Below, in pieces: positions 1-32,000 of a stretch of DNA of 32,000 nucleotides. The position numbers were made by a program, and so were the translations under genes. The notes below the pieces were generated by a model. It did not search any database. It was not told the DNA's origin and was given only the letters and a program-made list of their open reading frames with translations. The stretch is from the NCBI GenBank assembly GCA_041661045.1, contig JBAZVE010000001.1, forward strand, positions 180,001-212,000, in the 5' to 3' direction. Source of the DNA: Candidatus Saccharimonadota bacterium. GTDB taxonomy: Bacteria > Patescibacteriota > Gracilibacteria > UBA1369 > 2-02-FULL-48-14. How positions within the stretch are numbered: position 1 is the stretch's first letter; every line of letters begins with the position of its first letter.

Positions 1-67
1 GTACGGTCCTCCTCGACAACTGGTTGACATCATCACTGATCTTCGGCTCCAGTTGTCCCGGGCTTAA
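1..67 (+). CDS. rplA: possible 3' end of ribosomal protein L1 gene (partial, begins upstream of window)
   Basis: Frame 2 is open from the window edge to TAA at 65-67 (...YGPPRQLVDIITDLRLQLSRA*). The G-P-x-x-x-V-D stretch resembles the conserved L1 C-terminus, and rplA normally precedes rplJ. Too short to be sure. Confidence 0.3.
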   Translation, partial: YGPPRQLVDIITDLRLQLSRA

Positions 68-99
68 GATTTTGAGTTAACCCAAAAACTGCTTTACAA

Positions 100-345
100 A
101 AAGGCTTTTACCTTATAGAATCCTGCTGCGTTCGAAGACCGTAGGCAATTGGAACAGGAGCAGATTGGGCTCCGCCCAATAGAAGTCCTGCGCAGATCAG
201 CAGGTTTCTCCTTTGGGAGAGGCTCACTCTGAATCTTAAGGAGCCCACCGGGCTCGGCTCAACGCAAGTTGAGATATTTGGTTTAAAACCAAGTGGTCGA
301 CCTCAACCGTCCAATCAGGCCTTCGGGCCCAACTAATTCTTTGTC
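100..345 (+). promoter_or_regulatory. highly structured leader upstream of rplJ (candidate ribosomal protein L10 leader / autoregulatory RNA)
   Basis: The ~280-nt non-coding gap holds a dense series of perfect short hairpins. They are 164-180 (attgggc/gcccaat), 187-204 (cctgc/gcagg; alternatively 122-128 pairs with 198-204), 207-220 (tctcc/ggaga), 241-255 (gagccc/gggctc), 258-273 (ctcaac GCAA gttgag) and 318-329 (ggcc TTCG ggcc). L10 leaders occur at this position, directly 5' of rplJ. No covariance model could be run. Confidence 0.4.
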
Positions 346-348
346 ACT

Positions 349-873
349 ATGCCAATCACCAGACCTCAAAAAGAAGCTTATCTAGAAGAGCTTCGAGACA
401 AGTTCGGACGAGCAAAATCAGTGGCATTCGGCCAATACAGCGGAATGACCATGGCTCAACTCTCCAAAATGCGTACAGAAATGCGCGCTGCGGGTGTTGA
501 ATTTAAGGTTGCAAAACGAACCTTATTCAAAATTGCTGCTAAAGAACAAGGTTTCGAACTCCCAGATGAGCTTATGATGGGAACTGTAGGTGCCGCTTTC
601 TCTTATGAGGATGGCATCGCAGGTCCCCGCATCATCAAGAAAATGGGTAAAGAGGTGGAAGCCCTCAAACTCATGGGTGGAATTATGGAAGGACAAGTCC
701 TTTCGGTTGCCCAAATGAAGGAAATCGCCGATCTTCCAAGCAAGCAAGAACTTCTTGCAAAAGTGGTGGGTCTCATGCGAGCTCCTTTGCAAAACTTCTA
801 CGGAGCTATTCAGTCTCCACTTTCTTCTTTCGCACGAGCCCTTCAAGGCTACGCAGAGAAGAAGCCCGCTTAA
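349..873 (+). CDS. rplJ: 50S ribosomal protein L10
   Basis: 174-aa ORF with ATG start. The N-terminus MPITRPQKEAYLEELRDKFGRAKSVAFGQYSGMTMAQLSKMRTEMRAAGVEFKVAKRTL is typical of L10. It lies immediately upstream of L7/L12. Confidence 0.95.
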   Translation: MPITRPQKEAYLEELRDKFGRAKSVAFGQYSGMTMAQLSKMRTEMRAAGVEFKVAKRTLFKIAAKEQGFELPDELMMGTVGAAFSYEDGIAGPRIIKKMGKEVEALKLMGGIMEGQVLSVAQMKEIADLPSKQELLAKVVGLMRAPLQNFYGAIQSPLSSFARALQGYAEKKPA

Positions 874-893
874 CAATCTAACTTTTTTATATT

Positions 894-1295
894 ATGTCAG
901 ACGAAACCAAAGTAGAGCTTTCCAAAGAGGGAAAGACCCTCATCGAGGCTCTCGAAAAACTCAATGTTGTTGAGCTCAACAATGTTGTTAAATTCATGGA
1001 ACAAGAGTACGGAATTTCCGCTGCTCCTGTTGCCGTAGCCGCTGCCGGAGGAGCAGCTGCAGCTGGCGCTCCTGCCGCTGAAGAAAAATCTTCCTTCAAT
1101 GTTAAACTTGTGGATTCCGGTGCTCAAAAGATCGGAGTGATCAAGGTTGTTCGTGAACTCACCGGACTTGGTCTCAAAGAGGCTAAGGATGTTGTGGACG
1201 CAAACGGAATGGTTATGGAAAATGCTCCTACCGATAAAGCCAACGAAGCTAAAAAGGCTTTGGAAGCTGCCGGAGCTAAGGTTGAATTGCAATAA
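894..1295 (+). CDS. rplL: 50S ribosomal protein L7/L12
   Basis: 133 aa with an Ala/Gly-rich hinge ([20 protein letters not shown]). The C-terminal domain [24 protein letters not shown]...[16 protein letters not shown] is a textbook L7/L12 sequence. Confidence 0.95.
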
Positions 1296-1324
1296 TTTTG
1301 ATCTTTTAGGCGCTTAGCGCATCA

Positions 1325-1396
1325 AAAGGCCCTCCAAAGCAATGAGCACTTCGTGCGTCATGGCTAGCTCACCTTCGGTGAGTGGGGGGCTTTTTC
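1325..1396. terminator. structured element / probable bidirectional terminator between convergent rplL and the 1409-1927 gene
   Basis: An outer stem pairs aaaaggccctcc (1325-1336) with ggggggcttttt (1384-1395; 12 pairs including 2 G-U). It encloses two hairpins with TTCG-type loops: atga-gcac TTC gtgc-g-tcat (~1341-1360) and ctcacc TTC ggtgag (1368-1382). A T-run lies at 1391-1395. Confidence 0.45.
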
Positions 1397-1408
1397 TTTA
1401 TTAAAACT

Positions 1409-1927
1409 CTATCTATATCCATACCTGCTAGTCCCAATATATGCTTGGGTGGCCTCAAGACATTTGAATTGGTCTAGTGGGATGGCGCTTAGATTTTGAC
1501 AGTCTTCTTCCCCCGCGTTTTTAGGTTCCATGCACAGGCTTTGGATCGCTAGTGGAAGTACACAGTTGCTATACACTGCTTGTGCGTCTTCATCTACAAC
1601 GGTGGCGGGATTAGCCTCCTGTAATGAGAACCGGTCTGCTGTTCCATCTATTGCTTGGTCTTTAAAAACCCATGTCATGGCATTGCATTCAAAAAAACTG
1701 ACCAGCGCACCATCTTCTAATTTTAGAGCGATACTTTGGGATAGTCCTGGGATCGCTTGACTAGGAGGGGAAAATCTTCCTTCTGACTCCGTTCTCAATA
1801 ATGACACCACACGGTCTGCAATCATTTGACTTGTTGCATCTGAAGCTTTCGGTTTACCTGCATGCGCGCTTGAAGTCATTGTTGCAAGTGCCAGGAGAGA
1901 CACTAAGTTGGGAATGGAGCTTTCCAT
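1409..1927 (-). CDS. hypothetical secreted protein (signal peptide, 5 Cys)
   Basis: 172-aa ORF with ATG start. The N-terminus MESSIPNLVSLLALATMTSSAHA/GKP looks like a Sec signal with an AXA cleavage site. No recognisable family. Confidence 0.55.
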   Translation of the reverse strand: MESSIPNLVSLLALATMTSSAHAGKPKASDATSQMIADRVVSLLRTESEGRFSPPSQAIPGLSQSIALKLEDGALVSFFECNAMTWVFKDQAIDGTADRFSLQEANPATVVDEDAQAVYSNCVLPLAIQSLCMEPKNAGEEDCQNLSAIPLDQFKCLEATQAYIGTSRYGYR

Positions 1928-1979
1928 CTGAGAGTGTAAAAGAGTTGACTATACTCTCCTCGCATTCTTGTGTCCAAGT

Positions 1980-2336
1980 TTATCTTCCCAAGGCTAGGTC
2001 TCTTAGAAACGCGGAAGTATTGTGGTAGCCCTTTTGAGCTGCTTTTCTTTCAATGGCTTTTTTATCCTCCGTGCTGACCCGAAATCGAATCACTTGTTCT
2101 TGTTTTTTTTGATACTCTTTTTCGGCTAAAATCAGGTTTGGTAGATCGATCAGAAGAGCGGGGATATCTTCGTGGAGAAAAGTCTGGGATATGTCTGCCG
2201 CTTCGCATTCAAACAAAGTACTTTCTTCGTCAAATGGCTTTAGCGTATAAAAGTACTTTTTGTTATTTAAAGTCACAAAGTATTTTAAGGATTCGTGCTG
2301 TTTTGATTTTGTAGAATGGTTTGCAGTCATGGCCAT
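1980..2336 (-). CDS. ribbon-helix-helix antitoxin (HicB-position partner of HicA)
   Basis: The C-terminus VIRFRVSTEDKKAIERKAAQKGYHNTSAFLRDLALGR matches the CopG/RHH pattern (beta strand, then helix-helix). It sits directly downstream of hicA on the same strand. The ATG start at 2336 overlaps hicA by 74 nt; an alternative GTG lies at 2276. Confidence 0.6.
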   Translation of the reverse strand: MAMTANHSTKSKQHESLKYFVTLNNKKYFYTLKPFDEESTLFECEAADISQTFLHEDIPALLIDLPNLILAEKEYQKKQEQVIRFRVSTEDKKAIERKAAQKGYHNTSAFLRDLALGR

Positions 2337-2508
2337 GAATGGGGATGATTAAGCGATACGGAGGGTTTTGAAGAATGAACTTTGTGTGGCTTCCTTTGGC
2401 CTCTAATTTTTGGAAACCGAACTGATACAGTAAGGTTTCAATCTCATAATATTTGAGTGAATCTGGATTTCGAAAGAATTTTTTGAGCCGTTTTTCAATT
2501 TTTGTCAT
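2263..2508 (-). CDS. hicA: HicA-family mRNA interferase toxin
   Basis: 81 aa. KKFFRNPDSLKYYEIETLLYQFGFQKLEAKGSHTKF...IIPIHGHDCKPFYKIKTARILKIL fits the HicA/YcfA pattern (G-S-H...F...[IV]P.H). Gene order is toxin first, as in hicAB. Confidence 0.75.
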   Translation of the reverse strand: MTKIEKRLKKFFRNPDSLKYYEIETLLYQFGFQKLEAKGSHTKFILQNPPYRLIIPIHGHDCKPFYKIKTARILKILCDFK

Positions 2509-2513
2509 TTATT

Positions 2514-2551
2514 TGTAGCTACATTATAAATTAGTAGGGCTACACTTTCAA
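2514..2551 (-). promoter_or_regulatory. consensus sigma70-type promoter with palindromic operators for the hicA-antitoxin pair
   Basis: On the minus strand: TTGAAA (2551-2546), 17-nt spacer, TATAAT (2528-2523), with ATG at 2508. A perfect 10-bp palindrome TGTAGCTACA (2514-2523) abuts the -10. A related GTAGggCTAC (2534-2543) lies in the spacer. Confidence 0.5.
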
Positions 2552-2662
2552 GTTGATTTAAGTATGACCCAACCACTCTAAGTTGAGAAATGGCGCCCTT
2601 AAGCTTCTCGATTAAAATCGCGTTGTTGGAACGCTAACAACACCCTCTTTGTTTAAAAATAC

Positions 2663-2690
2663 TTGCCTTAAAACATCTCCGTAGTATAAT
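2663..2690 (+). promoter_or_regulatory. sigma70-type promoter for the leader and radical-SAM-like gene
   Basis: TTGCCT (2663-2668), 16-nt spacer, TATAAT (2685-2690). The same cTTGCCTt -35 context recurs at the pilin promoter (8381-8388). Confidence 0.5.
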
Positions 2691-2712
2691 TAAGGTTACT
2701 TTTCGCACAATT

Positions 2713-2772
2713 ATGTTTCAATTCACGGCTCAGCATCATCACTCTCATCAGGCGCGGCATAAACATGTCTAG
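2713..2772 (+). CDS. candidate 19-codon His-rich leader peptide (MFQFTAQHHHSHQARHKHV)
   Basis: ATG at 2713, TAG at 2770-2772. 6 of 19 codons are His, including a run of three. Its 3' end overlaps the 5' arm of the antiterminator hairpin. No clear SD, but SD motifs are absent from nearly all genes here. Confidence 0.3.
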   Translation: MFQFTAQHHHSHQARHKHV

Positions 2773-2819
2773 TTGAGTTTAGTTCAAACTTTATGCCGCT
2801 CCAAAAGAGCGGCTTTTTT
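2754..2819 (+). terminator. attenuator: antiterminator hairpin competing with a rho-independent terminator
   Basis: Hairpin 1: gcggcataaa (2754-2763) pairs perfectly with tttatgccgc (2790-2799). Hairpin 2: gccgctc (2795-2801), loop caaaa, gagcggc (2807-2813), followed by TTTTTT (2814-2819). The two share nt 2795-2799, so they are mutually exclusive. Confidence 0.6.
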
Positions 2820-2836
2820 AATTTAACCCAAAATTT

Positions 2837-4081
2837 ATGTCACCAAATAATACATCCGAGCTCCCACGATATGTTTTTGAGGGAAGTGGGGCTCCTGAAG
2901 CCCAATTGAGAGGTTCTAATGCAATCCTCGTCTCGGCAGAGAATTTATCCGCCATTTTAACTTGCTATGGTGCACGAACGGATGAAGAAACTTTGAATCG
3001 CATCACCGCTCGGCAGAACCCTTATGGGCAAAAACGAGGCGGCCTTGGATACGGTGGTTTTTTTAAAGTTAAACCTGTGGATGATTCGCCAGACGCCCTT
3101 CGAGCTACGGTTAGAAGTGGCATTGTGAATGTGAATCTTTACGCACGCAGACAGGCGGAGGAGTCTCCCGTTTCGCTTGAACTCCTAGACCCTGCTGCTC
3201 GATTTTTAAGATTCACTGTGGGTGGGCGGACCGTGGGCACCGGCTCAATTCCACCTGTTCCTGGTTGGCTAGGTAAAACCCTGAGTGACGGCACCCCCGT
3301 TGCTCAAATCGTGCAAGTTCACGGTCCCAACTTGGTGAGCATATGGGGCAGAAATCGTTGTACCCTTTTTGATGAGGGGACCGCTTGTTCATTTTGTATG
3401 TTCGATGGAGGTGGAAACAATGCCTCGCGCACAATGGATCAAGTGATTGAAGCGATTCAAGTGATGAGAAGTACCGAAACTCCCGGTGACACCAACCGAC
3501 ACAATAATTTAACGCTGACCACCGGCATGCTCTTGCCGGAAGATATGGATCCACTTGTAGCGGATATTGCCAGATTTAAAAGTACCTTCCCGGGGTTTAG
3601 GCTTGCACTTGAGACCACTCCCATGGCCGGCCCGGAACGGAGCTATCTTGCGGACTTGAAACAGGCCGGTCTCGATACGCTCATGATTCCGCTGGATTGT
3701 GCCTCCCCCAAAGCACAGGAAGAACACCTCCCTGGAAAAGCGGCTTTGCTTCAACGAGATTACTGGGACTGCGTGGACAGCGCGACCAAAGTATTCGCAG
3801 CAAATAATGTGACCAGTTCTTTGCTTGTAGGTTTGGAGCCTCTGGAAGTTACCGTTGAGGCCATGCGACAAATGGCAAATCGCGGAGTGGTGCCCGAACC
3901 CCTTCCGGTGCGTTGGAATGATTCCCGGTGGATGGCAGAGAGTCCCAGGCCCTTAACCAAGCCGCGAGATTTGATTCTTGTAAGACAAAAGTTGGAAGAA
4001 ATTCTAAAAACAATGGAAGCGGGTGGCCCACTGGCAGGTTGTGCCTCCTGTGGGGGCTGCACCGGGATCAGGAAGAAGTAG
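2837..4081 (+). CDS. radical-SAM-like Fe-S enzyme with non-canonical cluster motif and an N-terminal domain of unknown function
   Basis: 414 aa. CTLFDEGTACSFC (nt 3359-3397) gives CX8CX2C rather than CX3CX2C. Downstream elements look like a radical-SAM TIM barrel (LTLTTG, IPLD, SSLLVGLEPLE). The C-terminus has GCASCGGCTG (CX2CX2C, nt 4040-4060). Family assignment is by motif only. Confidence 0.6.
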   Translation: MSPNNTSELPRYVFEGSGAPEAQLRGSNAILVSAENLSAILTCYGARTDEETLNRITARQNPYGQKRGGLGYGGFFKVKPVDDSPDALRATVRSGIVNVNLYARRQAEESPVSLELLDPAARFLRFTVGGRTVGTGSIPPVPGWLGKTLSDGTPVAQIVQVHGPNLVSIWGRNRCTLFDEGTACSFCMFDGGGNNASRTMDQVIEAIQVMRSTETPGDTNRHNNLTLTTGMLLPEDMDPLVADIARFKSTFPGFRLALETTPMAGPERSYLADLKQAGLDTLMIPLDCASPKAQEEHLPGKAALLQRDYWDCVDSATKVFAANNVTSSLLVGLEPLEVTVEAMRQMANRGVVPEPLPVRWNDSRWMAESPRPLTKPRDLILVRQKLEEILKTMEAGGPLAGCASCGGCTGIRKK

Positions 4082-4090
4082 CAGCCCAAT

Positions 4091-4123
4091 ACGGAGGGGA
4101 GTCTGGGTATGGCTCTCCTCCGT
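4091..4123 (+). terminator. stem-loop after the radical-SAM-like gene (possible terminator)
   Basis: acggaggggag (4091-4101) pairs with ctctcctccgt (4113-4123): 11 bp with one G-U and an 11-nt loop. It is followed by T-rich sequence but no clean T-run. Confidence 0.35.
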
Positions 4124-4151
4124 TGTGTTTCTGACCGTTTTCTGCTATACT
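4123..4151 (+). promoter_or_regulatory. candidate promoter of the pilus operon
   Basis: TTGTGT (4123-4128), 17-nt spacer, TATACT (4146-4151), 26 nt upstream of the ATG at 4177. Confidence 0.35.
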
Positions 4152-4176
4152 TATAAGATTAAAACAAAAGAAACCA

Positions 4177-5334
4177 ATGGCAGAAGATCCAAAAGCCGCA
4201 TCAGGCAGCCAAGAACCCGTTGAATCCAAGAATGTTTTCACGGAACTCTTTGGGAAAGAAGGGGCTACGACCTCCCCTCTTGCGCAAAATGTTTTGGCGC
4301 AGAAGGAGAAGGGACGATCCTTTTTTGGCTCCAGCCCAAAACAAGAGAGCGAGTTATCCCTCAAAACTCTTCGGGAACATCCCCGCAAACCCGGTGCCGC
4401 GGTGCTTAAGGCTTCGGTATTGATTTTGATCTTTACCGTGGCAGGCTTCCTCACTCAAAACTCCACTCGATTCTCCTTTTTTGGGGTGAATCCCGCTCTG
4501 CGCGTACAGCAAGCGGAGGAGCAAGTACTGGAACTTTCGGCACGAGTGCTGGTGCAAAACCACCTGGAAGCCGCTTTGCTTTTGGACCAATATCTTTCGA
4601 AAACCGATGAGTATTTTTATGCGCTTTCTCAACTGCAATCGCAGTACACTTCCGAGAACAAAAAGGCGGAATATCAGCTGCAAGTGGAAGAGATGAAACC
4701 GGAGTTGATCGATCTTTTGAGTCAAGTGCAAGAAGACTTTTTAAAAGAAATGAGCCCGGAACTTTTGGCTGCTTCTCAACAAGAAGTGGATACTCAACTC
4801 ACCGCGCTCCATGAACAAGCGGGCACCGTGGATGAAACTATTTTGGTTCAAGAAATTCAAGATTTAGAAACCGCAAAAAACCTCATGACACAGAATGCCT
4901 TTAAGCTCTCTGTGCTCGCTCTGGACCTGGAGAAAATGACCGGAGAGGATTTTGAGGCGGTCTACACTCAGTTCAGCGAAGTGAATGCCAGCATCACCGC
5001 GTTGATTGGAAAAATTAAAAATGCACGATTTGAGTGGTCCTTTTACCTGGATCAACTGGAACGACTCACCAAAACCGTGGACCCCCTCTTTGGAACCGAG
5101 TTTGCGGGCAGCTTGAGTTTGGATGAACTGCGCTTCACCAGTATGGGAACGGTGACCCTCACCGGAACCACGGTGACAGATGACAGTAAAAATTTCACGC
5201 TCGTCTCCGACTTGATCGATGCTTATGAAAAATCTGAATATTTTAAAGATGTTTTTGACCGCTCTTACAACAAGAACAGTGAGAATGAGGCTTACCTTGG
5301 AAGTTTCCGTATTTCCTTAACTCTTGAACAGTAA
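4177..5334 (+). CDS. bitopic membrane protein, PilN-like pilus assembly component
   Basis: 385 aa. A disordered cytoplasmic N-terminus is followed by a single TM (AAVLKASVLILIFTVAGFL) and a long heptad-like region. The C-terminus VTLTGTTVTDDSKNFTLVSDLIDAYEKSEYFKDVF resembles the PilN periplasmic domain. It is first in the pil operon. The INLLP-type PilM-binding motif was not seen. Confidence 0.5.
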   Translation: MAEDPKAASGSQEPVESKNVFTELFGKEGATTSPLAQNVLAQKEKGRSFFGSSPKQESELSLKTLREHPRKPGAAVLKASVLILIFTVAGFLTQNSTRFSFFGVNPALRVQQAEEQVLELSARVLVQNHLEAALLLDQYLSKTDEYFYALSQLQSQYTSENKKAEYQLQVEEMKPELIDLLSQVQEDFLKEMSPELLAASQQEVDTQLTALHEQAGTVDETILVQEIQDLETAKNLMTQNAFKLSVLALDLEKMTGEDFEAVYTQFSEVNASITALIGKIKNARFEWSFYLDQLERLTKTVDPLFGTEFAGSLSLDELRFTSMGTVTLTGTTVTDDSKNFTLVSDLIDAYEKSEYFKDVFDRSYNKNSENEAYLGSFRISLTLEQ

Positions 5335-5335
5335 T

Positions 5336-5908
5336 ATGAACGATCGACGACAAATTTTCTTGGGACTTTTCATTCTTCTGGTCAGTGCTTTGTATGGCGT
5401 TTACCAGTGGAATCAACGGGAAGCCTTACAAATTTCCGCGAACACCCTCAACACGCAGGCGGTGAGTTTGAATATGGAATACGCGGAACTGCAGGAACAA
5501 TATTCTTATATCAAAGTGGAAAGCGGTGCTGCGCGCGAAGTTGCCGCACAAGAACTTTCCGTGGTCTTCCCCACCAGTGAGGATTTGACCATGCTCACCC
5601 GACTTTTGGATGACTTTGCGGTGCGCAATAATTTTGAGGGAAACCCCTTCTTCATCAGCAGCCTTTCTTATGAAACGGCAAAGGCTTCGGAAGATGGGCA
5701 ATATCGATCTGTGCCGGTACGACTCAGCATCACGAGTTCGAAGAAAAATCTTGGTGAATTCTTGGAGTTTATTGAAAACTCCGGATCGCTTGAAGCCGGT
5801 GTTCGGCTCATGAGCATTGAAGATTTAAAAATTCAATATCCTTTGGAATTTGGCGGGACTTACGACATTCAAGTTGACCTCAACGCTTACTTTTCTCAAG
5901 AAATTTAA
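5336..5908 (+). CDS. PilO-like pilus assembly protein
   Basis: 190 aa from ATG 5336; the track start at 5324 is a TTG inside the upstream gene. An N-terminal TM (IFLGLFILLVSALYGVY) and a coiled coil are followed by FPTSEDLTMLTRLLDDFAVRNNF...VPVRLSITSSKKNLGEFLEFIENS, which is typical of PilO. Confidence 0.6.
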   Translation: MNDRRQIFLGLFILLVSALYGVYQWNQREALQISANTLNTQAVSLNMEYAELQEQYSYIKVESGAAREVAAQELSVVFPTSEDLTMLTRLLDDFAVRNNFEGNPFFISSLSYETAKASEDGQYRSVPVRLSITSSKKNLGEFLEFIENSGSLEAGVRLMSIEDLKIQYPLEFGGTYDIQVDLNAYFSQEI

Positions 5909-7158
5909 TGGACTCCAAACTTCAAGCATTGCAGGAAGCCATTGTGGGGGGGAACATCCCCCAGCTTGTGATGAACGCGGTTTCTTACGCGATTGATTTG
6001 AGGTCTTCGGACATTCATATTGAGCCACTCAAAAATACCGTTCAGATTCGCTATCGCGTGGATGGATCCCTACGACGCATTGTGGAATATCCTCCAAATA
6101 TTCATCCGGCCGTGGTTTCCAGAATTAAAATCATGTCTAATTTGAAGATTGATGAGCAAAGAATCCCTCAAGACGGACGAGCGCAAGTGACCACCCAAGA
6201 GGGCCGCGAACTGGATCTTCGTGTGTCCAGTCTCCCCACTATTAACGGGGAGAAGATGGTGATGCGTATCCAAGATCAATCCAAAGAAATTCCTACTTTT
6301 GAAAAGCTGGGAATTGCCGGGAATGCATTGAAATATTTAAAAGAAGCCTTGGCGCTTCCCAATGGAGTTATTTTGACTTCCGGACCAACGGGAAGTGGTA
6401 AAACCACCACGCTTTATGCATCCATGAACCTGTTGAATGCTCCGGATGTGAATATTTTGACCATTGAAGATCCGGTGGAAATTCAAATGGATGGACTCAA
6501 CCAATCGCAAGTGCATCCCGACATTGATTACACTTTTGCATTTGGACTCCGCACCGCTTTGCGCCAAGACCCCGACATCATCATGGTGGGGGAAATTCGT
6601 GATAAAGAAACCGTGGACACGGCCATTGAAGCGGCGTTGACCGGGCATCTTGTCTTGTCCACCATCCACACCAACTCCGCGGTGGAAACGCTGACACGCA
6701 TTGTGAATATGGGTGTGCCGAGCTTTTTGATGACAGCCACGATCAATGCCATTATTGCGCAACGACTGGTCCGAAAATTGTGCGATAAATGCAAGAAACC
6801 CATCACGGTGGATGAGAGTTCGTTGACCATGGTGAAAACCGCGCTTTCAAAGTTGCATCCCGATGAACCTCACGACCCTGCCAAGTTGCAAGCTTTGCAA
6901 TTCTTTGGGCCCGGTGGTGTGGATTGTGAACAGTGCAATGGAATTGGATACTATGGCCGAATTGGACTTTTTGAAGTTTTGAAGATGAACAATGAACTGC
7001 GAGATTTGATCTTGAAACAAGCCGGCTCGCCACAAATTCAGGAAGCAGGAATGCGCACCGGAATGGTGACACTGGAACAAGCCGGAATCCTTAAGGCTTT
7101 GGATGGCATTACCTCTTTGGAAGAAGTTTATTCCGTTGCAAGACCCGAATCCGCTTAA
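5908..7158 (+). CDS. pilB: type IV pilus assembly ATPase (GspE/PilB family), short form lacking the N-terminal N1 domain
   Basis: Walker A GPTGSGKTTT, Asp box ILTIEDPVE, Walker B DPDIIMVGEIRD, His box LSTIHTN, and the tetracysteine motif CDKC...CEQC characteristic of assembly ATPases. The start overlaps the upstream stop (TAATG). Confidence 0.93.
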   Translation: MDSKLQALQEAIVGGNIPQLVMNAVSYAIDLRSSDIHIEPLKNTVQIRYRVDGSLRRIVEYPPNIHPAVVSRIKIMSNLKIDEQRIPQDGRAQVTTQEGRELDLRVSSLPTINGEKMVMRIQDQSKEIPTFEKLGIAGNALKYLKEALALPNGVILTSGPTGSGKTTTLYASMNLLNAPDVNILTIEDPVEIQMDGLNQSQVHPDIDYTFAFGLRTALRQDPDIIMVGEIRDKETVDTAIEAALTGHLVLSTIHTNSAVETLTRIVNMGVPSFLMTATINAIIAQRLVRKLCDKCKKPITVDESSLTMVKTALSKLHPDEPHDPAKLQALQFFGPGGVDCEQCNGIGYYGRIGLFEVLKMNNELRDLILKQAGSPQIQEAGMRTGMVTLEQAGILKALDGITSLEEVYSVARPESA

Positions 7159-7161
7159 ACC

Positions 7162-8370
7162 ATGAATACTCCCGCTGCCAGCATTGGAACACGACTCGAC
7201 ATTGGACTTTCCAAGGAAGACCAAGCGCGGATTGATGAACTCCGATCTTCTTCAAAAATTGACCGTGTCCGTGGAAAACTGCTTAGTTTCTCGGCACTCA
7301 ATGAAAAAGTGGTGCTCCTCTTTACGCGAGTGAGTCTGCGAGAAAAAGTCATGCTTTTCCAATTGCTCTCCGTGATGATCAATGCCGGCGTTCCCATCAT
7401 TCGTTCTCTGTATGTGCTTTCCGAACAAGTCCCCAATTTGAAACTCAAAAAGGTGATTCTTGCCCTTGCTGTTGAAATGGAAGAAGGGACTCGATTCTCC
7501 GTGGCCATGGAAAAATTCCCCGATACTTTTTTGGAAGCGGAACGGGGAATGATCGCCAGTGGAGAAGCTTCTGGAAATCTCAATCAAATTTTAAAAGACA
7601 TCGCTAAACAAGCGGAGAAAAGTGCCGCCATTGTCTCCAAAGTGAAGGGCGCCATGGTTTACCCCGTGTCTGTCTTTGCGGTGATGTTCCTTTGTCTTTT
7701 CTTGATGCTCACCATGGTGGTGCCAAAACTCACGGCACTGTTCACAGAGGGGGGGCAGGAGCTTCCTCTTTCCACTCGAATCTTACTTGGGCTTTCGGAT
7801 TTTGCTCAAAATTACTGGCTGCAGGGCTTGGCTGTCCTGATTGTGCTTTTGGTGGCTTTGTTTTTCTTTAAGCGAAGTAGACAAGGAAAATATTCTTTGG
7901 ACCTCGCCCTGCTACATCTTCCGGTTTTTGGGAATTTGGTTCGACAGCTCATGATTGCTCGCTTTGCGCGCATGCTTGCGAGCCTCACCAACTCCGGTGT
8001 TCCTATTGTTAAAGCACTGGAAATCAATGCAAACGCGGTGGGGAACGAAGTGTATAAAAAGCGCATCCAGTATGCCGCTCAAGATGTTTCACAAGGAATT
8101 CCGCTGGGAGAAAACTTGCGGGATAGTGCCTTTCTCTTCCCCAGCATGGTTTCTTCCATGGTTTTGGTGGGAGAACAAACCGCCAATTTGAATGAAGTAT
8201 CCAGCAAAATCGCGGAGTATTATGAGGGAGAAGTGGACAATGCCGTTGCCTCTTTGTCTAAATTGATGGAACCGCTGATCCTTGTGATTATGGGGGCTTT
8301 GGTGGGATTCATTGTGGCGGCTATTATGCAGCCCATCATGGCGCTCAGTGATATTTCCTCCGCACTGTAA
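7162..8370 (+). CDS. pilC: type IV pilus platform protein (GspF/PilC family)
   Basis: 402 aa with two T2SS-F repeats (LFQLLSVMINAGVPIIRSL and FARMLASLTNSGVPIVKAL) and three hydrophobic TM segments. It lies next to pilB. Confidence 0.93.
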   Translation: MNTPAASIGTRLDIGLSKEDQARIDELRSSSKIDRVRGKLLSFSALNEKVVLLFTRVSLREKVMLFQLLSVMINAGVPIIRSLYVLSEQVPNLKLKKVILALAVEMEEGTRFSVAMEKFPDTFLEAERGMIASGEASGNLNQILKDIAKQAEKSAAIVSKVKGAMVYPVSVFAVMFLCLFLMLTMVVPKLTALFTEGGQELPLSTRILLGLSDFAQNYWLQGLAVLIVLLVALFFFKRSRQGKYSLDLALLHLPVFGNLVRQLMIARFARMLASLTNSGVPIVKALEINANAVGNEVYKKRIQYAAQDVSQGIPLGENLRDSAFLFPSMVSSMVLVGEQTANLNEVSSKIAEYYEGEVDNAVASLSKLMEPLILVIMGALVGFIVAAIMQPIMALSDISSAL

Positions 8371-8381
8371 GAGCGGTATTC

Positions 8382-8409
8382 TTGCCTTTTCTTTTGTGCA
8401 GTGTAAAAT
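8382..8409 (+). promoter_or_regulatory. candidate internal promoter for the pilin gene
   Basis: TTGCCT (8382-8387), 16-nt spacer, TAAAAT (8404-8409), 30 nt upstream of the pilin ATG. Confidence 0.45.
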
Positions 8410-8438
8410 TTGTGTATCCATATTAACCCATACACGCC

Positions 8439-9029
8439 ATGGTGAACTTTACTCCGCGCAAACGCGCGTTCACGCTCATTGAGCTTTTAATCGTTATCAC
8501 CATCATCGGTATTTTGGCCGTTGCTTTGGTGCCACGACTCACCGGTGCTTCCGGCCGTGCACGAGATGCCCAAAGACAAGGTGACCTCCAACAACTCGCC
8601 GTGATGCTGGAACAATACGCCACAGATAATGGAGGGTATCCCGGAACAAGTTCTTGTGCCGGAGAAACCAGTGCTACAGGTTTTGCAACCGTCATGACTC
8701 CTTACTGGACAACGGCTATTGCCGATCCCAGCGGATCTTACTGGGCCGGAACCGGTACTCCTTGTGCGGGTGGCACTACCCCAGAATCCAGCTACGCCTA
8801 CATTGCTTTGCAAACCACTGCCGGTGGACTGGCAGAGGGATACTTACTGATTGCAAACTTGGAAAATGAGAATGCAAGAGGTAAGGGAATTTATGCAACG
8901 AGTTTCAGTGTAAGCACTTCCATCACCGCTGCCGCTAACTTTTCTGCAACCGGGAATAACGAATGTACTTCCGCTGCAGTAACCGGGTGTACCGCAGGTA
9001 CAAATATGATCTATGTTGTGGGTCGATAG
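8439..9029 (+). CDS. type IV pilin (prepilin with N-terminal cleavage/methylation domain)
   Basis: MVNFTPRKRA/FTLIELLIVITIIGILAVALVP shows a class III signal with Glu at +5. There are two Cys pairs, C72...C108 and a C-terminal CTSAAVTGC loop. 196 aa. Confidence 0.92.
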   Translation: MVNFTPRKRAFTLIELLIVITIIGILAVALVPRLTGASGRARDAQRQGDLQQLAVMLEQYATDNGGYPGTSSCAGETSATGFATVMTPYWTTAIADPSGSYWAGTGTPCAGGTTPESSYAYIALQTTAGGLAEGYLLIANLENENARGKGIYATSFSVSTSITAAANFSATGNNECTSAAVTGCTAGTNMIYVVGR

Positions 9030-9049
9030 ATTTTTGGAAGTTTGAGTTT

Positions 9050-9078
9050 AAGCCCCCGCCGAATGGTGGGGGCTTTTT
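9050..9078 (+). terminator. rho-independent terminator after the pilin gene
   Basis: aagcccccgcc (9050-9060), loop gaat, ggtgggggctt (9065-9075): an 11-bp GC-rich stem with one G-U. It is followed by a T-run to 9078. Confidence 0.8.
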
Positions 9079-9159
9079 CGTTATGAAAACATAAATTGGG
9101 GAGTGGCAAGTTGAAAAGTAGACAACAGATTAAAATGGGCGGATTTTAAGGCGGAGTTT

Positions 9160-9168
9160 TGCTAGAAT
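9160..9168 (+). promoter_or_regulatory. extended -10 element (TGcTAGAAT) immediately upstream of the giant gene
   Basis: TG at 9160-9161 and TAGAAT at 9163-9168. The ATG at 9175 lies 7 nt after the -10, which would give a leaderless or near-leaderless mRNA. There is no good -35. Confidence 0.3.
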
Positions 9169-9174
9169 TTCGGC

Positions 9175-12100
9175 ATGCGTCCACGCCTCCACTCGAACGC
9201 TTTGAAAAAAATTGTGATTTATGGCTTTTTGATGAGCTTTTTGAGCTCTTTGTTGCCCATGAATCGGGTGGCGGAGGCTCTGAGCGTGGTGGGCAGCAGT
9301 GACCCTGTGGTGGTGGAAAACCCCGGCGGCAGCCTGCCGGAGCTGCGAAACACCGGAACGGTGGAGACTCGTTATGGTCTGGTGGCCATTTTGGTGGAGG
9401 ACAGTTTGTGGAGTGCCAATTCCGGCGGAAGCGGGTTCTTCTCTTTTTTGGGAACCAGCGGGCTCAAGCAGAAAATTCAAACTTATGCCGAAGATGTTCA
9501 GGCCACCCTGCCCTGGACCAAAACGGTGATCATTCAAGTGGAGGATGAAGATACTCCCGTGGAGATTCAGCGCATGCTGGAGCGGTTTTATTTTGAGGGG
9601 AACCCTGATGATTCGGATTTTACGCGACTCACCGGCGTGGTGATGGTTGGGTCTGTTCCGCTTCCCGTGGTGAATAAAAATGGGAATCGCTTTGTGTCTT
9701 TGCTCCCCTACACCGATTTTGAAGAGCCTTCTTACCTGCTCGATGAAACTTCCTTGGATTTTCTCCCCAATTTGGAGGCTCAGAATTTGCAAGCGGAGGT
9801 TTGGCATGGACTGATTGTTCCTCCACTCGATGGACAAGAAGGCTTGGACTTGTTGGCCGCCTTTTTTGATAAAAATCACAAATTTCACACCGGAGACCCC
9901 GAGTACACCTCGTTTGATGAAAAGATTTTTGTGGGGGATTTGGTCACGGAGCAGTCCGCCATCAATCCCACTTCTTACGACAGTTACGACCGTTTTGTGG
10001 GCCTTTGGGAAGAGCTGAGTTATTACCGTTACACCAACGACTTGGTGGAGGACCTCTACACGGATATGCAGGCCTCCGTGGAGGCGGGGGACTCTTTGGA
10101 CAATGATGGAGATGGGAATTACGACGAGGAGGCTGCGAATGGGAAGGATGAAGATGGGGATGGTTTGGTGGATGAGGATATTGGAGATGGTTTTTTTGGA
10201 ATCGATAATGATGAGGATGGACAAGTGGATGAAGATCATTTTGAAGACAACAACAACGACAAAGGTTGGGTGTACTCCGGTTACACGGACAGTGAGGCGG
10301 ACACTCTGTTCTCCGACAAAATGGTGGATGAGGATCCTCCCGGAGACAGCAATGGAGACGGGTGTCCCGGACATTGCGGTGTGGACGACAATGGAGACAG
10401 TGAAGATCACGATGGAGACGGCTACCCCACCGGGCTTGAGGCTTTGTACGGGTGGGATTGGGCGAACGAGAAGAAACCTTGGCGATCGGTGAAGAACTGG
10501 ACCAATGGTCAGTTTGGAACGAGTTTTGAAACAGCGGATGCCGCAACGGAATACTTGCAGGAGATGTTTGTGGACCAGTTCTTTAACGACGGACTCAGGA
10601 GCCCCACTTGTTATGCCTCCGATGGCAGCTATCATTCTGAGTGGGATGATGATGAGGATGGATTTTGTGATGAAGATGGCTCCGTCGAAATGCAAATTTG
10701 GACGAGTCCGAGTGGAGGAAGCGCCAGCGGGACTTGTGCGTATAACGACGCGGATTGCGATGGACTCATCGATGAAGATCCTCTTGGCATTCAACCGGCA
10801 GCTTTGTTTGAAGATCTTCCGGATATTCAGGCGCGGGACATTGTGGGGCAATTGACCAGCCGTTACGCGGAACTTTTTGATCAGCCTCAGGGCGTCTGGA
10901 ATCGTTTGGTGGATCAAACCGGACGATATGAGACTCGCAAAAGCGATGGAGAAACCGTGCAGAATGATTACGACACCGCTATTTCTTTGATCTCTAAAAA
11001 AGATGAATTCACCCTGCAATACTTGAGGAGTTTGAACGACAATTTGGAGGCGCAGCTCAATACCATTGTGGAAGAAAATTTGGCGGAAGATATTCCCATT
11101 ATTGCGGGACTTCAAATCACCGGATGGGTTCAGCGCGCGGGAGAAGGGGCCGAGTCCATTTGTGATCCTGAGGGACCTGTGGACCCGGATGGAGATAAGT
11201 GTTTACAGTTTGTGAACCACTCCGGTTTTGACAATACTCTTTTTGATAGTGAAGGTGCTCTCACCGATTTGGATGAGTTGGAACCTTCGGACTATTATAT
11301 CAGCGGACAGCAGCTCTGGGATGTCCATGACGCGAACCAATGCACAAGTTTTGCAGGGACCGATGAGGAAGGCGGACAGTTGGCGCAGTTCAACACGCTT
11401 TACAGCCGTTTGTTCAGCGTGGTGGCCGCCGAAATGACAAAGGCGGATGTAAAAGATTATCGCAACTGTGTGCCTGAATTTGCCTCTTATTTGGAGGATA
11501 TTCCGGAGCTGTGTGATGAAGCCACCGTGACGAAAGAAATTCGTGTTTTGGATGGGGCAAAGACGCCCGAAGCAGAGGATACGAGCCGTTGGGAAGTGGG
11601 GGCCGAAGCGTGCTTTGAATTCCGCGAAGTCTTCACCTTCAACCGTTATTCTCAATCCGTGGCGGAGTTCAACAACTGGCTCACCAATAAAATTCGTGCC
11701 TTCCGCAAAGATGGGGACGATGACGAAGCCAGCTACCAGGAATTTTTGGAAAAAGTGGAGGAAGAACGAGATCGACACGATCCACGGCCGGATGAGGCCA
11801 CTTTGAGACAGCCCTTTGCCAACTTGGATATGATTGCCGCGGATGCGAGCCTGGAATACACCATGGAAGATCTGCTGATTGAGCTGGGGTACAGCGCCCC
11901 TTCGGATGATGACATCGATACTTTTTTGGCGCTGCAAGATGAAATCCAAATAGAGAATCCTTCGGAGGGCAGCGGGATGAGCGGCGTGGAGGAATTGAGT
12001 CTTTCTTTTGACAAACTCTTCCTTAAAAAAGACACGGAAGAGCTCACCACTTTGCGCAGTGAGGCGGCGGAAATTTCTTCCTTTGCCAAGCATACGCAGC

Positions 12101-15100
12101 CCACCATCGCCACGCTCAATGCCCAAGCCACCAATGCCGGCTCCCCCAATCTCCCCATTGATGCGACTCGACGCGTTTCTTTTATCGATGCGGAAGGTTT
12201 GGCTCAGGAGCTTGTGTACATCAATGTGTTTGATGCTCAAACTCTTGAAGCTGTCCAAGCACAAGTGGCGGCTTTGGCGGCGGACATGGAAGAAGTTGCG
12301 GGTGGAAATCGTTTTGTGAACACCGTGGAAAATTTTTATACGGGCATCAATGCCGATCAATTGGCGGATGCACTGGAATGGCGTGGACTGAGTATTGATG
12401 CCAAACATCGCTATGTCCTCAGCCATTATCTTGGTGAGGAAGAGCCTGTGGTGGCCAAGGCCCGATCGGGTTATGAAATGGTCTCTTTGATTGCCGATGG
12501 CAATGCTCAAGAGCTTTACTTTGCCTTCAACGGAGACCAGCCGGAAACGGAGGAGGATTTGGAATTTTTATACCGTAGCCAAGCGGAAATCGAGGCTGCT
12601 CTTGCCGCTGCGCAAGCGGATGCTGCGGAAGAGTATGAAGCTTTGGCGCCCGTGAGCGGCACAACGCCCGTGGTGCTGGTGGAATGGATCAATGAAATTC
12701 AAGAATGGCTGCGAGACTTGGAGGACTCTACGAGCAGCTTTACCATCGCCAGTCTTTTGGATGGTGAACAGGTTTGTGGCTCGGCCAGCGCAGCGGAAGT
12801 GGACACCACGGACGCGGACGATGATGGCATTGTGGACAGCGCCGAGGCAACGGGTTCCTTGTTTTTGAGCACGGATGAGTCCACCGTTCTGCAAGCGGGA
12901 GGTGGAGACTATCTCACGGTTTCTGTGGCTGCCAGGAATGCGGACGGAACGATCAATACCGAGGACAGCAGCACCCGAGTTGAACTCCGCATCGTGAGTG
13001 GAACGGAAAGTATTGAGATTCTTGGAACCGCTTCTCTTGTGCTCACGGGTGGCGTGGCGAGCTTCACTCTGGAAAGCGCCGCTGCCGGAAGCTTTGGCCT
13101 GCAGGCCCTTGCCGAGTCCAGAGAGGATATTCGATCGAGCGATGTTTTGAATGGAAGCAGCGAGCCGAAATTTGTGAAACTCAGCACCTATATTACGAAT
13201 TTGGAGCATGCCGGAACCGATACGGTGATGGAGGGGGATCGCATTGAAATCCGTGATGAGGAAGGCACGGTACGAGCCGTTTTGAACCCCATTACCGGGG
13301 ATTTGGATTTACGCAATGCTGTTGTAAAACTTTTGGAGGCCACGGAAGACTTGCCCACACGGATTTCCGTTGAGTCAGGCGAGGGCCTGGTTTATGGGGT
13401 GATCTTTTTGATCCCGGAGGAAGGAGAACTGGACATTCAAGTGCTGCACCCCAGCGCCGGCATTGCTTCCGCGGAAAATGGTACTGCTCTTGAAGAAAAT
13501 GGCGTTCAAATGGGCCTGGTGACAGACCTTGGGCAAATCACTCTTAGCGCCGGATATCTCTTGGATTTTGAGACCCCTTCGAATTTAAATATCTATGATC
13601 CTCTGCATATCTTGAATGATGATGGAGAAAGTTTATTCACGGTGACCCTTGGAACCGCTGACGATGAAGCGAGTGCGGAAATTTTGAAAGATGAAGGCGA
13701 GTATTCCGATTATCTTGGCGCTGTGTTGGGGAAGATTTTGGGGTGGATGGGAGTGGGCAGCGCGAAGGCGGACTCCGTGATCCCTGACTCCGACGGAGAT
13801 CTTTTGGATGATTTGGAAGAGTGGGTGATTGGAACGGTTTTGAGCAATGGAGACAGCGATGGCGATGGCTATTTGGATGGGCTTGAAATTTTCTCGGGCT
13901 ACGATCCTTTGGCTGAGGGCAAGAAACTCTTCACGGATATTGGAATCGAAAATCCTGCGTATCCCGATTTGGCTCTGCTCTATTTGCGAGGTGTGATCAA
14001 GGGGTACACCGATGGCAGTTTTAGGCCGGACAACCCCATCACTCGAGAAGAATTTGTAAAAATTGATCTGGGTGCCATTTGTGAAGACTGCGACAGTTAC
14101 GATGCGGTGTATGAAACGGAGCTCCTGGCCGCCTACGGCTTGGACCCCTTCCCCGATACCACCATCAATCCGGAACTTTTGGCTTGTGTGGCCGAAGCCA
14201 AGGGACGAGAAATTGTGTCCGGGTATGCCGGGGGTGAGGAGGAAGGATATTTTTTGCCCAAACAGTTCATCAGCCGGGCGGAGGCCACCAAGGTTCTTGT
14301 GGAGACTGCTGGCTACAGTGTGGATCCCGTGGCGGAGGGCGAAGTGTGGTACAGCCAATACATCGCCACTGCGGAGGCACACTCTCTTTTCCCGGAAGGC
14401 AGCCCGTTGACCACGGAGTGGTTGGAAGAATCCATCACCCGAGCTGAATTTGTGATGATGGCCGTCAATATGATCGAAGATAAAGACTGTCGTACTCCGA
14501 TGATGGACAGCAATAGAAATGGAATTCCCGATGTGGAAGAACTGGATGATCCTGAGGAAATTCCTGAAGTCCCCGAAATCCCTGGAGTCCCCGATGCATT
14601 TTCCGGCTTTGGCGGATACGAGCATGGCCCAGGACTTTTTGTGGTTTCCCCCAATGCAACCGTGGAGACCATTACCATTGGCAGTGGAGAGGGTCTCACT
14701 CGTGTGAATCTTTTTACCAATGAGATCCCCGCAAATGGGGAGTCTGAAATCTTTGTGCGGGCTGAAATCCGTGATGTGGATGACCATATTTATGCCGAAG
14801 ATGACAGCAGCGTGATTGAGTTTATTTTGTCCAGCAGCGAGCACGGCACTGTGGAGTCCAGTCGTGTCCGTGTGAAGAATGGCGTTGCAGAAACCCGTTT
14901 TGTGGGGACTGACTTTGCCGGAACCGTAACCGTGGAAGGCCGGATCAGTGATGGTTCACTCCCCTCCCAAAATGCGCAAATTCATCTGCTCCCCGGGGAG
15001 CCGGTGCGTGTTGTTTTGGAAGGCGAGTCTCGTGTTCTTCCTGCCGGAGCGGAAGCAAGTACAAATATGAATTTGAGTTTGTATGATTCTTTTGGAAACC

Positions 15101-18100
15101 TGGCCTCCAATGGTTTTTACTCCGTGTCGCTCACTGAAGAAGGGGGTCTTGAACTTTTGGATTTGAATGATGAGGACAGTTCTATGGATGGGATACAAGT
15201 CACGGTCTCGGATGGAGTGCTTCCCTTCCGTGTTCTTTCCTCCCTCACCGTGGGCCAAGCCGGTGTTCAAGCTTCCCTCCCCGAAGTTCCCAATAGCGGC
15301 GATGAATGGTTGATCGACCACAAAGAAAGCATCATCCTTAAAGTTCAACCCACTCAACCGTATCTTCTTGCGGGAAGTGCCGGTTCGGAACTTGTGACGA
15401 TTCAAGCGGTGGATGAACTGGGCTTTCCCGTTTCCGGTTTTCAAGGAGAAGTGGTTTTGAGTCTGAGCGATAGCGGTTTTGGAAGTTTTTCTTCCGAATC
15501 GATTTCCTTGGTGAGCGGCAGTGGCAGCAGCACCCTAAGCCCCGGGACCCTGGCGGGAACGGGGTCTATTCTTGCGGAAAGCCCCGGACTTTTGGGTGGC
15601 AGCGGCCCCTTGGTGGTGAAGCCTGCCGATCCTTATGAGCTTCGCATTCGCAGTGAAGATGGCGACTCGGTGCTTGCCGCGGGAGAACGAGAAAAATTCT
15701 TTATTGAAGCGTACGATGTCTATGGTAATTTTGTGAGCACGGACAGCACCACAAGCGGCTCCCTGCGCCTCACGGACAGCACTGCTGAATTTGGTACGCT
15801 GTCTTCCGGATCCTTTGTGCTCAACCAAGGCCGTGCTTCTGTTTTTGTGACTAGTGGAGAAGTGAGTGGAAAGGTGAGCTTGGTGGCGGCTTCGGAGGCA
15901 CTTTTGGCGGGGACTTGGGGTGGCACCGTGAATTTCACCCTTTCAAGTGAGGAGATTGCCGAGATCGACATGCAAATGCTTTACGCCTCCGTTTTGGGTG
16001 GGCCTTTTGGAGACAGCACCCAAGAAAATTATTTGGGCGCCTGGATGCTCTTTAATGGAAAAACTCAAGCGGTCACCAGTTTGACGAGTGAATCCAAACC
16101 CAAAAACCGTTTGGCCACGATCGATGCGACCGGCAGCATTGTCCTTGCGGAAGATGGGATGGTGAGCCAGGTGGTGCATGGAGCCGGCACGGACCTCCCC
16201 ACTCGTATTCAATGGCGAGAATTCCCCAGCGATGCTTTGCTTGCCGAAATTTTTTACAAGGTGGGAGATCTGAGTGGCGTGAGCCCTGAGCTGCTCACCA
16301 CCGATACTGATTTTGAGTTGGAAGAATCCGACGGCGCCTGGCTCCTGCGAGAGAATGCCGCCGCGGTGCTTAAAATTCGTGAGGATGGGCAAGTGGCCTT
16401 GATGGACCCGAGCTATTCTCTTGCCGTGAATGCGGCGGCGGATGGCCTGAGCCTTGTGGCCCTCAAAAACACGGATCCGGTTCTGCTCATTGATTTTGAT
16501 TCCGCTTGGAATGGCGAGCTCAAAGCCCTGGAAAGTGGTTTTGTTTTGGAAGACTGGGATCGTTTGGAGGATGGGCTTTATCTTAAGCCGACGGCTTTGA
16601 GCGAGCACCGCTTGGAGCCAATTCCAACCGGAAACAGCTCCTTGAATGCCATGGGTCTTGCCCTTGTGGATCCCTCTCAAGAATTGGCGGGAGCCATGCA
16701 GCCCTCCTTGGGCTACCCCAGTCTTGAATCGGCGGAAGACAATGGCAATATTGGTTGGGAGGAGGAGAATAAACACCTTTTGCTTTTTGCCGCGGGCAAT
16801 ACTGTGGGGCAATCGAACCTTTTCTACCCTTCTGAAATTGGAGTGGTTTTGGGAGACCCCACCATTCAACTGCCCACTGCCGGAGACATTGGTGATTTGG
16901 GCTTCACTGCGGATATTGGAGTACCCGTTTCCGCTTCCAATGAAGACATCCATACGCTTTTGGATTTGGATTACAACGGTGACGGAACCATGGATGTTTT
17001 AGCCGCATATGAGGATGGACGCATCGAAGTGCTGCAAAATGCGGACTCCGCCGTTCGTCTCAAAAATCGAGGCGAGCTTTTATTTATTGAAAACGGGATT
17101 TCCTCCATCGGTAAAGGTGACTTCAACAATGACGGATTGGAAGATCTTTTGATCGCCACTGAGGAAGCCTGCTTTGAAGGAGAGATGTGTCTTTATACTT
17201 ACGAAAACATCGGGGGCGGCTTCGTCGCCAAAAACTTAAGTCTCAGTGGTGTGTCCGGCACCCCAAAACAAATCCAAGTGGGTGATTTGAACAATGATGA
17301 TTATGACGACATTGTTTTGGTGGATGAAAATTTGGTGATGAGTGTTGTATGGAATTCTGAGGGTGTGCTTGAAACTGTGAGCCCAATTAAAGATTTTGGA
17401 CTTCAGGCGGATCCGGAAACCAATTTGGGTGGAGAGCTTGTGATTCATCATGAAGGCCTCAGCTCCGGTAGCGTGGGATTATCGGTCTTGAGCGATGAGT
17501 TTGCGAACTCTGATGCCATCAACACGGACTTTGGAGGCTTCCTCAGTGCGGTGAGTGGAGATGATGATTTTGAGAGTGACAGCGAGGGCCTTTCACAAGA
17601 AAAGACGCTTCCTTTTGAATATGCGGATGCCCTCAGTGAGCTCTTCACTGTGAGCAAGTCGTTGAGTGATCCCAACTCCGGGACGGTGGAGATTGGGGAT
17701 GTCTTAACCACCCGCGTCAGCATCCAAAATGTTTCCGGGGCCACCCTTTCGAACATCTATTTCTCCGATACGGATTCCGGTAGCTTTGCGCTCGATTGGA
17801 ATTCTTTGGACAGTGCTTTGGTCCAGGAGGGTGAAGGGTTGCGGCCCTTTATTTATGGTCCTTTTGATCTTAGTAATGGACAGCGCCTGGAGCTTGAATA
17901 CGATCTTTCCGTTCAAGCCCTCCCCGCCCTTTCCGTGCTTCTCGGCCAAGATTTTTACAGTGACTATCGAGATGATGATTATTTGGATATTGCCGTAAGT
18001 CCGGAGGGCGGAAGCGCGGGCGACTTGCTGGTGTTTTACTCTGACGGGGTGGTCACGGAAGTACGAGAGGATGGATTTTTGGGCATCGGAGAGCGAAGTT

Positions 18101-21100
18101 TCCGTCATGTCAATTACCAAGAAAAGAAATATTCTTCTTCCACTTATGAGGAAGAATACACCGATACCGCCCCCTCCCCCCTTGCCGATTCGGATGAAGA
18201 CGGAATCCCTGACTTTATAGAGGGTCTTGATGATGAAAAAGGAATCCCCGTGCCGACCGATGGCAGCTTTGATCCCATTGCGGAGGTGATGGGTGGCCAA
18301 GATACCAATGGAGACTACTACTACTCCCCCGATGAAATGTTCGTGAGTACAGAAGATTCGGATGGGGATGGTCTCCATGATTTGGTGGACGACTGGCTCA
18401 TTGCGGGAACGGATGCCTTGCTTTTGAATCCGGACTTGGATCTCACCGCGGACATTCCGGAACAAGAAATCGAACTGGAGGCTTCTTTCTCTTTCTTGGA
18501 TGAAGAAATTGAAGGGATTACTCAAAAAATAGAAGAAGTGGTGAGCATGTTTACCTGCAATGGGGGCTGTATCGCCTTCCCGGGCAGTGTCGCCTTTTTA
18601 GCACCGGGCGGCTACCACGACCCCACCACCGGAGCCACTATTATGACTGATTATGGGACGCCCATATTTGGCCTTTTGCCTTGGCTTCCCGTGGTGTGCA
18701 GCGGACAGATGTGTTACGCCTCCCAAGTGCTACGGCTGTATTTGGCCCCCACCACTACCTTGGGTCTTGGTATGGGTGTTTGCCTTGGGCAGTATGGCGC
18801 CGGGCAGTGTTTCGCTTTCTCCATCCCCATTCTTCAAGCGCTTGGGCTCTGTGATATGATGAATGGATTCATTACCGAAGCCTTGGCAAAAGCGACTGGC
18901 TTTGTTGCAGAAGGAGCTCAAGTGGCCTTTAATGTGGGGAACATCGTTTCGGTGACCGCGGGCACCAGTGGATTGGAGAGCGCGGTCTTCACCACTTACC
19001 GCCCTCCGGTTGCCGTGAACACCAATATTCAAGTGCCGGGCTTCCCTTCTATTTTCACAGAATGGTGGAAGGCCCAAAAAGAAGAATTCTTTAAGGTGCT
19101 CGACTTGCCCGATATTACTTTTATTTACCCGGACCCCAAGAGTCTCGTCGCCAAACCAAATCCCCTCACGCTCAAAGAAACGAGTGACCTGGCTTCCGCC
19201 GGCCCCCTTGAAAAGATTAAAATTGTGGAACAAGGCATCATGGGACTTGAAAAATGGCTCAACTGGGCTCATGGCCTCCCGCTGATCAATATTGATGTTG
19301 AGCCGGTGGAAGTTCGTTACCCCGCGCTCACGCAAGAAGAAATCGATATCACTCTGGCCAGTATGTATCTTTGGAAAGAGCGAACCGAGCTTGAGTGGTT
19401 GGATTTTAAGAATCAATTTGCTCTGCGGAATGATTTAACCGCCGCCCAAAAAGAGGTGGTGGATGGCATCAATGACACCATGGAGCAGGCCATCACCGCG
19501 GTGGAAGCAAACTTGGCCATTGTGGAAGGCTACTCCGAAATCCCTGAAAAGATTTTGGCGCTGCGGGATTTGGAAGCAACTATTGCTCAAATTATTGTGT
19601 GTTATCTGGATGCCATTTTGGGCAGCACCGCGGGCTATTTGGCTGAGAACGCGCAGCGCATCGAGGCCTGGGGCAATTGGGCTTTGGATATGCGAGACCT
19701 CCTCGATAGTTGGCAGGTGCTCGTCGATCTTTCTGCCGATCTCATGGATTCTTGCGACAAGTGCACCAACCAACGCTACAGCGCCATGCAGCTTTTGTTC
19801 AGTCTCTTTATTTTTATTCCGGACTTCCCCGTGGTGGAACTTCCAAAACTTCCGGACATTGTGATCGATGTGTCCAACATTCAAGGTGGGCTCACCATTG
19901 TGTGGCCGGATCTCAAATTTATACCCGAGCGGCTCAATATTCCAGAATTACCCGTTATTGTGTTCCCCGATGTGGATCTTAAATTGGATGCGGATTTTGA
20001 TTTTGATTTGGATATCCCCACTCTGCCCGTTCCCAATCTTGATATCGAGTTGCCCCCGCTGCCTCCTCTCACCCTACCGAACCTCCCGGATCTTCCCCCT
20101 CCACCGGCCATACCGGCCTTGGATCCTTCACTGGAAGCCGCGCTCAGTATTTCCAGCAATATCTTAAAAATCGTTTGTATCATTCGCCAAGGATTTATTC
20201 CTGTGCCTGAGTTTGCGCTCAAAGCGAAAATTGAAGAAATCACCGAAAGACCCGGCGGCATTATTCTTCCCATTGATTTGGCAATTACGGTGGAGTGGCC
20301 CAAATTCAATTATGACTTTGTAAAGGAGATTCAGGTCAACACCATGATGAACTTCAGTTGGGAGATCACCACTTTTTATGACTTTATCGCCGGCATTGGG
20401 GAAAAGAGCAACGGCATGCTGACGGACTTTGTGCAGGAAAGCATCAACAAGCCTTTGGAAGAGCTCCAAAAAGACATTCAAGATGTGTTTGATCTTTTGG
20501 GTGAACAAGAATGGGACCTTGAAGTGGACGCGGAGTTTGATGGCGAAGCGAGCCCGGATGGCGCGGATGCTTCCACAGATGGAGGGGTGGGGGTTCAAGG
20601 CGATCTTGAGAATGATGGCGAAGACGCTATTCAGGAATTTGAGGATATTGAGGAGGATATTGAGAGTGGCTTTGAGTCCTACCAAGAGGCTATGGACACC
20701 GCGCTGGCCTACAAAGATCACCCTTTGGTGAAACAAAACTTAGCCATGCTCAAGAGCACTTTGGAGACCATGCAAAAAGAATTCAAGGCGTGGGATGCCG
20801 TGATGCCCGATGAAGTTTTGCTTTCCGTGGAATCGCAAGAGCTGGCCTTGGATGATCCTTTGCTTCATCGATTTGATGAGATCCGTCGCTCCCCCAATCT
20901 CGATCAAGACTTTTTGGCGAGCATTGAGGGGACTCCGCTTTCTTCGGTGGTGAGTTTGCGTGATTCCTTGCTTGCGAGTACCGAGGATTTGATGCAAGGC
21001 ACCGTGGCTTTGAAAGGCATGGGAGATGAATCCTTTTACCGTTATTTGGCGGCGGAACAAGTTGGAAATCCCGTGGCTTTGGCGGGCATCGCAGCAGAGG

Positions 21101-24100
21101 GGGAAGCACTTTCTACACGATGGATTGAAGAACTCAATCGTGTTGAGTTGGCTGCAGAGATGGATGACGCGAGTTCTGCCGCGAGTTTCGACTCCGAGAG
21201 TCTTGAGCTTGGCGCTCAAGCGGAATCCACGAACCAAGGTTTGTATATTTATAATTCTGAAACGGGTGTGAGTGAACGATTGGTGGACTACACGCAAGAA
21301 TCCGATGAGGCCACCAGCCTTTTGTTCATGGACATTGATGAGGATGGGGATCAGGACTTGGTCTACTCCATGGGAGGTGATATTTATCTAAAAGAAAATC
21401 ATACTGAGACCGCAAGCGTACGAGCCGTGAGCGAAGACCCACTGGAACGCCGCGTGCAGGATTTGGATCCCGGCCAGGGCAGTGTTCACAATTTGAAACG
21501 AGGTAAAAATGATTACTCAGAGGCAAGCTTCGCGTTCAATGGCGCTGAAACTGCGGTGGGCTATGAAGTGCTTTTGTATGATTCTTTGGATGCCGAGGAG
21601 TCCAACCCCGATGAAAACATTAAAAGACTTTTGCTTTTGAATGAAGGTGAAAATGAAAGCCTACCCTTTGTGGATGAGGAAGAAAATTCGGTTGGAACCT
21701 TGCAAAAGAGCCGGCTTTGGGTGGATGCCGTCAGTGGAAAAGTTTCACTTCAAAATGCCTACCAACGCACCTTCATTGATACCAATGGAGAAATTGAGGT
21801 CGGTGAGGCCGTGATTTTTCAAACCATTGAGAACAGTGTTATTGAGTTTGATTCCGCGAATAGCTCTTCTTCCATCTCCGTTCCTGCCGGTTCCTTGCTT
21901 CACTTCTCGGCGCAAGCGGAACTGCGTTTGCGAGTTGAGCAAGGCTCTGTTTACTGGATTGATGCCACGGAAAAAGTGGACACTCAGGATCTTGAGCAAG
22001 GGATGGAAATTTTTGCGGAAGAGCTGATTGCCTTGGAAAGTTCCGGGGCCGATGCCACCTTGCTCAGCAGCGATGGCCTCTCACTAGATCTGGATCAGGA
22101 AGAACTCTTTGTTATGGACTCTCTTGTGAGTACCGATAATCCTGCGGTCACGGTTCAACTGGAAAATGGGGCTTACTATGCCATCACTCGCGCCCTCTAT
22201 GAAGGAGGCGGGATCGGTACAAAATCTGAAAATATTCTCCTCAATCCTCAAGTGTGTGCGGATGACAGTGAGCCTTATATTTTGGTGGATAACGGCGGAG
22301 ATGAGGATGGCGGTGATGGCTTGGTGGACAGTGATGGGGATGGGGCCTTGGAACTGGCCATTTTCTCCGTGCGTGAGCTTTCTGCCGAGTCTTCTTTCGA
22401 TAGCGACAGTGCGATTGTGGATGCCTATTGGGATTTGGATGACCAAGTGGACAGCGATGGAGACGGCATCAAAAATAATGATGACCAGTCTTTGGGCCTT
22501 ACGACGGAAATTGGGCCTTATGAAGACACGAGAGAGCGCATTGTTACCCTGTATGTCACGGACAGTGCCGGGAATACTGCTGTGCAAGAGATTGCTGTGG
22601 AAATTTATGTGCCTGCCATTGTGCTCACCGAAGCCACGGTGGATTTTGTCCGAGGGATAACGGATCCGCTCAGCCCCGATTTCCCCTTCCATTTGATTCG
22701 CGATCGCAATGGAGTCCTGAAAGAAATAGGAGAAGGAGCCGGCACCGATGCCTATGGGGAAATCTATGAGGAATTGATTCCTTCCAACCGTTTAGCGGTT
22801 TACGATTCCACCGGAGAGGTGGTTGCCGAATTCAATCCCGTCACTAAACAAGTGCTGGTTTACGACTCCGCCTATGCCTCTGCAGTGCTGCCCGCGGGCG
22901 ATGAATGGCCTTCTCGTTTGGTGGTTTACCAAAAGAGCTTTGGGGCCGTGGTGGGCAGTTTCCTCTTTGTGAATTCCGCTTCCACTCAAATCCGTGAGGT
23001 CGCCGTGCCTTTGGAGAATTTGGATCTGTCCATTTACGATTATCCAACGGTCTACACGGTTTCCGATTCCGAGCACTACGAGTTCACGCAAAATTCTTTG
23101 GTTGCACGCAATTCTCTTGGGGCGCTGGAATTTATGCTGAGTCCCAGTGGCAGCATCAGCATCTTTGATGAAAGGTATCACTTGGTGAAACGAGCCGCGA
23201 GTTCTCTGGATGAATATCTTGTGATTGAGGTTTACGATGGTGATCAACTCGAGCTTGAGATCTGGCCCGGAAGCCCCGATGCGCTTCACCTCACCACCAC
23301 GGAAGAGTTGGATCTGCCCGGTTCCGAGCTCTTGAATCCCGGCACTTCCGGCTCCGGCAGCACACGGCTTGTCTTTGAAGATATTGATGAAGATGATCCT
23401 TTGTACAAAAATCTTGTAGAGCTTGTGGAGCGCGGCATTTTGGAGGGGTATACCGAAAACGATGCGCAGTACTTTAAGCCCGATCAAGCCATCAACCGTG
23501 CGGAATTCACCAAGATTATTTTAGGAATCCTTTGTATTGTTCCACGGGATGAGGCGGAGGCACTGCCCTCTGTTTTCAATGATATTTTGGATCCCACCGT
23601 TTGGTATTTTGGAGTGACCAAAGAATCCTTCTTGCGAGAACTCATCACGGGTTACTTGGGAGAAGTCGATTCTGCCGGAGTGGCTCCATTTAAACCCAAC
23701 AAAACCATCAGCCGTGCAGAGGCGGTTAAAATTGTGCTCGAGGCTTTGGATAAAGAAAATATTATTGAGCTTCCGGAGAATCTTGTGGGAGAGCCTTGGT
23801 ACGATCCTTATATGAATATCGCTCAGGATTTGACCCCCTACTTGGTGAGTGATTCCACCGCGGGCAGTGAATCGTTTATTGTGACTAAGGAGGAAGCCAA
23901 AGATCCTTTGCATGAGCTCACTCGTTATGAATTTGTGGAAATGTCTGTTCGTGTACTGGAGGCTTATAACTGTTTCGATTTGGACAGTGATGGAGATGGA
24001 CTCTTCAACATTGACGAAGAGACCGTGTACGGTACCGACCCCTACAATCCCGACACCGATGCCGGTGGCGTGGACGATGGCAGTGAGGTGGACCGAGGCA

Positions 24101-24318
24101 GTGATCCTTTGAATGGAAGGGATGACTTTGCGGATGACTCCGGCGATGGGCTAGAGCCTGGCATTTATGCGGTACAAGAGCCTTGTATTGCTTGTCCTTG
24201 CACTGCCACCATCGATTATGCCGCGGAACTTCGACCGGGGGATACTGTGTTTGCTATAATTCAAAATGCCGCCGGAGAAATCTTTGGAATCAGCAACTCA
24301 TTAACCCTAGAGGAATGA
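9175..24318 (+). CDS. giant (5047 aa) secreted mosaic cell-surface protein with SLH anchors
   Basis: A 15,144-nt ORF without a stop. Signal peptide: MRPRLHSNALKKIVIYGFLMSFLSSLLPMNRVAEA. Motif-level domains: TSP3-like DxDxDG Ca-binding repeats (~10090-10440, 13790-13905, 18190-18400, 23975-24125) and Ig-like Big domains (~12870-13110 plus four in tandem at ~14690-15900). Also FG-GAP/VCBS repeats (~16950-17340, 21320-21400), a PKD-like module (~22500-22620) and two SLH triads. Confidence 0.9.
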   Translation: MRPRLHSNALKKIVIYGFLMSFLSSLLPMNRVAEALSVVGSSDPVVVENPGGSLPELRNTGTVETRYGLVAILVEDSLWSANSGGSGFFSFLGTSGLKQKIQTYAEDVQATLPWTKTVIIQVEDEDTPVEIQRMLERFYFEGNPDDSDFTRLTGVVMVGSVPLPVVNKNGNRFVSLLPYTDFEEPSYLLDETSLDFLPNLEAQNLQAEVWHGLIVPPLDGQEGLDLLAAFFDKNHKFHTGDPEYTSFDEKIFVGDLVTEQSAINPTSYDSYDRFVGLWEELSYYRYTNDLVEDLYTDMQASVEAGDSLDNDGDGNYDEEAANGKDEDGDGLVDEDIGDGFFGIDNDEDGQVDEDHFEDNNNDKGWVYSGYTDSEADTLFSDKMVDEDPPGDSNGDGCPGHCGVDDNGDSEDHDGDGYPTGLEALYGWDWANEKKPWRSVKNWTNGQFGTSFETADAATEYLQEMFVDQFFNDGLRSPTCYASDGSYHSEWDDDEDGFCDEDGSVEMQIWTSPSGGSASGTCAYNDADCDGLIDEDPLGIQPAALFEDLPDIQARDIVGQLTSRYAELFDQPQGVWNRLVDQTGRYETRKSDGETVQNDYDTAISLISKKDEFTLQYLRSLNDNLEAQLNTIVEENLAEDIPIIAGLQITGWVQRAGEGAESICDPEGPVDPDGDKCLQFVNHSGFDNTLFDSEGALTDLDELEPSDYYISGQQLWDVHDANQCTSFAGTDEEGGQLAQFNTLYSRLFSVVAAEMTKADVKDYRNCVPEFASYLEDIPELCDEATVTKEIRVLDGAKTPEAEDTSRWEVGAEACFEFREVFTFNRYSQSVAEFNNWLTNKIRAFRKDGDDDEASYQEFLEKVEEERDRHDPRPDEATLRQPFANLDMIAADASLEYTMEDLLIELGYSAPSDDDIDTFLALQDEIQIENPSEGSGMSGVEELSLSFDKLFLKKDTEELTTLRSEAAEISSFAKHTQPTIATLNAQATNAGSPNLPIDATRRVSFIDAEGLAQELVYINVFDAQTLEAVQAQVAALAADMEEVAGGNRFVNTVENFYTGINADQLADALEWRGLSIDAKHRYVLSHYLGEEEPVVAKARSGYEMVSLIADGNAQELYFAFNGDQPETEEDLEFLYRSQAEIEAALAAAQADAAEEYEALAPVSGTTPVVLVEWINEIQEWLRDLEDSTSSFTIASLLDGEQVCGSASAAEVDTTDADDDGIVDSAEATGSLFLSTDESTVLQAGGGDYLTVSVAARNADGTINTEDSSTRVELRIVSGTESIEILGTASLVLTGGVASFTLESAAAGSFGLQALAESREDIRSSDVLNGSSEPKFVKLSTYITNLEHAGTDTVMEGDRIEIRDEEGTVRAVLNPITGDLDLRNAVVKLLEATEDLPTRISVESGEGLVYGVIFLIPEEGELDIQVLHPSAGIASAENGTALEENGVQMGLVTDLGQITLSAGYLLDFETPSNLNIYDPLHILNDDGESLFTVTLGTADDEASAEILKDEGEYSDYLGAVLGKILGWMGVGSAKADSVIPDSDGDLLDDLEEWVIGTVLSNGDSDGDGYLDGLEIFSGYDPLAEGKKLFTDIGIENPAYPDLALLYLRGVIKGYTDGSFRPDNPITREEFVKIDLGAICEDCDSYDAVYETELLAAYGLDPFPDTTINPELLACVAEAKGREIVSGYAGGEEEGYFLPKQFISRAEATKVLVETAGYSVDPVAEGEVWYSQYIATAEAHSLFPEGSPLTTEWLEESITRAEFVMMAVNMIEDKDCRTPMMDSNRNGIPDVEELDDPEEIPEVPEIPGVPDAFSGFGGYEHGPGLFVVSPNATVETITIGSGEGLTRVNLFTNEIPANGESEIFVRAEIRDVDDHIYAEDDSSVIEFILSSSEHGTVESSRVRVKNGVAETRFVGTDFAGTVTVEGRISDGSLPSQNAQIHLLPGEPVRVVLEGESRVLPAGAEASTNMNLSLYDSFGNLASNGFYSVSLTEEGGLELLDLNDEDSSMDGIQVTVSDGVLPFRVLSSLTVGQAGVQASLPEVPNSGDEWLIDHKESIILKVQPTQPYLLAGSAGSELVTIQAVDELGFPVSGFQGEVVLSLSDSGFGSFSSESISLVSGSGSSTLSPGTLAGTGSILAESPGLLGGSGPLVVKPADPYELRIRSEDGDSVLAAGEREKFFIEAYDVYGNFVSTDSTTSGSLRLTDSTAEFGTLSSGSFVLNQGRASVFVTSGEVSGKVSLVAASEALLAGTWGGTVNFTLSSEEIAEIDMQMLYASVLGGPFGDSTQENYLGAWMLFNGKTQAVTSLTSESKPKNRLATIDATGSIVLAEDGMVSQVVHGAGTDLPTRIQWREFPSDALLAEIFYKVGDLSGVSPELLTTDTDFELEESDGAWLLRENAAAVLKIREDGQVALMDPSYSLAVNAAADGLSLVALKNTDPVLLIDFDSAWNGELKALESGFVLEDWDRLEDGLYLKPTALSEHRLEPIPTGNSSLNAMGLALVDPSQELAGAMQPSLGYPSLESAEDNGNIGWEEENKHLLLFAAGNTVGQSNLFYPSEIGVVLGDPTIQLPTAGDIGDLGFTADIGVPVSASNEDIHTLLDLDYNGDGTMDVLAAYEDGRIEVLQNADSAVRLKNRGELLFIENGISSIGKGDFNNDGLEDLLIATEEACFEGEMCLYTYENIGGGFVAKNLSLSGVSGTPKQIQVGDLNNDDYDDIVLVDENLVMSVVWNSEGVLETVSPIKDFGLQADPETNLGGELVIHHEGLSSGSVGLSVLSDEFANSDAINTDFGGFLSAVSGDDDFESDSEGLSQEKTLPFEYADALSELFTVSKSLSDPNSGTVEIGDVLTTRVSIQNVSGATLSNIYFSDTDSGSFALDWNSLDSALVQEGEGLRPFIYGPFDLSNGQRLELEYDLSVQALPALSVLLGQDFYSDYRDDDYLDIAVSPEGGSAGDLLVFYSDGVVTEVREDGFLGIGERSFRHVNYQEKKYSSSTYEEEYTDTAPSPLADSDEDGIPDFIEGLDDEKGIPVPTDGSFDPIAEVMGGQDTNGDYYYSPDEMFVSTEDSDGDGLHDLVDDWLIAGTDALLLNPDLDLTADIPEQEIELEASFSFLDEEIEGITQKIEEVVSMFTCNGGCIAFPGSVAFLAPGGYHDPTTGATIMTDYGTPIFGLLPWLPVVCSGQMCYASQVLRLYLAPTTTLGLGMGVCLGQYGAGQCFAFSIPILQALGLCDMMNGFITEALAKATGFVAEGAQVAFNVGNIVSVTAGTSGLESAVFTTYRPPVAVNTNIQVPGFPSIFTEWWKAQKEEFFKVLDLPDITFIYPDPKSLVAKPNPLTLKETSDLASAGPLEKIKIVEQGIMGLEKWLNWAHGLPLINIDVEPVEVRYPALTQEEIDITLASMYLWKERTELEWLDFKNQFALRNDLTAAQKEVVDGINDTMEQAITAVEANLAIVEGYSEIPEKILALRDLEATIAQIIVCYLDAILGSTAGYLAENAQRIEAWGNWALDMRDLLDSWQVLVDLSADLMDSCDKCTNQRYSAMQLLFSLFIFIPDFPVVELPKLPDIVIDVSNIQGGLTIVWPDLKFIPERLNIPELPVIVFPDVDLKLDADFDFDLDIPTLPVPNLDIELPPLPPLTLPNLPDLPPPPAIPALDPSLEAALSISSNILKIVCIIRQGFIPVPEFALKAKIEEITERPGGIILPIDLAITVEWPKFNYDFVKEIQVNTMMNFSWEITTFYDFIAGIGEKSNGMLTDFVQESINKPLEELQKDIQDVFDLLGEQEWDLEVDAEFDGEASPDGADASTDGGVGVQGDLENDGEDAIQEFEDIEEDIESGFESYQEAMDTALAYKDHPLVKQNLAMLKSTLETMQKEFKAWDAVMPDEVLLSVESQELALDDPLLHRFDEIRRSPNLDQDFLASIEGTPLSSVVSLRDSLLASTEDLMQGTVALKGMGDESFYRYLAAEQVGNPVALAGIAAEGEALSTRWIEELNRVELAAEMDDASSAASFDSESLELGAQAESTNQGLYIYNSETGVSERLVDYTQESDEATSLLFMDIDEDGDQDLVYSMGGDIYLKENHTETASVRAVSEDPLERRVQDLDPGQGSVHNLKRGKNDYSEASFAFNGAETAVGYEVLLYDSLDAEESNPDENIKRLLLLNEGENESLPFVDEEENSVGTLQKSRLWVDAVSGKVSLQNAYQRTFIDTNGEIEVGEAVIFQTIENSVIEFDSANSSSSISVPAGSLLHFSAQAELRLRVEQGSVYWIDATEKVDTQDLEQGMEIFAEELIALESSGADATLLSSDGLSLDLDQEELFVMDSLVSTDNPAVTVQLENGAYYAITRALYEGGGIGTKSENILLNPQVCADDSEPYILVDNGGDEDGGDGLVDSDGDGALELAIFSVRELSAESSFDSDSAIVDAYWDLDDQVDSDGDGIKNNDDQSLGLTTEIGPYEDTRERIVTLYVTDSAGNTAVQEIAVEIYVPAIVLTEATVDFVRGITDPLSPDFPFHLIRDRNGVLKEIGEGAGTDAYGEIYEELIPSNRLAVYDSTGEVVAEFNPVTKQVLVYDSAYASAVLPAGDEWPSRLVVYQKSFGAVVGSFLFVNSASTQIREVAVPLENLDLSIYDYPTVYTVSDSEHYEFTQNSLVARNSLGALEFMLSPSGSISIFDERYHLVKRAASSLDEYLVIEVYDGDQLELEIWPGSPDALHLTTTEELDLPGSELLNPGTSGSGSTRLVFEDIDEDDPLYKNLVELVERGILEGYTENDAQYFKPDQAINRAEFTKIILGILCIVPRDEAEALPSVFNDILDPTVWYFGVTKESFLRELITGYLGEVDSAGVAPFKPNKTISRAEAVKIVLEALDKENIIELPENLVGEPWYDPYMNIAQDLTPYLVSDSTAGSESFIVTKEEAKDPLHELTRYEFVEMSVRVLEAYNCFDLDSDGDGLFNIDEETVYGTDPYNPDTDAGGVDDGSEVDRGSDPLNGRDDFADDSGDGLEPGIYAVQEPCIACPCTATIDYAAELRPGDTVFAIIQNAAGEIFGISNSLTLEE
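13930..14478 (+). other. internal triple S-layer-homology (SLH) module of the giant protein
   Basis: FTDIGIENPAYPDLALLYLRGVIKGYTDGSFRPDNPITREEFVKI, then FPDTTINPELLACVAEAKGREIVSGYAGGEEEGYFLPKQFISRAEATKVLV, then VWYSQYIATAEAHSLFPEG...ITRAEFVMMAV. These fit the SLH pattern F.D...........G...GY.DG.F.P...[IV][ST]R[AE]E. Confidence 0.6.
23374..23967 (+). other. C-terminal triple SLH module of the giant protein
   Basis: FEDIDEDDPLYKNLVELVERGILEGYTENDAQYFKPDQAINRAEFTKIIL, then FNDILDPTVWYFGVTKESFLRELITGYLGEVDSAGVAPFKPNKTISRAEAVKIVL, then a degenerate third copy ending LTRYEFVEMSVRVLE. Confidence 0.6.
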
Positions 24319-24908
24319 TGCCTTTGCCTCAAAAATTGGAGTCCCGACTTTTCTTGCTTTGCCTCAGCTTGATGCTGGTCTTCAATGGTTTGTTTTATGC
24401 TCTTGCGGAGGAGACAACGGGAGAAACCGTTGCTACCGAGATCGAAGGTGTGGACTATGCCTGCGGGCAGGCTGTGACTGAACAGGCCTCTGTCCTTATT
24501 GACTCTTACCAAACCTTTTTGGATGACTATTTTAAAGTGGATACACCTTCCAGCAGCCAAGTGGATCATGCCATGCGTTACTACCGATACATGGAAAGTT
24601 CCATTGAAGCCATTTATGAAAACAACTTGGATCTTTATGCCAATACGACTCTCCAAGACAGCACCCAGGCGAGCAGTGATTGTGCAGGCAGACGAGATTT
24701 CTATTTGGATGTCGCCCGCGCTCTGCTTCAAAAACAAGTCATCGCTTCTGCGAACAGCAAGCGCACTTTTGAAGTGATCGATGGTCTTAAAATCATGAAT
24801 GCCGATTTGGAAGAATTTTCCGATGAGTTCAATGCTGTCTTCCCCGCTTACTTCAATAAATTCAACAATGCTTTACCCTGTTACGCTCGCCAATGCATAG
24901 TAAAATGA
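24315..24908 (+). CDS. secreted hypothetical protein P1 (197 aa), first of the four-gene cassette
   Basis: The ATG at 24315 overlaps the giant-gene TGA (ATGA). The track ORF from 24183 is an in-frame extension inside the giant gene. Signal-like MMPLPQKLESRLFLLCLSLMLVFNGLFYALA. Ends ...LPCYARQCIVK. Confidence 0.75.
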   Translation: MMPLPQKLESRLFLLCLSLMLVFNGLFYALAEETTGETVATEIEGVDYACGQAVTEQASVLIDSYQTFLDDYFKVDTPSSSQVDHAMRYYRYMESSIEAIYENNLDLYANTTLQDSTQASSDCAGRRDFYLDVARALLQKQVIASANSKRTFEVIDGLKIMNADLEEFSDEFNAVFPAYFNKFNNALPCYARQCIVK

Positions 24909-25543
24909 AATGGTTTAAATGGTTTGTGCTGGCCTTTGCGGCCGGCTTCCTTCTCCCCCATACTTATGGTTCGCTTCTGCTTGCCAGCGTTTTGGATACC
25001 AAGAGCACTTACGACGGCATGACCATGACCGATGCCATTCGAACTTACCATGTGGCCAACACTGTGATTGTGGATGAGTTCTTTTTAAGGCCCCTGTTGG
25101 ACCCGGATTTTGCAACGCTTGGTTATGTTAAATATCCGGACCCGGAAACGGGCTGCGAAAAAAATGTGTCCACTTACTGTTTGGCTTTGGCCTTGGATGA
25201 GAACCTGGTTCAATTTGAAATTTACTTGAGAAAAAGCCAGGATGCCTTGGATTTTGGAACGGCGGAAGAAGGGAGCGAACAGCCCCTCTCCTTGAACGAT
25301 GCCTTGCAAGAAGCCACCTCACAAAGAACCGTGGTGGATCAACAAATCTTGCTGGCGGAAGAGAGCATCGATTTAACTTTGGCCGTGTACAACCAGGTGC
25401 AGTTGGTTTACCCCGTGCACAGCGAAATGCTGAAGTTGATTGGAAACCTGGATGATTACCGCGGGAATTTGGGGGAAATTCGGGACATCGTGGAAAAGTA
25501 TCCTTCTAAATTTAATGGAGCGAGCACCGCTCAATGCCAATGA
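24905..25543 (+). CDS. secreted hypothetical protein P2 (212 aa)
   Basis: The ATG at 24905 overlaps the P1 stop (ATGA); an alternative ATG lies at 24893. N-terminus MKWFKWFVLAFAAGFLLPHTYG is hydrophobic. Ends ...YPSKFNGASTAQCQ. Confidence 0.75.
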   Translation: MKWFKWFVLAFAAGFLLPHTYGSLLLASVLDTKSTYDGMTMTDAIRTYHVANTVIVDEFFLRPLLDPDFATLGYVKYPDPETGCEKNVSTYCLALALDENLVQFEIYLRKSQDALDFGTAEEGSEQPLSLNDALQEATSQRTVVDQQILLAEESIDLTLAVYNQVQLVYPVHSEMLKLIGNLDDYRGNLGEIRDIVEKYPSKFNGASTAQCQ

Positions 25544-27453
25544 AAAAATTCTTTTTATTCGGAATTGGATTGGTTTTGAGCCTTGCTGCCGGCATGTCGG
25601 TAAGCCGGGCTTTGGTTCCCAATGAAGACGATTTGCTTCAGCAAATTTTTGAGGAGGCGGGCATTGAGATGAGTGAAAAAACGGATGCGAAAGAACTCGA
25701 AAATTTGGCGGCCAACAGTGAAGCGCCTTTTTCTGGGCTCTATCTTTTTATGTTACAAAATATTGTGCAAGGGCCACGGGATGCGGCGGCCGTTGAGATC
25801 GCGGAGCGCTTTAAATACACGGAAGATGAAATCAAAAACATTGTTTTGGAAGGCAGCGTGGAGCCCATCATCGACAAACAGCGAGGAGAAGCTTCGGCGG
25901 TTCAATCCCAAGAAGTGGTGGATCAAATGACGGCAGCCGTCACCCAAGGGGATGCGGATTTTGAGACCTTTCTTTCCAGCAATAGTTTTAGCCCCGTCAC
26001 CGAATCTTATCTCCGTTGGCATTATCAAACCTATGAACGCCCCCCCCTTCCCTCCGAAATCGGTACCGTGCTCAGCAATGATTTTGTGCTCAAAGAATTC
26101 ACCGCCATTGGCGATGCTTATGATGATGAGCTTCAATTTCAGGAAGACAACCGGCGCTTGGCTTACGAAACCTTGGCCAGCGAAATGTTCTTCAATAATG
26201 ATTTGGGCGATTCCGCCAATATCGACATTTTGTACGATTTGGATTTGATCCATTATCTTTTGTTTGGCGACTTCATCACCTACCCCGATCGCAGCGGAGG
26301 TTCTGTGGATTTGGCTTCGGAGGAAGCGCTTCAACTTTTCCCAGAGCCGAGCGCAGAGGGCTCTGAGGAAGAAGCCGTGGTGGTTTTGGCGGAAGAGCCG
26401 GCAGAAGCTCCGTTCAATCCCTATGCGTGTTATGCCGATGAAGGCCTCACGGAGGCACTCGATTCCTTCGCTACCAATCCCCCGGATCTTGGTTCAGCGC
26501 TCCCGGAGCCTGAAAATTCTTTTAATTATGAGATTCCCGGACGAGATGGCACGGGCGGCGAGGATGGCAGTGGCGGCAGTGCCGGCACACTTGATGGCGC
26601 AACCGATGGCGAGGCGGGTGGGTCCGGTGGCAGTGGCGGAACGGAGAATCCTTATGCTGTGGATATTGGCGCGGCCTTTGAAGCTTTGGATGCTTTCCTC
26701 CTCTCTTTGGAGATGAAGCCGGGAGATTGGATGCGCACGCTGCCCTGCAGTGGAGTTTTTTGTATCGAAATTAAATTCATCCCCGAAACCAACGACCCCG
26801 AAGTGGATACGGAGCGCATGCAGGCGGATGATTTTGAGCCGACTGAGAACTGCGTCGCGTGCCATACCGCTTATATAAAAGAACGGCTCACCGAAACCAT
26901 GAGCAAGAGCTTGGTGCCCAGCAAAATCACTAAGAATTGGTTTGAAGATGCCACTTGCAAGGATGCCGGCTATCACATCAATTTGGACCTCAATGTGTAT
27001 GCCATTAAAAAGCCCATAGACTTGGATACCGGAGACACACTGGACGACAAAGCCGGTGAAGAAATCGATGAATTTAAAACCCAACTTTTTGGAATTGCGG
27101 GCATCCCTCTTCCGGATGGCTCAGGTGGAATTTTGGGCAAGAGCAAGAGTGAATCGGAATGTGAGAGCCTTTTGAATATTGGAAAAATGGTGGGGACGGA
27201 ACGCAAGATCGACGAACTTTTGGGAAGTTGCCAGAAGGCTGCCGACAGTAATGTGGCCGAGCTGCAAGAAGTTTTTGATGAATTCGTTTATAATATTCAT
27301 TCTCAAACTACCAGTGATTTGTTCTCTCAAGTTTCCAGCGAGCTCTACAGCATGCTTCTCTATTTCCAAAACTTTCAGGGAAGCTTGGAAGCCACCTACC
27401 TCACTGAACAAGCCCCTCTTTCCGTTCTCATTAATAAAGAATACTGCCAATGA
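25540..27453 (+). CDS. secreted hypothetical protein P3 (637 aa) with Gly/Asp-rich linker and Cys-rich module
   Basis: The ATG at 25540 overlaps the P2 stop (ATGA). Signal MKKFFLFGIGLVLSLAAGMSVSRA. Low-complexity GRDGTGGEDGSGGSAGTLDGATDGEAGGSGGSGG (~26540-26650). Then LPCSGVFCIEIKF...ENCVACH...ATCKD. Ends ...NKEYCQ. Confidence 0.8.
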   Translation: MKKFFLFGIGLVLSLAAGMSVSRALVPNEDDLLQQIFEEAGIEMSEKTDAKELENLAANSEAPFSGLYLFMLQNIVQGPRDAAAVEIAERFKYTEDEIKNIVLEGSVEPIIDKQRGEASAVQSQEVVDQMTAAVTQGDADFETFLSSNSFSPVTESYLRWHYQTYERPPLPSEIGTVLSNDFVLKEFTAIGDAYDDELQFQEDNRRLAYETLASEMFFNNDLGDSANIDILYDLDLIHYLLFGDFITYPDRSGGSVDLASEEALQLFPEPSAEGSEEEAVVVLAEEPAEAPFNPYACYADEGLTEALDSFATNPPDLGSALPEPENSFNYEIPGRDGTGGEDGSGGSAGTLDGATDGEAGGSGGSGGTENPYAVDIGAAFEALDAFLLSLEMKPGDWMRTLPCSGVFCIEIKFIPETNDPEVDTERMQADDFEPTENCVACHTAYIKERLTETMSKSLVPSKITKNWFEDATCKDAGYHINLDLNVYAIKKPIDLDTGDTLDDKAGEEIDEFKTQLFGIAGIPLPDGSGGILGKSKSESECESLLNIGKMVGTERKIDELLGSCQKAADSNVAELQEVFDEFVYNIHSQTTSDLFSQVSSELYSMLLYFQNFQGSLEATYLTEQAPLSVLINKEYCQ

Positions 27454-28547
27454 GATTTCCTACTAAAATTCTTTTTTCATTTTTCCTCCTCGCTGGGCTT
27501 GGGCTCTCCGCTGCCGCTGTGCCCGCTCAAGCTCTGGAGATTCCAGAAGGTCTGGAAAGTTTGGCGGAGCCCCTTTGTCCGGGGGCTTGGGCGGACTACT
27601 ATGGCTTTGTGCTGACCGTTCGCAATGAAGATACGCGTCAACAAACCTTCAAAGATTTGTTCACCGTCGGGTACTGTCAACTGTATGATATTTTGGCCTT
27701 GGAAGAGGAGTTGGACAATACCCGTGAGCGCTTCCGTGCCGCGGCTTTTGCCTGCCAAGATACCCAAGCGTACAAAATCGACTACCACCGCATTCTTATG
27801 GAGCAACATTTCATTAGAAACATCCAAAATGAGCCCTCGGATGTGATCAATGTAAAAGATGCGGAACTTTATGAGGAGCTTAAAGAAGAACGACTGAGTG
27901 CCTTGCAAAGCGAGATGCTCGATGCTTTTGTTGTGGAGGAGAAATGGTTGACTGAAGGAGATTTCGAAGATCTTTTTGCGAGCTGGACGGAAAAGTACGA
28001 TGACCGCATTGGAGATTATAGCCAATGTGAAGAAGGTTCCTGGTCTCAGATCCGTGAAACTGTTGAAGAATTTCAAGAAACGATTGATGAACTTCAAGTC
28101 GATGTTAAAAAGAGAGAAAATCTTAATTTTAAAGATAATTTTTCCCTCAGCACCAGCGATTTGGAAAAAGAATTTGAAAACTTAAGATCCACCGGGGACA
28201 GCGCCCTGCACGGTTGGGAGTACTACAAGAACCTCGTGAGTCTTGAAAAAATTGAAGTGGATCCTGCGGCAACGGTGAGTGACCTCACAAGTTCCGGAGA
28301 TGTCTTTACCTTTGGCTCTGCTCTCGACCTTTTGCAAGAAGATATTATAAGGCAAGAGATTGAGGCGCAGCAGGCGGAGCGAAAAGCTCGTTATGCTTTG
28401 CTTTATGGAGAAGGGGGTGCGGCGGCCGCCACGGATATGCAGGCCATTTTGGATGCACTCAACCAAAGCATCGCCGCCTCCAATACCAAAGACCTCCCCG
28501 CTATTTTGGATCGAGTCGCTAAGATCTACGATATGCAGTGCAACTAA
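27450..28547 (+). CDS. secreted hypothetical protein P4 (365 aa)
   Basis: The ATG at 27450 overlaps the P3 stop (ATGA). Signal MRFPTKILFSFFLLAGLGLSAAAVPAQA. Acidic and helical-looking. Ends ...KIYDMQCN. Confidence 0.8.
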   Translation: MRFPTKILFSFFLLAGLGLSAAAVPAQALEIPEGLESLAEPLCPGAWADYYGFVLTVRNEDTRQQTFKDLFTVGYCQLYDILALEEELDNTRERFRAAAFACQDTQAYKIDYHRILMEQHFIRNIQNEPSDVINVKDAELYEELKEERLSALQSEMLDAFVVEEKWLTEGDFEDLFASWTEKYDDRIGDYSQCEEGSWSQIRETVEEFQETIDELQVDVKKRENLNFKDNFSLSTSDLEKEFENLRSTGDSALHGWEYYKNLVSLEKIEVDPAATVSDLTSSGDVFTFGSALDLLQEDIIRQEIEAQQAERKARYALLYGEGGAAAATDMQAILDALNQSIAASNTKDLPAILDRVAKIYDMQCN

Positions 28548-28576
28548 CGAGATAAGAGTGAGAATACGGTGTGTTT

Positions 28577-28600
28577 GCCGGGATTCAGTGCCGGTTTTTT
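28577..28600 (+). terminator. weak terminator candidate after the cassette
   Basis: A short stem (CCGG at 28578-28581 pairing with CCGG at 28591-28594) is followed by TTTTTT (28595-28600). The stem is only 4-5 bp. Confidence 0.3.
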
Positions 28601-28741
28601 CTTTGCTTTTGCTTGCAGTTCCACCGATTCCCGTGCGAGGTTTAAGTCGACCATGCAGTAAGGACACAAGTCCTTACGAAGAGAAATCAATTTACCACAG
28701 GAGAAACAGTTGAAGAGCATGGCGGGGGGAGAAGGGGAGAA

Positions 28742-28912
28742 TTAATTGGTCTGGCTTTGGAGGAAATCGTTCAGGTCTTCTTCACTGATTCTGTACACTC
28801 GTCCAAACTTCACGCTTTTGAGTTTCTTGCTCCGTATGAACTTCAATACGGTCAAGTGGTGGAGCTGTAGGGCTTCCGCGACTTCTTCGGGGGTGAGGAG
28901 CCGCTTGATCAT
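28742..28912 (-). CDS. excisionase-family helix-turn-helix DNA-binding protein (56 aa; below the ORF-track size cut-off)
   Basis: Manual translation of the minus strand gives MIKRLLTPEEVAEALQLHHLTVLKFIRSKKLKSVKFGRVYRISEEDLNDFLQSQTN*. This fits the excisionase/MerR-like HTH_17 pattern (LT.eEvAe.L......v...i...kl...k.Gr.yRi..edl..fl). Confidence 0.7.
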   Translation of the reverse strand: MIKRLLTPEEVAEALQLHHLTVLKFIRSKKLKSVKFGRVYRISEEDLNDFLQSQTN

Positions 28913-29040
28913 TCGACTTAATTAAACTTAACTTAGGCATACTTTATGCTCTCTAGTTTAGCTTTGCAATGTTTTTGTGTAATTTTGCTAATTTTATATT
29001 GATAAGTTTAATATAGTGATGGTTTATACTATTTTGTTCT

Positions 29041-29084
29041 GTTTTAGTTGGTTTTATTTAATTCTATTTAATTTTGTTTAATTA
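29041..29084. repeat. 10-bp phased AT-rich direct repeats (iteron-like) in the divergent intergenic region
   Basis: gttttagttg / gttttattta / attctattta / attttgttta. Within these are three exact-phase units T[AG]TTTAATT[CTA] at 29055-29064, 29065-29074 and 29075-29084. The region is flanked by near-identical 14-mers TTAATTAAaCTTAA (28918-28931) and TTAATTAAgCTTAA (29078-29091). Confidence 0.5.
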
Positions 29085-29139
29085 AGCTTAAGCCTCTGTG
29101 GCCGACCTATAGAATCATCGTCACCCCCCTTGCATAAAA

Positions 29140-29469
29140 ATGGCTTTTGGGTACAATCCCCTCCTATCTATAAAAAATAAGCCTATGCCTAACACTCCCC
29201 CCACCCCCGAAGACGACCGTGCTTATGTTGCGGCGGTCAGAGCAGCACTGCTCACTGCAATGAGAAGGACTGAAGCTAGCTTCTCTACTCTTGCTGCCAA
29301 CCCATCAGATATGGATGCCTTGCTTACGATGCACACAGCAGTGAGGGCTGCCTTAGATTCAGGGGATTTCAATACCTTGTGTGGTTTTGTGAGTCCAAAT
29401 AGTAATTTCACTGACTGCGGCAGCCTTCAACTTTATCTTGATGCATTGAGAGATACGGGGCGGGTCTGA
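29140..29469 (+). CDS. hypothetical protein (109 aa), orphan
   Basis: ATG-initiated ORF divergent from the HTH gene, Ala-rich and helical-looking, with no recognisable family. Its 3' end overlaps the convergent membrane-protein gene by 37 nt. A possible TTAAGC-N16-TAGAAT promoter lies at 29088-29115. Confidence 0.4.
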   Translation: MAFGYNPLLSIKNKPMPNTPPTPEDDRAYVAAVRAALLTAMRRTEASFSTLAANPSDMDALLTMHTAVRAALDSGDFNTLCGFVSPNSNFTDCGSLQLYLDALRDTGRV

Positions 29470-30671
29470 AATCTCTTTGCTCTAAAATACACCAGCCAAT
29501 AGCTCGCTATAATGGCGCCCACTCCAATCAAGAGGGTTTTTTCTTCGGAGGTAAAAAGCAGGAGCACGCAAAGAAAACCAATCGCCAGGGTTCTTCCCAC
29601 CCAAATCAGAATATCTCGGTAAACCAAGCCCGGATAAAAAGAATGATCCCCGGTGAGCCTGTCCATGGTTTGCAAATCAATAACATGTTCGGACACTCGG
29701 TAAATGGGAGACACCACGGTGAGTACAAGGGAGAAGACGATGAAAAATGCGGGAGAACGATCCCAGAAAAAGAGCAGACCAAAGCTCAATGAAAGCAACA
29801 GCACGGCGTAAAAAAGAATCGTCACTCGGTTTCCCTCATGCCTTTTATGCGACAAAAAAAGCAGGGTTAAAATAGAAACTCCGCCCACCACGGTCTGTAA
29901 AACCCCGATGTTGAGTACGGTTTTTAAGGAGAGCAAAGACAGTGCCGGGATCAGAGTGCTCCGAAAACCCCACGGGAGCCCGCCGGCAAGAATATAGGCG
30001 CGAATCGGCCTCAAGTTGGGCGCAAAGAAAAGCCTTTTCCATTCTCTGTGCGGAATCCGCTTGGGCGTGTATTCGGGCAGTTTAAATAAAAAGGGAAATG
30101 AGCAGAGGTAAACAAAGGGCAGAAGCCAAAATAGAATTTCAAACGACTCCAAATGGAAAACATACTCCGACAGATAGAAACTCGCCGTCGCGATCAAGGG
30201 CGATAGAATCGAAAAAATCTGCGTGCCTAAGCTAACCATGGAAGAATAAAAGTCCCGATTTTTATCGGTGGTGGTCAACATTTCGTAACTGTGCACGCCC
30301 ACCCAAAACATACCAAGCCCCAGCCCGTTGAAAGCTGCAAACAAAAGGAGGTGACTGAAGTCTCGTGGGAAAAAGAGGAGCAATAAAAAGGAAACCGTAT
30401 AAATAGTGAAGGCGCGTAAATAGTTGTAGCGAAGCGAGATCTGCCGCTGCGCCACCATGTATCCCCACCCCGAAAATCCCAAAGCCACAAAAAAGAAGAA
30501 GACTAGGTTGTAAAGCGCCAAGCTGAATAAAGATTGAGTGAGCTCGAATACAAAAATATTTATAAAAAGCCCGACAATGATTTGAGAGAACTCGTAGATC
30601 CAATACAAATACACCATCGCCCGAGTGGAATCGGGTAAGACGCGAAAACGATGAAGAGTTTTAGTGAGCAT
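29433..30671 (-). CDS. polytopic membrane protein, MFS-like transporter (412 aa)
   Basis: About 12 hydrophobic segments split by a basic central loop (KLPEYTPKRIPHREWKR). The start was moved to ATG 30671 (MLTKTLHRF...) because the track's upstream extension (to 30818) runs through the 3' end of uvrA. Confidence 0.65.
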   Translation of the reverse strand: MLTKTLHRFRVLPDSTRAMVYLYWIYEFSQIIVGLFINIFVFELTQSLFSLALYNLVFFFFVALGFSGWGYMVAQRQISLRYNYLRAFTIYTVSFLLLLFFPRDFSHLLLFAAFNGLGLGMFWVGVHSYEMLTTTDKNRDFYSSMVSLGTQIFSILSPLIATASFYLSEYVFHLESFEILFWLLPFVYLCSFPFLFKLPEYTPKRIPHREWKRLFFAPNLRPIRAYILAGGLPWGFRSTLIPALSLLSLKTVLNIGVLQTVVGGVSILTLLFLSHKRHEGNRVTILFYAVLLLSLSFGLLFFWDRSPAFFIVFSLVLTVVSPIYRVSEHVIDLQTMDRLTGDHSFYPGLVYRDILIWVGRTLAIGFLCVLLLFTSEEKTLLIGVGAIIASYWLVYFRAKRFQTRPVSLNASR

Positions 30672-30679
30672 GCTTTCCT

Positions 30680-32000
30680 TTAAATCCCCATCTTCTTGAG
30701 CCATTTGCCGGTGTAGGAGCTTTTGTGTTTGGCGACTTCTTCGGGAGTTCCGCAGGCCACCACCTCTCCTCCCCCATTTCCGCCATCCGGACCCATATCG
30801 ATCACATGATCGGAGCATTTAATAAGATCGAGGTTGTGTTCAATCACAATCACGGTGTTCCCGGTGTCCACGAGTTGCTGCAGCACTTCCACCAGTTTTT
30901 TAACATCATCAAAATGCAGACCGGTGGTGGGTTCATCCAAGATATAGAGTGTTTTTCCCGTGGAGCGCTTGGAAAGTTCAGTGGAGAGTTTGATCCGTTG
31001 CGCCTCTCCCCCGGAAAGGGTGGTTGCGGACTGGCCCAAGTGGATATAACCCAAGCCTACTTTTGAAAGCGTTTCCAGTTTGGTCTTAATGGCGGGGATG
31101 GCATCGAAAAATTCTAAACACTCATCCACTGTCATGTCCAAAACATCCGCGATGTTTTTGCCGCGGTAGGACACTTCCAAAGCTTCACGATTGTAACGAC
31201 GGCCCTTGCAGGATTCGCAGGGCACATAAATGTCCGCCAAAAAGTGCATCTCAATTTTCTTGAGCCCGTCTCCTTCACACACTTCACAACGGCCTCCCTT
31301 CACATTAAAAGAGAATCGGCCCGCCTTGTATCCACGAAGGCGCGCTTCTCCGGTTTGTGCAAAGAGCTCACGAATTTCCGTGAAGACTCCGGTGTAGGTT
31401 GCGGGATTGGAGCGAGGGGTGCGGCCAATGGGAGACTGATCAATGTTGATGATTTTATCGAGTTGTTCAATCCCACGAATTTCACGGTGAGCTCCGGCCA
31501 AAGCCTTGTTTCTATTGATCACCGCCGCCACTTTTTTAACCAAGATTTCATTCACCAAAGTGGATTTTCCGGACCCGGAAACTCCCGTCACGGTTGTGAA
31601 AGTTCCCAGGGGGAATTTTACATCGATGTTTTTTAAATTGTGTTCGCTGGCTCCAAGAATTTCCAATGATTTTCCGTTTCCTTTTCTGCGTGTTTTTGGG
31701 AGTGGAATTTCTTTTTTCCCGGAAAGATATTGCCCCGTCATGGAATTTTTGTTGGCCATGATTTCTTTTGGGGTTCCGGCGGCCACCACTTCTCCTCCGT
31801 GCTTCCCTGCCCCCGGTCCAATATCCAAAATATAATCGGCACTCAGCATGGTATCAATATCATGTTCCACCACAATCACGGTGTTTCCGATGTCCCTTAA
31901 AGTGATGAGTGTTTGGATGAGTTTTTCGTTGTCGTTTTGGTGAAGTCCAATGGAAGGTTCATCGAGTACATAGAGCACTCCCACCAAGCGGGATCCAATT
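30680..32000 (-). CDS. uvrA: excinuclease ABC subunit A, C-terminal part (partial; continues beyond window)
   Basis: [25 protein letters not shown], the zinc-finger CEVCEGDG...CESCKGRRY, the second ABC signature [23 protein letters not shown] and VIVIEHNLD are all diagnostic of UvrA. The frame remains open to nt 32000. Confidence 0.95.

Follow-up and report, generated by a model that had tools for sequence, protein, structure and literature searches.

A candidate histidine-responsive leader-peptide attenuator upstream of a variant radical-SAM gene in a CPR/Patescibacteria-type bacterium

The leader that precedes a variant radical-SAM (rSAM) gene in the window, i.e. the whole 32,000-nt stretch of DNA that was analysed, is interpreted here on computational grounds, with a probability of roughly 0.6, as a ribosome-mediated (leader-peptide) transcription attenuator that reads histidine supply, and which would most likely turn the rSAM gene on when histidine runs short. 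Leader-peptide attenuation is textbook biology and needs tight coupling between transcription and translation. A search of the full-text literature found no report of this type of control in CPR/Patescibacteria.

Results

Promoter, leader ORF and hairpins

The initial annotation of this region had described a promoter, a 19-codon His-rich ORF, a 10-bp antiterminator helix and a 7-bp terminator stem followed by T6, and all of these elements were recovered at identical positions (Table 1). The two promoter hexamers are separated by a 16-nt spacer and match the consensus at 10 of 12 positions in a promoter scan; judged from the position of the -10 hexamer, transcription would start at about 2697. 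The leader ORF opens at the first ATG past the promoter, 22 nt beyond the -10 hexamer, and is predicted to be translated. Neither the mini-ORF nor any gene in the window is preceded by a Shine-Dalgarno sequence and, because no window gene has one, this absence was dropped as an argument against translation of the mini-ORF. Six of the 19 residues of the predicted peptide are histidine, the respective codons starting at 2734, 2737, 2740, 2746, 2758 and 2764.

Table 1. Features of the leader and the adjacent gene (window coordinates)
Feature	Position	Strand	Evidence
-35 hexamer of leader promoter, TTGCCT	2663-2668	+	Read directly from sequence
-10 hexamer, TATAAT	2685-2690	+	Sequence and promoter scan
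Leader ORF, 19 codons plus TAG, MFQFTAQHHHSHQARHKHV	2713-2772 (ATG 2713, TAG 2770-2772)	+	Sequence
His-His-His run, CAT CAT CAC (proposed regulatory codons)	2734-2742	+	Shared HH/HHH pattern and masking folds
Antiterminator 5′ arm, in the last third of the ORF; core GCGGCATAAA, 2754-2763	2751-2763	+	Fold and duplex shuffles
Antiterminator 3′ arm; core TTTATGCCGC, 2790-2799	2790-2801	+	Sequence, fold and duplex shuffles
Terminator hairpin, GCCGCTC-CAAAA-GAGCGGC	2795-2813	+	Listed by terminator scan
Terminator T6 tract; TTTTTTAATTT common to window, L001 and L002	2814-2819	+	Sequence comparison
Proposed regulated gene, variant radical-SAM enzyme, 414 aa	2837-4081	+	Pfam Radical_SAM, 29.6 bits
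13-bp hairpin directly after rSAM gene	4091-4123	+	Hairpin scan

The cores of the antiterminator arms form a perfect 10-bp pairing, and positions 2795-2801 have a double role, being part of the antiterminator 3′ arm and, by pairing with 2807-2813, the 5′ arm of the 7-bp terminator stem (hairpin energy -12.3 kcal/mol). The most stable pairing of the ORF with the stretch formed by the terminator's 5′ flank, arm and loop has an energy of -19.7 kcal/mol, a value that was not reached by any of 2000 dinucleotide-preserving shuffles (mean -9.4, SD 2.1 kcal/mol); the antiterminator pairing in the window is beyond chance. In folds of the RNA the 10-bp helix is the minimum free energy (MFE) structure while the terminator 3′ arm is still untranscribed, but only then, whereas the free full-length leader adopts the terminator and another long-range helix in its place. 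In the free window RNA the terminator has a probability of 0.60 and is accompanied by a helix between 2715-2734 and 2773-2790. Terminated transcripts would be expected to end at 2819.

Occurrence of the leader at related loci

The same layout, comprising promoter-like hexamers at the equivalent position, a short ORF with an HH or HHH run and then a hairpin with a T-run, precedes the rSAM gene at four further loci (L001, L002, L048 and L050), the rSAM genes of which are 42-66% identical to that of the window and belong to two clades of the rSAM tree. The initial annotation had tied its case to the presence of the mini-ORF and the alternative pairing at orthologous loci; both are present at all four, and the pairing there beats or nearly beats shuffled sequences. 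HHH is found in the window and L001, and HH in L002, L048 and L050; this run is the sole residue pattern common to all five leader ORFs, which encode peptides of 15-28 residues with nothing else in common. Among short ORFs (12-35 codons) at these loci HH occurs in 13 of 707, five of the 13 being the leader ORFs themselves, and the background frequency is about 1-2%. In L048 and L050 the ATG lies 7-8 nt past the -10 hexamer, and the leader mRNAs of these two loci may be leaderless.

Terminator hairpin energies across the five loci are -12.3, -9.3, -2.2, -10.1 and -7.0 kcal/mol, the weak value of -2.2 kcal/mol being that of L002, and for the antiterminator duplex shuffling gives p-values of <0.0005, 0.037, 0.053, 0.008 and 0.028. 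Fisher's method gives a combined p of 2.7e-6 with the loci taken as independent, or 0.008 with one conservative value per clade, although combined values overstate independence since the five loci are homologous. The antiterminator arms themselves vary in sequence between loci (GCGGCAUAAA, GUGCGG..GGC, GCUGCCGCUUA and CGGCGGCU), and between the last His codon of the run and the point where pairing of the arm begins lie 8, 9, 13, 9 and 9 nt. For the window, L048 and L050 the antiterminator is the MFE structure when the transcript is truncated, and in L001 and L002 it emerges once the ribosome is included in the model; at L001 a strong helix joins the 5′ part of the ORF and the arm. No clear anti-antiterminator (1:2) helix common to the five loci was seen in the folds. 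Of the five leaders, that of the window ranks first in both antiterminator strength and histidine richness of the peptide. A T-run hairpin precedes the rSAM gene, or its upstream neighbour, at L001-L005, L048, L050, L053-L055, L057 and L058. A scan of viral contigs found no further loci.

Modelled effect of ribosome position

The influence of ribosome position on the leader was examined with partition functions in which the region occupied by the ribosome was masked; these are equilibrium folds with a footprint of -15/+12, and the outcome is footprint-sensitive. The terminator probability of the window leader is 0.02-0.26 when the first or second His codon occupies the A site, and at least 0.98 when any codon past the His run does. 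The attenuation logic that had been proposed from the sequence was thereby reproduced, the antiterminator being favoured when the ribosome occupies the first His codons and the terminator when it occupies later codons or the stop codon. The extra His codons at 2746, 2758 and 2764 of the window leader sit where stalling would favour termination.

In the window, L048 and L050 the terminator probability rises from at most 0.3 to at least 0.9 just past the His run. L001 showed no switch in the first masking model, which permitted pairs that span the ribosome; an equal jump was seen at this locus only when such pairs were disallowed, in a stricter model that confined folding to the RNA downstream of the ribosome. 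At L002 the modelled switch is only partial. In four of the five loci, then, the His run comprises the last codons at which a stall still permits the antiterminator, and the exception has a weak terminator. When the leading edge is set at +15 instead of +12 the first His codon alone stays permissive.

The mechanism envisaged would depend on coupling of transcription and translation and on stalling of ribosomes at His codons. Transcription would begin at about 2697, with a ribosome translating the 19-codon ORF close behind the polymerase. Given plentiful His-tRNA the ribosome would clear the HHH run and cover 2751-2763, in which case 2795-2801 would pair with 2807-2813 and the hairpin, with the U6 that follows, would stop the transcript at about 2819, upstream of the radical-SAM gene. 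With His-tRNA scarce, the ribosome would stall when the first His codons enter its A site, its leading edge then lying just short of 2751; the free 2751-2763 segment would capture 2790-2801 as it emerges, blocking the terminator and permitting read-through into the rSAM gene.

The radical-SAM gene and its surroundings

The encoded protein scores under the cut-off for both the NCBIfam variant_rSAM and MSMEG_0568 families, and only an rSAM core was found by Pfam and NCBIfam, with no RRE/PqqD-type domain. Structural comparison of its AlphaFold model (pLDDT 83) gave HydE, LipA, MqnE, HydG, ThiH, BioB and PylB as the nearest among the matches listed; no SPASM/twitch maturase is present among the 50 best PDB fold matches listed. 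PDB sequence searches gave no match for the rSAM protein or for the HisG-like one (described below). At 17 nt, the interval from the T-tract to the start codon of the rSAM gene is too short for another promoter, and the only promoter-like site able to serve the gene lies upstream of the terminator. The hairpin that follows the gene is probably the end of the transcription unit, the qualification being necessary because its tail is T-poor.

A functional link to the downstream pilus genes was considered and rejected, the adjacency being limited to the clade of the window; the neighbours of the rSAM gene outside this clade are nrdR, guaA and purB. A plasmid or mobile origin was similarly set aside, as a megablast search with 2400-4200 gave no match among plasmids. 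Genetic code 25 (UGA = Gly), as the Gracilibacteria label might imply, was discarded also, since table 11 leaves the 5047-codon ORF and every conserved gene uninterrupted.

Histidine context in related genomes

In more distant relatives a gene of the YerC/YecD family lies directly upstream of the rSAM gene (TIGR02531, 94.5 bits; match to PDB 3G1C, E = 1e-15). The YerC/YecD family is HisR, a repressor that has L-histidine as co-repressor (PMC9413887). Five perfect TTA-N6-TAA palindromes were found in 128 kb of these loci, all of them 25-45 nt upstream of hisR-like genes; HisR-type operator palindromes are present in L006, L051, L055 and L059, and nearly so in L003. Additionally, five loci from three lineages have a HisG-like gene between hisR and the rSAM gene, with HisG-family matches at L053 (36 bits, cut-off 25.5) and L058 and weaker ones at L051, L052 and L019. 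The initial annotation had regarded the arrangement as odd, given that the gene downstream is not recognisable as one of histidine biosynthesis. The rSAM gene is indeed no recognised his gene, but relatives place it behind a HisR-family gene with HisR-type operators, and some have a HisG-like gene there as well, an association that weighs against the objection. Since relatives appear to control the same enzyme by a histidine repressor, the rSAM enzyme is probably, by association, tied to histidine.

HisR control and the proposed attenuator agree in sign, both being off under plentiful histidine. No hisR gene was found in the window by tblastn, and no operator-like palindrome is present around 2620-2712. 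In the Firmicutes, lineages without HisR have His leader-peptide attenuators instead (PMC9413887), and a swap of the same kind appears to have taken place here, judging by the gene and operator content of the window. Besides the leader, L001 and L002 appear to have hisR as well, on the downstream side of the rSAM gene. Pairing between the 3′ end of an ORF and the terminator is also present in loci with intact hisR, in which the only nearby His codon is so placed that a ribosome stalled on it would cover the arm; the pairing may consequently have been inherited and by itself does not prove histidine sensing.

Alternative explanations

An alternative that is considered unlikely is that the hairpin is a constitutive, leaky terminator left from an older operon, which only lowers expression of the rSAM gene or shields it from upstream transcription without sensing histidine, the short ORF being an untranslated or meaningless remnant at the former place of hisR. 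Relatives do have a T-run hairpin between hisR and the downstream genes already, and the MGGY codons of hisR pair with the 5′ flank of that hairpin, perfectly over 10 bp in L055 and L057 (GGGCGGCUAC with GUAGCCGCCC); the arm in L050 (GGCGGCU:AGCCGC) is nearly the same as this L055/L057 pairing. Furthermore, HH is present at the matching place in some HisR proteins (HWIHHGMGGY in L003, HWLHHGAGGY in L058), and the leader promoter of L002 has retained GTATTA-GCACAT, a match to the left half and spacer of the L003 operator. However, a likeness seen by eye between mini-ORF and the 3′ end of hisR (FITVGILHHHTGGVRR versus TITRVAHWLHHGAGGYQ) failed against shuffles: Smith-Waterman comparison with 11 HisR proteins gave p-values of 0.1-0.6 and DNA alignment with 12 hisR genes gave 0.24-0.98, and a remnant of this kind survives only as a speculative origin for the ORF. 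A remnant should, moreover, lose its ATG, frame or His codons in some lineages, whereas an ATG-initiated HH ORF is kept in all five leaders while every other residue differs. HH is also steadier in the leaders than in HisR, where NH, KH, NN and QR are found, and the gap from His run to arm is 8-13 nt in leaders as opposed to 5 nt in hisR genes. Finally, the 10-bp arm sequence of the window is lineage-specific, which indicates continued selection for the pairing.

The initial annotation had itself offered two alternatives to attenuation, a His-rich precursor peptide and a small terminated RNA, neither of which fared well. That the mini-ORF encodes a functional peptide, be it an rSAM-modified RiPP precursor or a His-rich metal-binding micropeptide, with the hairpin determining how much peptide mRNA is made relative to enzyme mRNA, would account for the conserved HH and the abundance of histidine in the window peptide, and the succession of promoter, short ORF, leaky terminator and rSAM gene is also a classical RiPP layout. 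Against this, the predicted rSAM fold is nearest, among the matches listed, to small-molecule or lipoyl-type TIM-barrel enzymes (HydE-, LipA- and ThiH-like), the domain searches returned no RRE/PqqD-type domain, and the peptides, which vary in length, share HH alone. At least 11 orthologous loci (L003-L006, L051, L053-L055, L057-L059) are without an adjacent HH mini-ORF compared with five that have one, and the TGGVRxAHP stretch that is conserved between L001 and L002 coincides with the predicted antiterminator arms and an enclosed hairpin. A role for the enzyme as RiPP maturase was rejected because of the fold and the absent co-conservation, and the peptide explanation as a whole is considered highly improbable. 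Equally slight is the prospect that the element is a stand-alone, trans-acting sRNA of about 120 nt (approximately 2697 to 2819) with the rSAM gene transcribed separately. A promoter with a strong terminator some 120 nt further on is certainly the anatomy of an sRNA gene, and terminated attenuator transcripts are known to act as sRNAs in some bacteria, rnTrpL being one example (PMC7968998); an sRNA may arise as a by-product of the attenuator. Yet no Rfam family matches, the short interval after the T-tract leaves no room for a separate rSAM promoter, and sequence conservation across loci is confined to His codons, pairing potential and T-run, with no candidate seed region; the element, besides, always lies in cis, in the same orientation and directly before the rSAM gene.

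Discussion

Comparison with known regulatory systems

Searches of the whole window with Rfam at gathering thresholds gave no match, and searches in E-value mode with 2500-2900 and the L048 and L050 leaders gave only sub-threshold, chance-level hits to unrelated families; known RNA families, including His_leader (RF00514), T-box and other curated cis-regulatory families, were accordingly rejected as having no credible match. With hisL of E. coli and Salmonella (His_leader, RF00514), one of the nearest parallels, the candidate attenuator shares consecutive His codons in a short ORF close to the promoter, an intrinsic terminator whose 5′ arm alternatively pairs upstream such that ribosome position decides the outcome, and expression that is off under plentiful histidine. 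It differs in that the window leader does not match the Rfam sequence/structure model, in having two or three consecutive His codons as opposed to the seven His codons of E. coli hisL, and in a compact three-segment layout in which the antiterminator arm lies within the ORF and a conserved 1:2 helix is lacking. The mRNA here is, moreover, without a Shine-Dalgarno sequence, and perhaps leaderless in L048 and L050, and whereas hisL regulates hisGDCBHAFI, the gene downstream here is an uncharacterised radical-SAM gene in a CPR/Patescibacteria-type host. The trpL leader of E. coli provides precedent for only two regulatory codons and for a stalled ribosome that abuts the 5′ arm of the antiterminator, but its codons are for Trp, its structure has four segments and includes a pause hairpin, and it controls a biosynthetic operon.

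In the His attenuators of Firmicutes (Ashniev et al. 2022, PMC9413887) a run of 3-5 His codons lies immediately upstream of alternative terminator and antiterminator hairpins; as appears to be the case for the window, these attenuators occur in lineages without HisR, the two types of regulator replacing each other in evolution (PMC9413887). Their targets are recognised genes of his biosynthesis or transport, in contrast to the rSAM gene here, and a further difference is that L001 and L002 appear to keep leader and hisR together. HisR itself (B. subtilis YerC) is a TrpR-family histidine repressor with the operator cacTTTA-N6-TAAAgtg; the hisR-like gene of the relatives, with matching palindromes, precedes the same rSAM gene, and both the signal (histidine) and the sign (repression by histidine) are those proposed for the attenuator. 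The mechanisms differ, a DNA-binding protein acting in one case and RNA and ribosome in the other, and the window has neither hisR nor operator.

Origin and significance

A more far-reaching scenario, which is offered as conjecture and is rather improbable as a whole, would have the attenuator born by truncation of hisR, with retention of the hisR promoter, the His-Gly-rich 3′ codons that pair with the terminator and the terminator itself, and would have the HisG-like and rSAM proteins form a module for some new reaction linked to histidine, such as an alternative step of histidine synthesis or salvage, or the formation of a histidine-derived compound. If this were true, a protein regulator would have been replaced by an RNA regulator derived from its own gene, and a functional lead would be at hand for an orphan radical-SAM family.

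The attenuator reading, if true, would mean that minimal, host-dependent cells monitor charged His-tRNA, and it would provide a second example, outside the Firmicutes, of exchange between HisR and a His attenuator. It would also give an uncharacterised variant rSAM family three independent links to histidine, namely the His-codon leader, the HisR gene with its operators and the HisG-like neighbour, and the function of the rSAM enzyme would therefore be directly testable.

The leader element in the window

An attenuator with a histidine-codon leader had been proposed in the initial annotation for the variant radical-SAM (rSAM) gene, and its promoter, leader ORF, antiterminator and terminator were all recovered at the proposed positions when the sequence was checked (see table). 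With a gap of only 17 nt between the T-tract and the rSAM start codon, rSAM can be transcribed only from the leader promoter, by way of the terminator. The free, full-length leader (−25.5 kcal/mol, z = −2.3) has a minimum-energy fold that combines the terminator with a long-range helix other than the antiterminator; the latter, extended to 2751-2763 paired with 2790-2801, is the minimum-energy fold of a transcript ending before the terminator 3' arm. When pairing of the ORF with the terminator 5' flank, arm and loop was scored on shuffled sequences, the duplex energy was −9.4 ± 2.1 kcal/mol, and none of 2000 shuffles was as low as the native value.

An 8-bp inverted repeat (GCGTTGTT...AACAACAC, 2620-2643, one G-T pair), which the scan lists as terminator-like on the minus strand, lies approximately 20 nt upstream of the leader −35 hexamer and might represent the edge of an inserted cassette or a protein-binding site. 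No gene in the window, ribosomal protein genes included, is preceded by a Shine-Dalgarno-like sequence (e.g. starts 349, 894, 2837, 5908 and 7162). UGA is a stop codon in the window, because under table 11 one ORF stays open for 5047 codons. A Pfam scan of the N-terminal 1000 and C-terminal 1047 residues of this giant ORF matched only an S-layer-homology (SLH) domain close to the C-terminus, and the GC skew of the ORF is strongly positive across the first several kb.

Features of the window and of homologous rSAM loci (L handles; locus coordinates count within each locus)
Locus	Feature	Coordinates	Strand	Remarks
Window	rplJ, rplL			own terminator; upstream of minus-strand block
Window	Minus-strand block	1409-2508	minus	unknown 172-aa gene, NikA-like gene, HicA toxin gene
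Window	NikA-like gene	1980-2336	minus	
Window	HicA toxin gene	2263-2508	minus	
Window	Leader promoter	TTGCCT 2663-2668, TATAAT 2685-2690	plus	16-nt spacer; 10/12 in consensus scan
Window	Leader ORF	ATG 2713 to TAG 2770-2772	plus	peptide MFQFTAQHHHSHQARHKHV; duplex −19.7 kcal/mol, shuffle p <0.0005
Window	Leader His codons	starts 2734, 2737, 2740, 2746, 2758, 2764	plus	
Window	Antiterminator	GCGGCATAAA 2754-2763 with TTTATGCCGC 2790-2799	plus	perfect complementarity
Window	Terminator	GCCGCTC 2795-2801 with GAGCGGC 2807-2813, T6 2814-2819	plus	listed by consensus scan
Window	rSAM gene	2837-4081		414 aa
Window	GC-rich 13-bp hairpin	4091-4123		directly after rSAM stop codon
Window	PilB, PilC, pilin genes			downstream of rSAM, ahead of giant ORF
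Window	Giant ORF, 5047 codons	9175-24318		follows pilus genes
L001	Leader peptide			MKGFPFFITVGILHHHTGGVRRAHP; duplex −19.4 kcal/mol, p 0.037
L002	Leader peptide			MKTLFKVQNLIAPHHLTGGVRWAHPLRG; duplex −16.9 kcal/mol, p 0.053
L048	Leader peptide			MNNSNLTIHHAKKAAA; duplex −16.1 kcal/mol, p 0.008
L050	Leader peptide			MKNICKKSHHQKTGG; duplex −14.5 kcal/mol, p 0.028
L001; L002; L048	CATCCC-loop-GGGATA hairpin	1339-1354; 4592-4608; 3813-3828		L048 copy = L049 27-42
L006	HisR-operator-type palindromes	3545-3582		two
L051	HisR-operator-type palindrome	2700-2719		one
L055	HisR-operator-type palindrome	2333-2352		one
L059	HisR-operator-type palindrome	811-830		one
L003	HisR-operator-type palindrome	about 1541-1560		GTTTTA-GCACAT-TAAAAC
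L053	HisG-family gene	247-1041		between hisR and rSAM; overlaps rSAM start
L058	HisG-family gene	343-1080		between hisR and rSAM
L051	Weaker HisG relative	3110-3982		between hisR and rSAM; also in L052, L019
L004; L005; L055; L057	~80-aa protein gene	3706-3951; 3760-4002; 2752-2991; 2757-2999		between hisR and rSAM
L055	hisR-codon/terminator pairing	2631-2647 with 2697-2707		10 bp, one G-U pair
L057	hisR-codon/terminator pairing	2645-2656 with 2700-2711		10 bp, perfect

Conservation of the leader in orthologous loci

The rSAM protein (Pfam score 29.6 bits) falls under the cut-offs of both the NCBIfam variant_rSAM and MSMEG_0568 families, and its homologues are almost exclusively from CPR-type (Patescibacteria-type) metagenome bins. 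In the comparison that the initial annotation had called for, a mini-ORF with adjacent histidine codons recurs upstream of rSAM homologues, and so does the alternative pairing, in loci L001, L002, L048 and L050. The first two, with rSAM proteins 61-66% identical to that of the window, have the order rplJ, rplL, terminator, promoter, mini-ORF, hairpin with TTTTTTAATTT and rSAM, which is the window's layout minus the minus-strand insert. Flanked by the rplL terminator and the leader promoter, this block has a promoter-like site of its own (2551-2523), and its NikA-like and HicA genes overlap by 74 nt. Since it has no counterpart at the same position in L001 or L002, it looks like a toxin-antitoxin or mobile cassette that was inserted there. 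Loci L048 and L050 belong to a separate clade (42-45% identity) and have the mini-ORF followed by a hairpin with a T-run; the leader ATG lies only 7-8 nt past the promoter −10 hexamer, which suggests that these leader mRNAs are leaderless.

HH is the sole residue pattern common to all five leader peptides. Among 707 short ORFs of a comparable kind, 13 contain it, the five leaders included. In all five loci the terminator 5' arm has a possible pairing partner at the 3' end of the mini-ORF, an antiterminator arm whose end lies from 9 nt ahead of the stop codon's first base to 4 nt beyond its last. The arm sequences are not alike from locus to locus, and the end of the His run is separated from the first paired base by 8, 9, 13, 9 and 9 nt (window, L001, L002, L048 and L050, respectively). 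Fisher's combination of the duplex p-values gives 2.7e-6 if the loci are independent, or 0.008 with one conservative value per clade.

Of 59 loci compared, only the rSAM leaders of L001, L002 and L048 (the last also represented by L049) contain the CATCCC-loop-GGGATA hairpin. The predicted antiterminator encloses it in L001 and L002; the L048 copy is found beyond the first terminator and belongs to a second short ORF.

Modelling of ribosome position

The probability of the terminator helix was calculated with a ribosome footprint of −15 to +12 nt around the first A-site base masked, the folds being equilibrium calculations as opposed to kinetics. For the window, values were 0.02, 0.02 and 0.46 at the His codons and at least 0.99 at each later codon and the stop codon, compared with 0.60 for the free RNA. 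Corresponding values were 0.03 and 0.59, then at least 0.94, for L048, and 0.00 and 0.02, then at least 0.91, for L050. L001 showed no switch in the model that permits pairs across the ribosome, but with such pairs disallowed gave 0.68, 0.16 and 0.61, then 0.96. Its antiterminator under this stricter model is branched and encloses two small hairpins, a structure shared with L002, which accounts for conservation of TGGVRxAHP between the two; L002 itself has a weak terminator and a partial switch. Setting the leading edge at +15 moved the permissive boundary one codon earlier. By these probabilities, the His run is predicted to occupy the most 3' codons at which stalling remains compatible with antitermination. 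The attenuation logic first proposed was thus reproduced for the window, L048 and L050, with L001 conforming under the stricter model only and L002 in part.

Alternative explanations

The main rival is a purely constitutive, leaky terminator preceded by a meaningless remnant ORF, which would leave unexplained the retention of the ATG, frame, HH and His-to-arm spacing over approximately 40% protein identity. That the peptide is instead a histidine-rich substrate of the rSAM enzyme, an alternative raised in the initial annotation, is unlikely: the closest folds to the AlphaFold model (pLDDT 83), among the matches listed, are HydE, LipA, MqnE, HydG, ThiH, BioB and PylB, the best 50 listed include no SPASM-type maturase, and the mini-ORF is missing from most orthologous loci. 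A trans-acting sRNA is possible as a by-product. Searches with the window, L048 and L050 leaders matched no curated RNA family (Rfam). Ribosome-mediated histidine attenuation is the probable function of the element, with a confidence of about 0.6 on evidence that is computational throughout.

Association of rSAM with histidine control

Distant relatives (L003/L020, L004-L006, L051, L053-L055 and L057-L059) encode a Trp_repressor-family protein of approximately 95 aa directly upstream of rSAM, which scores 94.5 bits against TIGR02531 (YerC/YecD; cut-off 42.2) and matches PDB entries 3FRW, 3KOR and 3G1C (E = 1e-15 to 5e-17). According to Ashniev et al. 2022 (PMC9413887), YerC corresponds to HisR, which represses histidine genes with L-histidine as co-repressor and cacTTTA-N6-TAAAgtg as operator, and lineages without it rely instead on T-boxes or on leader peptides bearing 3-5 His codons. 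Across 128 kb of these loci there are five perfect 7+7 palindromes built on TTA-N6-TAA, every one of them 25-45 nt before a hisR-like start codon, and the L003 palindrome falls within the same range; this predicts autoregulated hisR-(hisG-like)-rSAM operons in CPR-type genomes. The HisG-family proteins of L053 and L058 (36 bits; Pfam cut-off 25.5) score below the NCBIfam hisG cut-off and are therefore divergent; such a protein may be a functional partner of the rSAM enzyme. In one clade a conserved protein of approximately 80 aa stands where other clades have the HisG-like gene, with ...PSMY(E/R)T... near the middle in three of four copies and a C-terminal ...(K/E)FR(T/N/G)Y... in all four; it matched no Pfam family (L055 and L057 copies) and showed no significant similarity to HisG-like proteins (L004 and L057 copies).

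Given hisR, its operators and HisG-like genes beside it, rSAM in relatives is thus part of a module under histidine control. This goes some way to resolving why a gene not recognisable as histidine-biosynthetic should have a histidine leader. The window itself has no hisR, HisG-like gene or HisR operator. L001 and L002 have hisR just downstream of rSAM, a site occupied in the window by the 13-bp hairpin, and hisR seems to have been lost from there in the window lineage. A His-codon leader is present in loci without hisR upstream of rSAM, and either device would switch rSAM off when histidine is plentiful.

Possible origin of the leader

In hisR-type loci, the hisR codons for (L/M)GGY pair with the 5' flank and arm of the terminator that follows hisR (shuffle p 0.005-0.09; L003, L051, L054, L055 and L057). 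In five of six such loci modelled, the exception being L005, the free RNA lacks the terminator unless a ribosome covers the arm, and read-through from hisR to the genes behind it may be under translation-coupled control. With just 5 nt between the arm and the nearby His codon, a stall would mask the arm, opposite to the situation in the leaders. Occurrence of the pairing in these loci suggests that the terminator/antiterminator pair predates the leaders. Speculatively, truncation of hisR could have given rise to the leaders; mini-ORF and hisR have no statistically supported peptide or DNA similarity.

The probable attenuator is of note for its CPR-type host and its compact form, and for linking an orphan radical-SAM family, along with HisR and a HisG-like protein, to histidine.

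What the first reader, a model, noticed from the sequence alone, without database searches (positions are those of the whole stretch)
4177..28547. Pilus-type machine, a 5047-aa SLH-anchored giant protein and four coupled secreted proteins form one co-oriented 24-kb block
Ten consecutive plus-strand genes run with minimal spacing. The set comprises PilN-like, PilO-like, PilB, PilC, pilin, the giant protein and P1-P4. The pil genes are joined by junctions from a 1-nt overlap to a 3-nt gap. The pilin has its own promoter and a strong terminator, and the giant gene starts 97 nt after that terminator. It is then chained to four unknown secreted proteins by ATGA overlaps. The window contains no PilD prepilin peptidase, no PilM, no PilT retraction ATPase and no minor pilins. 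This therefore looks like a minimal filament or pseudopilus machine sitting next to its possible cargo or partner. Hypothesis (inference): the block is a surface-attachment or host-interaction module in which the pilus-like apparatus works with, or helps display, the giant wall-anchored adhesin and its accessory proteins. I know of no described system with this composition.
Basis: partly seen in the sequence, partly recalled or inferred. Interest (0 to 1): 0.75.

Follow-up and report, generated by a model that had tools for sequence, protein, structure and literature searches.

The report
Pilus genes beside conserved giant wall protein
In an uncultured, probably host-dependent group of tiny bacteria (Peregrinibacteria), a compact set of pilus-building genes nearly always sits just upstream of a 4,000-6,000-residue wall-anchored protein and four small secreted partner proteins, which marks an undescribed cell-surface apparatus that probably serves attachment to other cells.

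Summary

The window comes from a Peregrinibacteria/Peribacteria (CPR) genome. The giant is not a one-off. Its conserved core finds 461 clusters at 50% identity, almost all 3,500-6,000 aa, collinear with this protein and named Peregrinibacteria where named.

There are three nested levels of linkage:
- Giant + P1-P4 is found in every locus that shows the downstream region, except one deep-branch member.
- One to three canonical type IV pilin genes lie directly upstream in 40 of 44 de-replicated lineages, followed in most of the short pilin-giant spacers scanned by a terminator conserved in position only.
- PilN-like, PilO-like, a short PilB and PilC lie upstream in 21 of 28 lineages.

Two cautions apply. 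rplJ-rplL upstream and uvrA downstream are almost as conserved, so part of the linkage is inherited gene order. Three deep-branch giants have no pilus genes next to them.

The core, P3 and P4 have no sequence match to a known family or solved structure, and P1 and P2 match no Pfam or NCBIfam family. The core model has no fold match; the P proteins were not modelled.

Best reading: two adjacent operons for a surface or host-contact apparatus. Physical coupling between pilus and giant is plausible but unproven. No paper in the library searched describes it. The closest analogue is the giant genes next to T2SS-like loci in Omnitrophota.

The parts
4177..5334 (+). PilN-like bitopic membrane protein (385 aa): a cytoplasmic N-terminus of about 75 aa, one TM segment, a long coiled-coil and a C-terminal PilN-type domain.
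   Evidence: ORF. Pfam PilN is sub-threshold here (E 0.019, residues 315-382) but matches 11 of 16 orthologues, best E 5.5e-5. Conserved in this position in relatives.
5336..5908 (+). PilO/GspM-like bitopic membrane protein (190 aa).
   Evidence: Weak T2SSM_b match, E 0.005. Pfam PilO matches 6 of 16 orthologues, best E 4.3e-4. Gap of 1 nt to the gene before it and 1-nt overlap with PilB.
5908..7158 (+). PilB/GspE-family extension ATPase, short form (416 aa) without the N-terminal N1/MshEN-type domain. Walker A (GPTGSGKT) and a CxxC...CxxC zinc motif are present.
   Evidence: Pfam T2SSE, E 2.5e-125. TIGR02538 PilB aligned over model positions 180-561 only. The motifs were read from the translation. 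Orthologues are 395-463 aa.
7162..8370 (+). PilC/GspF platform protein (402 aa).
   Evidence: Pfam T2SSF, E 2.6e-51, two domains. TIGR02120 GspF, E 9.5e-89.
8382..8409 (+). Sigma-70-like promoter match in front of the pilin gene (TTGCCT-16-TAAAAT).
   Evidence: Consensus match only; the number of such matches in the region equals the shuffle expectation.
8439..9029 (+). Type IV pilin (196 aa) with a class III signal peptide (…KRA|FTLIELL), Glu5 and Ala at position -1.
   Evidence: Pfam N_methyl, E 1.1e-8. TIGR02532 and the GspG N-terminus. There are 69 orthologous pilin N-termini: 58 have G|F and 11 have A|F.
9050..9080 (+). Intrinsic terminator after the pilin gene (11-bp stem, 8 GC pairs, T run).
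   Evidence: dG -21.6 kcal/mol. An equivalent hairpin plus T run, conserved in position but not in sequence, is present in most of the short pilin-giant spacers scanned.
9175..24318 (+). Giant surface protein (5047 aa). In order: N-terminal signal/anchor, conserved N-terminal alpha/beta domain, Ca-binding TSP3-like repeats, SLH triad 1, Ig-like region, FG-GAP repeats, conserved core, SLH triad 2, C-terminal domain.
   Evidence: Single ORF. Pfam matches. Only one strongly hydrophobic segment, at the N-terminus. Full-length collinear homologues in more than 100 cluster representatives.
9340..10074 (+). Conserved N-terminal domain of the giant (aa 56-300), with motifs GDVPLPVVNKxGNRF, PYTDF, EIWHG and FDKNH.
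   Evidence: Conserved in about 120 homologues at 27-75% identity. AlphaFold2 model with pLDDT 82. Only weak fold matches, to caspase-8 and gingipain K, E 0.014-0.07. No PDB sequence match. No conserved catalytic Cys.
13930..14484 (+). SLH triad 1 (aa about 1586-1770), with TRAE-type motifs ITREEF, ISRAEA and ITRAEF.
   Evidence: Pfam SLH, E 6.8e-16, best stretch 1586-1627. The motifs were read.
17119..17316 (+). FG-GAP/VCBS repeats (aa about 2649-2714).
   Evidence: Pfam FG-GAP_3, E 4.9e-13.
18496..20349 (+). Family-defining conserved core (aa 3108-3725), with 8 invariant Cys, a long helical segment and a Pro-rich LPxLP stretch.
   Evidence: Alignments A1 and A4. The profile finds 461 clusters. 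No Pfam or NCBIfam match. No PDB sequence match. The AlphaFold2 model is of low confidence (pLDDT 61) and has no fold match.
23374..23964 (+). SLH triad 2 (aa about 4734-4930), with motifs INRAEF, ISRAEA and LTRYEF.
   Evidence: Pfam SLH, E 5.8e-8. The motifs were read.
24315..24908 (+). P1: secreted protein of 197 aa. ATGA overlap with the giant's stop. Conserved C-terminal LPCYAxxC.
   Evidence: Orthologues directly after the giant in 16 loci. No Pfam or NCBIfam match.
24905..25543 (+). P2: secreted protein of 212 aa. ATGA overlap. Three conserved Cys, including the penultimate residue.
   Evidence: No family match.
25540..27453 (+). P3: secreted protein of 637 aa. ATGA overlap. Nine Cys. 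Conserved motifs WxRxLPCxxxFCI and NCxxCH. Cys is the penultimate residue.
   Evidence: 50 homologues, all about 530-650 aa and none with a Pfam domain. No meaningful PDB match.
27450..28547 (+). P4: secreted, mostly helical protein of 365 aa. ATGA overlap. Five Cys, with Cys as the penultimate residue.
   Evidence: No meaningful PDB match.
28544..28912 (-). Two small genes convergent with P4: HTH_17 DNA-binding protein (28742-28912) and a zinc-ribbon-like protein (28544-28720). They may belong to the system, for example as a regulator. This is uncertain.
   Evidence: Pfam HTH_17, E 1.8e-13; zinc-ribbon matches are weak. An HTH_17 gene occupies the same position in L022, L086 and L087.

Best explanation
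The block is a hallmark cell-surface gene cluster of Peregrinibacteria, made of two adjacent transcription units.

**Unit 1 (4177-9080)** builds a type IV filament. It encodes two bitopic PilN/PilO-like alignment proteins, a PilB-type extension ATPase without the N-terminal domain, a PilC platform and a canonical pilin. The pilin must be processed by a prepilin peptidase encoded elsewhere. The unit ends in a strong terminator.

**Unit 2 (9175-28547)** encodes a Sec-exported giant protein and four translationally coupled, Sec-exported, cysteine-bearing proteins (P1-P4). The giant is tied to the cell wall by two SLH triads.

**Inferred mechanism.**
- P1-P4 are made in fixed proportion with the giant and assemble with it into a wall-anchored surface complex, possibly linked by disulfide bonds.
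- This complex and the pilus act together in contact with other cells. The pilus would give reach and force, and the giant complex would give the stable anchored contact.

**Shown:** gene content, domain identities, junctions, the terminator, and the three nested levels of conserved linkage.
**Inferred:** complex formation, a host-contact role, and any physical coupling between pilus and giant.
For: **Gene identities:**

**Coupling and terminator:**. A terminator is conserved in position but not in sequence in most of the short pilin-giant spacers scanned.

**The giant family is large and collinear.**
- 461 clusters at E <= 1e-3 and 306 at E <= 1e-30.
- The N-terminal domain, core and C-terminus are shared by more than 100 representatives.
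- All named members are Peregrinibacteria, Peribacteria or 'Gracilibacteria'.

**Giant + P1-P4.**
- Present in 11 loci: the window and 10 species-representative genome loci, plus L022, L086, L087 and L088.
- They share signal-peptide-like N-termini, ATGA or near-zero spacing, conserved Cys counts and a Cys within the last four residues.

**Pilus linkage, de-replicated at 70% identity.**
- Pilin upstream in 40 of 44 lineages.
- PilB+PilC in 21 of 28 lineages.
- PilO-like in 16 of 21 lineages.

**Rearranged loci.** Where the pilBC and rplJL neighbourhood is lost (L015, L016, L022, L029, L030, L033, L038, L039), the pilin still sits next to the giant.

**Literature.** Large exported proteins and type IV pili have been proposed to mediate attachment in Peribacteria and in related CPR predators (PMC4736985; PMC8080830).
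Against: - Synteny extends to genes with no conceivable functional link: rplJ-rplL upstream in 13 of 21 lineages, and HTH_17, uvrA and prsW downstream. Adjacency may therefore be partly inherited gene order.
- A strong terminator separates the pilin from the giant.
- Unrelated genes are inserted in that spacer in L016 (AbiE toxin-antitoxin), L020 (DUF1543) and L087 (AAA_14/DUF4143).
- Deep-branch giants L023, L088 and L089 have no adjacent pilin, yet L088 keeps the P genes.
- No domain in the giant or in P1-P4 is known to bind pilins.
- There are no expression or protein data.
- Signal peptides were judged by eye, not by a predictor.
Confidence: 0.55

Rival explanations
1. Neighbours by descent only. 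The pil operon is an ordinary type IV pilus (adhesion, twitching or DNA uptake). The giant + P1-P4 operon is an independent wall-anchored or S-layer-associated adhesin system. They lie side by side because this chromosomal region (rplJL ... uvrA) has kept its gene order throughout Peregrinibacteria.
For: - rplJ-rplL is retained upstream in 13 of 21 lineages, nearly as often as pilBC at 16 of 21.
- HTH_17, uvrA and prsW are retained downstream at only 31-46% giant identity.
- The terminator between pilin and giant is conserved.
- Foreign genes are tolerated in that spacer.
- Deep-branch giants have no pilus genes next to them.
Against: - When the region is rearranged, the breakpoints fall upstream of the pilin, not between pilin and giant, in 8 of 9 loci where pilBC is absent from the upstream sequence available (2.8-10 kb).
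- Co-orientation is kept in all loci.
- The short PilB without an N-terminal domain differs from the 608-aa PilB of the canonical cluster in a complete Peribacteria genome, which hints at a specialised second system.
Confidence: 0.3
2. T2SS-like pseudopilus. The pil genes build a short filament that pushes the Sec-exported giant and/or P1-P4 through the peptidoglycan and S-layer, or helps to mount them there.
For: - No retraction ATPase in the cluster.
- PilB without an N-terminal domain, similar in length to ComGA.
- The pilin's N-terminus scores best against GspG.
- All five downstream products look Sec-exported.
- Giant genes in Omnitrophota are likewise preceded by a conserved T2SS-like locus (bioRxiv 10.1101/2023.11.21.568195).
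Against: - No secretin, GspC/L or minor pseudopilins.
- The GspG match covers only the generic N-terminal helix.
- Deep-branch giants with P genes exist without adjacent pil genes.
- To my knowledge, pseudopilus-driven secretion is not established for cells without an outer membrane.
Confidence: 0.1
3. Envelope scaffold. The giant + P1-P4 complex is a structural part of the wall/S-layer that forms the passage or anchor for the pilus, functionally replacing a secretin or collar.
For: - The giant is collinear from end to end across the family and appeared only once in each locus examined, which fits machinery better than a fast-changing adhesin.
- Two SLH triads would fix it in the wall at two points.
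- The pilin gene is its most faithful neighbour.
Against: - No ring-forming or secretin-like domain was detected.
- The core model is of low confidence and has no fold match.
- Copy number per genome was not measured.
- Deep-branch giants have no adjacent pilin.
Confidence: 0.05

Closest known systems
Type IV pilus / type IV filament assembly systems of monoderm bacteria (for example the Com pseudopilus ComGA-ComGB-ComGC and clostridial T4P)
   Same: PilB/GspE-family ATPase, PilC/GspF platform, pilin with a class III signal peptide and Glu5, PilN/PilO-like bitopic partners, and no secretin. The ATPase lacks the N-terminal domain, as ComGA does.
   Different: The cluster has no PilD/ComC, PilM, PilT or minor pilins. 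It is fixed next to a giant SLH protein operon, which is not a feature of those systems.
Giant genes of Omnitrophota preceded by a conserved T2SS/T4P-like locus (bioRxiv 10.1101/2023.11.21.568195)
   Same: A very large surface protein gene lies immediately downstream of a conserved locus with GspE, GspF and class III signal-peptide genes, in ultra-small, probably host-dependent bacteria. Attachment to prey or host was proposed.
   Different: - Different phylum.
- Those giants exceed 30,000 aa, have many transmembrane regions and SecA-DEAD domains, and their locus includes the secretin GspD and more than 10 subunits.
- This giant is 5,047 aa, has one N-terminal hydrophobic segment and SLH triads, and is followed by four coupled secreted proteins. 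No Pfam family beyond the generic SLH/FG-GAP surface domains was detected here, and a direct comparison with an Omnitrophota giant was not run.
PilY1/PilC-type pilus-associated adhesins
   Same: A large Ca-binding, beta-propeller-containing surface protein encoded next to pilin genes.
   Different: No match to the PilY1/Neisseria PilC domain. There are no adjacent minor pilins, the protein is 4-5 times larger, it is wall-anchored by SLH, and it has a Sec-type N-terminus.
SLH-anchored S-layer and cell-wall proteins of monoderm and CPR bacteria
   Same: SLH triads with TRAE-type motifs. NCBI names family members 'S-layer homology domain-containing protein'.
   Different: Two triads are placed about 3,000 residues apart inside one polypeptide. 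The core and N-terminal domains are family-specific, and there are four obligatory partner genes.
Large exported Cys-rich proteins of Ca. Peribacter riflensis (PMC4736985)
   Same: Same lineage, same theme of large exported proteins, and attachment was proposed.
   Different: Those proteins average 1,655 aa with 7% Cys. In that genome rplJ-rplL is not followed by pilus genes or a giant. The cluster described here is not reported in that paper.

Membership tests
Type IV filament (T4P/T2SS/Com) assembly system | PilB/GspE-family hexameric extension ATPase | tested here: met
   Pfam T2SSE, E 2.5e-125; TIGR02538, E 3.4e-147, below that model's equivalog cut-off because the N-terminal domain is missing.
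Type IV filament (T4P/T2SS/Com) assembly system | PilC/GspF polytopic platform protein | tested here: met
   Pfam T2SSF, E 2.6e-51, two domains.
Type IV filament (T4P/T2SS/Com) assembly system | Pilin with a class III signal peptide, a hydrophobic N-terminal helix and Glu5 | tested here: met
   N_methyl, E 1.1e-8; sequence KRA|FTLIELLIV.
Type IV filament (T4P/T2SS/Com) assembly system | Prepilin peptidase (PilD/GspO/ComC) | tested here: not met
   Absent from the 32-kb window. The rest of the genome could not be read. A complete Peribacteria genome has pilD at a separate site.
Type IV filament (T4P/T2SS/Com) assembly system | PilM/N/O (or GspL/M) alignment subcomplex | tested here: inconclusive
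   PilN and PilO matches are sub-threshold but recur in 11 of 16 and 6 of 16 orthologues. No PilM or GspL was found.
Type IVa pilus (retractile) | PilT retraction ATPase and minor pilins with PilY1 | tested here: not met
   None in the window. Relatives carry 1-3 near-identical pilin copies rather than a minor-pilin set.
Type II secretion system | Secretin GspD, GspC/L and minor pseudopilins GspH-K | tested here: not met
   No such matches.
SLH-anchored cell-wall protein | SLH domains, usually in threes, with TRAE-type motifs | tested here: met
   Pfam SLH, E 6.8e-16 and 5.8e-8. Two triads were read in the sequence.
SLH-anchored cell-wall protein | Pyruvylated secondary cell-wall polymer (CsaB) as the ligand | not testable with these tools
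   Needs the whole genome or biochemistry.
Omnitrophota-type giant proteins | More than 30,000 aa, many transmembrane regions, a divergent SecA-DEAD domain | tested here: not met
   5,047 aa; one strongly hydrophobic segment, at the N-terminus; no SecA or DEAD match.
PilY1/PilC tip adhesin | PilY1/Neisseria PilC C-terminal propeller domain, encoded with minor pilins | tested here: not met
   No such Pfam match. No minor pilins.
Clan CD cysteine peptidase (caspase/gingipain), considered for the giant's N-terminal domain | Catalytic His-Cys dyad on a caspase-like fold | tested here: not met
   Fold matches are only weak (E 0.014-0.07, TM 0.22-0.35). A conserved His is present (EIWHG), but there is no conserved Cys in alignment A2.

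The most novel reading that the evidence does not exclude
The giant protein and P1-P4 form a wall-anchored complex that is physically part of a dedicated type IV filament machine, acting as its envelope passage, anchor or contact head. That would make this a new class of pilus-coupled surface organelle, which Peregrinibacteria use to seize and hold host cells.
Probability: 0.2. Interest if true: 0.8.

Novelty: new variant of a known kind. Interest (0 to 1): 0.6.

Why it matters
Peregrinibacteria are uncultured CPR bacteria with genomes of about 1 Mb, thought to live attached to other cells. How they attach is unknown. Here about 2% of such a genome is spent on one conserved cluster: a pilus set, a protein of 4,000-6,000 aa, and four partner proteins, none of which belongs to a known family. 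This gives a concrete, lineage-wide candidate for the contact apparatus. It also gives defined targets for cryo-ET, proteomics and antibody labelling in enrichment cultures. Finally, it echoes the pairing of giant genes with T2SS-like loci in Omnitrophota, which suggests that very small host-dependent bacteria may repeatedly combine type IV filaments with giant surface proteins.

Tried and rejected
**Function of the giant's parts.**
- Pfam and NCBIfam found nothing for the core or P1-P4.
- phmmer and profile searches against PDB sequences found nothing meaningful for the two halves of the giant, the N-terminal domain, the core, P3 or P4.
- AlphaFold2 modelled the N-terminal domain well (pLDDT 82), but Foldseek against PDB gave only weak matches to caspase, gingipain and dehydroquinase. 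I rejected a peptidase assignment because no conserved Cys is present.
- The core model was poor (pLDDT 61, pTM 0.34) and had no fold match.

**P1-P4 as paralogues.** hhalign probabilities were 6% or lower, so this was rejected.

**Membrane-embedded core.** Rejected: no strong hydrophobic segment beyond the N-terminus.

**Searches that needed adjusting or gave nothing.**
- The first metagenome scan, with the 26-sequence alignment, failed for lack of a conserved stretch. It was repeated with 7 sequences.
- Rfam and tRNA scans of the window found nothing.

**Literature.** Searches for a description of this cluster found only general remarks on large surface proteins and pili.

**Not possible.** I could not read the rest of this genome to look for PilD, PilT, PilM or a second pilBC set.

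Full report
**1. Observation**

The window carries ten consecutive plus-strand ORFs at the stated coordinates. I read the junctions directly:
- PilN-like to PilO-like: 1-nt gap (stop 5334, ATG 5336).
- PilO-like to PilB: 1-nt overlap at 5908.
- PilB to PilC: 3-nt gap.
- PilC to pilin: 68-nt spacer with a sigma-70-like match at 8382-8409.
- Pilin to giant: 145-nt spacer holding a strong hairpin (9050-9075; 11 bp, 8 GC) followed by a T run.
- Giant to P1, P1 to P2, P2 to P3 and P3 to P4: four ATGA overlaps.

A second terminator, at 4091-4123, closes the upstream radical-SAM gene. The pil genes are therefore bracketed by terminators. The promoter call is a consensus match only, and such matches are no more frequent in this region than in shuffled sequence.

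**2. Identities**

- PilB is a T2SSE ATPase (E 2.5e-125). It aligns to the PilB equivalog only from model position 180 onward, so it is a 416-aa form without the N-terminal domain. Walker A and a tetracysteine motif are present.
- PilC is a two-domain T2SSF protein.
- The pilin has a canonical class III signal peptide with Glu5. Position -1 is Ala here and in its closest relatives (11 pilins), and Gly in 58 others.
- The first two genes match PilN and PilO only below threshold. The same weak matches recur in 11 of 16 and 6 of 16 orthologues, so the labels are reasonable.
- The giant (5,047 aa) has one N-terminal hydrophobic segment. It carries two SLH triads, at about aa 1586-1770 and 4734-4930, FG-GAP repeats and Ig-like segments.
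- P1-P4 match nothing in Pfam or NCBIfam. They are not detectably related to one another.
- The other genes in the window are rplJ, rplL, a NikA-like fragment, a radical-SAM protein, a small HTH_17 gene, an MFS transporter and uvrA. There is no PilD, PilM, PilT or minor pilin.

**3. Origin and family size**

- The window matches a Logan metagenome contig.
- A word-indexed search with the giant's core found only two relatives. An exhaustive profile search found 461 clusters at 50% identity, 306 of them at E <= 1e-30. Nearly all are 3,500-6,000 aa, with the core at a comparable position.
- BLAST of eight consecutive segments shows that more than 100 representatives are collinear from the N-terminal domain to the C-terminus.
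- In shorter members (about 4,000-4,300 aa), the segment that holds SLH triad 1 matches only near the C-terminus. This suggests they carry only the C-terminal triad, but SLH positions in those proteins were not scanned.
- Every named member is from Peregrinibacteria, Peribacteria or NCBI 'Gracilibacteria', usually named 'S-layer homology domain-containing protein'.

**4. Neighbourhood conservation**

*Downstream.*
- Ten species-representative genome loci, like the window, have four co-directional genes directly after the giant.
- These genes share signal-peptide-like N-termini and overlaps or near-zero spacing. Their Cys counts are conserved: P1 4-5, P2 3, P3 9 and P4 5 in the closer clade. 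Each has a Cys within the last four residues.
- HMMs of the four families also find them after the giants of L022, L086, L087 and L088. In L088 the fourth gene is present but not recognised. L089 has none.

*Upstream.*
- A metagenome scan with the N-terminal domain gave 62 loci. Together with the other loci, 81 carry the domain.
- After de-replication at 70% identity there are 56 lineages:

| Upstream sequence available | Lineages | Feature found |
|---|---|---|
| at least 0.9 kb | 44 | pilin in 40 |
| at least 5 kb | 28 | PilB+PilC in 21 |
| at least 9 kb | 21 | PilB+PilC in 16; PilO-like in 16; PilN-like in 12; rplL in 13 |

- Three contigs reached through the N-terminal protein search show the same order: rplJ, rplL, PilN-like, PilO-like, PilB, PilC, pilin, giant.
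- L087 shows the entire block plus HTH_17, uvrA and prsW at only 31-46% giant identity.
- One to three near-identical pilin genes occur between PilC and the giant.
- A GC-rich hairpin with a T run follows the last pilin gene in most of the short pilin-giant spacers scanned. Its sequence differs but its position is the same.

**5. What the pattern does and does not show**

There are three nested levels:
- Giant + P1-P4 is the tightest and oldest link. It survives in L088, where there is no pilin.
- Pilin + giant is next. In eight loci without nearby pilBC or rplJL (L015, L016, L022, L029, L030, L033, L038, L039) the pilin is still directly upstream.
- The pilN/O/B/C genes are linked in about three quarters of lineages.

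Against a mechanistic reading:
- Unrelated housekeeping neighbours are conserved almost as well, so part of the signal is inherited gene order.
- The pilin-giant spacer holds a terminator and tolerates insertions: AbiE toxin-antitoxin in L016, DUF1543 in L020 and an AAA_14/DUF4143 gene in L087.
- Three deep-branch giants (L023, L088, L089) have no pilus genes within 10 kb.

**6. Is the pilus set 'minimal'?**

This cannot be decided from 32 kb. The complete genome of Ca. Peribacter riflensis has the following at separate sites:
- pilD;
- pilT;
- a canonical 608-aa PilB with PilC and large pilin-like proteins;
- an orphan 373-aa gspE.

In that genome rplJ-rplL is not followed by pilus genes (PMC4736985, supplementary file 2). 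It is therefore likely, but untested, that PilD is supplied from elsewhere here, and that the short-PilB set is a second, specialised system.

**7. Structure and function of the novel parts**

- The N-terminal domain (aa 56-300) is the best-conserved part, with motifs GDVPLPVVNKxGNRF, PYTDF, EIWHG and FDKNH.
- It gives a confident alpha/beta model (pLDDT 82). Fold matches are only weak, to caspase-8 and gingipain K (E 0.014-0.07). No conserved Cys is present, so I do not call it a peptidase.
- The core has 8 invariant Cys, a long helical segment and a Pro-rich LPxLP stretch. Its model is poor (pLDDT 61) and has no fold or sequence match in PDB.
- P3 and P4 profiles find nothing meaningful in PDB. 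All 50 P3 homologues are unannotated proteins of similar length.

**8. Mechanism**

The best-supported reading is two adjacent operons for one surface function. The first is a type IV filament assembly set. The second encodes a wall-anchored giant complex whose four partners are made in fixed proportion by translational coupling. The odd Cys counts and the C-terminal Cys of P2-P4 suggest intermolecular disulfides; this is inference. A role in attachment to other cells fits what has been proposed for Peribacteria and for related CPR predators, but it is not shown here.

My estimates are:
- giant and P1-P4 act together: about 0.85;
- the pilus genes are functionally tied to them: about 0.5-0.55;
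- pure inherited adjacency: about 0.3;
- T2SS-like export: about 0.1;
- envelope-scaffold role: about 0.05.

**9. Comparison and novelty**

- The pilus part is an ordinary member of the type IV filament superfamily, in a compact form without a secretin.
- The closest published analogue of the whole arrangement is the conserved T2SS-like locus upstream of Omnitrophota giant genes. Those proteins differ in size, topology and domains, and their locus contains a secretin.
- I found no description of the Peregrinibacteria cluster in the library searched.
- I rate it a new variant of a known kind: a type IV filament locus paired with a giant surface protein. It contains several uncharacterised, lineage-wide protein families.

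Noticed in passing
window 28544-28912 (-): Two small genes convergent with P4: an HTH_17 DNA-binding protein (56 aa, E 1.8e-13) and a zinc-ribbon-like protein (58 aa). An HTH_17 gene sits in the same place after the P genes in L022, L086 and L087, so it may be a regulator of the cluster.
   Followed up: partly
window 1409-4123: About 2.9 kb lies between rplL and the PilN-like gene. It holds a 172-aa ORF, a NikA-like mobilisation-protein fragment (E 8.5e-8) and a radical-SAM gene with its own terminator. In L019 and L021 rplL is followed directly by the PilN-like gene, so this looks like an insertion in this lineage.
   Followed up: partly
window 25540-27453 (P3); protein P0162: A protein 100% identical to P3 is recorded on a 1,316,577-bp JGI contig. 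A near-complete genome of the same organism therefore exists and could be searched for PilD, PilT and PilM.
   Followed up: no
window 24315-28547 and loci L004-L018: Mature P2, P3 and P4 have odd numbers of Cys (3, 9 and 5) in the closer clade. Each ends with a Cys one to four residues from the C-terminus. P1 ends in a conserved LPCYAxxC. This suggests intermolecular disulfides.
   Followed up: partly
window 8439-8500 and pilins of L024-L029, L039, L046: The pilin's cleavage-site residue at position -1 is Ala in the window's clade (11 pilins), whereas 58 other giant-linked pilins have the usual Gly.
   Followed up: yes
L016:2070-3333; L087:6729-7895; L020:3355-3915: Unrelated genes are inserted between the pilin and the giant in some relatives: an AbiEi/AbiEii toxin-antitoxin pair, an AAA_14/DUF4143 ATPase and a DUF1543 gene.
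   Followed up: partly
L015:1-1989 (-): A large secreted protein made of Cys-rich 'DNDCDG' repeats (MopE-like) lies upstream of the pilin in this relative. It recalls the Cys-rich exported proteins reported for Peribacteria.
   Followed up: no
window 9130-24000 (-): Many long antisense ORFs lie inside the giant gene, for example 9130-11115 (661 aa) and 11203-12510 (435 aa). GC skew is strongly positive (+0.1 to +0.26) over the gene. These are probably composition artefacts of an Asp/Glu/Gly-rich coding strand, not genes.
   Followed up: no
L088:1-5705: A second very large gene (more than 2,197 aa, with a weak dockerin match) lies 4 kb upstream of the deep-branch giant in L088.
   Followed up: no

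What the first reader, a model, noticed from the sequence alone, without database searches (positions are those of the whole stretch)
9175..24318. Uninterrupted 15.1-kb ORF encoding a 5047-aa mosaic surface protein
There is no stop codon for 15,144 nt, and the product has a clear Sec-type signal peptide. It strings together acidic DxDxDG (thrombospondin type 3-like) Ca-binding repeats and Cys-containing acidic modules (10635-10790). It also carries at least five Ig-like domains, integrin-like FG-GAP/VCBS repeats, a DUF11/CARDB-like repeat (~17640-17930), a PKD-like module and six SLH repeats. About 1500 aa (nt ~18400-22200) match nothing I recognise. A protein of this size takes up half the window, which is unusual for what appears to be a small, SD-poor genome. 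It suggests a dominant role in cell-cell or cell-surface contact.
Basis: partly seen in the sequence, partly recalled or inferred. Interest (0 to 1): 0.7.

Follow-up and report, generated by a model that had tools for sequence, protein, structure and literature searches.

The report
Pilin-linked giant wall-anchored surface protein
The 15-kb gene is real and encodes a 548-kDa wall-anchored surface protein of an ultrasmall (CPR, Peregrinibacteria) bacterium; it belongs to a large, uncharacterised family that is nearly always encoded right after a pilin gene, which makes it a concrete candidate for how these bacteria contact other cells.

Summary
Confirmed: ORF 9175-24318 (+), 5,047 aa, 548 kDa, pI 4.05, with no stop codon (chance about 1e-114). 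It aligns end to end with independent homologs and has no tandem repeats, so it is one gene and not a chimera.

The host is a Candidatus Peregrinibacteria-type CPR bacterium. Two SLH triplets (six repeats), FG-GAP repeats and 15 DxDxDG motifs are solid. Ig-like, TSP3 and DUF11 calls are weak in the window but recur across relatives. PKD is unsupported.

The protein is not a loose mosaic. It belongs to a collinear family (421 clusters at 50% identity, mostly 3,500-6,000 aa). It is Cys- and Pro-rich and has no Pfam or PDB relative.

The gene sits in a conserved cluster: two PilN/PilO-like membrane proteins, a PilB/GspE-type ATPase, a PilC/GspF platform, a pilin, the giant, then four secreted proteins, most ending in a Cys. 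A prepilin gene lies upstream in 59 of 67 loci, and the ATPase plus platform in 37 of 44.

Best reading: a Sec-exported, Ca-binding, SLH-anchored surface complex that works with a dedicated type IV filament, probably in cell contact. That function is inferred, not shown. It is a new variant of a known kind, of moderate to high interest.

The parts
4177..5334 (+). up1: 385-aa membrane protein of the cluster, with one hydrophobic segment near aa 78-95, a coiled-coil-like middle and a weakly PilN-like C-terminus
   Evidence: No Pfam hit at the default threshold. PilN E 0.019, below threshold, at aa 315-382. Orthologs occupy the same position in L081, L082, L087 and L088.
5336..5908 (+). up2: 190-aa protein with an N-terminal membrane anchor, weakly GspM/PilO-like. 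The ORF listing starts it at TTG 5324; the first ATG is at 5336.
   Evidence: T2SSM_b E 0.0048 and Amuc_1100 pilus-like family E 0.0052, both below threshold. 53% identical to the L081 ortholog.
5908..7158 (+). Extension-type type IV filament ATPase (PilB/GspE class), lacking the N-terminal ~180 aa of canonical PilB
   Evidence: Pfam T2SSE E 2.5e-125. TIGR02538 PilB E 3e-147, matching profile positions 180-561 only. 68-77% identical to Peregrinibacteria orthologs.
7162..8370 (+). Platform protein (PilC/GspF class)
   Evidence: Pfam T2SSF E 2.6e-51, two stretches. GspF E 9.5e-89.
8439..9029 (+). Prepilin-type pilin (196 aa), with the motif KRA|FTLIELLIVI
   Evidence: N_methyl E 1.1e-8. GspG E 2e-12, PilA E 6e-9. 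A pilin sits at this position in 59 of 67 related loci.
9050..9075 (+). Terminator-like hairpin between the pilin and the giant gene (11-bp stem, 8 G-C pairs, T-rich tail)
   Evidence: This is a consensus match only; function is not shown.
9175..24318 (+). Giant gene: 5,047 aa, 548 kDa, pI 4.05
9175..9279 (+). Predicted Sec signal peptide (aa 1-35, AEA|L)
   Evidence: Sequence and hydropathy. In family members the N-domain starts 10-120 residues from the N-terminus.
9352..10074 (+). Conserved N-terminal alpha/beta domain (aa 60-300). Invariant or near-invariant: PYTDF (178-182), WHG (210-212), FDKNH (231-235).
   Evidence: Alignments A1 and A3. Present in 103 of 150 representatives. AlphaFold2 pLDDT 85.4, pTM 0.71. 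Only weak gingipain K and caspase-like fold matches.
10072..10794 (+). Acidic DxDxDG / Cys-containing repeats (aa ~300-540); length varies across the family
   Evidence: Low family coverage at aa 300-500.
13921..14502 (+). SLH triplet 1 (aa 1583-1776), preceded by a weak TSP3-like repeat at aa 1560-1579
   Evidence: Pfam SLH E 3e-17. TRAE-type motifs at aa 1622, 1699 and 1754.
14602..15954 (+). Ig-like region (aa ~1810-2260)
   Evidence: Big_1 and Glyco_hydro2_C5, below threshold in the window. Ig-like families hit in 10 of 10 relatives. The P0048 Ig hit maps to aa 1846-1929.
16969..17316 (+). FG-GAP repeats (aa 2599-2714)
   Evidence: FG-GAP_3 E 5e-15, FG-GAP E 1.6e-8. Hit in 9 of 10 relatives.
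17641..17931 (+). DUF11-like module (aa 2823-2919)
   Evidence: No hit in the window. A weak DUF11 hit in P0048 maps to aa 2833-2887. Hit in 3 of 10 relatives. Sources name relatives as DUF11 or TIGR01451 proteins.
18457..20574 (+). Family-defining core (aa 3095-3800), with invariant Cys and Pro motifs (C..GGC, SPTLT.GLG, SCDKC, LP.LPPLPLP.LPDLPPPP). It has no known relatives.
   Evidence: 421 clusters found with aa 3081-4280. Highest coverage of the family. Conservation shown. No Pfam, NCBIfam or PDB match. AlphaFold2 model poor, pLDDT 53.
23368..23982 (+). SLH triplet 2 (aa 4732-4936)
   Evidence: Pfam SLH E 5e-9. TRAE-type motifs at aa 4773, 4845 and 4915.
23971..24315 (+). C-terminal TSP3-like acidic repeats (aa ~4933-4995) and a conserved C.xCPC tail (C5004, C5007, C5009)
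   Evidence: MtsD/TSP3 weak. The P0099 TSP3 hit maps to aa 4932-4946. The tail is conserved at 48-52% even in distant members.
24315..24908 (+). d1: 197-aa secreted protein. Its start ATG overlaps the giant's TGA (ATGA). It ends ...PCYARQCIVK.
24893..25543 (+). d2: 216-aa secreted protein, ending ...AQCQ
25534..27453 (+). d3: 639-aa secreted Cys-containing protein, ending ...EYCQ
27450..28547 (+). d4: 365-aa secreted protein, ending ...MQCN

Best explanation
The ORF is a single real gene of a Candidatus Peregrinibacteria-type (CPR/Patescibacteria) bacterium. Its 548-kDa product is exported through Sec (inferred from the signal peptide). It then folds outside the cell, with many acidic DxDxDG/FG-GAP/TSP3-type loops that probably bind Ca2+ (inferred from motifs). 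It is held non-covalently on the cell wall by two SLH triplets, at aa ~1583-1776 and ~4732-4936 (the domains are shown; the binding is inferred from what SLH domains do elsewhere).

This arrangement would leave a ~1,550-aa N-terminal arm free. It would also leave a ~2,950-aa arch, made of the Ig-like stalk, the FG-GAP repeats, the DUF11-like module and the conserved Cys/Pro-rich core, projecting from the surface.

The protein is the window's member of a collinear, lineage-specific family. It is one component of a conserved gene cluster: two PilN/PilO-like membrane proteins, a PilB/GspE-type ATPase, a PilC/GspF platform, a pilin, the giant, and four secreted proteins, most with a Cys at or near the C-terminus.

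I propose that the giant and the four partners assemble into a wall-anchored surface complex, possibly disulfide-linked. This complex would work together with the dedicated type IV filament, most likely in docking the cell onto another cell or surface: the filament makes first contact and the giant complex provides close-range attachment.

- Shown: gene reality, domain content, family, synteny.
- Inferred: export route, Ca binding, wall anchoring, complex formation, and the contact function.
For: **One gene.** The coordinates are exact and the frame is stop-free. Chance is about 1e-114. It aligns end to end with P0011 at 57-60% and P0014 at 44-45%. There are no internal repeats. A 5,622-aa relative was re-assembled in independent datasets at 99.3-99.9% identity with no indels. 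The ORF stays open to the locus end in 72 of 80 metagenome loci.

**Organism.** The ATPase is 68-70% identical to Peregrinibacteria MAGs. Named relatives are Peregrinibacteria or Gracilibacteria.

**Surface location.** There is a signal peptide and SLH hits at E 3e-17 and 5e-9 with six TRAE-type motifs. A CsaB-like pyruvyl transferase lies next to a homolog in L084.

**Ca and adhesion-type modules.** There are 15 DxDxDG motifs against 0.35 expected. FG-GAP_3 scores E 5e-15. Family-wide hits are Ig-like 10/10, SLH 10/10, FG-GAP_3 9/10, TSP3 5/10 and DUF11 3/10.

**Family.** 421 clusters were found, 217 at E<=1e-30, mostly 3,500-6,000 aa with the match at the same relative position. Conservation runs along the whole length.

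**Cluster.** The same 11-gene order is seen in L081, L082, L083, L087 and L088, all found through the giant itself, and in L001-L004 and L008. PilB plus PilC lie upstream in 37 of 44 informative metagenome loci. A prepilin motif lies within 4 kb upstream in 59 of 67 loci, with a median distance of 678 nt, against 0 of 42 controls. Stops and starts overlap from the giant through d4. d1-d4 are orthologous across loci, and most keep a C-terminal Cys.

**Literature.** Large extracellular proteins in these lineages have been proposed to mediate attachment (PMC4736985, PMC8080830).
Against: - There is no experimental or expression evidence.
- The giant carries a Sec signal, not a prepilin signal, and d1-d4 are not pilins. 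No known mechanism would couple it physically to the filament.
- SLH anchoring argues against a pilus-tip location.
- Conservation over the whole length at 27-45% identity, similar to the pilin and to d1-d4, fits a housekeeping envelope component at least as well as a host-specific adhesin.
- 7 of 44 loci lack the adjacent ATPase and platform, and L084 has neither.
- A terminator-like hairpin separates the pilin from the giant.
- The core has no interpretable structure (pLDDT 53) and the N-domain has only weak fold matches. The two best-conserved parts therefore say nothing about function.
- Ca binding, SLH-polymer binding and disulfide links are all inferred.
Confidence: 0.5

Rival explanations
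1. Housekeeping envelope architecture rather than adhesion. The giant, with d1-d4, would be a structural element of the cell envelope. It could be the S-layer or an S-layer-associated scaffold, or a collar or portal that lets the type IV filament pass the wall and S-layer of a cell that has no outer membrane and no secretin.
For: - Two SLH triplets are typical of S-layer and wall-scaffold proteins.
- The domain order is conserved along the whole length, which suggests structural constraint.
- Linkage to the filament assembly genes is tight, and the cluster sits next to rplJ-rplL in the window, L081 and L082.
- No secretin is encoded in the cluster.
- S-layer genes and type IV pilus genes are reported for Peribacteria (PMC4736985), and S-layer-domain proteins and pili for a gracilibacterium (PMC6851277).
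Against: - A 5,047-aa lattice monomer would be unprecedentedly costly.
- FG-GAP, Ig-like, TSP3 and DUF11 modules are more typical of adhesins.
- The terminator-like hairpin after the pilin argues against very high expression.
- Nothing indicates ring- or lattice-forming oligomerisation.
- Some loci keep the giant and d1-d4 without adjacent assembly genes.
Confidence: 0.25
2. Secretion cargo. The ATPase, platform, pilin and PilN/PilO-like set would be a T2SS-like pseudopilus piston. Its job would be to push the folded giant, and d1-d4, from the membrane surface through the peptidoglycan and S-layer.
For: - The pilin scores best against the pseudopilin GspG (E 2e-12). The ATPase and platform score nearly as well against GspE and GspF as against PilB and PilC. 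No retraction ATPase is present in the cluster.
- The 'cargo' genes carry Sec signals and follow the pseudopilin gene directly.
Against: - T2SS-type secretion is defined by an outer-membrane secretin, which these cells and this cluster lack.
- The GspG, GspE and GspF scores are all below the equivalog cut-offs.
- No minor pseudopilins are encoded.
- A pseudopilus has no established role in wall passage in monoderm-like cells.
Confidence: 0.1
3. Host-envelope breaching device. The conserved Cys/Pro-rich core would be a new module that inserts into or fuses with the envelope of a host cell. This would make the cluster a contact-dependent feeding or transfer organelle.
For: - The core is the most conserved block, with moderately hydrophobic conserved segments (aa 3468-3486, 3536-3554, 3652-3670) and a helical bundle in the model.
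- These lineages depend on other cells for building blocks (PMC4736985, PMC8080830).
Against: - No segment has the length and hydrophobicity of a clear transmembrane helix: the maximum Kyte-Doolittle 19-residue mean is 1.68, and the segments are proline-interrupted.
- The model has low confidence and no fold match.
- There is no toxin or pore family hit.
Confidence: 0.1
4. Artefact. The ORF would be a chimeric or frameshift-'corrected' assembly that fuses several genes.
For: Homologs in the complete genome CP064962.1 (L083) and in L084, L108 and L139 are split by frame changes.
Against: - Those splits are simple frame changes inside continuous homology. In L083 the two parts, 2,351 + 2,665 aa, add up to 5,016 aa.
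- More than 100 full-length relatives of 3,500-6,000 aa exist.
- The window protein is collinear end to end with independent homologs.
- There are no repeats that could collapse.
- Composition is uniform along the gene.
Confidence: 0.02

Closest known systems
Uncharacterised giant extracellular proteins reported in Peribacteria, Gracilibacteria and Vampirococcus (Absconditabacteria)
   Same: They come from the same group of CPR lineages and the same size class: 1,219-3,861 aa in Ca. Peribacter riflensis (PMC4736985) and up to 4,163 aa with DUF11 and integrin domains in Vampirococcus (PMC8080830). They are predicted to be extracellular and were proposed to mediate attachment. Database relatives of the window protein are named only 'SLH domain-containing', 'DUF11 domain-containing' or 'FG-GAP-like repeat-containing'.
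   Different: Those reports list large proteins in general terms. In the papers I could search, none defines this collinear family, its ~700-aa core, its pilin linkage or the four partner genes. Whether the published proteins belong to this family was not tested.
PilY1 / PilC-type non-pilin adhesins of type IVa pili
   Same: Both are large Sec-exported non-pilin proteins encoded within pilin gene clusters. Both have beta-propeller-type repeats and Ca-binding sites. PilY1 acts together with the pilus in attachment (established knowledge).
   Different: The giant has no match to the PilY1/PilC beta-propeller family, is 4-5 times larger, carries SLH wall anchors that are incompatible with a tip location, and has no accompanying set of minor pilins.
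SLH-anchored S-layer and wall-scaffold proteins (for example Bacillus anthracis Sap/EA1, clostridial cellulosome anchoring scaffoldins)
   Same: Both have a signal peptide plus SLH triplets that bind pyruvylated wall polymer. A CsaB-like gene lies next to one homolog.
   Different: The giant has two triplets placed internally and near the C-terminus rather than one terminal triplet. It is also far larger, has a different passenger domain set, and is linked to pilus genes.
Giant repetitive T1SS adhesins (LapA, SiiE, BapA, MpIBP)
   Same: Both are about 0.5 MDa, acidic and Ca-dependent, contain Ig-like modules and act in surface attachment.
   Different: Those adhesins are built from long tandem arrays, with RTX repeats and a C-terminal T1SS signal, and are encoded next to T1SS genes. 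The window protein is non-repetitive, has an N-terminal Sec signal, has no RTX hit and has no T1SS neighbours.
ComG-type and minimal type IV filament operons of monoderm bacteria
   Same: The gene order of ATPase, platform and major pilin followed by several small exported proteins is the same. There is no secretin and no retraction ATPase in the operon.
   Different: In ComG the genes after the major pilin are four minor pilins. Here they are a 5,047-aa SLH protein and four proteins with ordinary Sec signals.

Membership tests
SLH-domain wall-anchored proteins (PF00395) | SLH repeats, usually three in a row, with the TRAE-type motif | tested here: met
   Pfam E 3e-17 and 5e-9, above the 20.8-bit cut-off. 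Six motifs in two triplets.
SLH-domain wall-anchored proteins (PF00395) | N-terminal export signal | tested here: met
   Positively charged n-region, a hydrophobic core of about 16 residues, and AEA|L. This was judged from the sequence, not by a dedicated predictor.
SLH-domain wall-anchored proteins (PF00395) | Pyruvylated secondary wall polymer and a CsaB pyruvyl transferase in the genome | not testable with these tools
   No such gene lies in the 32-kb window. A PS_pyruv_trans gene lies next to the homolog in L084.
Integrin-like FG-GAP / VCBS beta-propeller proteins | FG-GAP repeats with Ca-binding Dx[DN]xDG loops | tested here: met
   FG-GAP_3 E 5e-15 and FG-GAP E 1.6e-8 at aa 2599-2714. 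DYNGDG at 2599 and DFNNDG at 2649.
Integrin-like FG-GAP / VCBS beta-propeller proteins | A complete seven-bladed propeller | tested here: inconclusive
   Only 2-3 repeats are detected by Pfam. This region was not modelled.
PilY1 / PilC type IV pilus tip adhesins | PilY1/PilC C-terminal beta-propeller domain | tested here: not met
   No such Pfam or NCBIfam hit, even at E<=10.
PilY1 / PilC type IV pilus tip adhesins | Encoded with a set of minor pilins that link it to the filament | tested here: not met
   Only one pilin is present in the window. d1-d4 have Sec-type signals and no prepilin motif.
PilY1 / PilC type IV pilus tip adhesins | Encoded in a pilin or pilus-assembly locus | tested here: met
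RTX / T1SS giant adhesins | Tandem repeat arrays, RTX nonapeptides, a C-terminal secretion signal and adjacent T1SS genes | tested here: not met
   No internal repeats, no RTX hit, an N-terminal Sec signal, and no T1SS genes nearby.
Clan CD cysteine peptidases (gingipain C25 / caspase fold), for the N-domain | Caspase-like alpha/beta fold | tested here: inconclusive
Clan CD cysteine peptidases (gingipain C25 / caspase fold), for the N-domain | Catalytic His-Cys dyad | tested here: not met
   There is no Cys anywhere in aa 1-396 of the window protein and no conserved Cys column in A3. His211 is nearly invariant.
Bacterial TSP3 / DUF11 / Ig-like adhesin modules | Pfam matches above the gathering threshold | tested here: inconclusive
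   The window has only sub-threshold hits: TSP3_bac E 0.036, Big_1 E 0.002, and no DUF11 hit. Relatives: TSP3 5/10, Big_1 3/10, Invasin_D3 10/10, DUF11 3/10. The DUF11 position maps to aa 2833-2887.
PKD domain proteins | PKD Pfam match | tested here: not met
   No PKD hit in the window or in 12 relatives.
Pilin-linked giant protein family of Peregrinibacteria/Gracilibacteria (as delimited here) | N-domain directly after the signal peptide, FG-GAP block, Cys/Pro-rich core, and a C-terminal SLH triplet plus C.xCPC tail, in this order | tested here: met
   Shorter members (3,044-3,402 aa) keep the same order.
Pilin-linked giant protein family of Peregrinibacteria/Gracilibacteria (as delimited here) | A prepilin gene directly upstream and four secreted partner genes downstream | tested here: met
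   Window. Family.

The most novel reading that the evidence does not exclude
The cluster would encode a previously undescribed contact organelle specific to the Peregrinibacteria/Gracilibacteria branch of the CPR. It would consist of a minimal type IV filament, a 0.5-MDa wall-anchored protein and four Cys-terminated partners. The ~700-aa Cys/Pro-rich core would be a new fold that engages or breaches the envelope of a host cell, making it the physical interface for the episymbiotic or predatory lifestyle.
Probability: 0.15. Interest if true: 0.85.

Novelty: new variant of a known kind. Interest (0 to 1): 0.6.

Why it matters
CPR bacteria make up a large share of bacterial diversity and are thought to live attached to other cells. 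The molecules of that interface are known only for a few cultured Saccharibacteria, where type IV pili matter.

This work turns a vague category, 'large extracellular proteins', into a defined object that can be searched for:
- a collinear family of 3,000-6,000-aa proteins with a diagnostic core and N-domain;
- a nearly constant genetic link to a pilin and usually to a minimal filament assembly set;
- four dedicated partner proteins.

That gives experimenters specific targets for proteomics, antibodies, cryo-ET and structure prediction. It gives annotators a signature for a gene that is often fragmented or frameshifted in assemblies. It also raises a concrete question: why is a Sec-exported, wall-anchored giant so tightly coupled to a pilin gene?

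If the core proves to be a new fold with a role in host contact, it would bear directly on how this branch of the CPR feeds.

Tried and rejected
2. The same tool found nothing with the core as a single query, and only P0015 with the core profile. The exhaustive HMMER search shows 421 clusters, so these are false negatives of the word index. Pro-rich words probably fill the candidate list.
3. An exact-match lookup of the window's ATPase found nothing on record, so the source contig was not identified.
4. The AlphaFold2 model of the core, made with 13 sequences, was poor (pLDDT 53, pTM 0.33). Its Foldseek search gave only noise, with a best E of 2.2. This is uninformative; it is not evidence for a new fold.
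6. I recalled a gingipain/C25-like pattern in the N-domain and tested it. The fold match is only weak and there is no catalytic Cys, so I do not file it as a peptidase.
7. Profile searches of the N-domain and the core against PDB sequences gave nothing meaningful. The whole protein against PDB gave only a weak SLH match.
8. I considered that d1-d4 might be divergent minor pilins, and rejected this. They have ordinary Sec signals with AxA-type sites, no prepilin motif and no pilin family hit.
9. I considered TGA recoding (code 25) as the cause of interrupted homologs, and rejected this. The interruptions are frame changes or genuinely shorter proteins.
10. BLAST of d1-d4 against the giant, and of the giant against itself, found no paralogy.
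11. Rfam and tRNA scans of the window were empty.
12. Literature searches found no description of this family or cluster.

Full report
**1. The observation**

The ORF is exactly as described. The ORF listing reports 9175..24318 on the + strand, 5,047 aa, with an ATG start, and there is an in-frame stop 12 nt upstream at 9163. With the window's base composition, a run of 5,047 codons without a stop has a probability of about 1e-114.

The product is 548 kDa with pI 4.05 and is very acidic, with D+E at 18.8%. G+C is even along the gene, at 0.48-0.53.

The N-terminus (MRPRLHSNALKK / IVIYGFLMSFLSSLLP / MNRVAEA|LS) has the three regions of a Sec signal peptide. I judged this from the sequence, because no dedicated predictor was available.

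**2. The domain claims**

- **SLH.** Pfam confirms SLH at aa 1586-1627 plus a second stretch (E 3e-17) and at aa 4734-4778 plus a second stretch (E 5e-9). Six TRAE-type motifs at aa 1622, 1699, 1754, 4773, 4845 and 4915 show two triplets, so 'six SLH repeats' is right.
- **FG-GAP.** Repeats are confirmed at aa 2599-2714 (FG-GAP_3 E 5e-15, FG-GAP E 1.6e-8).
- **DxDxDG.** The motif occurs 15 times, against 0.35 expected from shuffles.
- **Ig-like, TSP3, DUF11.** Ig-like matches (Big_1, Glyco_hydro2_C5, Big_3_4) and the bacterial TSP3 repeat are below threshold in the window, and DUF11 is not hit at all. In ten full-length relatives, however, Ig-like families hit 10/10, SLH 10/10, FG-GAP_3 9/10, TSP3 5/10 and DUF11 3/10.
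- **PKD and CARDB.** Neither has support anywhere.
- **The rest.** Nothing in Pfam, NCBIfam or the PDB sequence set matches aa 1-1500 or aa ~3000-4700, apart from weak hints.

**3. Organism**

The pilus ATPase upstream is 68-70% identical to proteins of Candidatus Peregrinibacteria MAGs and 56% identical to Gracilibacteria proteins. Relatives of the giant that carry a source name are Peregrinibacteria, Gracilibacteria or 'Patescibacteria group'.

Complete or near-complete relatives are 1.34-1.37 Mb, so the gene would be about 1.1% of such a genome. An SD-like motif precedes only 1 of 16 starts, against a 14% background.

**4. One gene, not an artefact**

- The closest full-length relatives align end to end and in order: P0011 (5,163 aa) at 57-60% and P0014 (5,031 aa) at 44-45%.
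- The protein has no internal repeats by BLAST, and the DNA has only two trivial two-copy 18-nt repeats. Repeat collapse is therefore not an issue.
- A 5,622-aa relative was assembled independently in NCBI, JGI, ENA and Logan data at 99.3-99.9% identity without indels.
- In 72 of 80 metagenome loci the homologous ORF stays open to the end of the fetched DNA, up to about 3,650 aa.
- A few homologs are interrupted by frame changes within continuous homology, including the one in the complete genome CP064962.1 (2,351 + 2,665 aa). Whether those are sequencing errors or pseudogenes is open.

**5. A conserved family, not a mosaic**

An exhaustive HMMER search with aa 3081-4280 found 421 cluster representatives (50% identity clusters) at E<=1e-3, with 217 at E<=1e-30. 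Nearly all are themselves 3,500-6,066 aa, with the match at the same relative position.

BLAST of the window protein against 150 of them shows four well-conserved blocks:
- aa 100-300;
- aa 2200-3000;
- aa 3100-3800, which is the best conserved;
- aa 4300-5047.

These are separated by variable stretches at aa 300-500, 800-1600 and 3800-4000. Ten members at about 28% identity to each other align over their whole length. Shorter members (3,044-3,402 aa) keep the same order of blocks.

It is a ~700-aa core with invariant Cys and Pro motifs: C..GGC, R.Y.SPTLT.GLG..C, NI.IPGFPS, SCDKC, LF..IP.PPIIP.PKLPDI, LP.LPPLPLP.LPDLPPPP and KI.CL..G.IP.PE. Its profile matches nothing in the PDB.

An AlphaFold2 model made with 13 sequences was poor (pLDDT 53). 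Only a helical bundle at about aa 3371-3535 reached pLDDT 70-84. Its fold search returned noise. This is uninformative rather than evidence for a new fold.

**6. The N-domain**

Right after the signal peptide, 103 of 150 representatives carry a ~240-aa domain with invariant or near-invariant PYTDF, WHG and FDKNH motifs. Its model is confident (pLDDT 85.4, pTM 0.71). It is an alpha/beta domain.

The best Foldseek matches in the PDB are the catalytic domain of gingipain K (prob 0.98, but E 0.04 and TM-score 0.38) and several caspases (E 0.05-0.2). None reaches E<=0.001. There is no Cys in aa 1-396, so a Cys-His dyad is absent.

I therefore call it a possibly caspase/gingipain-like, non-catalytic domain of unknown role. 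More sensitive libraries were unavailable.

**7. Genomic context**

This is the main new result. Upstream in the window lie rplJ and rplL. They are followed by three genes not found at this spot in relatives: an ORF with no family match, a NikA-like gene and a radical SAM gene. Then comes the cluster:
- two membrane proteins, up1 and up2, with weak sub-threshold PilN and GspM/PilO-like signals;
- a PilB/GspE-type ATPase that lacks the usual N-terminal ~180 aa;
- a PilC/GspF platform;
- a prepilin (GspG E 2e-12).

A terminator-like hairpin (9050-9075) follows the pilin, and the giant starts at 9175. Its TGA overlaps the ATG of the next gene. The four following ORFs (d1-d4: 197, 216, 639 and 365 aa) overlap one another, have Sec signal peptides and no family match, and each ends with a Cys within its last few residues.

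The same 11-gene order is found around distant family members reached through the giant itself: L081, L082, L083, L087 and L088, at 27-45% identity for the giant. It is also found in five loci reached through the ATPase. d1-d4 are orthologous across loci, and most keep the terminal Cys.

A wider sample came from a metagenome scan with the N-domain alignment:
- 37 of 44 loci with at least 4.5 kb upstream carry PilB and PilC homologs upstream on the same strand. This count includes a few near-identical populations.
- 59 of 67 loci with at least 1.2 kb upstream have a prepilin motif on the same strand within 4 kb, 49 of them within 1 kb. The median distance is 678 nt, against 0 of 42 control stretches.
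- Six of the seven loci without an adjacent ATPase and platform still have a pilin-like gene upstream.

One distant locus, L084, has no pilus genes. It has a CsaB-like pyruvyl transferase next to the giant and keeps the downstream genes.

Between the window and L081, the giant (42%) evolves like the pilin (40%), up1 (39%) and d1-d4 (30-37%). It evolves faster than the ATPase (77%).

**8. How it most likely works**

- **Shown:** a single gene, its domain content, a large collinear family, and a conserved cluster with a type IV filament set and four secreted partners.
- **Inferred from established knowledge of the domains:** Sec export, folding outside the cell with Ca2+ bound in the DxDxDG, FG-GAP and TSP3-type loops, and non-covalent anchoring to pyruvylated wall polymer by the two SLH triplets. 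That would leave an N-terminal arm of about 1,550 aa and a central arch of about 2,950 aa exposed.
- **Inferred from synteny:** the giant and d1-d4 form a surface complex that acts together with the dedicated filament. I favour a role in contact with other cells (confidence about 0.5 for the general model).

The main rival is a structural envelope role, either S-layer-associated or as a passage for the filament through the wall (0.25). Whole-length conservation and the SLH anchors fit that equally well. A T2SS-like cargo model (0.1) and a host-breaching role for the core (0.1) cannot be excluded. An assembly artefact is essentially excluded (0.02).

**9. Comparison with what is known**

The literature I could search mentions large extracellular proteins in these lineages only in general terms:
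- 1,219-3,861 aa, strain-variable, in Peribacter (PMC4736985);
- up to 4,163 aa, with DUF11 and integrin domains, in Vampirococcus (PMC8080830);
- large extracellular proteins and many pilins in a gracilibacterium (PMC6851277).

None of these describes this family, its core, the pilin linkage or the partner genes.

The protein works like an SLH-anchored adhesin or scaffold, and its position resembles that of PilY1 in pilus operons. It fails the defining features of PilY1: it has no PilY1 propeller and no minor pilins. It also fails those of the T1SS giant adhesins: it has no repeats, no RTX and no T1SS genes.

**10. Verdict**

This is a new variant of a known kind: a giant wall-anchored surface protein, here forming a defined, pilin-linked, lineage-specific family with an uncharacterised core.

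Interest is 0.6. A specialist would not be surprised that a CPR bacterium has a giant surface protein. The tight and widespread coupling to a pilin gene, the four dedicated partners and the highly conserved unknown core are new, and they make the question of host contact in this branch testable.

Noticed in passing
window 1409-4081: Between rplL and the pilus cluster the window carries three genes that are absent at this position in L081 and L082: an ORF with no family match (1409-1927, -), a NikA-like mobilisation protein (1980-2336, -) and a radical SAM protein (2837-4081, +). This may be an insertion.
   Followed up: partly
window 24315-28547; L081-L084, L087, L088: The four proteins encoded after the giant keep a Cys within the last 1-10 residues in most loci. 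In the window, d2, d3 and d4 have odd Cys counts (3, 9, 5), which hints at intermolecular disulfides.
   Followed up: partly
window 9050-9075: A strong terminator-like hairpin (11-bp stem, 8 G-C pairs, T-rich tail) lies between the pilin gene and the giant gene. It may set a high pilin to giant expression ratio.
   Followed up: no
L084 6628-7719: In a distant family member without adjacent pilus genes, a polysaccharide pyruvyl transferase (CsaB-like) lies near the giant, separated only by the giant's frameshifted N-terminal fragment. This fits SLH anchoring to pyruvylated wall polymer.
   Followed up: no
L083 ~10001-10073; L084 ~10001-10040; L108; L139: Several homologs, including one in the complete genome CP064962.1, are split by a frame change within continuous homology. 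Whether this is sequencing error or real pseudogenisation was not resolved.
   Followed up: partly
window 8439-9029; L089-L098: The pilin of the window has Ala instead of the usual Gly at position -1 of the prepilin cleavage motif (KRA|FTLIELL). The closest relatives appear to share this, because their pilin genes were found only after the search pattern was relaxed to allow Ala or Ser at that position.
   Followed up: partly
window, 16 gene starts: An SD-like motif precedes only 1 of 16 start codons, below the 14% background, so translation initiation here probably does not rely on Shine-Dalgarno pairing.
   Followed up: partly
window 5908-7158: The cluster's ATPase is a short PilB/GspE-type protein (416 aa) that lacks the N-terminal ~180 residues of canonical PilB. 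No retraction ATPase or prepilin peptidase is encoded in the window.
   Followed up: no
window 29433-31987: On the minus strand an MFS transporter ORF (29433-30818) overlaps by about 140 nt a UvrA-like ABC ATPase ORF (30680-31987) that runs towards the window end. Relatives have UvrA, PrsW and SMC genes at this position without the MFS gene.
   Followed up: no
tool behaviour, against 35: The word-indexed protein search missed the whole family when queried with the core, while the exhaustive HMMER search found 421 clusters. Pro-rich low-complexity words probably crowd out true relatives.
   Followed up: partly

Follow-up and report, generated by a model that had tools for sequence, protein, structure and literature searches.

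Giant surface proteins in related bacteria

Peregrinibacteria are unusually rich in proteins of more than 5,000 aa that have no functional assignment (PMC11573180). In Candidatus Peribacter riflensis, large extracellular Cys-rich proteins have been reported together with one disulfide-formation protein (Anantharaman et al., 2016; PMC4736985). Other CPR, Vampirococcus lugosii among them, possess giant surface or membrane proteins of 1,392-4,163 aa with integrin, PKD, and DUF11-type domains. These have been proposed to mediate host recognition along with type IV pili (Moreira et al., 2021; PMC8080830).

How CPR/Patescibacteria recognize and exploit host cells is poorly understood, and the locus described here may bear on this question. 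To our knowledge, type IV pili are the only CPR host-interaction factor with experimental support, and that evidence comes from Saccharibacteria. Two other known architectures are of interest. PilY1/PilC-type adhesins are large, β-propeller-containing proteins with Asp-rich repeats and are encoded beside pilin genes. PilY1 has about 1,000-1,200 aa and no SLH domains, and the minor pilins that are its partners bear prepilin leaders. Hydrophobic loops are a feature of some helical-bundle fusion or translocon proteins.

Organization of the locus

The window (the whole stretch of 32,000 nucleotides that was analysed) contains an operon in the order type IV pilus genes, giant protein, and four partners, P1-P4, whose genes are translationally coupled. 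The following features were identified.

4177-9029, plus strand: type IV pilus genes upstream of the giant gene
Plus strand, among these upstream genes: 385-aa and 194-aa proteins without a significant family match, PilM-like and PilN/O-like by position only
5908-7158, plus strand: T2SSE ATPase (PF00437, E=2.5e-125)
7162-8370, plus strand: T2SSF platform protein (PF00482, E=2.6e-51)
8439-9029, plus strand: prepilin with N-methylation motif (PF07963, E=1.1e-8)
9175-24318, plus strand: giant open reading frame, 5047 aa, with a Sec-type N-terminal signal/anchor, SLH domains, and FG-GAP repeats, very acidic
24318-24908, plus strand: P1, 196 aa, secreted, 4 conserved Cys, start overlapping the stop codon of the giant gene
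24893-25543, plus strand: P2, 216 aa, secreted, 3 conserved Cys
25534-27453, plus strand: P3, 639 aa, secreted, 7 conserved Cys (299, 405, 410, 440, 443, 475, and 638)
27450-28547, plus strand: P4, 365 aa, secreted, 5 conserved Cys

The T2SSE, T2SSF, and prepilin genes are adjacent on the same strand and occur in the same order in three other loci (L019, L023, and L024). The full order from the pilus genes through the giant gene to P1-P4 is kept in the distant L023 and L024. P1 was present in all 17 loci that reach past the 3' end of the giant gene, and P2-P4 were present in all 16 that extend far enough. P3, which the initial annotation had taken to be a co-translated partner of the giant protein, is a strictly co-occurring and translationally coupled neighbor. 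An upstream radical SAM gene (2837-4081) was considered as a maturase of the Cys-rich segment of the giant protein. It was rejected because it is not syntenic in L023 and L024, which have hydrogenase and ribosomal genes upstream.

The proteins of P. riflensis are of the same broad kind. They come from the same lineage, are very large and exported, carry FG-GAP/integrin-like annotations, and are found in a genome with type IV pilus genes (PMC4736985). However, they average 1,655 aa with 7.2% Cys and are encoded in a 14-gene cluster (PMC4736985), whereas the giant protein has 5,047 aa and 0.7% Cys and is encoded in a type IV pilus operon. Its Cys cluster in a few modules, and neither its core domain nor the P1-P4 cassette is described in that study (PMC4736985). 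When compared by description, the V. lugosii proteins have no reported Cys-stapled conserved core and no four-gene cassette (PMC8080830). In addition, Absconditabacteria use genetic code 25, whereas the giant open reading frame reads through in code 11. PilY1/PilC-type pilus adhesins resemble the giant protein in their large size, β-propeller, Asp-rich repeats, and place beside pilin genes. They differ in that no sequence or fold match to them was obtained and P1-P4 have no prepilin-leader match; the leaders of P1-P4 appear by eye to be Sec-type.

The giant protein and its family

The giant protein is strongly acidic (18.8% D+E) with a mean Kyte-Doolittle hydropathy of -0.19, and it contains 36 Cys (0.71%). 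Two Pfam SLH matches, at aa ~1586-1627 (E 6.8e-16) and ~4734-4778 (E 4.7e-8), flank the core. With its signal-like N-terminus and an SLH domain on either side of the core, the protein is probably exported. The two matches recall SLH cell-wall-anchored (S-layer-associated) proteins, and one relative is named "S-layer homology domain-containing protein" at NCBI. SLH is an anchoring module only and is uninformative on the core. No SLH is present among the precomputed Pfam matches listed for the distant ortholog P0026.

A total of 150 giant proteins are homologous to this protein over most of its length. An exhaustive search retrieved 387 cluster representatives with E<=1e-3, 197 of them with E<=1e-30. 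Nearly all members have 3,500-6,000 aa, with the core about two thirds along, and the representatives with names are from Peribacteria/Peregrinibacteria/Gracilibacteria MAGs. A word-index homology search had given no match for the core or for a 13-sequence profile. Given the 387 representatives, these negatives reflect a limitation of that tool.

The core, about 600 aa, is common to the family and begins with the Cys-rich segment. Within these giant, probably secreted surface proteins it is the best conserved region. Its features are as follows.

18529-20274, plus strand: conserved core module of ~580-600 aa (aa 3119-3700), supported by conservation profile and AlphaFold model
18547-18862, plus strand: Cys-rich, Gly-rich, hydrophobic segment (aa 3125-3229, 105 aa), predicted to be a compact beta-rich subdomain
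18556-18570, plus strand: C3128-N-G-G-C3132, family consensus C-x-G-G-C, both Cys at least 99% conserved
18697-18714, plus strand: CSGQMC, a variable loop with the accessory, clade-specific Cys C3175 and C3180
18781-18852, plus strand: invariant C3203, C3212, and C3226, consensus A-x-C-x-G-P-x3-G-x-C-x-A-F-A ... G-x-C
19600-19602, plus strand: C3476, present in 70% of the family
19750-19764, plus strand: S-C3527-D-K-C3530, invariant CxxC at the end of a long helix
20176-20178, plus strand: invariant C3668 in the C-terminal helix of the core

The Cys-rich segment and its conservation

Translation of the segment gives 105 aa with 7 Cys (C3128, C3132, C3175, C3180, C3203, C3212, and C3226), the count that had been given before. 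No other window of the giant protein is as dense in Cys (p=0.0018 for at least 7 Cys in 105 aa, from 20,000 random placements of 36 Cys). The segment is also, as had been proposed, a Gly-rich and hydrophobic stretch in an acidic protein. Gly accounts for 16 of its residues and D/E for only 3, it ranks among the least acidic windows, and its mean hydropathy of +0.76 ranks 25th of 4942 windows.

Cys conservation was determined in an alignment of 131 homologs at 24-66% identity (132 sequences with the giant protein itself). Eight Cys of the core (C3128, C3132, C3203, C3212, C3226, C3527, C3530, and C3668) are each at least 99% conserved, and these include five of the seven in the segment. Conservation of the Cys positions had been suggested as a check on the segment, and it is borne out at these five. 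The other two behave differently. C3175 and C3180 occur without exception in the 14 full-length orthologs that are closest. Of the 132 sequences, 25 have both, 105 have neither, and 2 have a single Cys (phi 0.95). Since this pair is gained and lost together, it looks like an accessory disulfide loop. C3417 and C3429 also tend to vary as a pair (both in 90, neither in 20, and one in 22 of the 132; phi 0.6). The typical core has 11 Cys. As this is an odd number, at least one Cys would be free, paired outside the core, or intermolecular.

Searches of Pfam, NCBIfam, PHROGs, and PDB sequences returned no significant match for the segment or the core, and Foldseek returned none for the core fold (E>2 in PDB, E>0.1 in BFVD). 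The earlier impression that the segment belongs to no recognized family therefore holds. The Cys-rich hydrophobic segment is genuine. It forms a strongly conserved domain, as yet without annotation, in the core of a giant, probably cell-surface protein of ultrasmall bacteria of the Peribacteria type. What is new is one giant-protein family with a sharply conserved core of ~600 aa and eight near-invariant Cys, locked into a type IV pilus operon and always followed by four secreted Cys-containing partners. The module is concrete and can be tested, as it supplies candidates for the disulfides and the partners as well as a boundary at which the domain could be expressed.

Predicted structure

An AlphaFold model of the core made with a 43-row alignment had a mean pLDDT of 73, and it showed a compact domain rich in beta structure and, after it, a long bundle of helices. 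A model from a 13-row alignment (pLDDT 49) was discarded. The order of parts in the core is a putatively Cys-stapled beta domain, a Gly/Ser linker, the long helical bundle, SCDKC, a Pro-rich stretch, and C-terminal helices. The segment is beta-rich in the model (pLDDT 74-88), with strands at model residues 27-30, 37-41, 47-49, 68-75, 80-86, and 93-99. The CNGGC loop, at model residues 11-16, is predicted with low confidence (pLDDT <50). The subsequent long helices (pLDDT 83-96) adjoin the segment and reach up to 73 residues.

No stretch of transmembrane length (at least ~19 aa with a Kyte-Doolittle mean above ~1.6) was found in the segment, where the maximum was 1.36 at GAGQCFAFSIPILQALGLC. 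A helix after SCDKC (aa ~3534-3552, hydropathy 1.68) was also considered as a transmembrane anchor. This was judged unlikely, given that SLH domains lie on both sides and homologs have E or K inside the helix.

Possible roles of the Cys-rich segment

The segment is probably a beta-rich subdomain at the N-terminus of the core, stapled by disulfides. It would thus belong to an uncharacterized surface apparatus as an extracellular domain stabilized by disulfides, and would not be a transmembrane segment. This reading is consistent with Cys that are conserved across divergent homologs, with variable Cys that are gained and lost in pairs, and with the signs of export. The core Cys would serve as structural cross-links in an extracytoplasmic protein. 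They may fall into two groups, A (C3128/C3132/C3203/C3212) within the beta domain, and B (C3226/(C3476)/C3527/C3530/C3668), which could link the last part of the beta domain with the helical bundle. The grouping is suggested by one natural variant, P0005, which is its whole basis. P0005 keeps C3128, C3132, C3203, and C3212, and is missing C3226, C3476, C3527, C3530, and C3668. CSGQMC would represent one more disulfide, local to its loop, that a single clade has gained. The lack of charge in the segment and its Gly/Pro-rich, hydrophobic composition may reflect a tightly packed small domain, and the segment may serve as a protein-protein interface within the apparatus.

The CxxxC and CxxC motifs would suit metal ligands just as well. 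In that case Zn or an Fe-S cluster, held by C3128-x3-C3132 and C3527-x2-C3530 and perhaps C3226 or C3668, would clamp the beta domain to the bundle. The invariant spacing of the two motifs is typical of Cys4 metal sites, the core has its odd Cys count, and P0005 lacks the CxxC and three more Cys. This variant cuts both ways, as it keeps the CxxxC and so indicates that these four Cys are not one obligatory site. The giant protein also appears to be exported, to judge from its signal sequence and flanking SLH domains, its variable Cys come and go strictly in local pairs as disulfides would, and no metal-binding family was matched in Pfam, NCBIfam, or the other collections searched. A metal-binding module is thus unlikely as a whole. 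Insertion into a membrane, which had been raised for this segment, was not supported. On that view the hydrophobic beta domain, placed at one end of the long helical bundle, would act like a fusion loop or pore-forming element and enter the host membrane during episymbiotic or predatory contact, in concert with the pilus. Few windows of the giant protein are indeed as hydrophobic or as little charged as this segment, which adjoins very long helices, and the gene lies in a type IV pilus operon in a lineage thought to be host-dependent (PMC8080830). However, the hydropathy maximum falls short of transmembrane length and strength, a compact globular beta domain is predicted with good confidence, and Foldseek gave no likeness to known fusion or pore-forming structures in PDB or BFVD. 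Conservation falls on Gly, Pro, Thr, and Cys, and not on an aromatic or aliphatic loop. The likeness to helical-bundle fusion or translocon proteins, an uncharged hydrophobic element beside very long helices, is superficial, since the core matched none of them in Foldseek, gave no heptad or trimer evidence, and has a folded beta domain as its hydrophobic element. Taken together, a membrane-engaging role is quite improbable.

The CSGxxC motif and the partner proteins

Two further features of P3 were compared with the segment.

26746-26763, plus strand: CSGVFC, family motif LPC-x-[DE]-[VI]-[FY]-C, C-x6-C in L023
26851-26865, plus strand: C-V-A-C-H (CxxCH), in 18 of 19 orthologs, CVLCE in L024

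The initial annotation had proposed that CSGQMC and CSGVFC mark a disulfide or metal module common to the giant protein and P3, which might be their docking interface. The letters do occur as quoted in both proteins, as do ENCVACH and ATCKD in P3. The literal C-S-G-x-x-C match speaks for the proposal, as do two translationally coupled genes that always co-occur and a nominal post-hoc p of ~0.005-0.015 in composition shuffles, ~0.005 at its most favorable. However, the Cys pair is missing from 105 of the 132 giant proteins. The Cys pair of P3 is kept by 18 of 19 orthologs, and its S and G are not conserved. The motif across 17 orthologs is LPC[SNGDT][DEGK][VI][FY]C, with S in 4 and with G in 1, the P3 of the window. 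The closest orthologs have CTGQMC in the giant protein and CNDV[FY]C in P3, and the P3 loop varies in length. BLASTP of the segment against P3 gave E=19, and hhalign of the two family profiles gave a homology probability of 0.1-0.2%. The likeness of CSGQMC to CSGVFC, judged from sequence, is a coincidence. Docking through a shared motif is largely refuted and very hard to credit, and a misleading lead is thereby removed. The part of the proposal that stands is a conserved Cys module in the giant protein. It is possible that P1-P4 dock somewhere on the giant protein with no tie to the CSGxxC motif.

P3 was also considered as a cytochrome c on account of its CxxCH. It had no Pfam or NCBIfam match, its PDB profile match to cytochrome c554 covered 15 residues at E=0.46, and L024 has another residue in place of the His, so this appears unlikely. 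Homology among P1-P4, or of any of them with the core, was set aside, as all hhalign probabilities were <=10.2%.

Beyond the stapled domain that we favor, one could imagine the core as the hub of a covalently assembled surface machine. P1-P4 would be disulfide-linked to the giant protein or to each other, and the beta domain would contact or perturb the host envelope together with the type IV pilus, as a host-contact apparatus specific to this CPR class. This is speculative and improbable as a complete picture. Conserved Cys are odd in number in P2, P3, and P4, as Cys are in the typical core, and each of the four partners carries a conserved Cys 1-5 residues from its C-terminus.

Cysteine-rich segment and its conservation

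The giant protein carries a signal-like sequence at its N-terminus and contains FG-GAP repeats. The features discussed here are:

9175-24318, + strand, giant open reading frame of 5047 amino acids (aa)
aa ~1586 and aa ~4734 of the giant protein, SLH domains
18547-18862, + strand, Cys-rich segment of 105 aa (giant-protein aa 3125-3229), from translation

The 105 residues quoted in the initial annotation match the translation of 18547-18862 (+) exactly. Seven of the 36 Cys in the giant protein fall here (3128, 3132, 3175, 3180, 3203, 3212, and 3226), and this is its densest 105-aa window for Cys. When 36 Cys were placed at random, a 105-aa window with at least seven was found in 0.18% of 20,000 trials. 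The earlier description of the segment as hydrophobic and Gly-rich within an acidic protein is borne out. Its mean hydropathy is +0.76 versus -0.19 for the giant protein (rank 25 of 4942 windows), and it has 16 Gly and three Asp/Glu, against 18.8% Asp plus Glu (and 5.4% Lys plus Arg) overall.

The core, a module of about 600 aa that starts with the segment, was aligned with 131 homologous cores (24-66% identity, median 33%). Eight Cys are conserved in at least 99% of this alignment: C3128, C3132, C3203, C3212, C3226, C3527 and C3530 of an SCDKC motif, and C3668. C3476 is found in 70% of the aligned cores. The two Cys of CSGQMC behave as a unit, with both in 25 sequences, neither in 105, and a single one in 2 (phi 0.95); the usual replacement is W-P-P-S-P-Y. 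Yet nearly all of the 36 Cys, CSGQMC included, are kept in the 14 closest full-length orthologs. Judged from this distribution, CSGQMC is a clade-specific accessory Cys pair. A second variable pair (phi 0.6) occurs in the majority of the family, with both members lost here:

19423-19425, L3417 of the giant protein, Cys in 84% of the family
19459-19461, V3429 of the giant protein, Cys in 69% of the family

By the alignment, the loss of this pair in this clade mirrors the gain of CSGQMC. One giant-protein homolog, P0005 (52% identity in the core), is without equivalents of C3226, C3476, C3527, C3530, and C3668, all together, and keeps C3128, C3132, C3203, and C3212. This single sequence hints at two groups of Cys, one within a beta domain and one that would tie the end of that domain to a helical part.

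Predicted structure and role of the segment

An AlphaFold model of the core made with 13 alignment rows was poor (pLDDT 49). With 43 rows, the mean pLDDT was 73 and the pTM 0.45. In this model the segment is a compact beta-rich domain (block pLDDT 74-88) with the following strands:

model residues 27-30, 37-41, 47-49, 68-75, 80-86, and 93-99, predicted beta strands

A short helical turn contains CSGQMC; confidence is low for the CNGGC loop. After the domain come a disordered Gly/Ser linker, a helix-strand unit built around the invariant IPGFPS...W motif, and then a beta hairpin, which is followed by three long helices, one of 73 residues (block pLDDT 83-96, down to 78 at the C-terminal end), with SCDKC at the end of the last one. 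The model closes with a Pro-rich stretch (block pLDDT 73-93) and two further helices, which bear C3668.

The best-supported reading of the segment is a disulfide-stabilised extracellular subdomain, because the giant protein is an exported one whose conserved Cys are nearly invariant and whose variable Cys are gained and lost strictly in pairs. In addition, both a disulfide-formation protein and numerous large, Cys-rich extracellular proteins have been reported from Peribacteria genomes (PMC4736985). This candidate disulfide subdomain appears to open the most conserved module of the giant surface protein. The main rival is a metal site, in which CxxxC and CxxC would serve as ligands. Membrane insertion, suggested in the initial annotation, is a minority hypothesis. 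Such a role would fit an uncharged domain in an otherwise extremely acidic protein, with long helices adjoining it. However, hydropathy over 19 aa peaks at 1.36 in the segment, whose predicted structure is a folded beta domain, so membrane insertion is not favoured.

P3 and the CSGxxC motif

The initial annotation also proposed that a CSGxxC module is common to the giant protein and P3, one of four small proteins encoded directly 3' of the giant gene. CSGQMC (18697-18714) and CSGVFC of P3 (26746-26763) are both in place, as are ENCVACH and ATCKD in P3. A common module was not upheld. BLASTP of the segment against P3 gave E=19, and hhalign of the two family profiles gave a probability of 0.1-0.2%. 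In P3, Cys 299, 405, 410, 440, 443, and 475 are conserved in 17/17 closer orthologs, and C638 in 16/17. The P3 family motif is LPC[SNGDT][DEGK][VI][FY]C, and the Gly of CSGVFC is seen in this window alone. In the closest orthologs, P3 reads CNDV[FY]C and the giant protein C[TA]Gx[MA]C, and the P3 loop of L023, a related locus in another genome, is C-x6-C. A composition shuffle gave the match a nominal post-hoc p of ~0.005, which is not meaningful because the common residues are conserved on neither side. The motif as a docking interface between the two proteins is refuted on the annotation's own terms. This verdict concerns the motif; in a more general way, P1-P4 may dock on the giant protein.

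P3 also contains C-V-A-C-H (aa 440-444, 26851-26865), which matches the CxxCH pattern by which c-type heme is attached. The motif occurs in 18/19 orthologs, and the related locus L024 has CVLCE. P3 did not match cytochrome families; its best PDB match was cytochrome c554 (E=0.46 over 15 residues).

Conserved gene cluster

The giant gene lies between pilus genes and the genes for P1-P4:

4177-28547, gene cluster conserved in the related loci L019, L023, and L024, with its order held even at ~33% core identity
upstream, same strand as the giant gene, type IV pilus set in the order 385-aa protein, 194-aa protein, T2SSE ATPase, T2SSF, prepilin
9050-9075, strong terminator-like hairpin 3' of the pilin gene (11-bp stem, 8 G-C pairs, T tract)
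24318-24908, P1, with C-terminal Cys C193 at 24894-24896
24893-25543, P2, with C-terminal Cys C215 at 25535-25537
25534-27453, P3, with C-terminal Cys C638 at 27445-27447
27450-28547, P4, with C-terminal Cys C364 at 28539-28541

The T2SSE ATPase (E=2.5e-125) and the T2SSF platform protein (E=2.6e-51) were identified by family match, and the prepilin carries an N-methylation motif. The 385-aa and 194-aa proteins had no significant family match and are PilM- and PilN/O-like by position only. The hairpin stands directly after the pilin gene, 100 nt ahead of the giant open reading frame. Transcription may be stronger for the pilin gene than for the giant gene and P1-P4.

From the giant gene through P4, stop and start codons overlap. 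P1-P4 all begin with a signal-like sequence, and each carries a Cys 1-5 residues before its C-terminus. This Cys is kept in 16-17 close orthologs and in L023 and L024, save for P3 of L024. The conserved Cys number 4, 3, 7, and 5 in P1, P2, P3, and P4, and the odd counts of the last three may reflect intermolecular disulfides. By hhalign, no homology was detected among P1-P4 or between any of them and the core (probabilities of at most 10.2%).

P1 is present in 17/17 loci whose sequence runs beyond the giant gene on its 3' side, and P2, P3, and P4 follow in the same order in 16/16 loci that reach far enough. The whole cluster is kept in the distant orthologs L023 (GCA_013824265.1) and L024, with core identity of ~33-36%. 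There, two unknown proteins come first, followed by the ATPase, PilC, pilin(s), the giant protein, and the four small ones. Farther downstream, HTH_17 and UvrA genes are found on the opposite strand in the window, in L023, and in L024. The best-supported view is that the giant protein belongs to a gene cluster that is linked to type IV pili and conserved throughout this CPR class. A radical SAM gene (2837-4081) is found directly upstream of the pilus genes; since it is not syntenic in L023 and L024, it probably has nothing to do with the cluster.

Homologs and published work

An exhaustive phmmer search with giant-protein aa 3100-3700 returned 387 representatives at E<=1e-3 and 197 at E<=1e-30. 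A word-index protein search returned zero matches for the core family, so its negatives are unreliable for such proteins. Nearly all of the 150 phmmer matches listed are proteins of 3,500-6,000 aa in which the matching stretch of ~600 aa lies about two thirds along. The giant proteins are homologous across most of their length, and coverage peaks at the core. Ten homologs are named at source only as 'uncharacterized repeat protein', 'hypothetical protein', or 'S-layer homology domain-containing protein [Candidatus Gracilibacteria bacterium]'. Scanning the GTDB species representatives gave 21 loci, all in MAGs of Candidatus Peribacteria, Peregrinibacteria, Gracilibacteria, or 'Patescibacteria group'. 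In the NCBI taxonomy, Peribacteria are a class within the phylum Peregrinibacteriota.

Giant surface proteins have been described in Vampirococcus (PMC8080830), and unassigned proteins of more than 5,000 aa are over-represented in Peregrinibacteria (PMC11573180). In the literature searched, no description was found of the core domain or of the cluster of pilus genes, giant gene, and P1-P4. Giant CPR surface proteins are already known; what appears new here is the undescribed conserved domain and the conserved partner cassette.

Two other parts of the giant protein contain conserved Cys. An N-terminal region (10363-11613, aa 397-813) has 12 Cys that are 93-100% conserved. A C-terminal C-x-x-C-P-C motif (24184-24201, aa 5004-5009) is 87% conserved in 14 orthologs and is also seen in the family consensus.

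What the first reader, a model, noticed from the sequence alone, without database searches (positions are those of the whole stretch)
24315..28547. Four-gene cassette of secreted, Cys-capped proteins chained by ATGA overlaps to the giant gene
All four junctions are ATGA stop/start overlaps: giant/P1 at 24315-24318, P1/P2 at 24905-24908, P2/P3 at 25540-25543 and P3/P4 at 27450-27453. This implies translational coupling and fixed stoichiometry with the giant protein. Every product has an N-terminal signal-like hydrophobic segment. Every product also ends with a Cys 2-4 residues from the C-terminus (P1 ...ARQCIVK, P2 ...TAQCQ, P3 ...KEYCQ, P4 ...DMQCN). P2 and P3 even share the terminal codons TGC CAA TGA. 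P1 and P2 share [FY]P[AS]xFN...AxQC. P1, P2 and P4 each have an early Tyr-(Ala)-Cys followed by an amphipathic helix-like stretch (VDYACGQAV, STYCLALALDENL, VGYCQLYDILALEEEL). This looks like a diverged paralog family whose N- and C-proximal cysteines could close a helical bundle, or form intermolecular disulfides with the Cys-rich core of the giant protein. I recognise no described family or function.
Basis: seen in the sequence. Interest (0 to 1): 0.75.

Follow-up and report, generated by a model that had tools for sequence, protein, structure and literature searches.

The report
Disulfide-linked partners of a giant surface protein
Four small exported proteins of unknown family always follow one giant cell-surface gene in Peregrinibacteria, and the way their tail cysteines are gained and lost together across different proteins suggests they are tied to each other by disulfide bonds.

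Summary
ATGA sits in frame at all four junctions. All four products have an N-terminal hydrophobic segment and a cysteine 2-4 residues from the C-terminus. The window is from a Peregrinibacteria (CPR) chromosome.

The order giant gene-P1-P2-P3-P4 recurs in about 50 genomes. Junctions are always tight, and a convergent uvrA-sized gene (uvrA in the window) follows P4. In the window's clade a type IV pilus cluster lies upstream. None of the four proteins matches Pfam, NCBIfam, PDB sequences or PDB folds.

They are not a four-member paralog family. Only P1 and P2 show weak profile similarity (49-63% probability).

The terminal cysteines are conserved. They appear to be left over after the internal cysteines pair within each protein. 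The number of tail cysteines in P1+P3+P4 is even in 46 of 46 genomes. Every change along the tree flips two different proteins at once.

The most likely reading is a covalently linked accessory complex of the giant SLH-anchored protein. Function is still inferred, and binding to the giant protein is untested.

The parts
9175..24318 (+). Giant gene (5047 aa). It encodes an exported protein with an N-terminal signal or anchor, Ca-binding-like Asp-rich repeats, SLH domains and FG-GAP repeats. The C-terminal ~2900 aa are conserved. A universal CxxCxC cluster (C5004, C5007, C5009) lies about 40 aa from the C-terminus.
   Evidence: ORF. SLH and FG-GAP by Pfam. No strong internal TM segment. The C-terminal ~2900 aa are conserved in about 40 loci. 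Universal Cys columns.
24315..24908 (+). P1 (197 aa; alternative start 24318). Exported and probably helical. Cys50 and Cys123 are universal. The tail cysteines are Cys189 (about half of the genomes) and Cys194.
   Evidence: No Pfam, NCBIfam or PDB match.
24905..25543 (+). P2 (212 aa; probable start 24893, giving 216 aa). Exported helical bundle. Invariant residues are H49, C84, N87, S89, C92, Y162, H172, F203 and the penultimate C211.
   Evidence: AlphaFold2 model with pLDDT 84.6, in which the C-terminal tail has low confidence. No fold match.
25540..27453 (+). P3 (637 aa; alternative start 25534). Exported. It has a helical N-terminal domain, an acidic/Gly-rich linker, a Cys-rich core with a universal CxxC (C438, C441) plus C408 and C473, a helical C-terminal domain, and a tail Cys636.
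   Evidence: No Pfam or PDB match.
27450..28547 (+). P4 (365 aa). Exported. The internal cysteines are C43, C76, C102 and C193. C43 and C102 are lost together in L013. The tail Cys364 sits in a conserved [KR]QC motif.
   Evidence: No Pfam or PDB match.
4177..9029 (+). Upstream type IV pilus genes. They are an unassigned 385-aa ORF, a PilO/T2SSM-like gene, the PilB-type ATPase, PilC, and a prepilin with an N-methylation motif.
   Evidence: Pfam and NCBIfam. The order PilC-pilin-giant is kept in 13 metagenome loci.
9050..9075 (+). Terminator-like hairpin (11-bp stem, 8 GC pairs, T-rich tail) between the pilin gene and the giant gene.

Best explanation
P1 to P4 are four Sec-exported proteins made from one transcript together with a giant SLH-anchored surface protein. 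The operon is conserved across Peregrinibacteria and sits on the chromosome.

Most likely they are structural partners of the giant protein's conserved C-terminal half. Inside each protein the internal cysteines pair with each other. The cysteines in the last ~16 residues are left over, and they bond between subunits. The C-terminal tails of P1, P3 and P4 would therefore be covalently tied together. The single tail Cys of P2 would go to another partner, either the giant protein's C-terminal CxxCxC cluster or a second P2.

- **Shown:** operon conservation, export signals, Cys conservation, and the cross-protein compensatory Cys changes.
- **Inferred:** actual disulfide formation, binding to the giant protein, and a role in cell-surface architecture or host attachment next to the type IV pilus.
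For: - **Gene order.** Giant-P1-P2-P3-P4 is kept in all loci where it can be seen, with junctions of -28 to +36 nt.
- **Giant protein.** Its C-terminal ~2900 aa are conserved in about 40 loci.
- **Downstream synteny.** A convergent ~960-aa gene (uvrA in the window) follows P4 almost everywhere, so this is a core chromosomal locus.
- **Export.** Hydrophobic N-termini with AxA-like sites and no other TM segment.
- **Internal cysteines are even in number and co-vary within a protein.** Examples are P3 C541/C564, the extra pair in P2, and P4 C43/C102.
- **Odd totals.** Mature Cys counts in the window clade are P1 4, P2 3, P3 9 and P4 5. The sum over the four proteins is odd in 38/41 genomes. The three exceptions come from a signal-peptide Cys or a truncated P3.
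- **Tail-Cys patterns.** For (P1,P2,P3,P4) only five patterns occur: (2,1,1,1), (1,1,1,2), (1,1,0,1), (2,1,2,2) and (0,1,1,1). P1+P3+P4 is even in 46/46 genomes.
- **Paired flips on the tree.** Parity changes always hit two proteins at once. P3+P4 flip together at least twice independently (L028 vs L042; L044/49/51/52 vs their sisters). P1+P4 flip together in clade A vs the rest and in L046 vs L047.
- **P2 model.** The P2 tail is the low-confidence, unpacked part of an otherwise confident model.
- **Giant protein cysteines.** It has 14 universal Cys plus one in 29/35, including three near its own C-terminus.
- **Literature.** Peribacteria genomes are reported to encode cysteine-rich exported proteins and one disulfide-bond-formation protein (PMC4736985).
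Against: - There is no direct evidence of any disulfide or of any protein-protein contact.
- The parity argument rests on roughly six independent evolutionary transitions, not on 46 independent genomes.
- Signal-peptide cleavage sites were estimated from hydrophobicity only.
- Where a tail carries two Cys they could close a small loop. The exact connectivity is therefore ambiguous.
- Many Peregrinibacteria live in anoxic settings where exported thiols may stay reduced.
- The terminator-like hairpin before the giant gene means the link to the pilus genes may be synteny only.
- No structure could be obtained for P1 or P4, and the P3 model is poor (pLDDT 59).
Confidence: 0.5

Rival explanations
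1. Thiol-redox or metal module. The tail cysteines are free thiols. They either exchange with the universal CxxC of P3, which would act as an extracytoplasmic thiol-disulfide oxidoreductase or isomerase serving the Cys-rich giant protein, or they ligate a metal shared between subunits.
For: - P3 carries a CxxC that is conserved in 53/53 sequences. It sits at the N-terminus of a predicted helix, the usual position of redox-active CxxC motifs.
- P2 has invariant H49, H172 and Y162 in addition to C211.
- The giant protein has many conserved cysteines that need oxidation.
Against: - No thioredoxin-like match in Pfam, PDB sequences or PDB folds.
- The region around the CxxC is modelled with low confidence.
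- A shared metal site would predict a constant number of ligand cysteines. The tail-Cys total instead varies between 3, 5 and 7.
- Free thiols would not be expected to keep an even count across proteins.
Confidence: 0.17
2. Assembly or export helpers. P1-P4 are chaperone-like or scaffold factors needed to fold, export or anchor the giant protein. Alternatively they are accessories of the neighbouring type IV pilus. They would not be permanent stoichiometric subunits.
For: - They are strictly co-located with the giant gene.
- In the window's clade they lie downstream of PilB, PilC and the pilin gene.
- Giant genes of Omnitrophota are likewise preceded by type II/type IV-like secretion loci (bioRxiv 10.1101/2023.11.21.568195).
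Against: - P1-P4 have no prepilin (class III) signal. The neighbouring pilin does.
- They show no similarity to known chaperones or secretion components.
- The compensatory Cys pattern among P1, P3 and P4 points to a stable hetero-complex.
- A terminator-like hairpin separates the pilin gene from the giant gene.
Confidence: 0.15
3. Intramolecular staples. Each terminal Cys pairs with an N-proximal Cys of the same chain and closes a helical bundle. The four proteins would then act independently.
For: - Each protein has an early conserved Cys as well as the terminal one.
- P1 in the window clade has an even number of mature cysteines (4).
Against: - Mature P2, P3 and P4 have odd Cys counts in the window clade (3, 9 and 5).
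- The internal cysteines already form co-varying pairs of their own.
- P2's C84 and C92 lie 8 residues apart next to a helix start, while C211 is in the low-confidence tail.
- Loss or gain of a tail Cys is compensated in a different protein, not in the same one.
Confidence: 0.08
4. Nothing special. These are four unrelated hypothetical genes that merely share an operon, and the terminal cysteines and ATGA overlaps are coincidence.
For: - ATGA overlaps are common in prokaryotic operons and are not conserved at these junctions.
- About 10% of other ORFs in these loci also have a Cys in the last five residues.
Against: - The terminal or tail Cys is kept in 45/46, 48/48, 47/52 and 52/52 homologs, at sequence identities down to 15-25%.
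- Gene order is invariant across the phylum.
Confidence: 0.03

Closest known systems
Giant surface-protein loci of CPR and Omnitrophota bacteria. These include the large Cys-rich exported proteins of Peribacteria (PMC4736985), the giant membrane proteins of Vampirococcus (PMC8080830), and the Omnitrophota giant genes preceded by type II/IV secretion-like loci (bioRxiv 10.1101/2023.11.21.568195).
   Same: - A very large exported protein with adhesion-type domains (FG-GAP, SLH, Ca-binding repeats).
- It lies next to type IV pilus / type II secretion-like genes.
- The organisms are presumed to live attached to other cells.
   Different: - None of those papers, as far as read here, describes a conserved four-gene accessory cassette or conserved C-terminal cysteines.
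- The Omnitrophota giant genes are followed by PilZ genes and sugar-uptake genes instead.
Disulfide-cross-linked envelope protein assemblies, for example the chlamydial outer membrane complex (MOMP/OmcA/OmcB) and the Cys-rich exosporium and coat proteins of Bacillus (from my own knowledge).
   Same: Several different exported proteins are held together by intermolecular disulfides and form part of the cell envelope.
   Different: - There is no sequence or fold relationship.
- Those systems use many cysteines spread over Cys-rich proteins. They do not use a single cysteine at the extreme C-terminus of each subunit.
Eukaryotic heterotrimer 'disulfide knots', in which laminin alpha/beta/gamma chains or fibrinogen chains are joined near one end by inter-chain disulfides (from my own knowledge).
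   Same: Different helical chains are tied together covalently at one terminus by a few cysteines.
   Different: - This is an analogy only, with no homology.
- Coiled-coil pairing of P1-P4 has not been shown.
Type IV pilins and minor pilins.
   Same: They are encoded next to pilus assembly genes. They are small exported proteins that often have a C-terminal disulfide.
   Different: - P1-P4 lack the prepilin cleavage/N-methylation motif that the adjacent pilin has.
- The pilin disulfide is intramolecular.

Membership tests
   BLASTP finds no significant pair. hhalign gives P1-P2 49-63% probability and score 35.5, against 15-24 for reversed decoys. All other pairs are below 5%.
P1/P2 as distant paralogs | Collinear profile alignment over most of the length that scores above decoys, plus the same fold | tested here: inconclusive
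   The alignment covers 132 columns (P1 49-181, P2 47-204) and scores above the decoys. Probability is only 49-63%.
Type IV pilin / pseudopilin | Class III signal peptide with the G|F-x-x-x-E N-methylation motif | tested here: not met
   Pfam N_methyl and TIGR02532 hit the neighbouring gene at 8439-9029. They do not hit P1-P4.
Bacterial lipoprotein | Lipobox [LVI][ASTVI][GAS]C at the end of the signal peptide | tested here: not met
   Reading the N-termini shows no lipobox. P1, P3 and P4 end their h-region with ALA, SRA and AQA, which are type I sites.
Sortase substrate | C-terminal LPXTG-like motif followed by a hydrophobic segment and a basic tail | tested here: not met
   The C-termini end 1-4 residues after the Cys with no hydrophobic segment.
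c-type cytochrome (for P3) | Conserved CxxCH haem-attachment motif | tested here: not met
   CxxC is present in 53/53 sequences. The His is present in only 25/53 and is Glu in 21.
Thioredoxin-fold thiol-disulfide oxidoreductase (for P3) | CxxC at a helix N-terminus within a thioredoxin fold | tested here: inconclusive
   The CxxC is universal and precedes predicted helix 439-455. There is no Pfam, PDB-sequence or Foldseek match, and pLDDT around the motif is below 50.
SLH-domain cell-wall-anchored protein | One or more SLH domains | tested here: met
   This applies to the giant protein only. SLH scores E=6.8e-16 and 4.7e-8. P1-P4 have none.
ClyA/Hbl-type tripartite alpha-pore-forming toxins | Match to the HBL/ClyA families or fold, and three homologous ~350-450 aa components | tested here: not met
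   No Pfam hit. The only fold hit to AhlB is at E=6.5 with TM 0.06. The components are not homologous to each other.

The most novel reading that the evidence does not exclude
Peregrinibacteria build a five-protein extracellular machine, made of the giant SLH protein plus P1-P4. Its subunits are knotted together covalently at their C-terminal tails by a small disulfide network. The wiring of that network has been swapped between partners several times in evolution: P3-P4, P1-P4 and P1-P3 links replace one another. This complex would be the core of the cell-surface or host-attachment apparatus that works beside the type IV pilus.
Probability: 0.3. Interest if true: 0.75.

Novelty: new variant of a known kind. 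Interest (0 to 1): 0.55.

Why it matters
How CPR bacteria build their surface and hold on to host cells is largely unknown. Their giant proteins are usually treated as stand-alone adhesins.

- **Partners of the giant protein.** A set of four partner proteins that is universal across a whole phylum would show that at least one giant protein works as part of a multi-subunit complex. It would also give four small, tractable targets for expression, structure determination and antibody labelling.
- **A reusable method.** The cross-protein compensatory cysteine pattern is a cheap, sequence-only way to predict inter-subunit disulfides. It could be applied to other uncultured lineages.

Tried and rejected
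**Family and structure searches that found nothing**
- Pfam and NCBIfam scans of P1-P4 gave no credible hit, and neither did a Pfam scan of 40 P1 homologs.
- Profile searches of all four families against PDB sequences found nothing below E=0.001.
- Foldseek of the P2 model against the PDB and viral structures found no match below E=0.5.
- Foldseek of the P3 model against the PDB found no match below E=1.
- NCBIfam on the giant protein found nothing.

**Similarity tests that failed**
- BLASTP all-against-all among P1-P4 found nothing.
- BLASTP and hhalign of P1-P4 against the giant protein found nothing.

**Ideas considered and dropped**
- Haem c binding by the P3 CxxCH, because the His is not conserved.
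- A CaaX-like reading of P1's C-terminal CIVK. These are Sec-exported proteins, and P2-P4 do not fit the pattern.
- A link to the upstream radical SAM gene (a variant radical SAM family). It is separated from the cassette by the pilus genes and nothing connects it.
- Extra conserved genes after P4. There are none; the next conserved gene is a convergent uvrA-sized gene.

**Limits on structure prediction**
- The single-sequence homolog search for P4 returned only 9 proteins.


Full report
**1. What is in the window**

The ORF map and the sequence show a 5047-aa gene at 9175-24318. Four genes follow it on the same strand: P1 24315-24908, P2 24905-25543, P3 25540-27453 and P4 27450-28547.

Three junctions also offer another in-frame ATG, at 24318, 24893 and 25534. 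The public gene call for the same contig uses those alternatives. Close P2 homologs lack the -4 ATG and must start at the -16 position. Every candidate start still overlaps the upstream gene, so the chaining is real. Only the P3/P4 ATGA is unambiguous.

The shared TGC CAA TGA at the ends of P2 and P3 has a simple cause. A conserved Cys is followed by a last codon that must end in A so that it overlaps the next ATG.

**2. Context**

- Upstream genes are rplJ/rplL, a radical SAM gene, and a type IV pilus set. The pilus set consists of a PilO-like gene, a PilB-type ATPase, PilC, and a prepilin with the N-methylation motif.
- A terminator-like hairpin (9050-9075) lies between the pilin gene and the giant gene.
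- The giant protein has an N-terminal signal, SLH domains and FG-GAP repeats, and no strong internal membrane segment. It looks like a wall-anchored surface protein.
- Downstream of P4 are genes on the other strand, including an MFS transporter and uvrA.
- Homologs are named Candidatus Peregrinibacteria, Peribacteria or "Gracilibacteria" MAGs. The source contig is 1.3 Mb.

**3. Conservation**

- P3 has 50 homologs at 32-59% identity, all without Pfam domains.
- An exhaustive profile search finds 339 cluster representatives, and those listed are about 500-700 aa apart from fragments.
- A scan of one genome per species returned 52 loci.
- In these loci P1, P2, P3 and P4 homologs occur in the same order, directly after a very long ORF that runs off the 10-kb flank.
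- Where single-sequence search missed P1, a family HMM finds it in the expected slot.
- One apparently short giant ORF (L007) is a frameshifted full-length homolog.
- The C-terminal ~2900 aa of the giant protein are conserved in about 40 loci.
- A convergent gene of about 960 aa, the size of the window's uvrA, follows P4 almost everywhere.
- In 13 metagenome loci whose PilC is at least 42% identical, the order PilC-pilin-giant is also kept.
- This is therefore a core chromosomal locus of the phylum, not a mobile cassette.
- Junctions are always tight (-28 to +36 nt), but ATGA itself occurs in only 17-43% of cases.

**4. Are the four proteins related?**

BLASTP finds nothing. Profile-profile comparison gives P1 vs P2 a 49-63% probability. 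The score is 35.5 over 132 collinear columns that exclude the signal peptide. Reversed decoys score 15-24, and the other real pairs score 20-28 with probabilities below 5%.

P1 and P2 may be distant paralogs. P3 and P4 are separate families. The "early Tyr-Cys" motif is not a shared homologous feature.

None of the four resembles the giant protein, any Pfam or NCBIfam family, or any PDB sequence.

**5. Structure**

- **P2.** The AlphaFold2 model from 50 sequences is confident (pLDDT 84.6, pTM 0.69). It is a helical bundle with helices at 41-65, 90-113 and 130-197. The last dozen residues, which include C211, are the least confident part.
- **P3.** The model is poor overall (pLDDT 59). Only the helical N-terminal domain is well predicted.
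- **Fold searches.** Foldseek finds no meaningful match for either model in the PDB, or for P2 among viral structures. Two other fold libraries were not available.

**6. Export**

Nearly all homologs have a hydrophobic N-terminal segment and no further membrane segment. P1, P3 and P4 have AxA-like cleavage sites. There is no lipobox, no prepilin motif and no sortase signal.

**7. The cysteines**

This is the most informative part.

*Conservation.* The tail Cys is conserved.
- P1: 45/46 within the last 16 residues.
- P2: 48/48, always the penultimate residue.
- P3: 47/52 within the last 16.
- P4: 52/52 within the last 16.
- Background in the same loci: 10% of other long ORFs have a Cys in the last five residues.

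*Internal cysteines.* They come in even numbers, and they are gained or lost two at a time within a protein. Examples are P3 C541 with C564, an extra pair in some P2, and P4 C43 with C102.

*Odd totals.* This leaves the tail cysteines unpaired. Mature counts in the window clade are P1 4, P2 3, P3 9 and P4 5. Summed over the four proteins, the count is odd in 38 of 41 genomes. The three exceptions are a Cys inside the signal peptide (twice) and a truncated P3.

*Tail patterns.* Counting only the last 16 residues, five patterns occur for (P1,P2,P3,P4).

| Pattern (P1,P2,P3,P4) | Genomes |
|---|---|
| (2,1,1,1) | 18 |
| (1,1,1,2) | 18 |
| (1,1,0,1) | 5 |
| (2,1,2,2) | 4 |
| (0,1,1,1) | 1 |

P1+P3+P4 is even in 46 of 46 genomes.

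*Changes on the tree.* On a tree of the concatenated proteins, each change of parity affects two different proteins at once.
- P3 and P4 flip together at least twice independently (L028 vs its sister L042; the L044/49/51/52 clade vs its sisters).
- P1 and P4 flip together between the window clade and the rest, and between L046 and L047.

*Reading.* This is the protein-level equivalent of compensatory base changes. It is what inter-chain disulfides among the C-terminal tails would produce. It is not expected for free thiols, for homodimers, or for intrachain staples.

P2 always keeps exactly one tail Cys. Its partner could be the giant protein, which has a universal CxxCxC cluster about 40 residues from its own C-terminus and an apparently odd number of near-universal cysteines. 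It could also be a second P2.

*Caveats.* There are about six independent events, not 46. Cleavage sites are estimates. Two-Cys tails could close local loops, so the exact wiring is open.

**8. P3 detail**

P3 has a CxxC conserved in 53/53 sequences, just before a predicted helix. C408, C473, K462 and E469 are also universal. The His that makes it look like a haem CxxCH motif is present in only 25/53 sequences. A redox or metal role for P3 cannot be excluded. That is the main rival reading.

**9. Literature**

- Peribacteria genomes were noted for large, Cys-rich exported proteins, pili, and one disulfide-formation protein (PMC4736985).
- Vampirococcus has giant membrane proteins thought to mediate attachment (PMC8080830).
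- Omnitrophota giant genes sit after type II/IV-like secretion loci, but are followed by PilZ and sugar-uptake genes (bioRxiv 10.1101/2023.11.21.568195).
- I found no description of this four-gene cassette or of its terminal cysteines. The library does not cover all journals.

**10. Verdict**

It is a conserved unit with the giant gene, and the cysteines most likely act between proteins. It is not a four-member paralog family, and the terminal Cys does not appear to staple its own chain.

The best explanation, at about 50% confidence, is a disulfide-linked set of accessory subunits of a giant SLH-anchored surface protein. Function remains inferred. I rate interest at 0.55. The cassette consists of four orphan families that are universal in a poorly understood phylum, it yields a testable prediction about covalent architecture, and no experimental or structural proof exists yet.

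Noticed in passing
L018 (JBLIGW010000031.1), 1-4800: This contig is binned as Oceanicoccus sp., a gammaproteobacterium. It nevertheless carries the Peregrinibacteria P3-P4 genes followed by a uvrA-sized gene on the minus strand. It is probably a mis-binned contig.
   Followed up: partly
window 9050-9075: A strong terminator-like hairpin (11-bp stem, 8 GC pairs) lies directly after the pilin gene and about 100 nt before the giant gene. The pilus genes and the giant operon may therefore be separate transcripts despite the conserved order.
   Followed up: partly
window 26851-26865 (P3 residues 438-442): A CxxC motif is conserved in 53/53 P3 homologs and sits at the start of a predicted helix. In the window clade a His follows, so it reads as a haem-like CxxCH. 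That His is Glu or Thr in the other clades.
   Followed up: yes
window 24184-24201 (giant residues 5004-5009): The giant protein also has a universal cysteine cluster (CIACPC) about 40 residues from its C-terminus. All five proteins of the operon therefore carry cysteines near the C-terminus.
   Followed up: partly
window 27450-28547: The NCBI record for this genome annotates P4 as an N-terminally truncated 234-aa protein (WC777_00965). The full ORF with its signal peptide is 365 aa and is supported by homologs.
   Followed up: partly
window 9130-11115 (-), 11203-12510 (-), 13633-14844 (-): Long antisense ORFs (403-661 aa) lie inside the giant gene, which has a strongly positive GC skew (up to 0.26). 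They look like non-coding shadow ORFs.
   Followed up: no
window 1409-2336 (-) and 2001-3000: A NikA-like mobilisation-protein ORF and an unassigned 172-aa ORF lie in or beside a low-GC patch (0.387) between rplL and the radical SAM gene. This may be a remnant of a mobile element.
   Followed up: no
window 2837-4081: A radical SAM protein of a 'variant rSAM' / MSMEG_0568-like type lies just upstream of the pilus genes. No link to the cassette was found.
   Followed up: partly
L002-L053, region after the P4 homolog: A convergent ~960-aa gene follows the cassette in almost every genome, at protein identities as low as ~20%. By size it corresponds to the window's uvrA, but it was not scanned against any family. 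This is unusually deep synteny for CPR genomes.
   Followed up: partly
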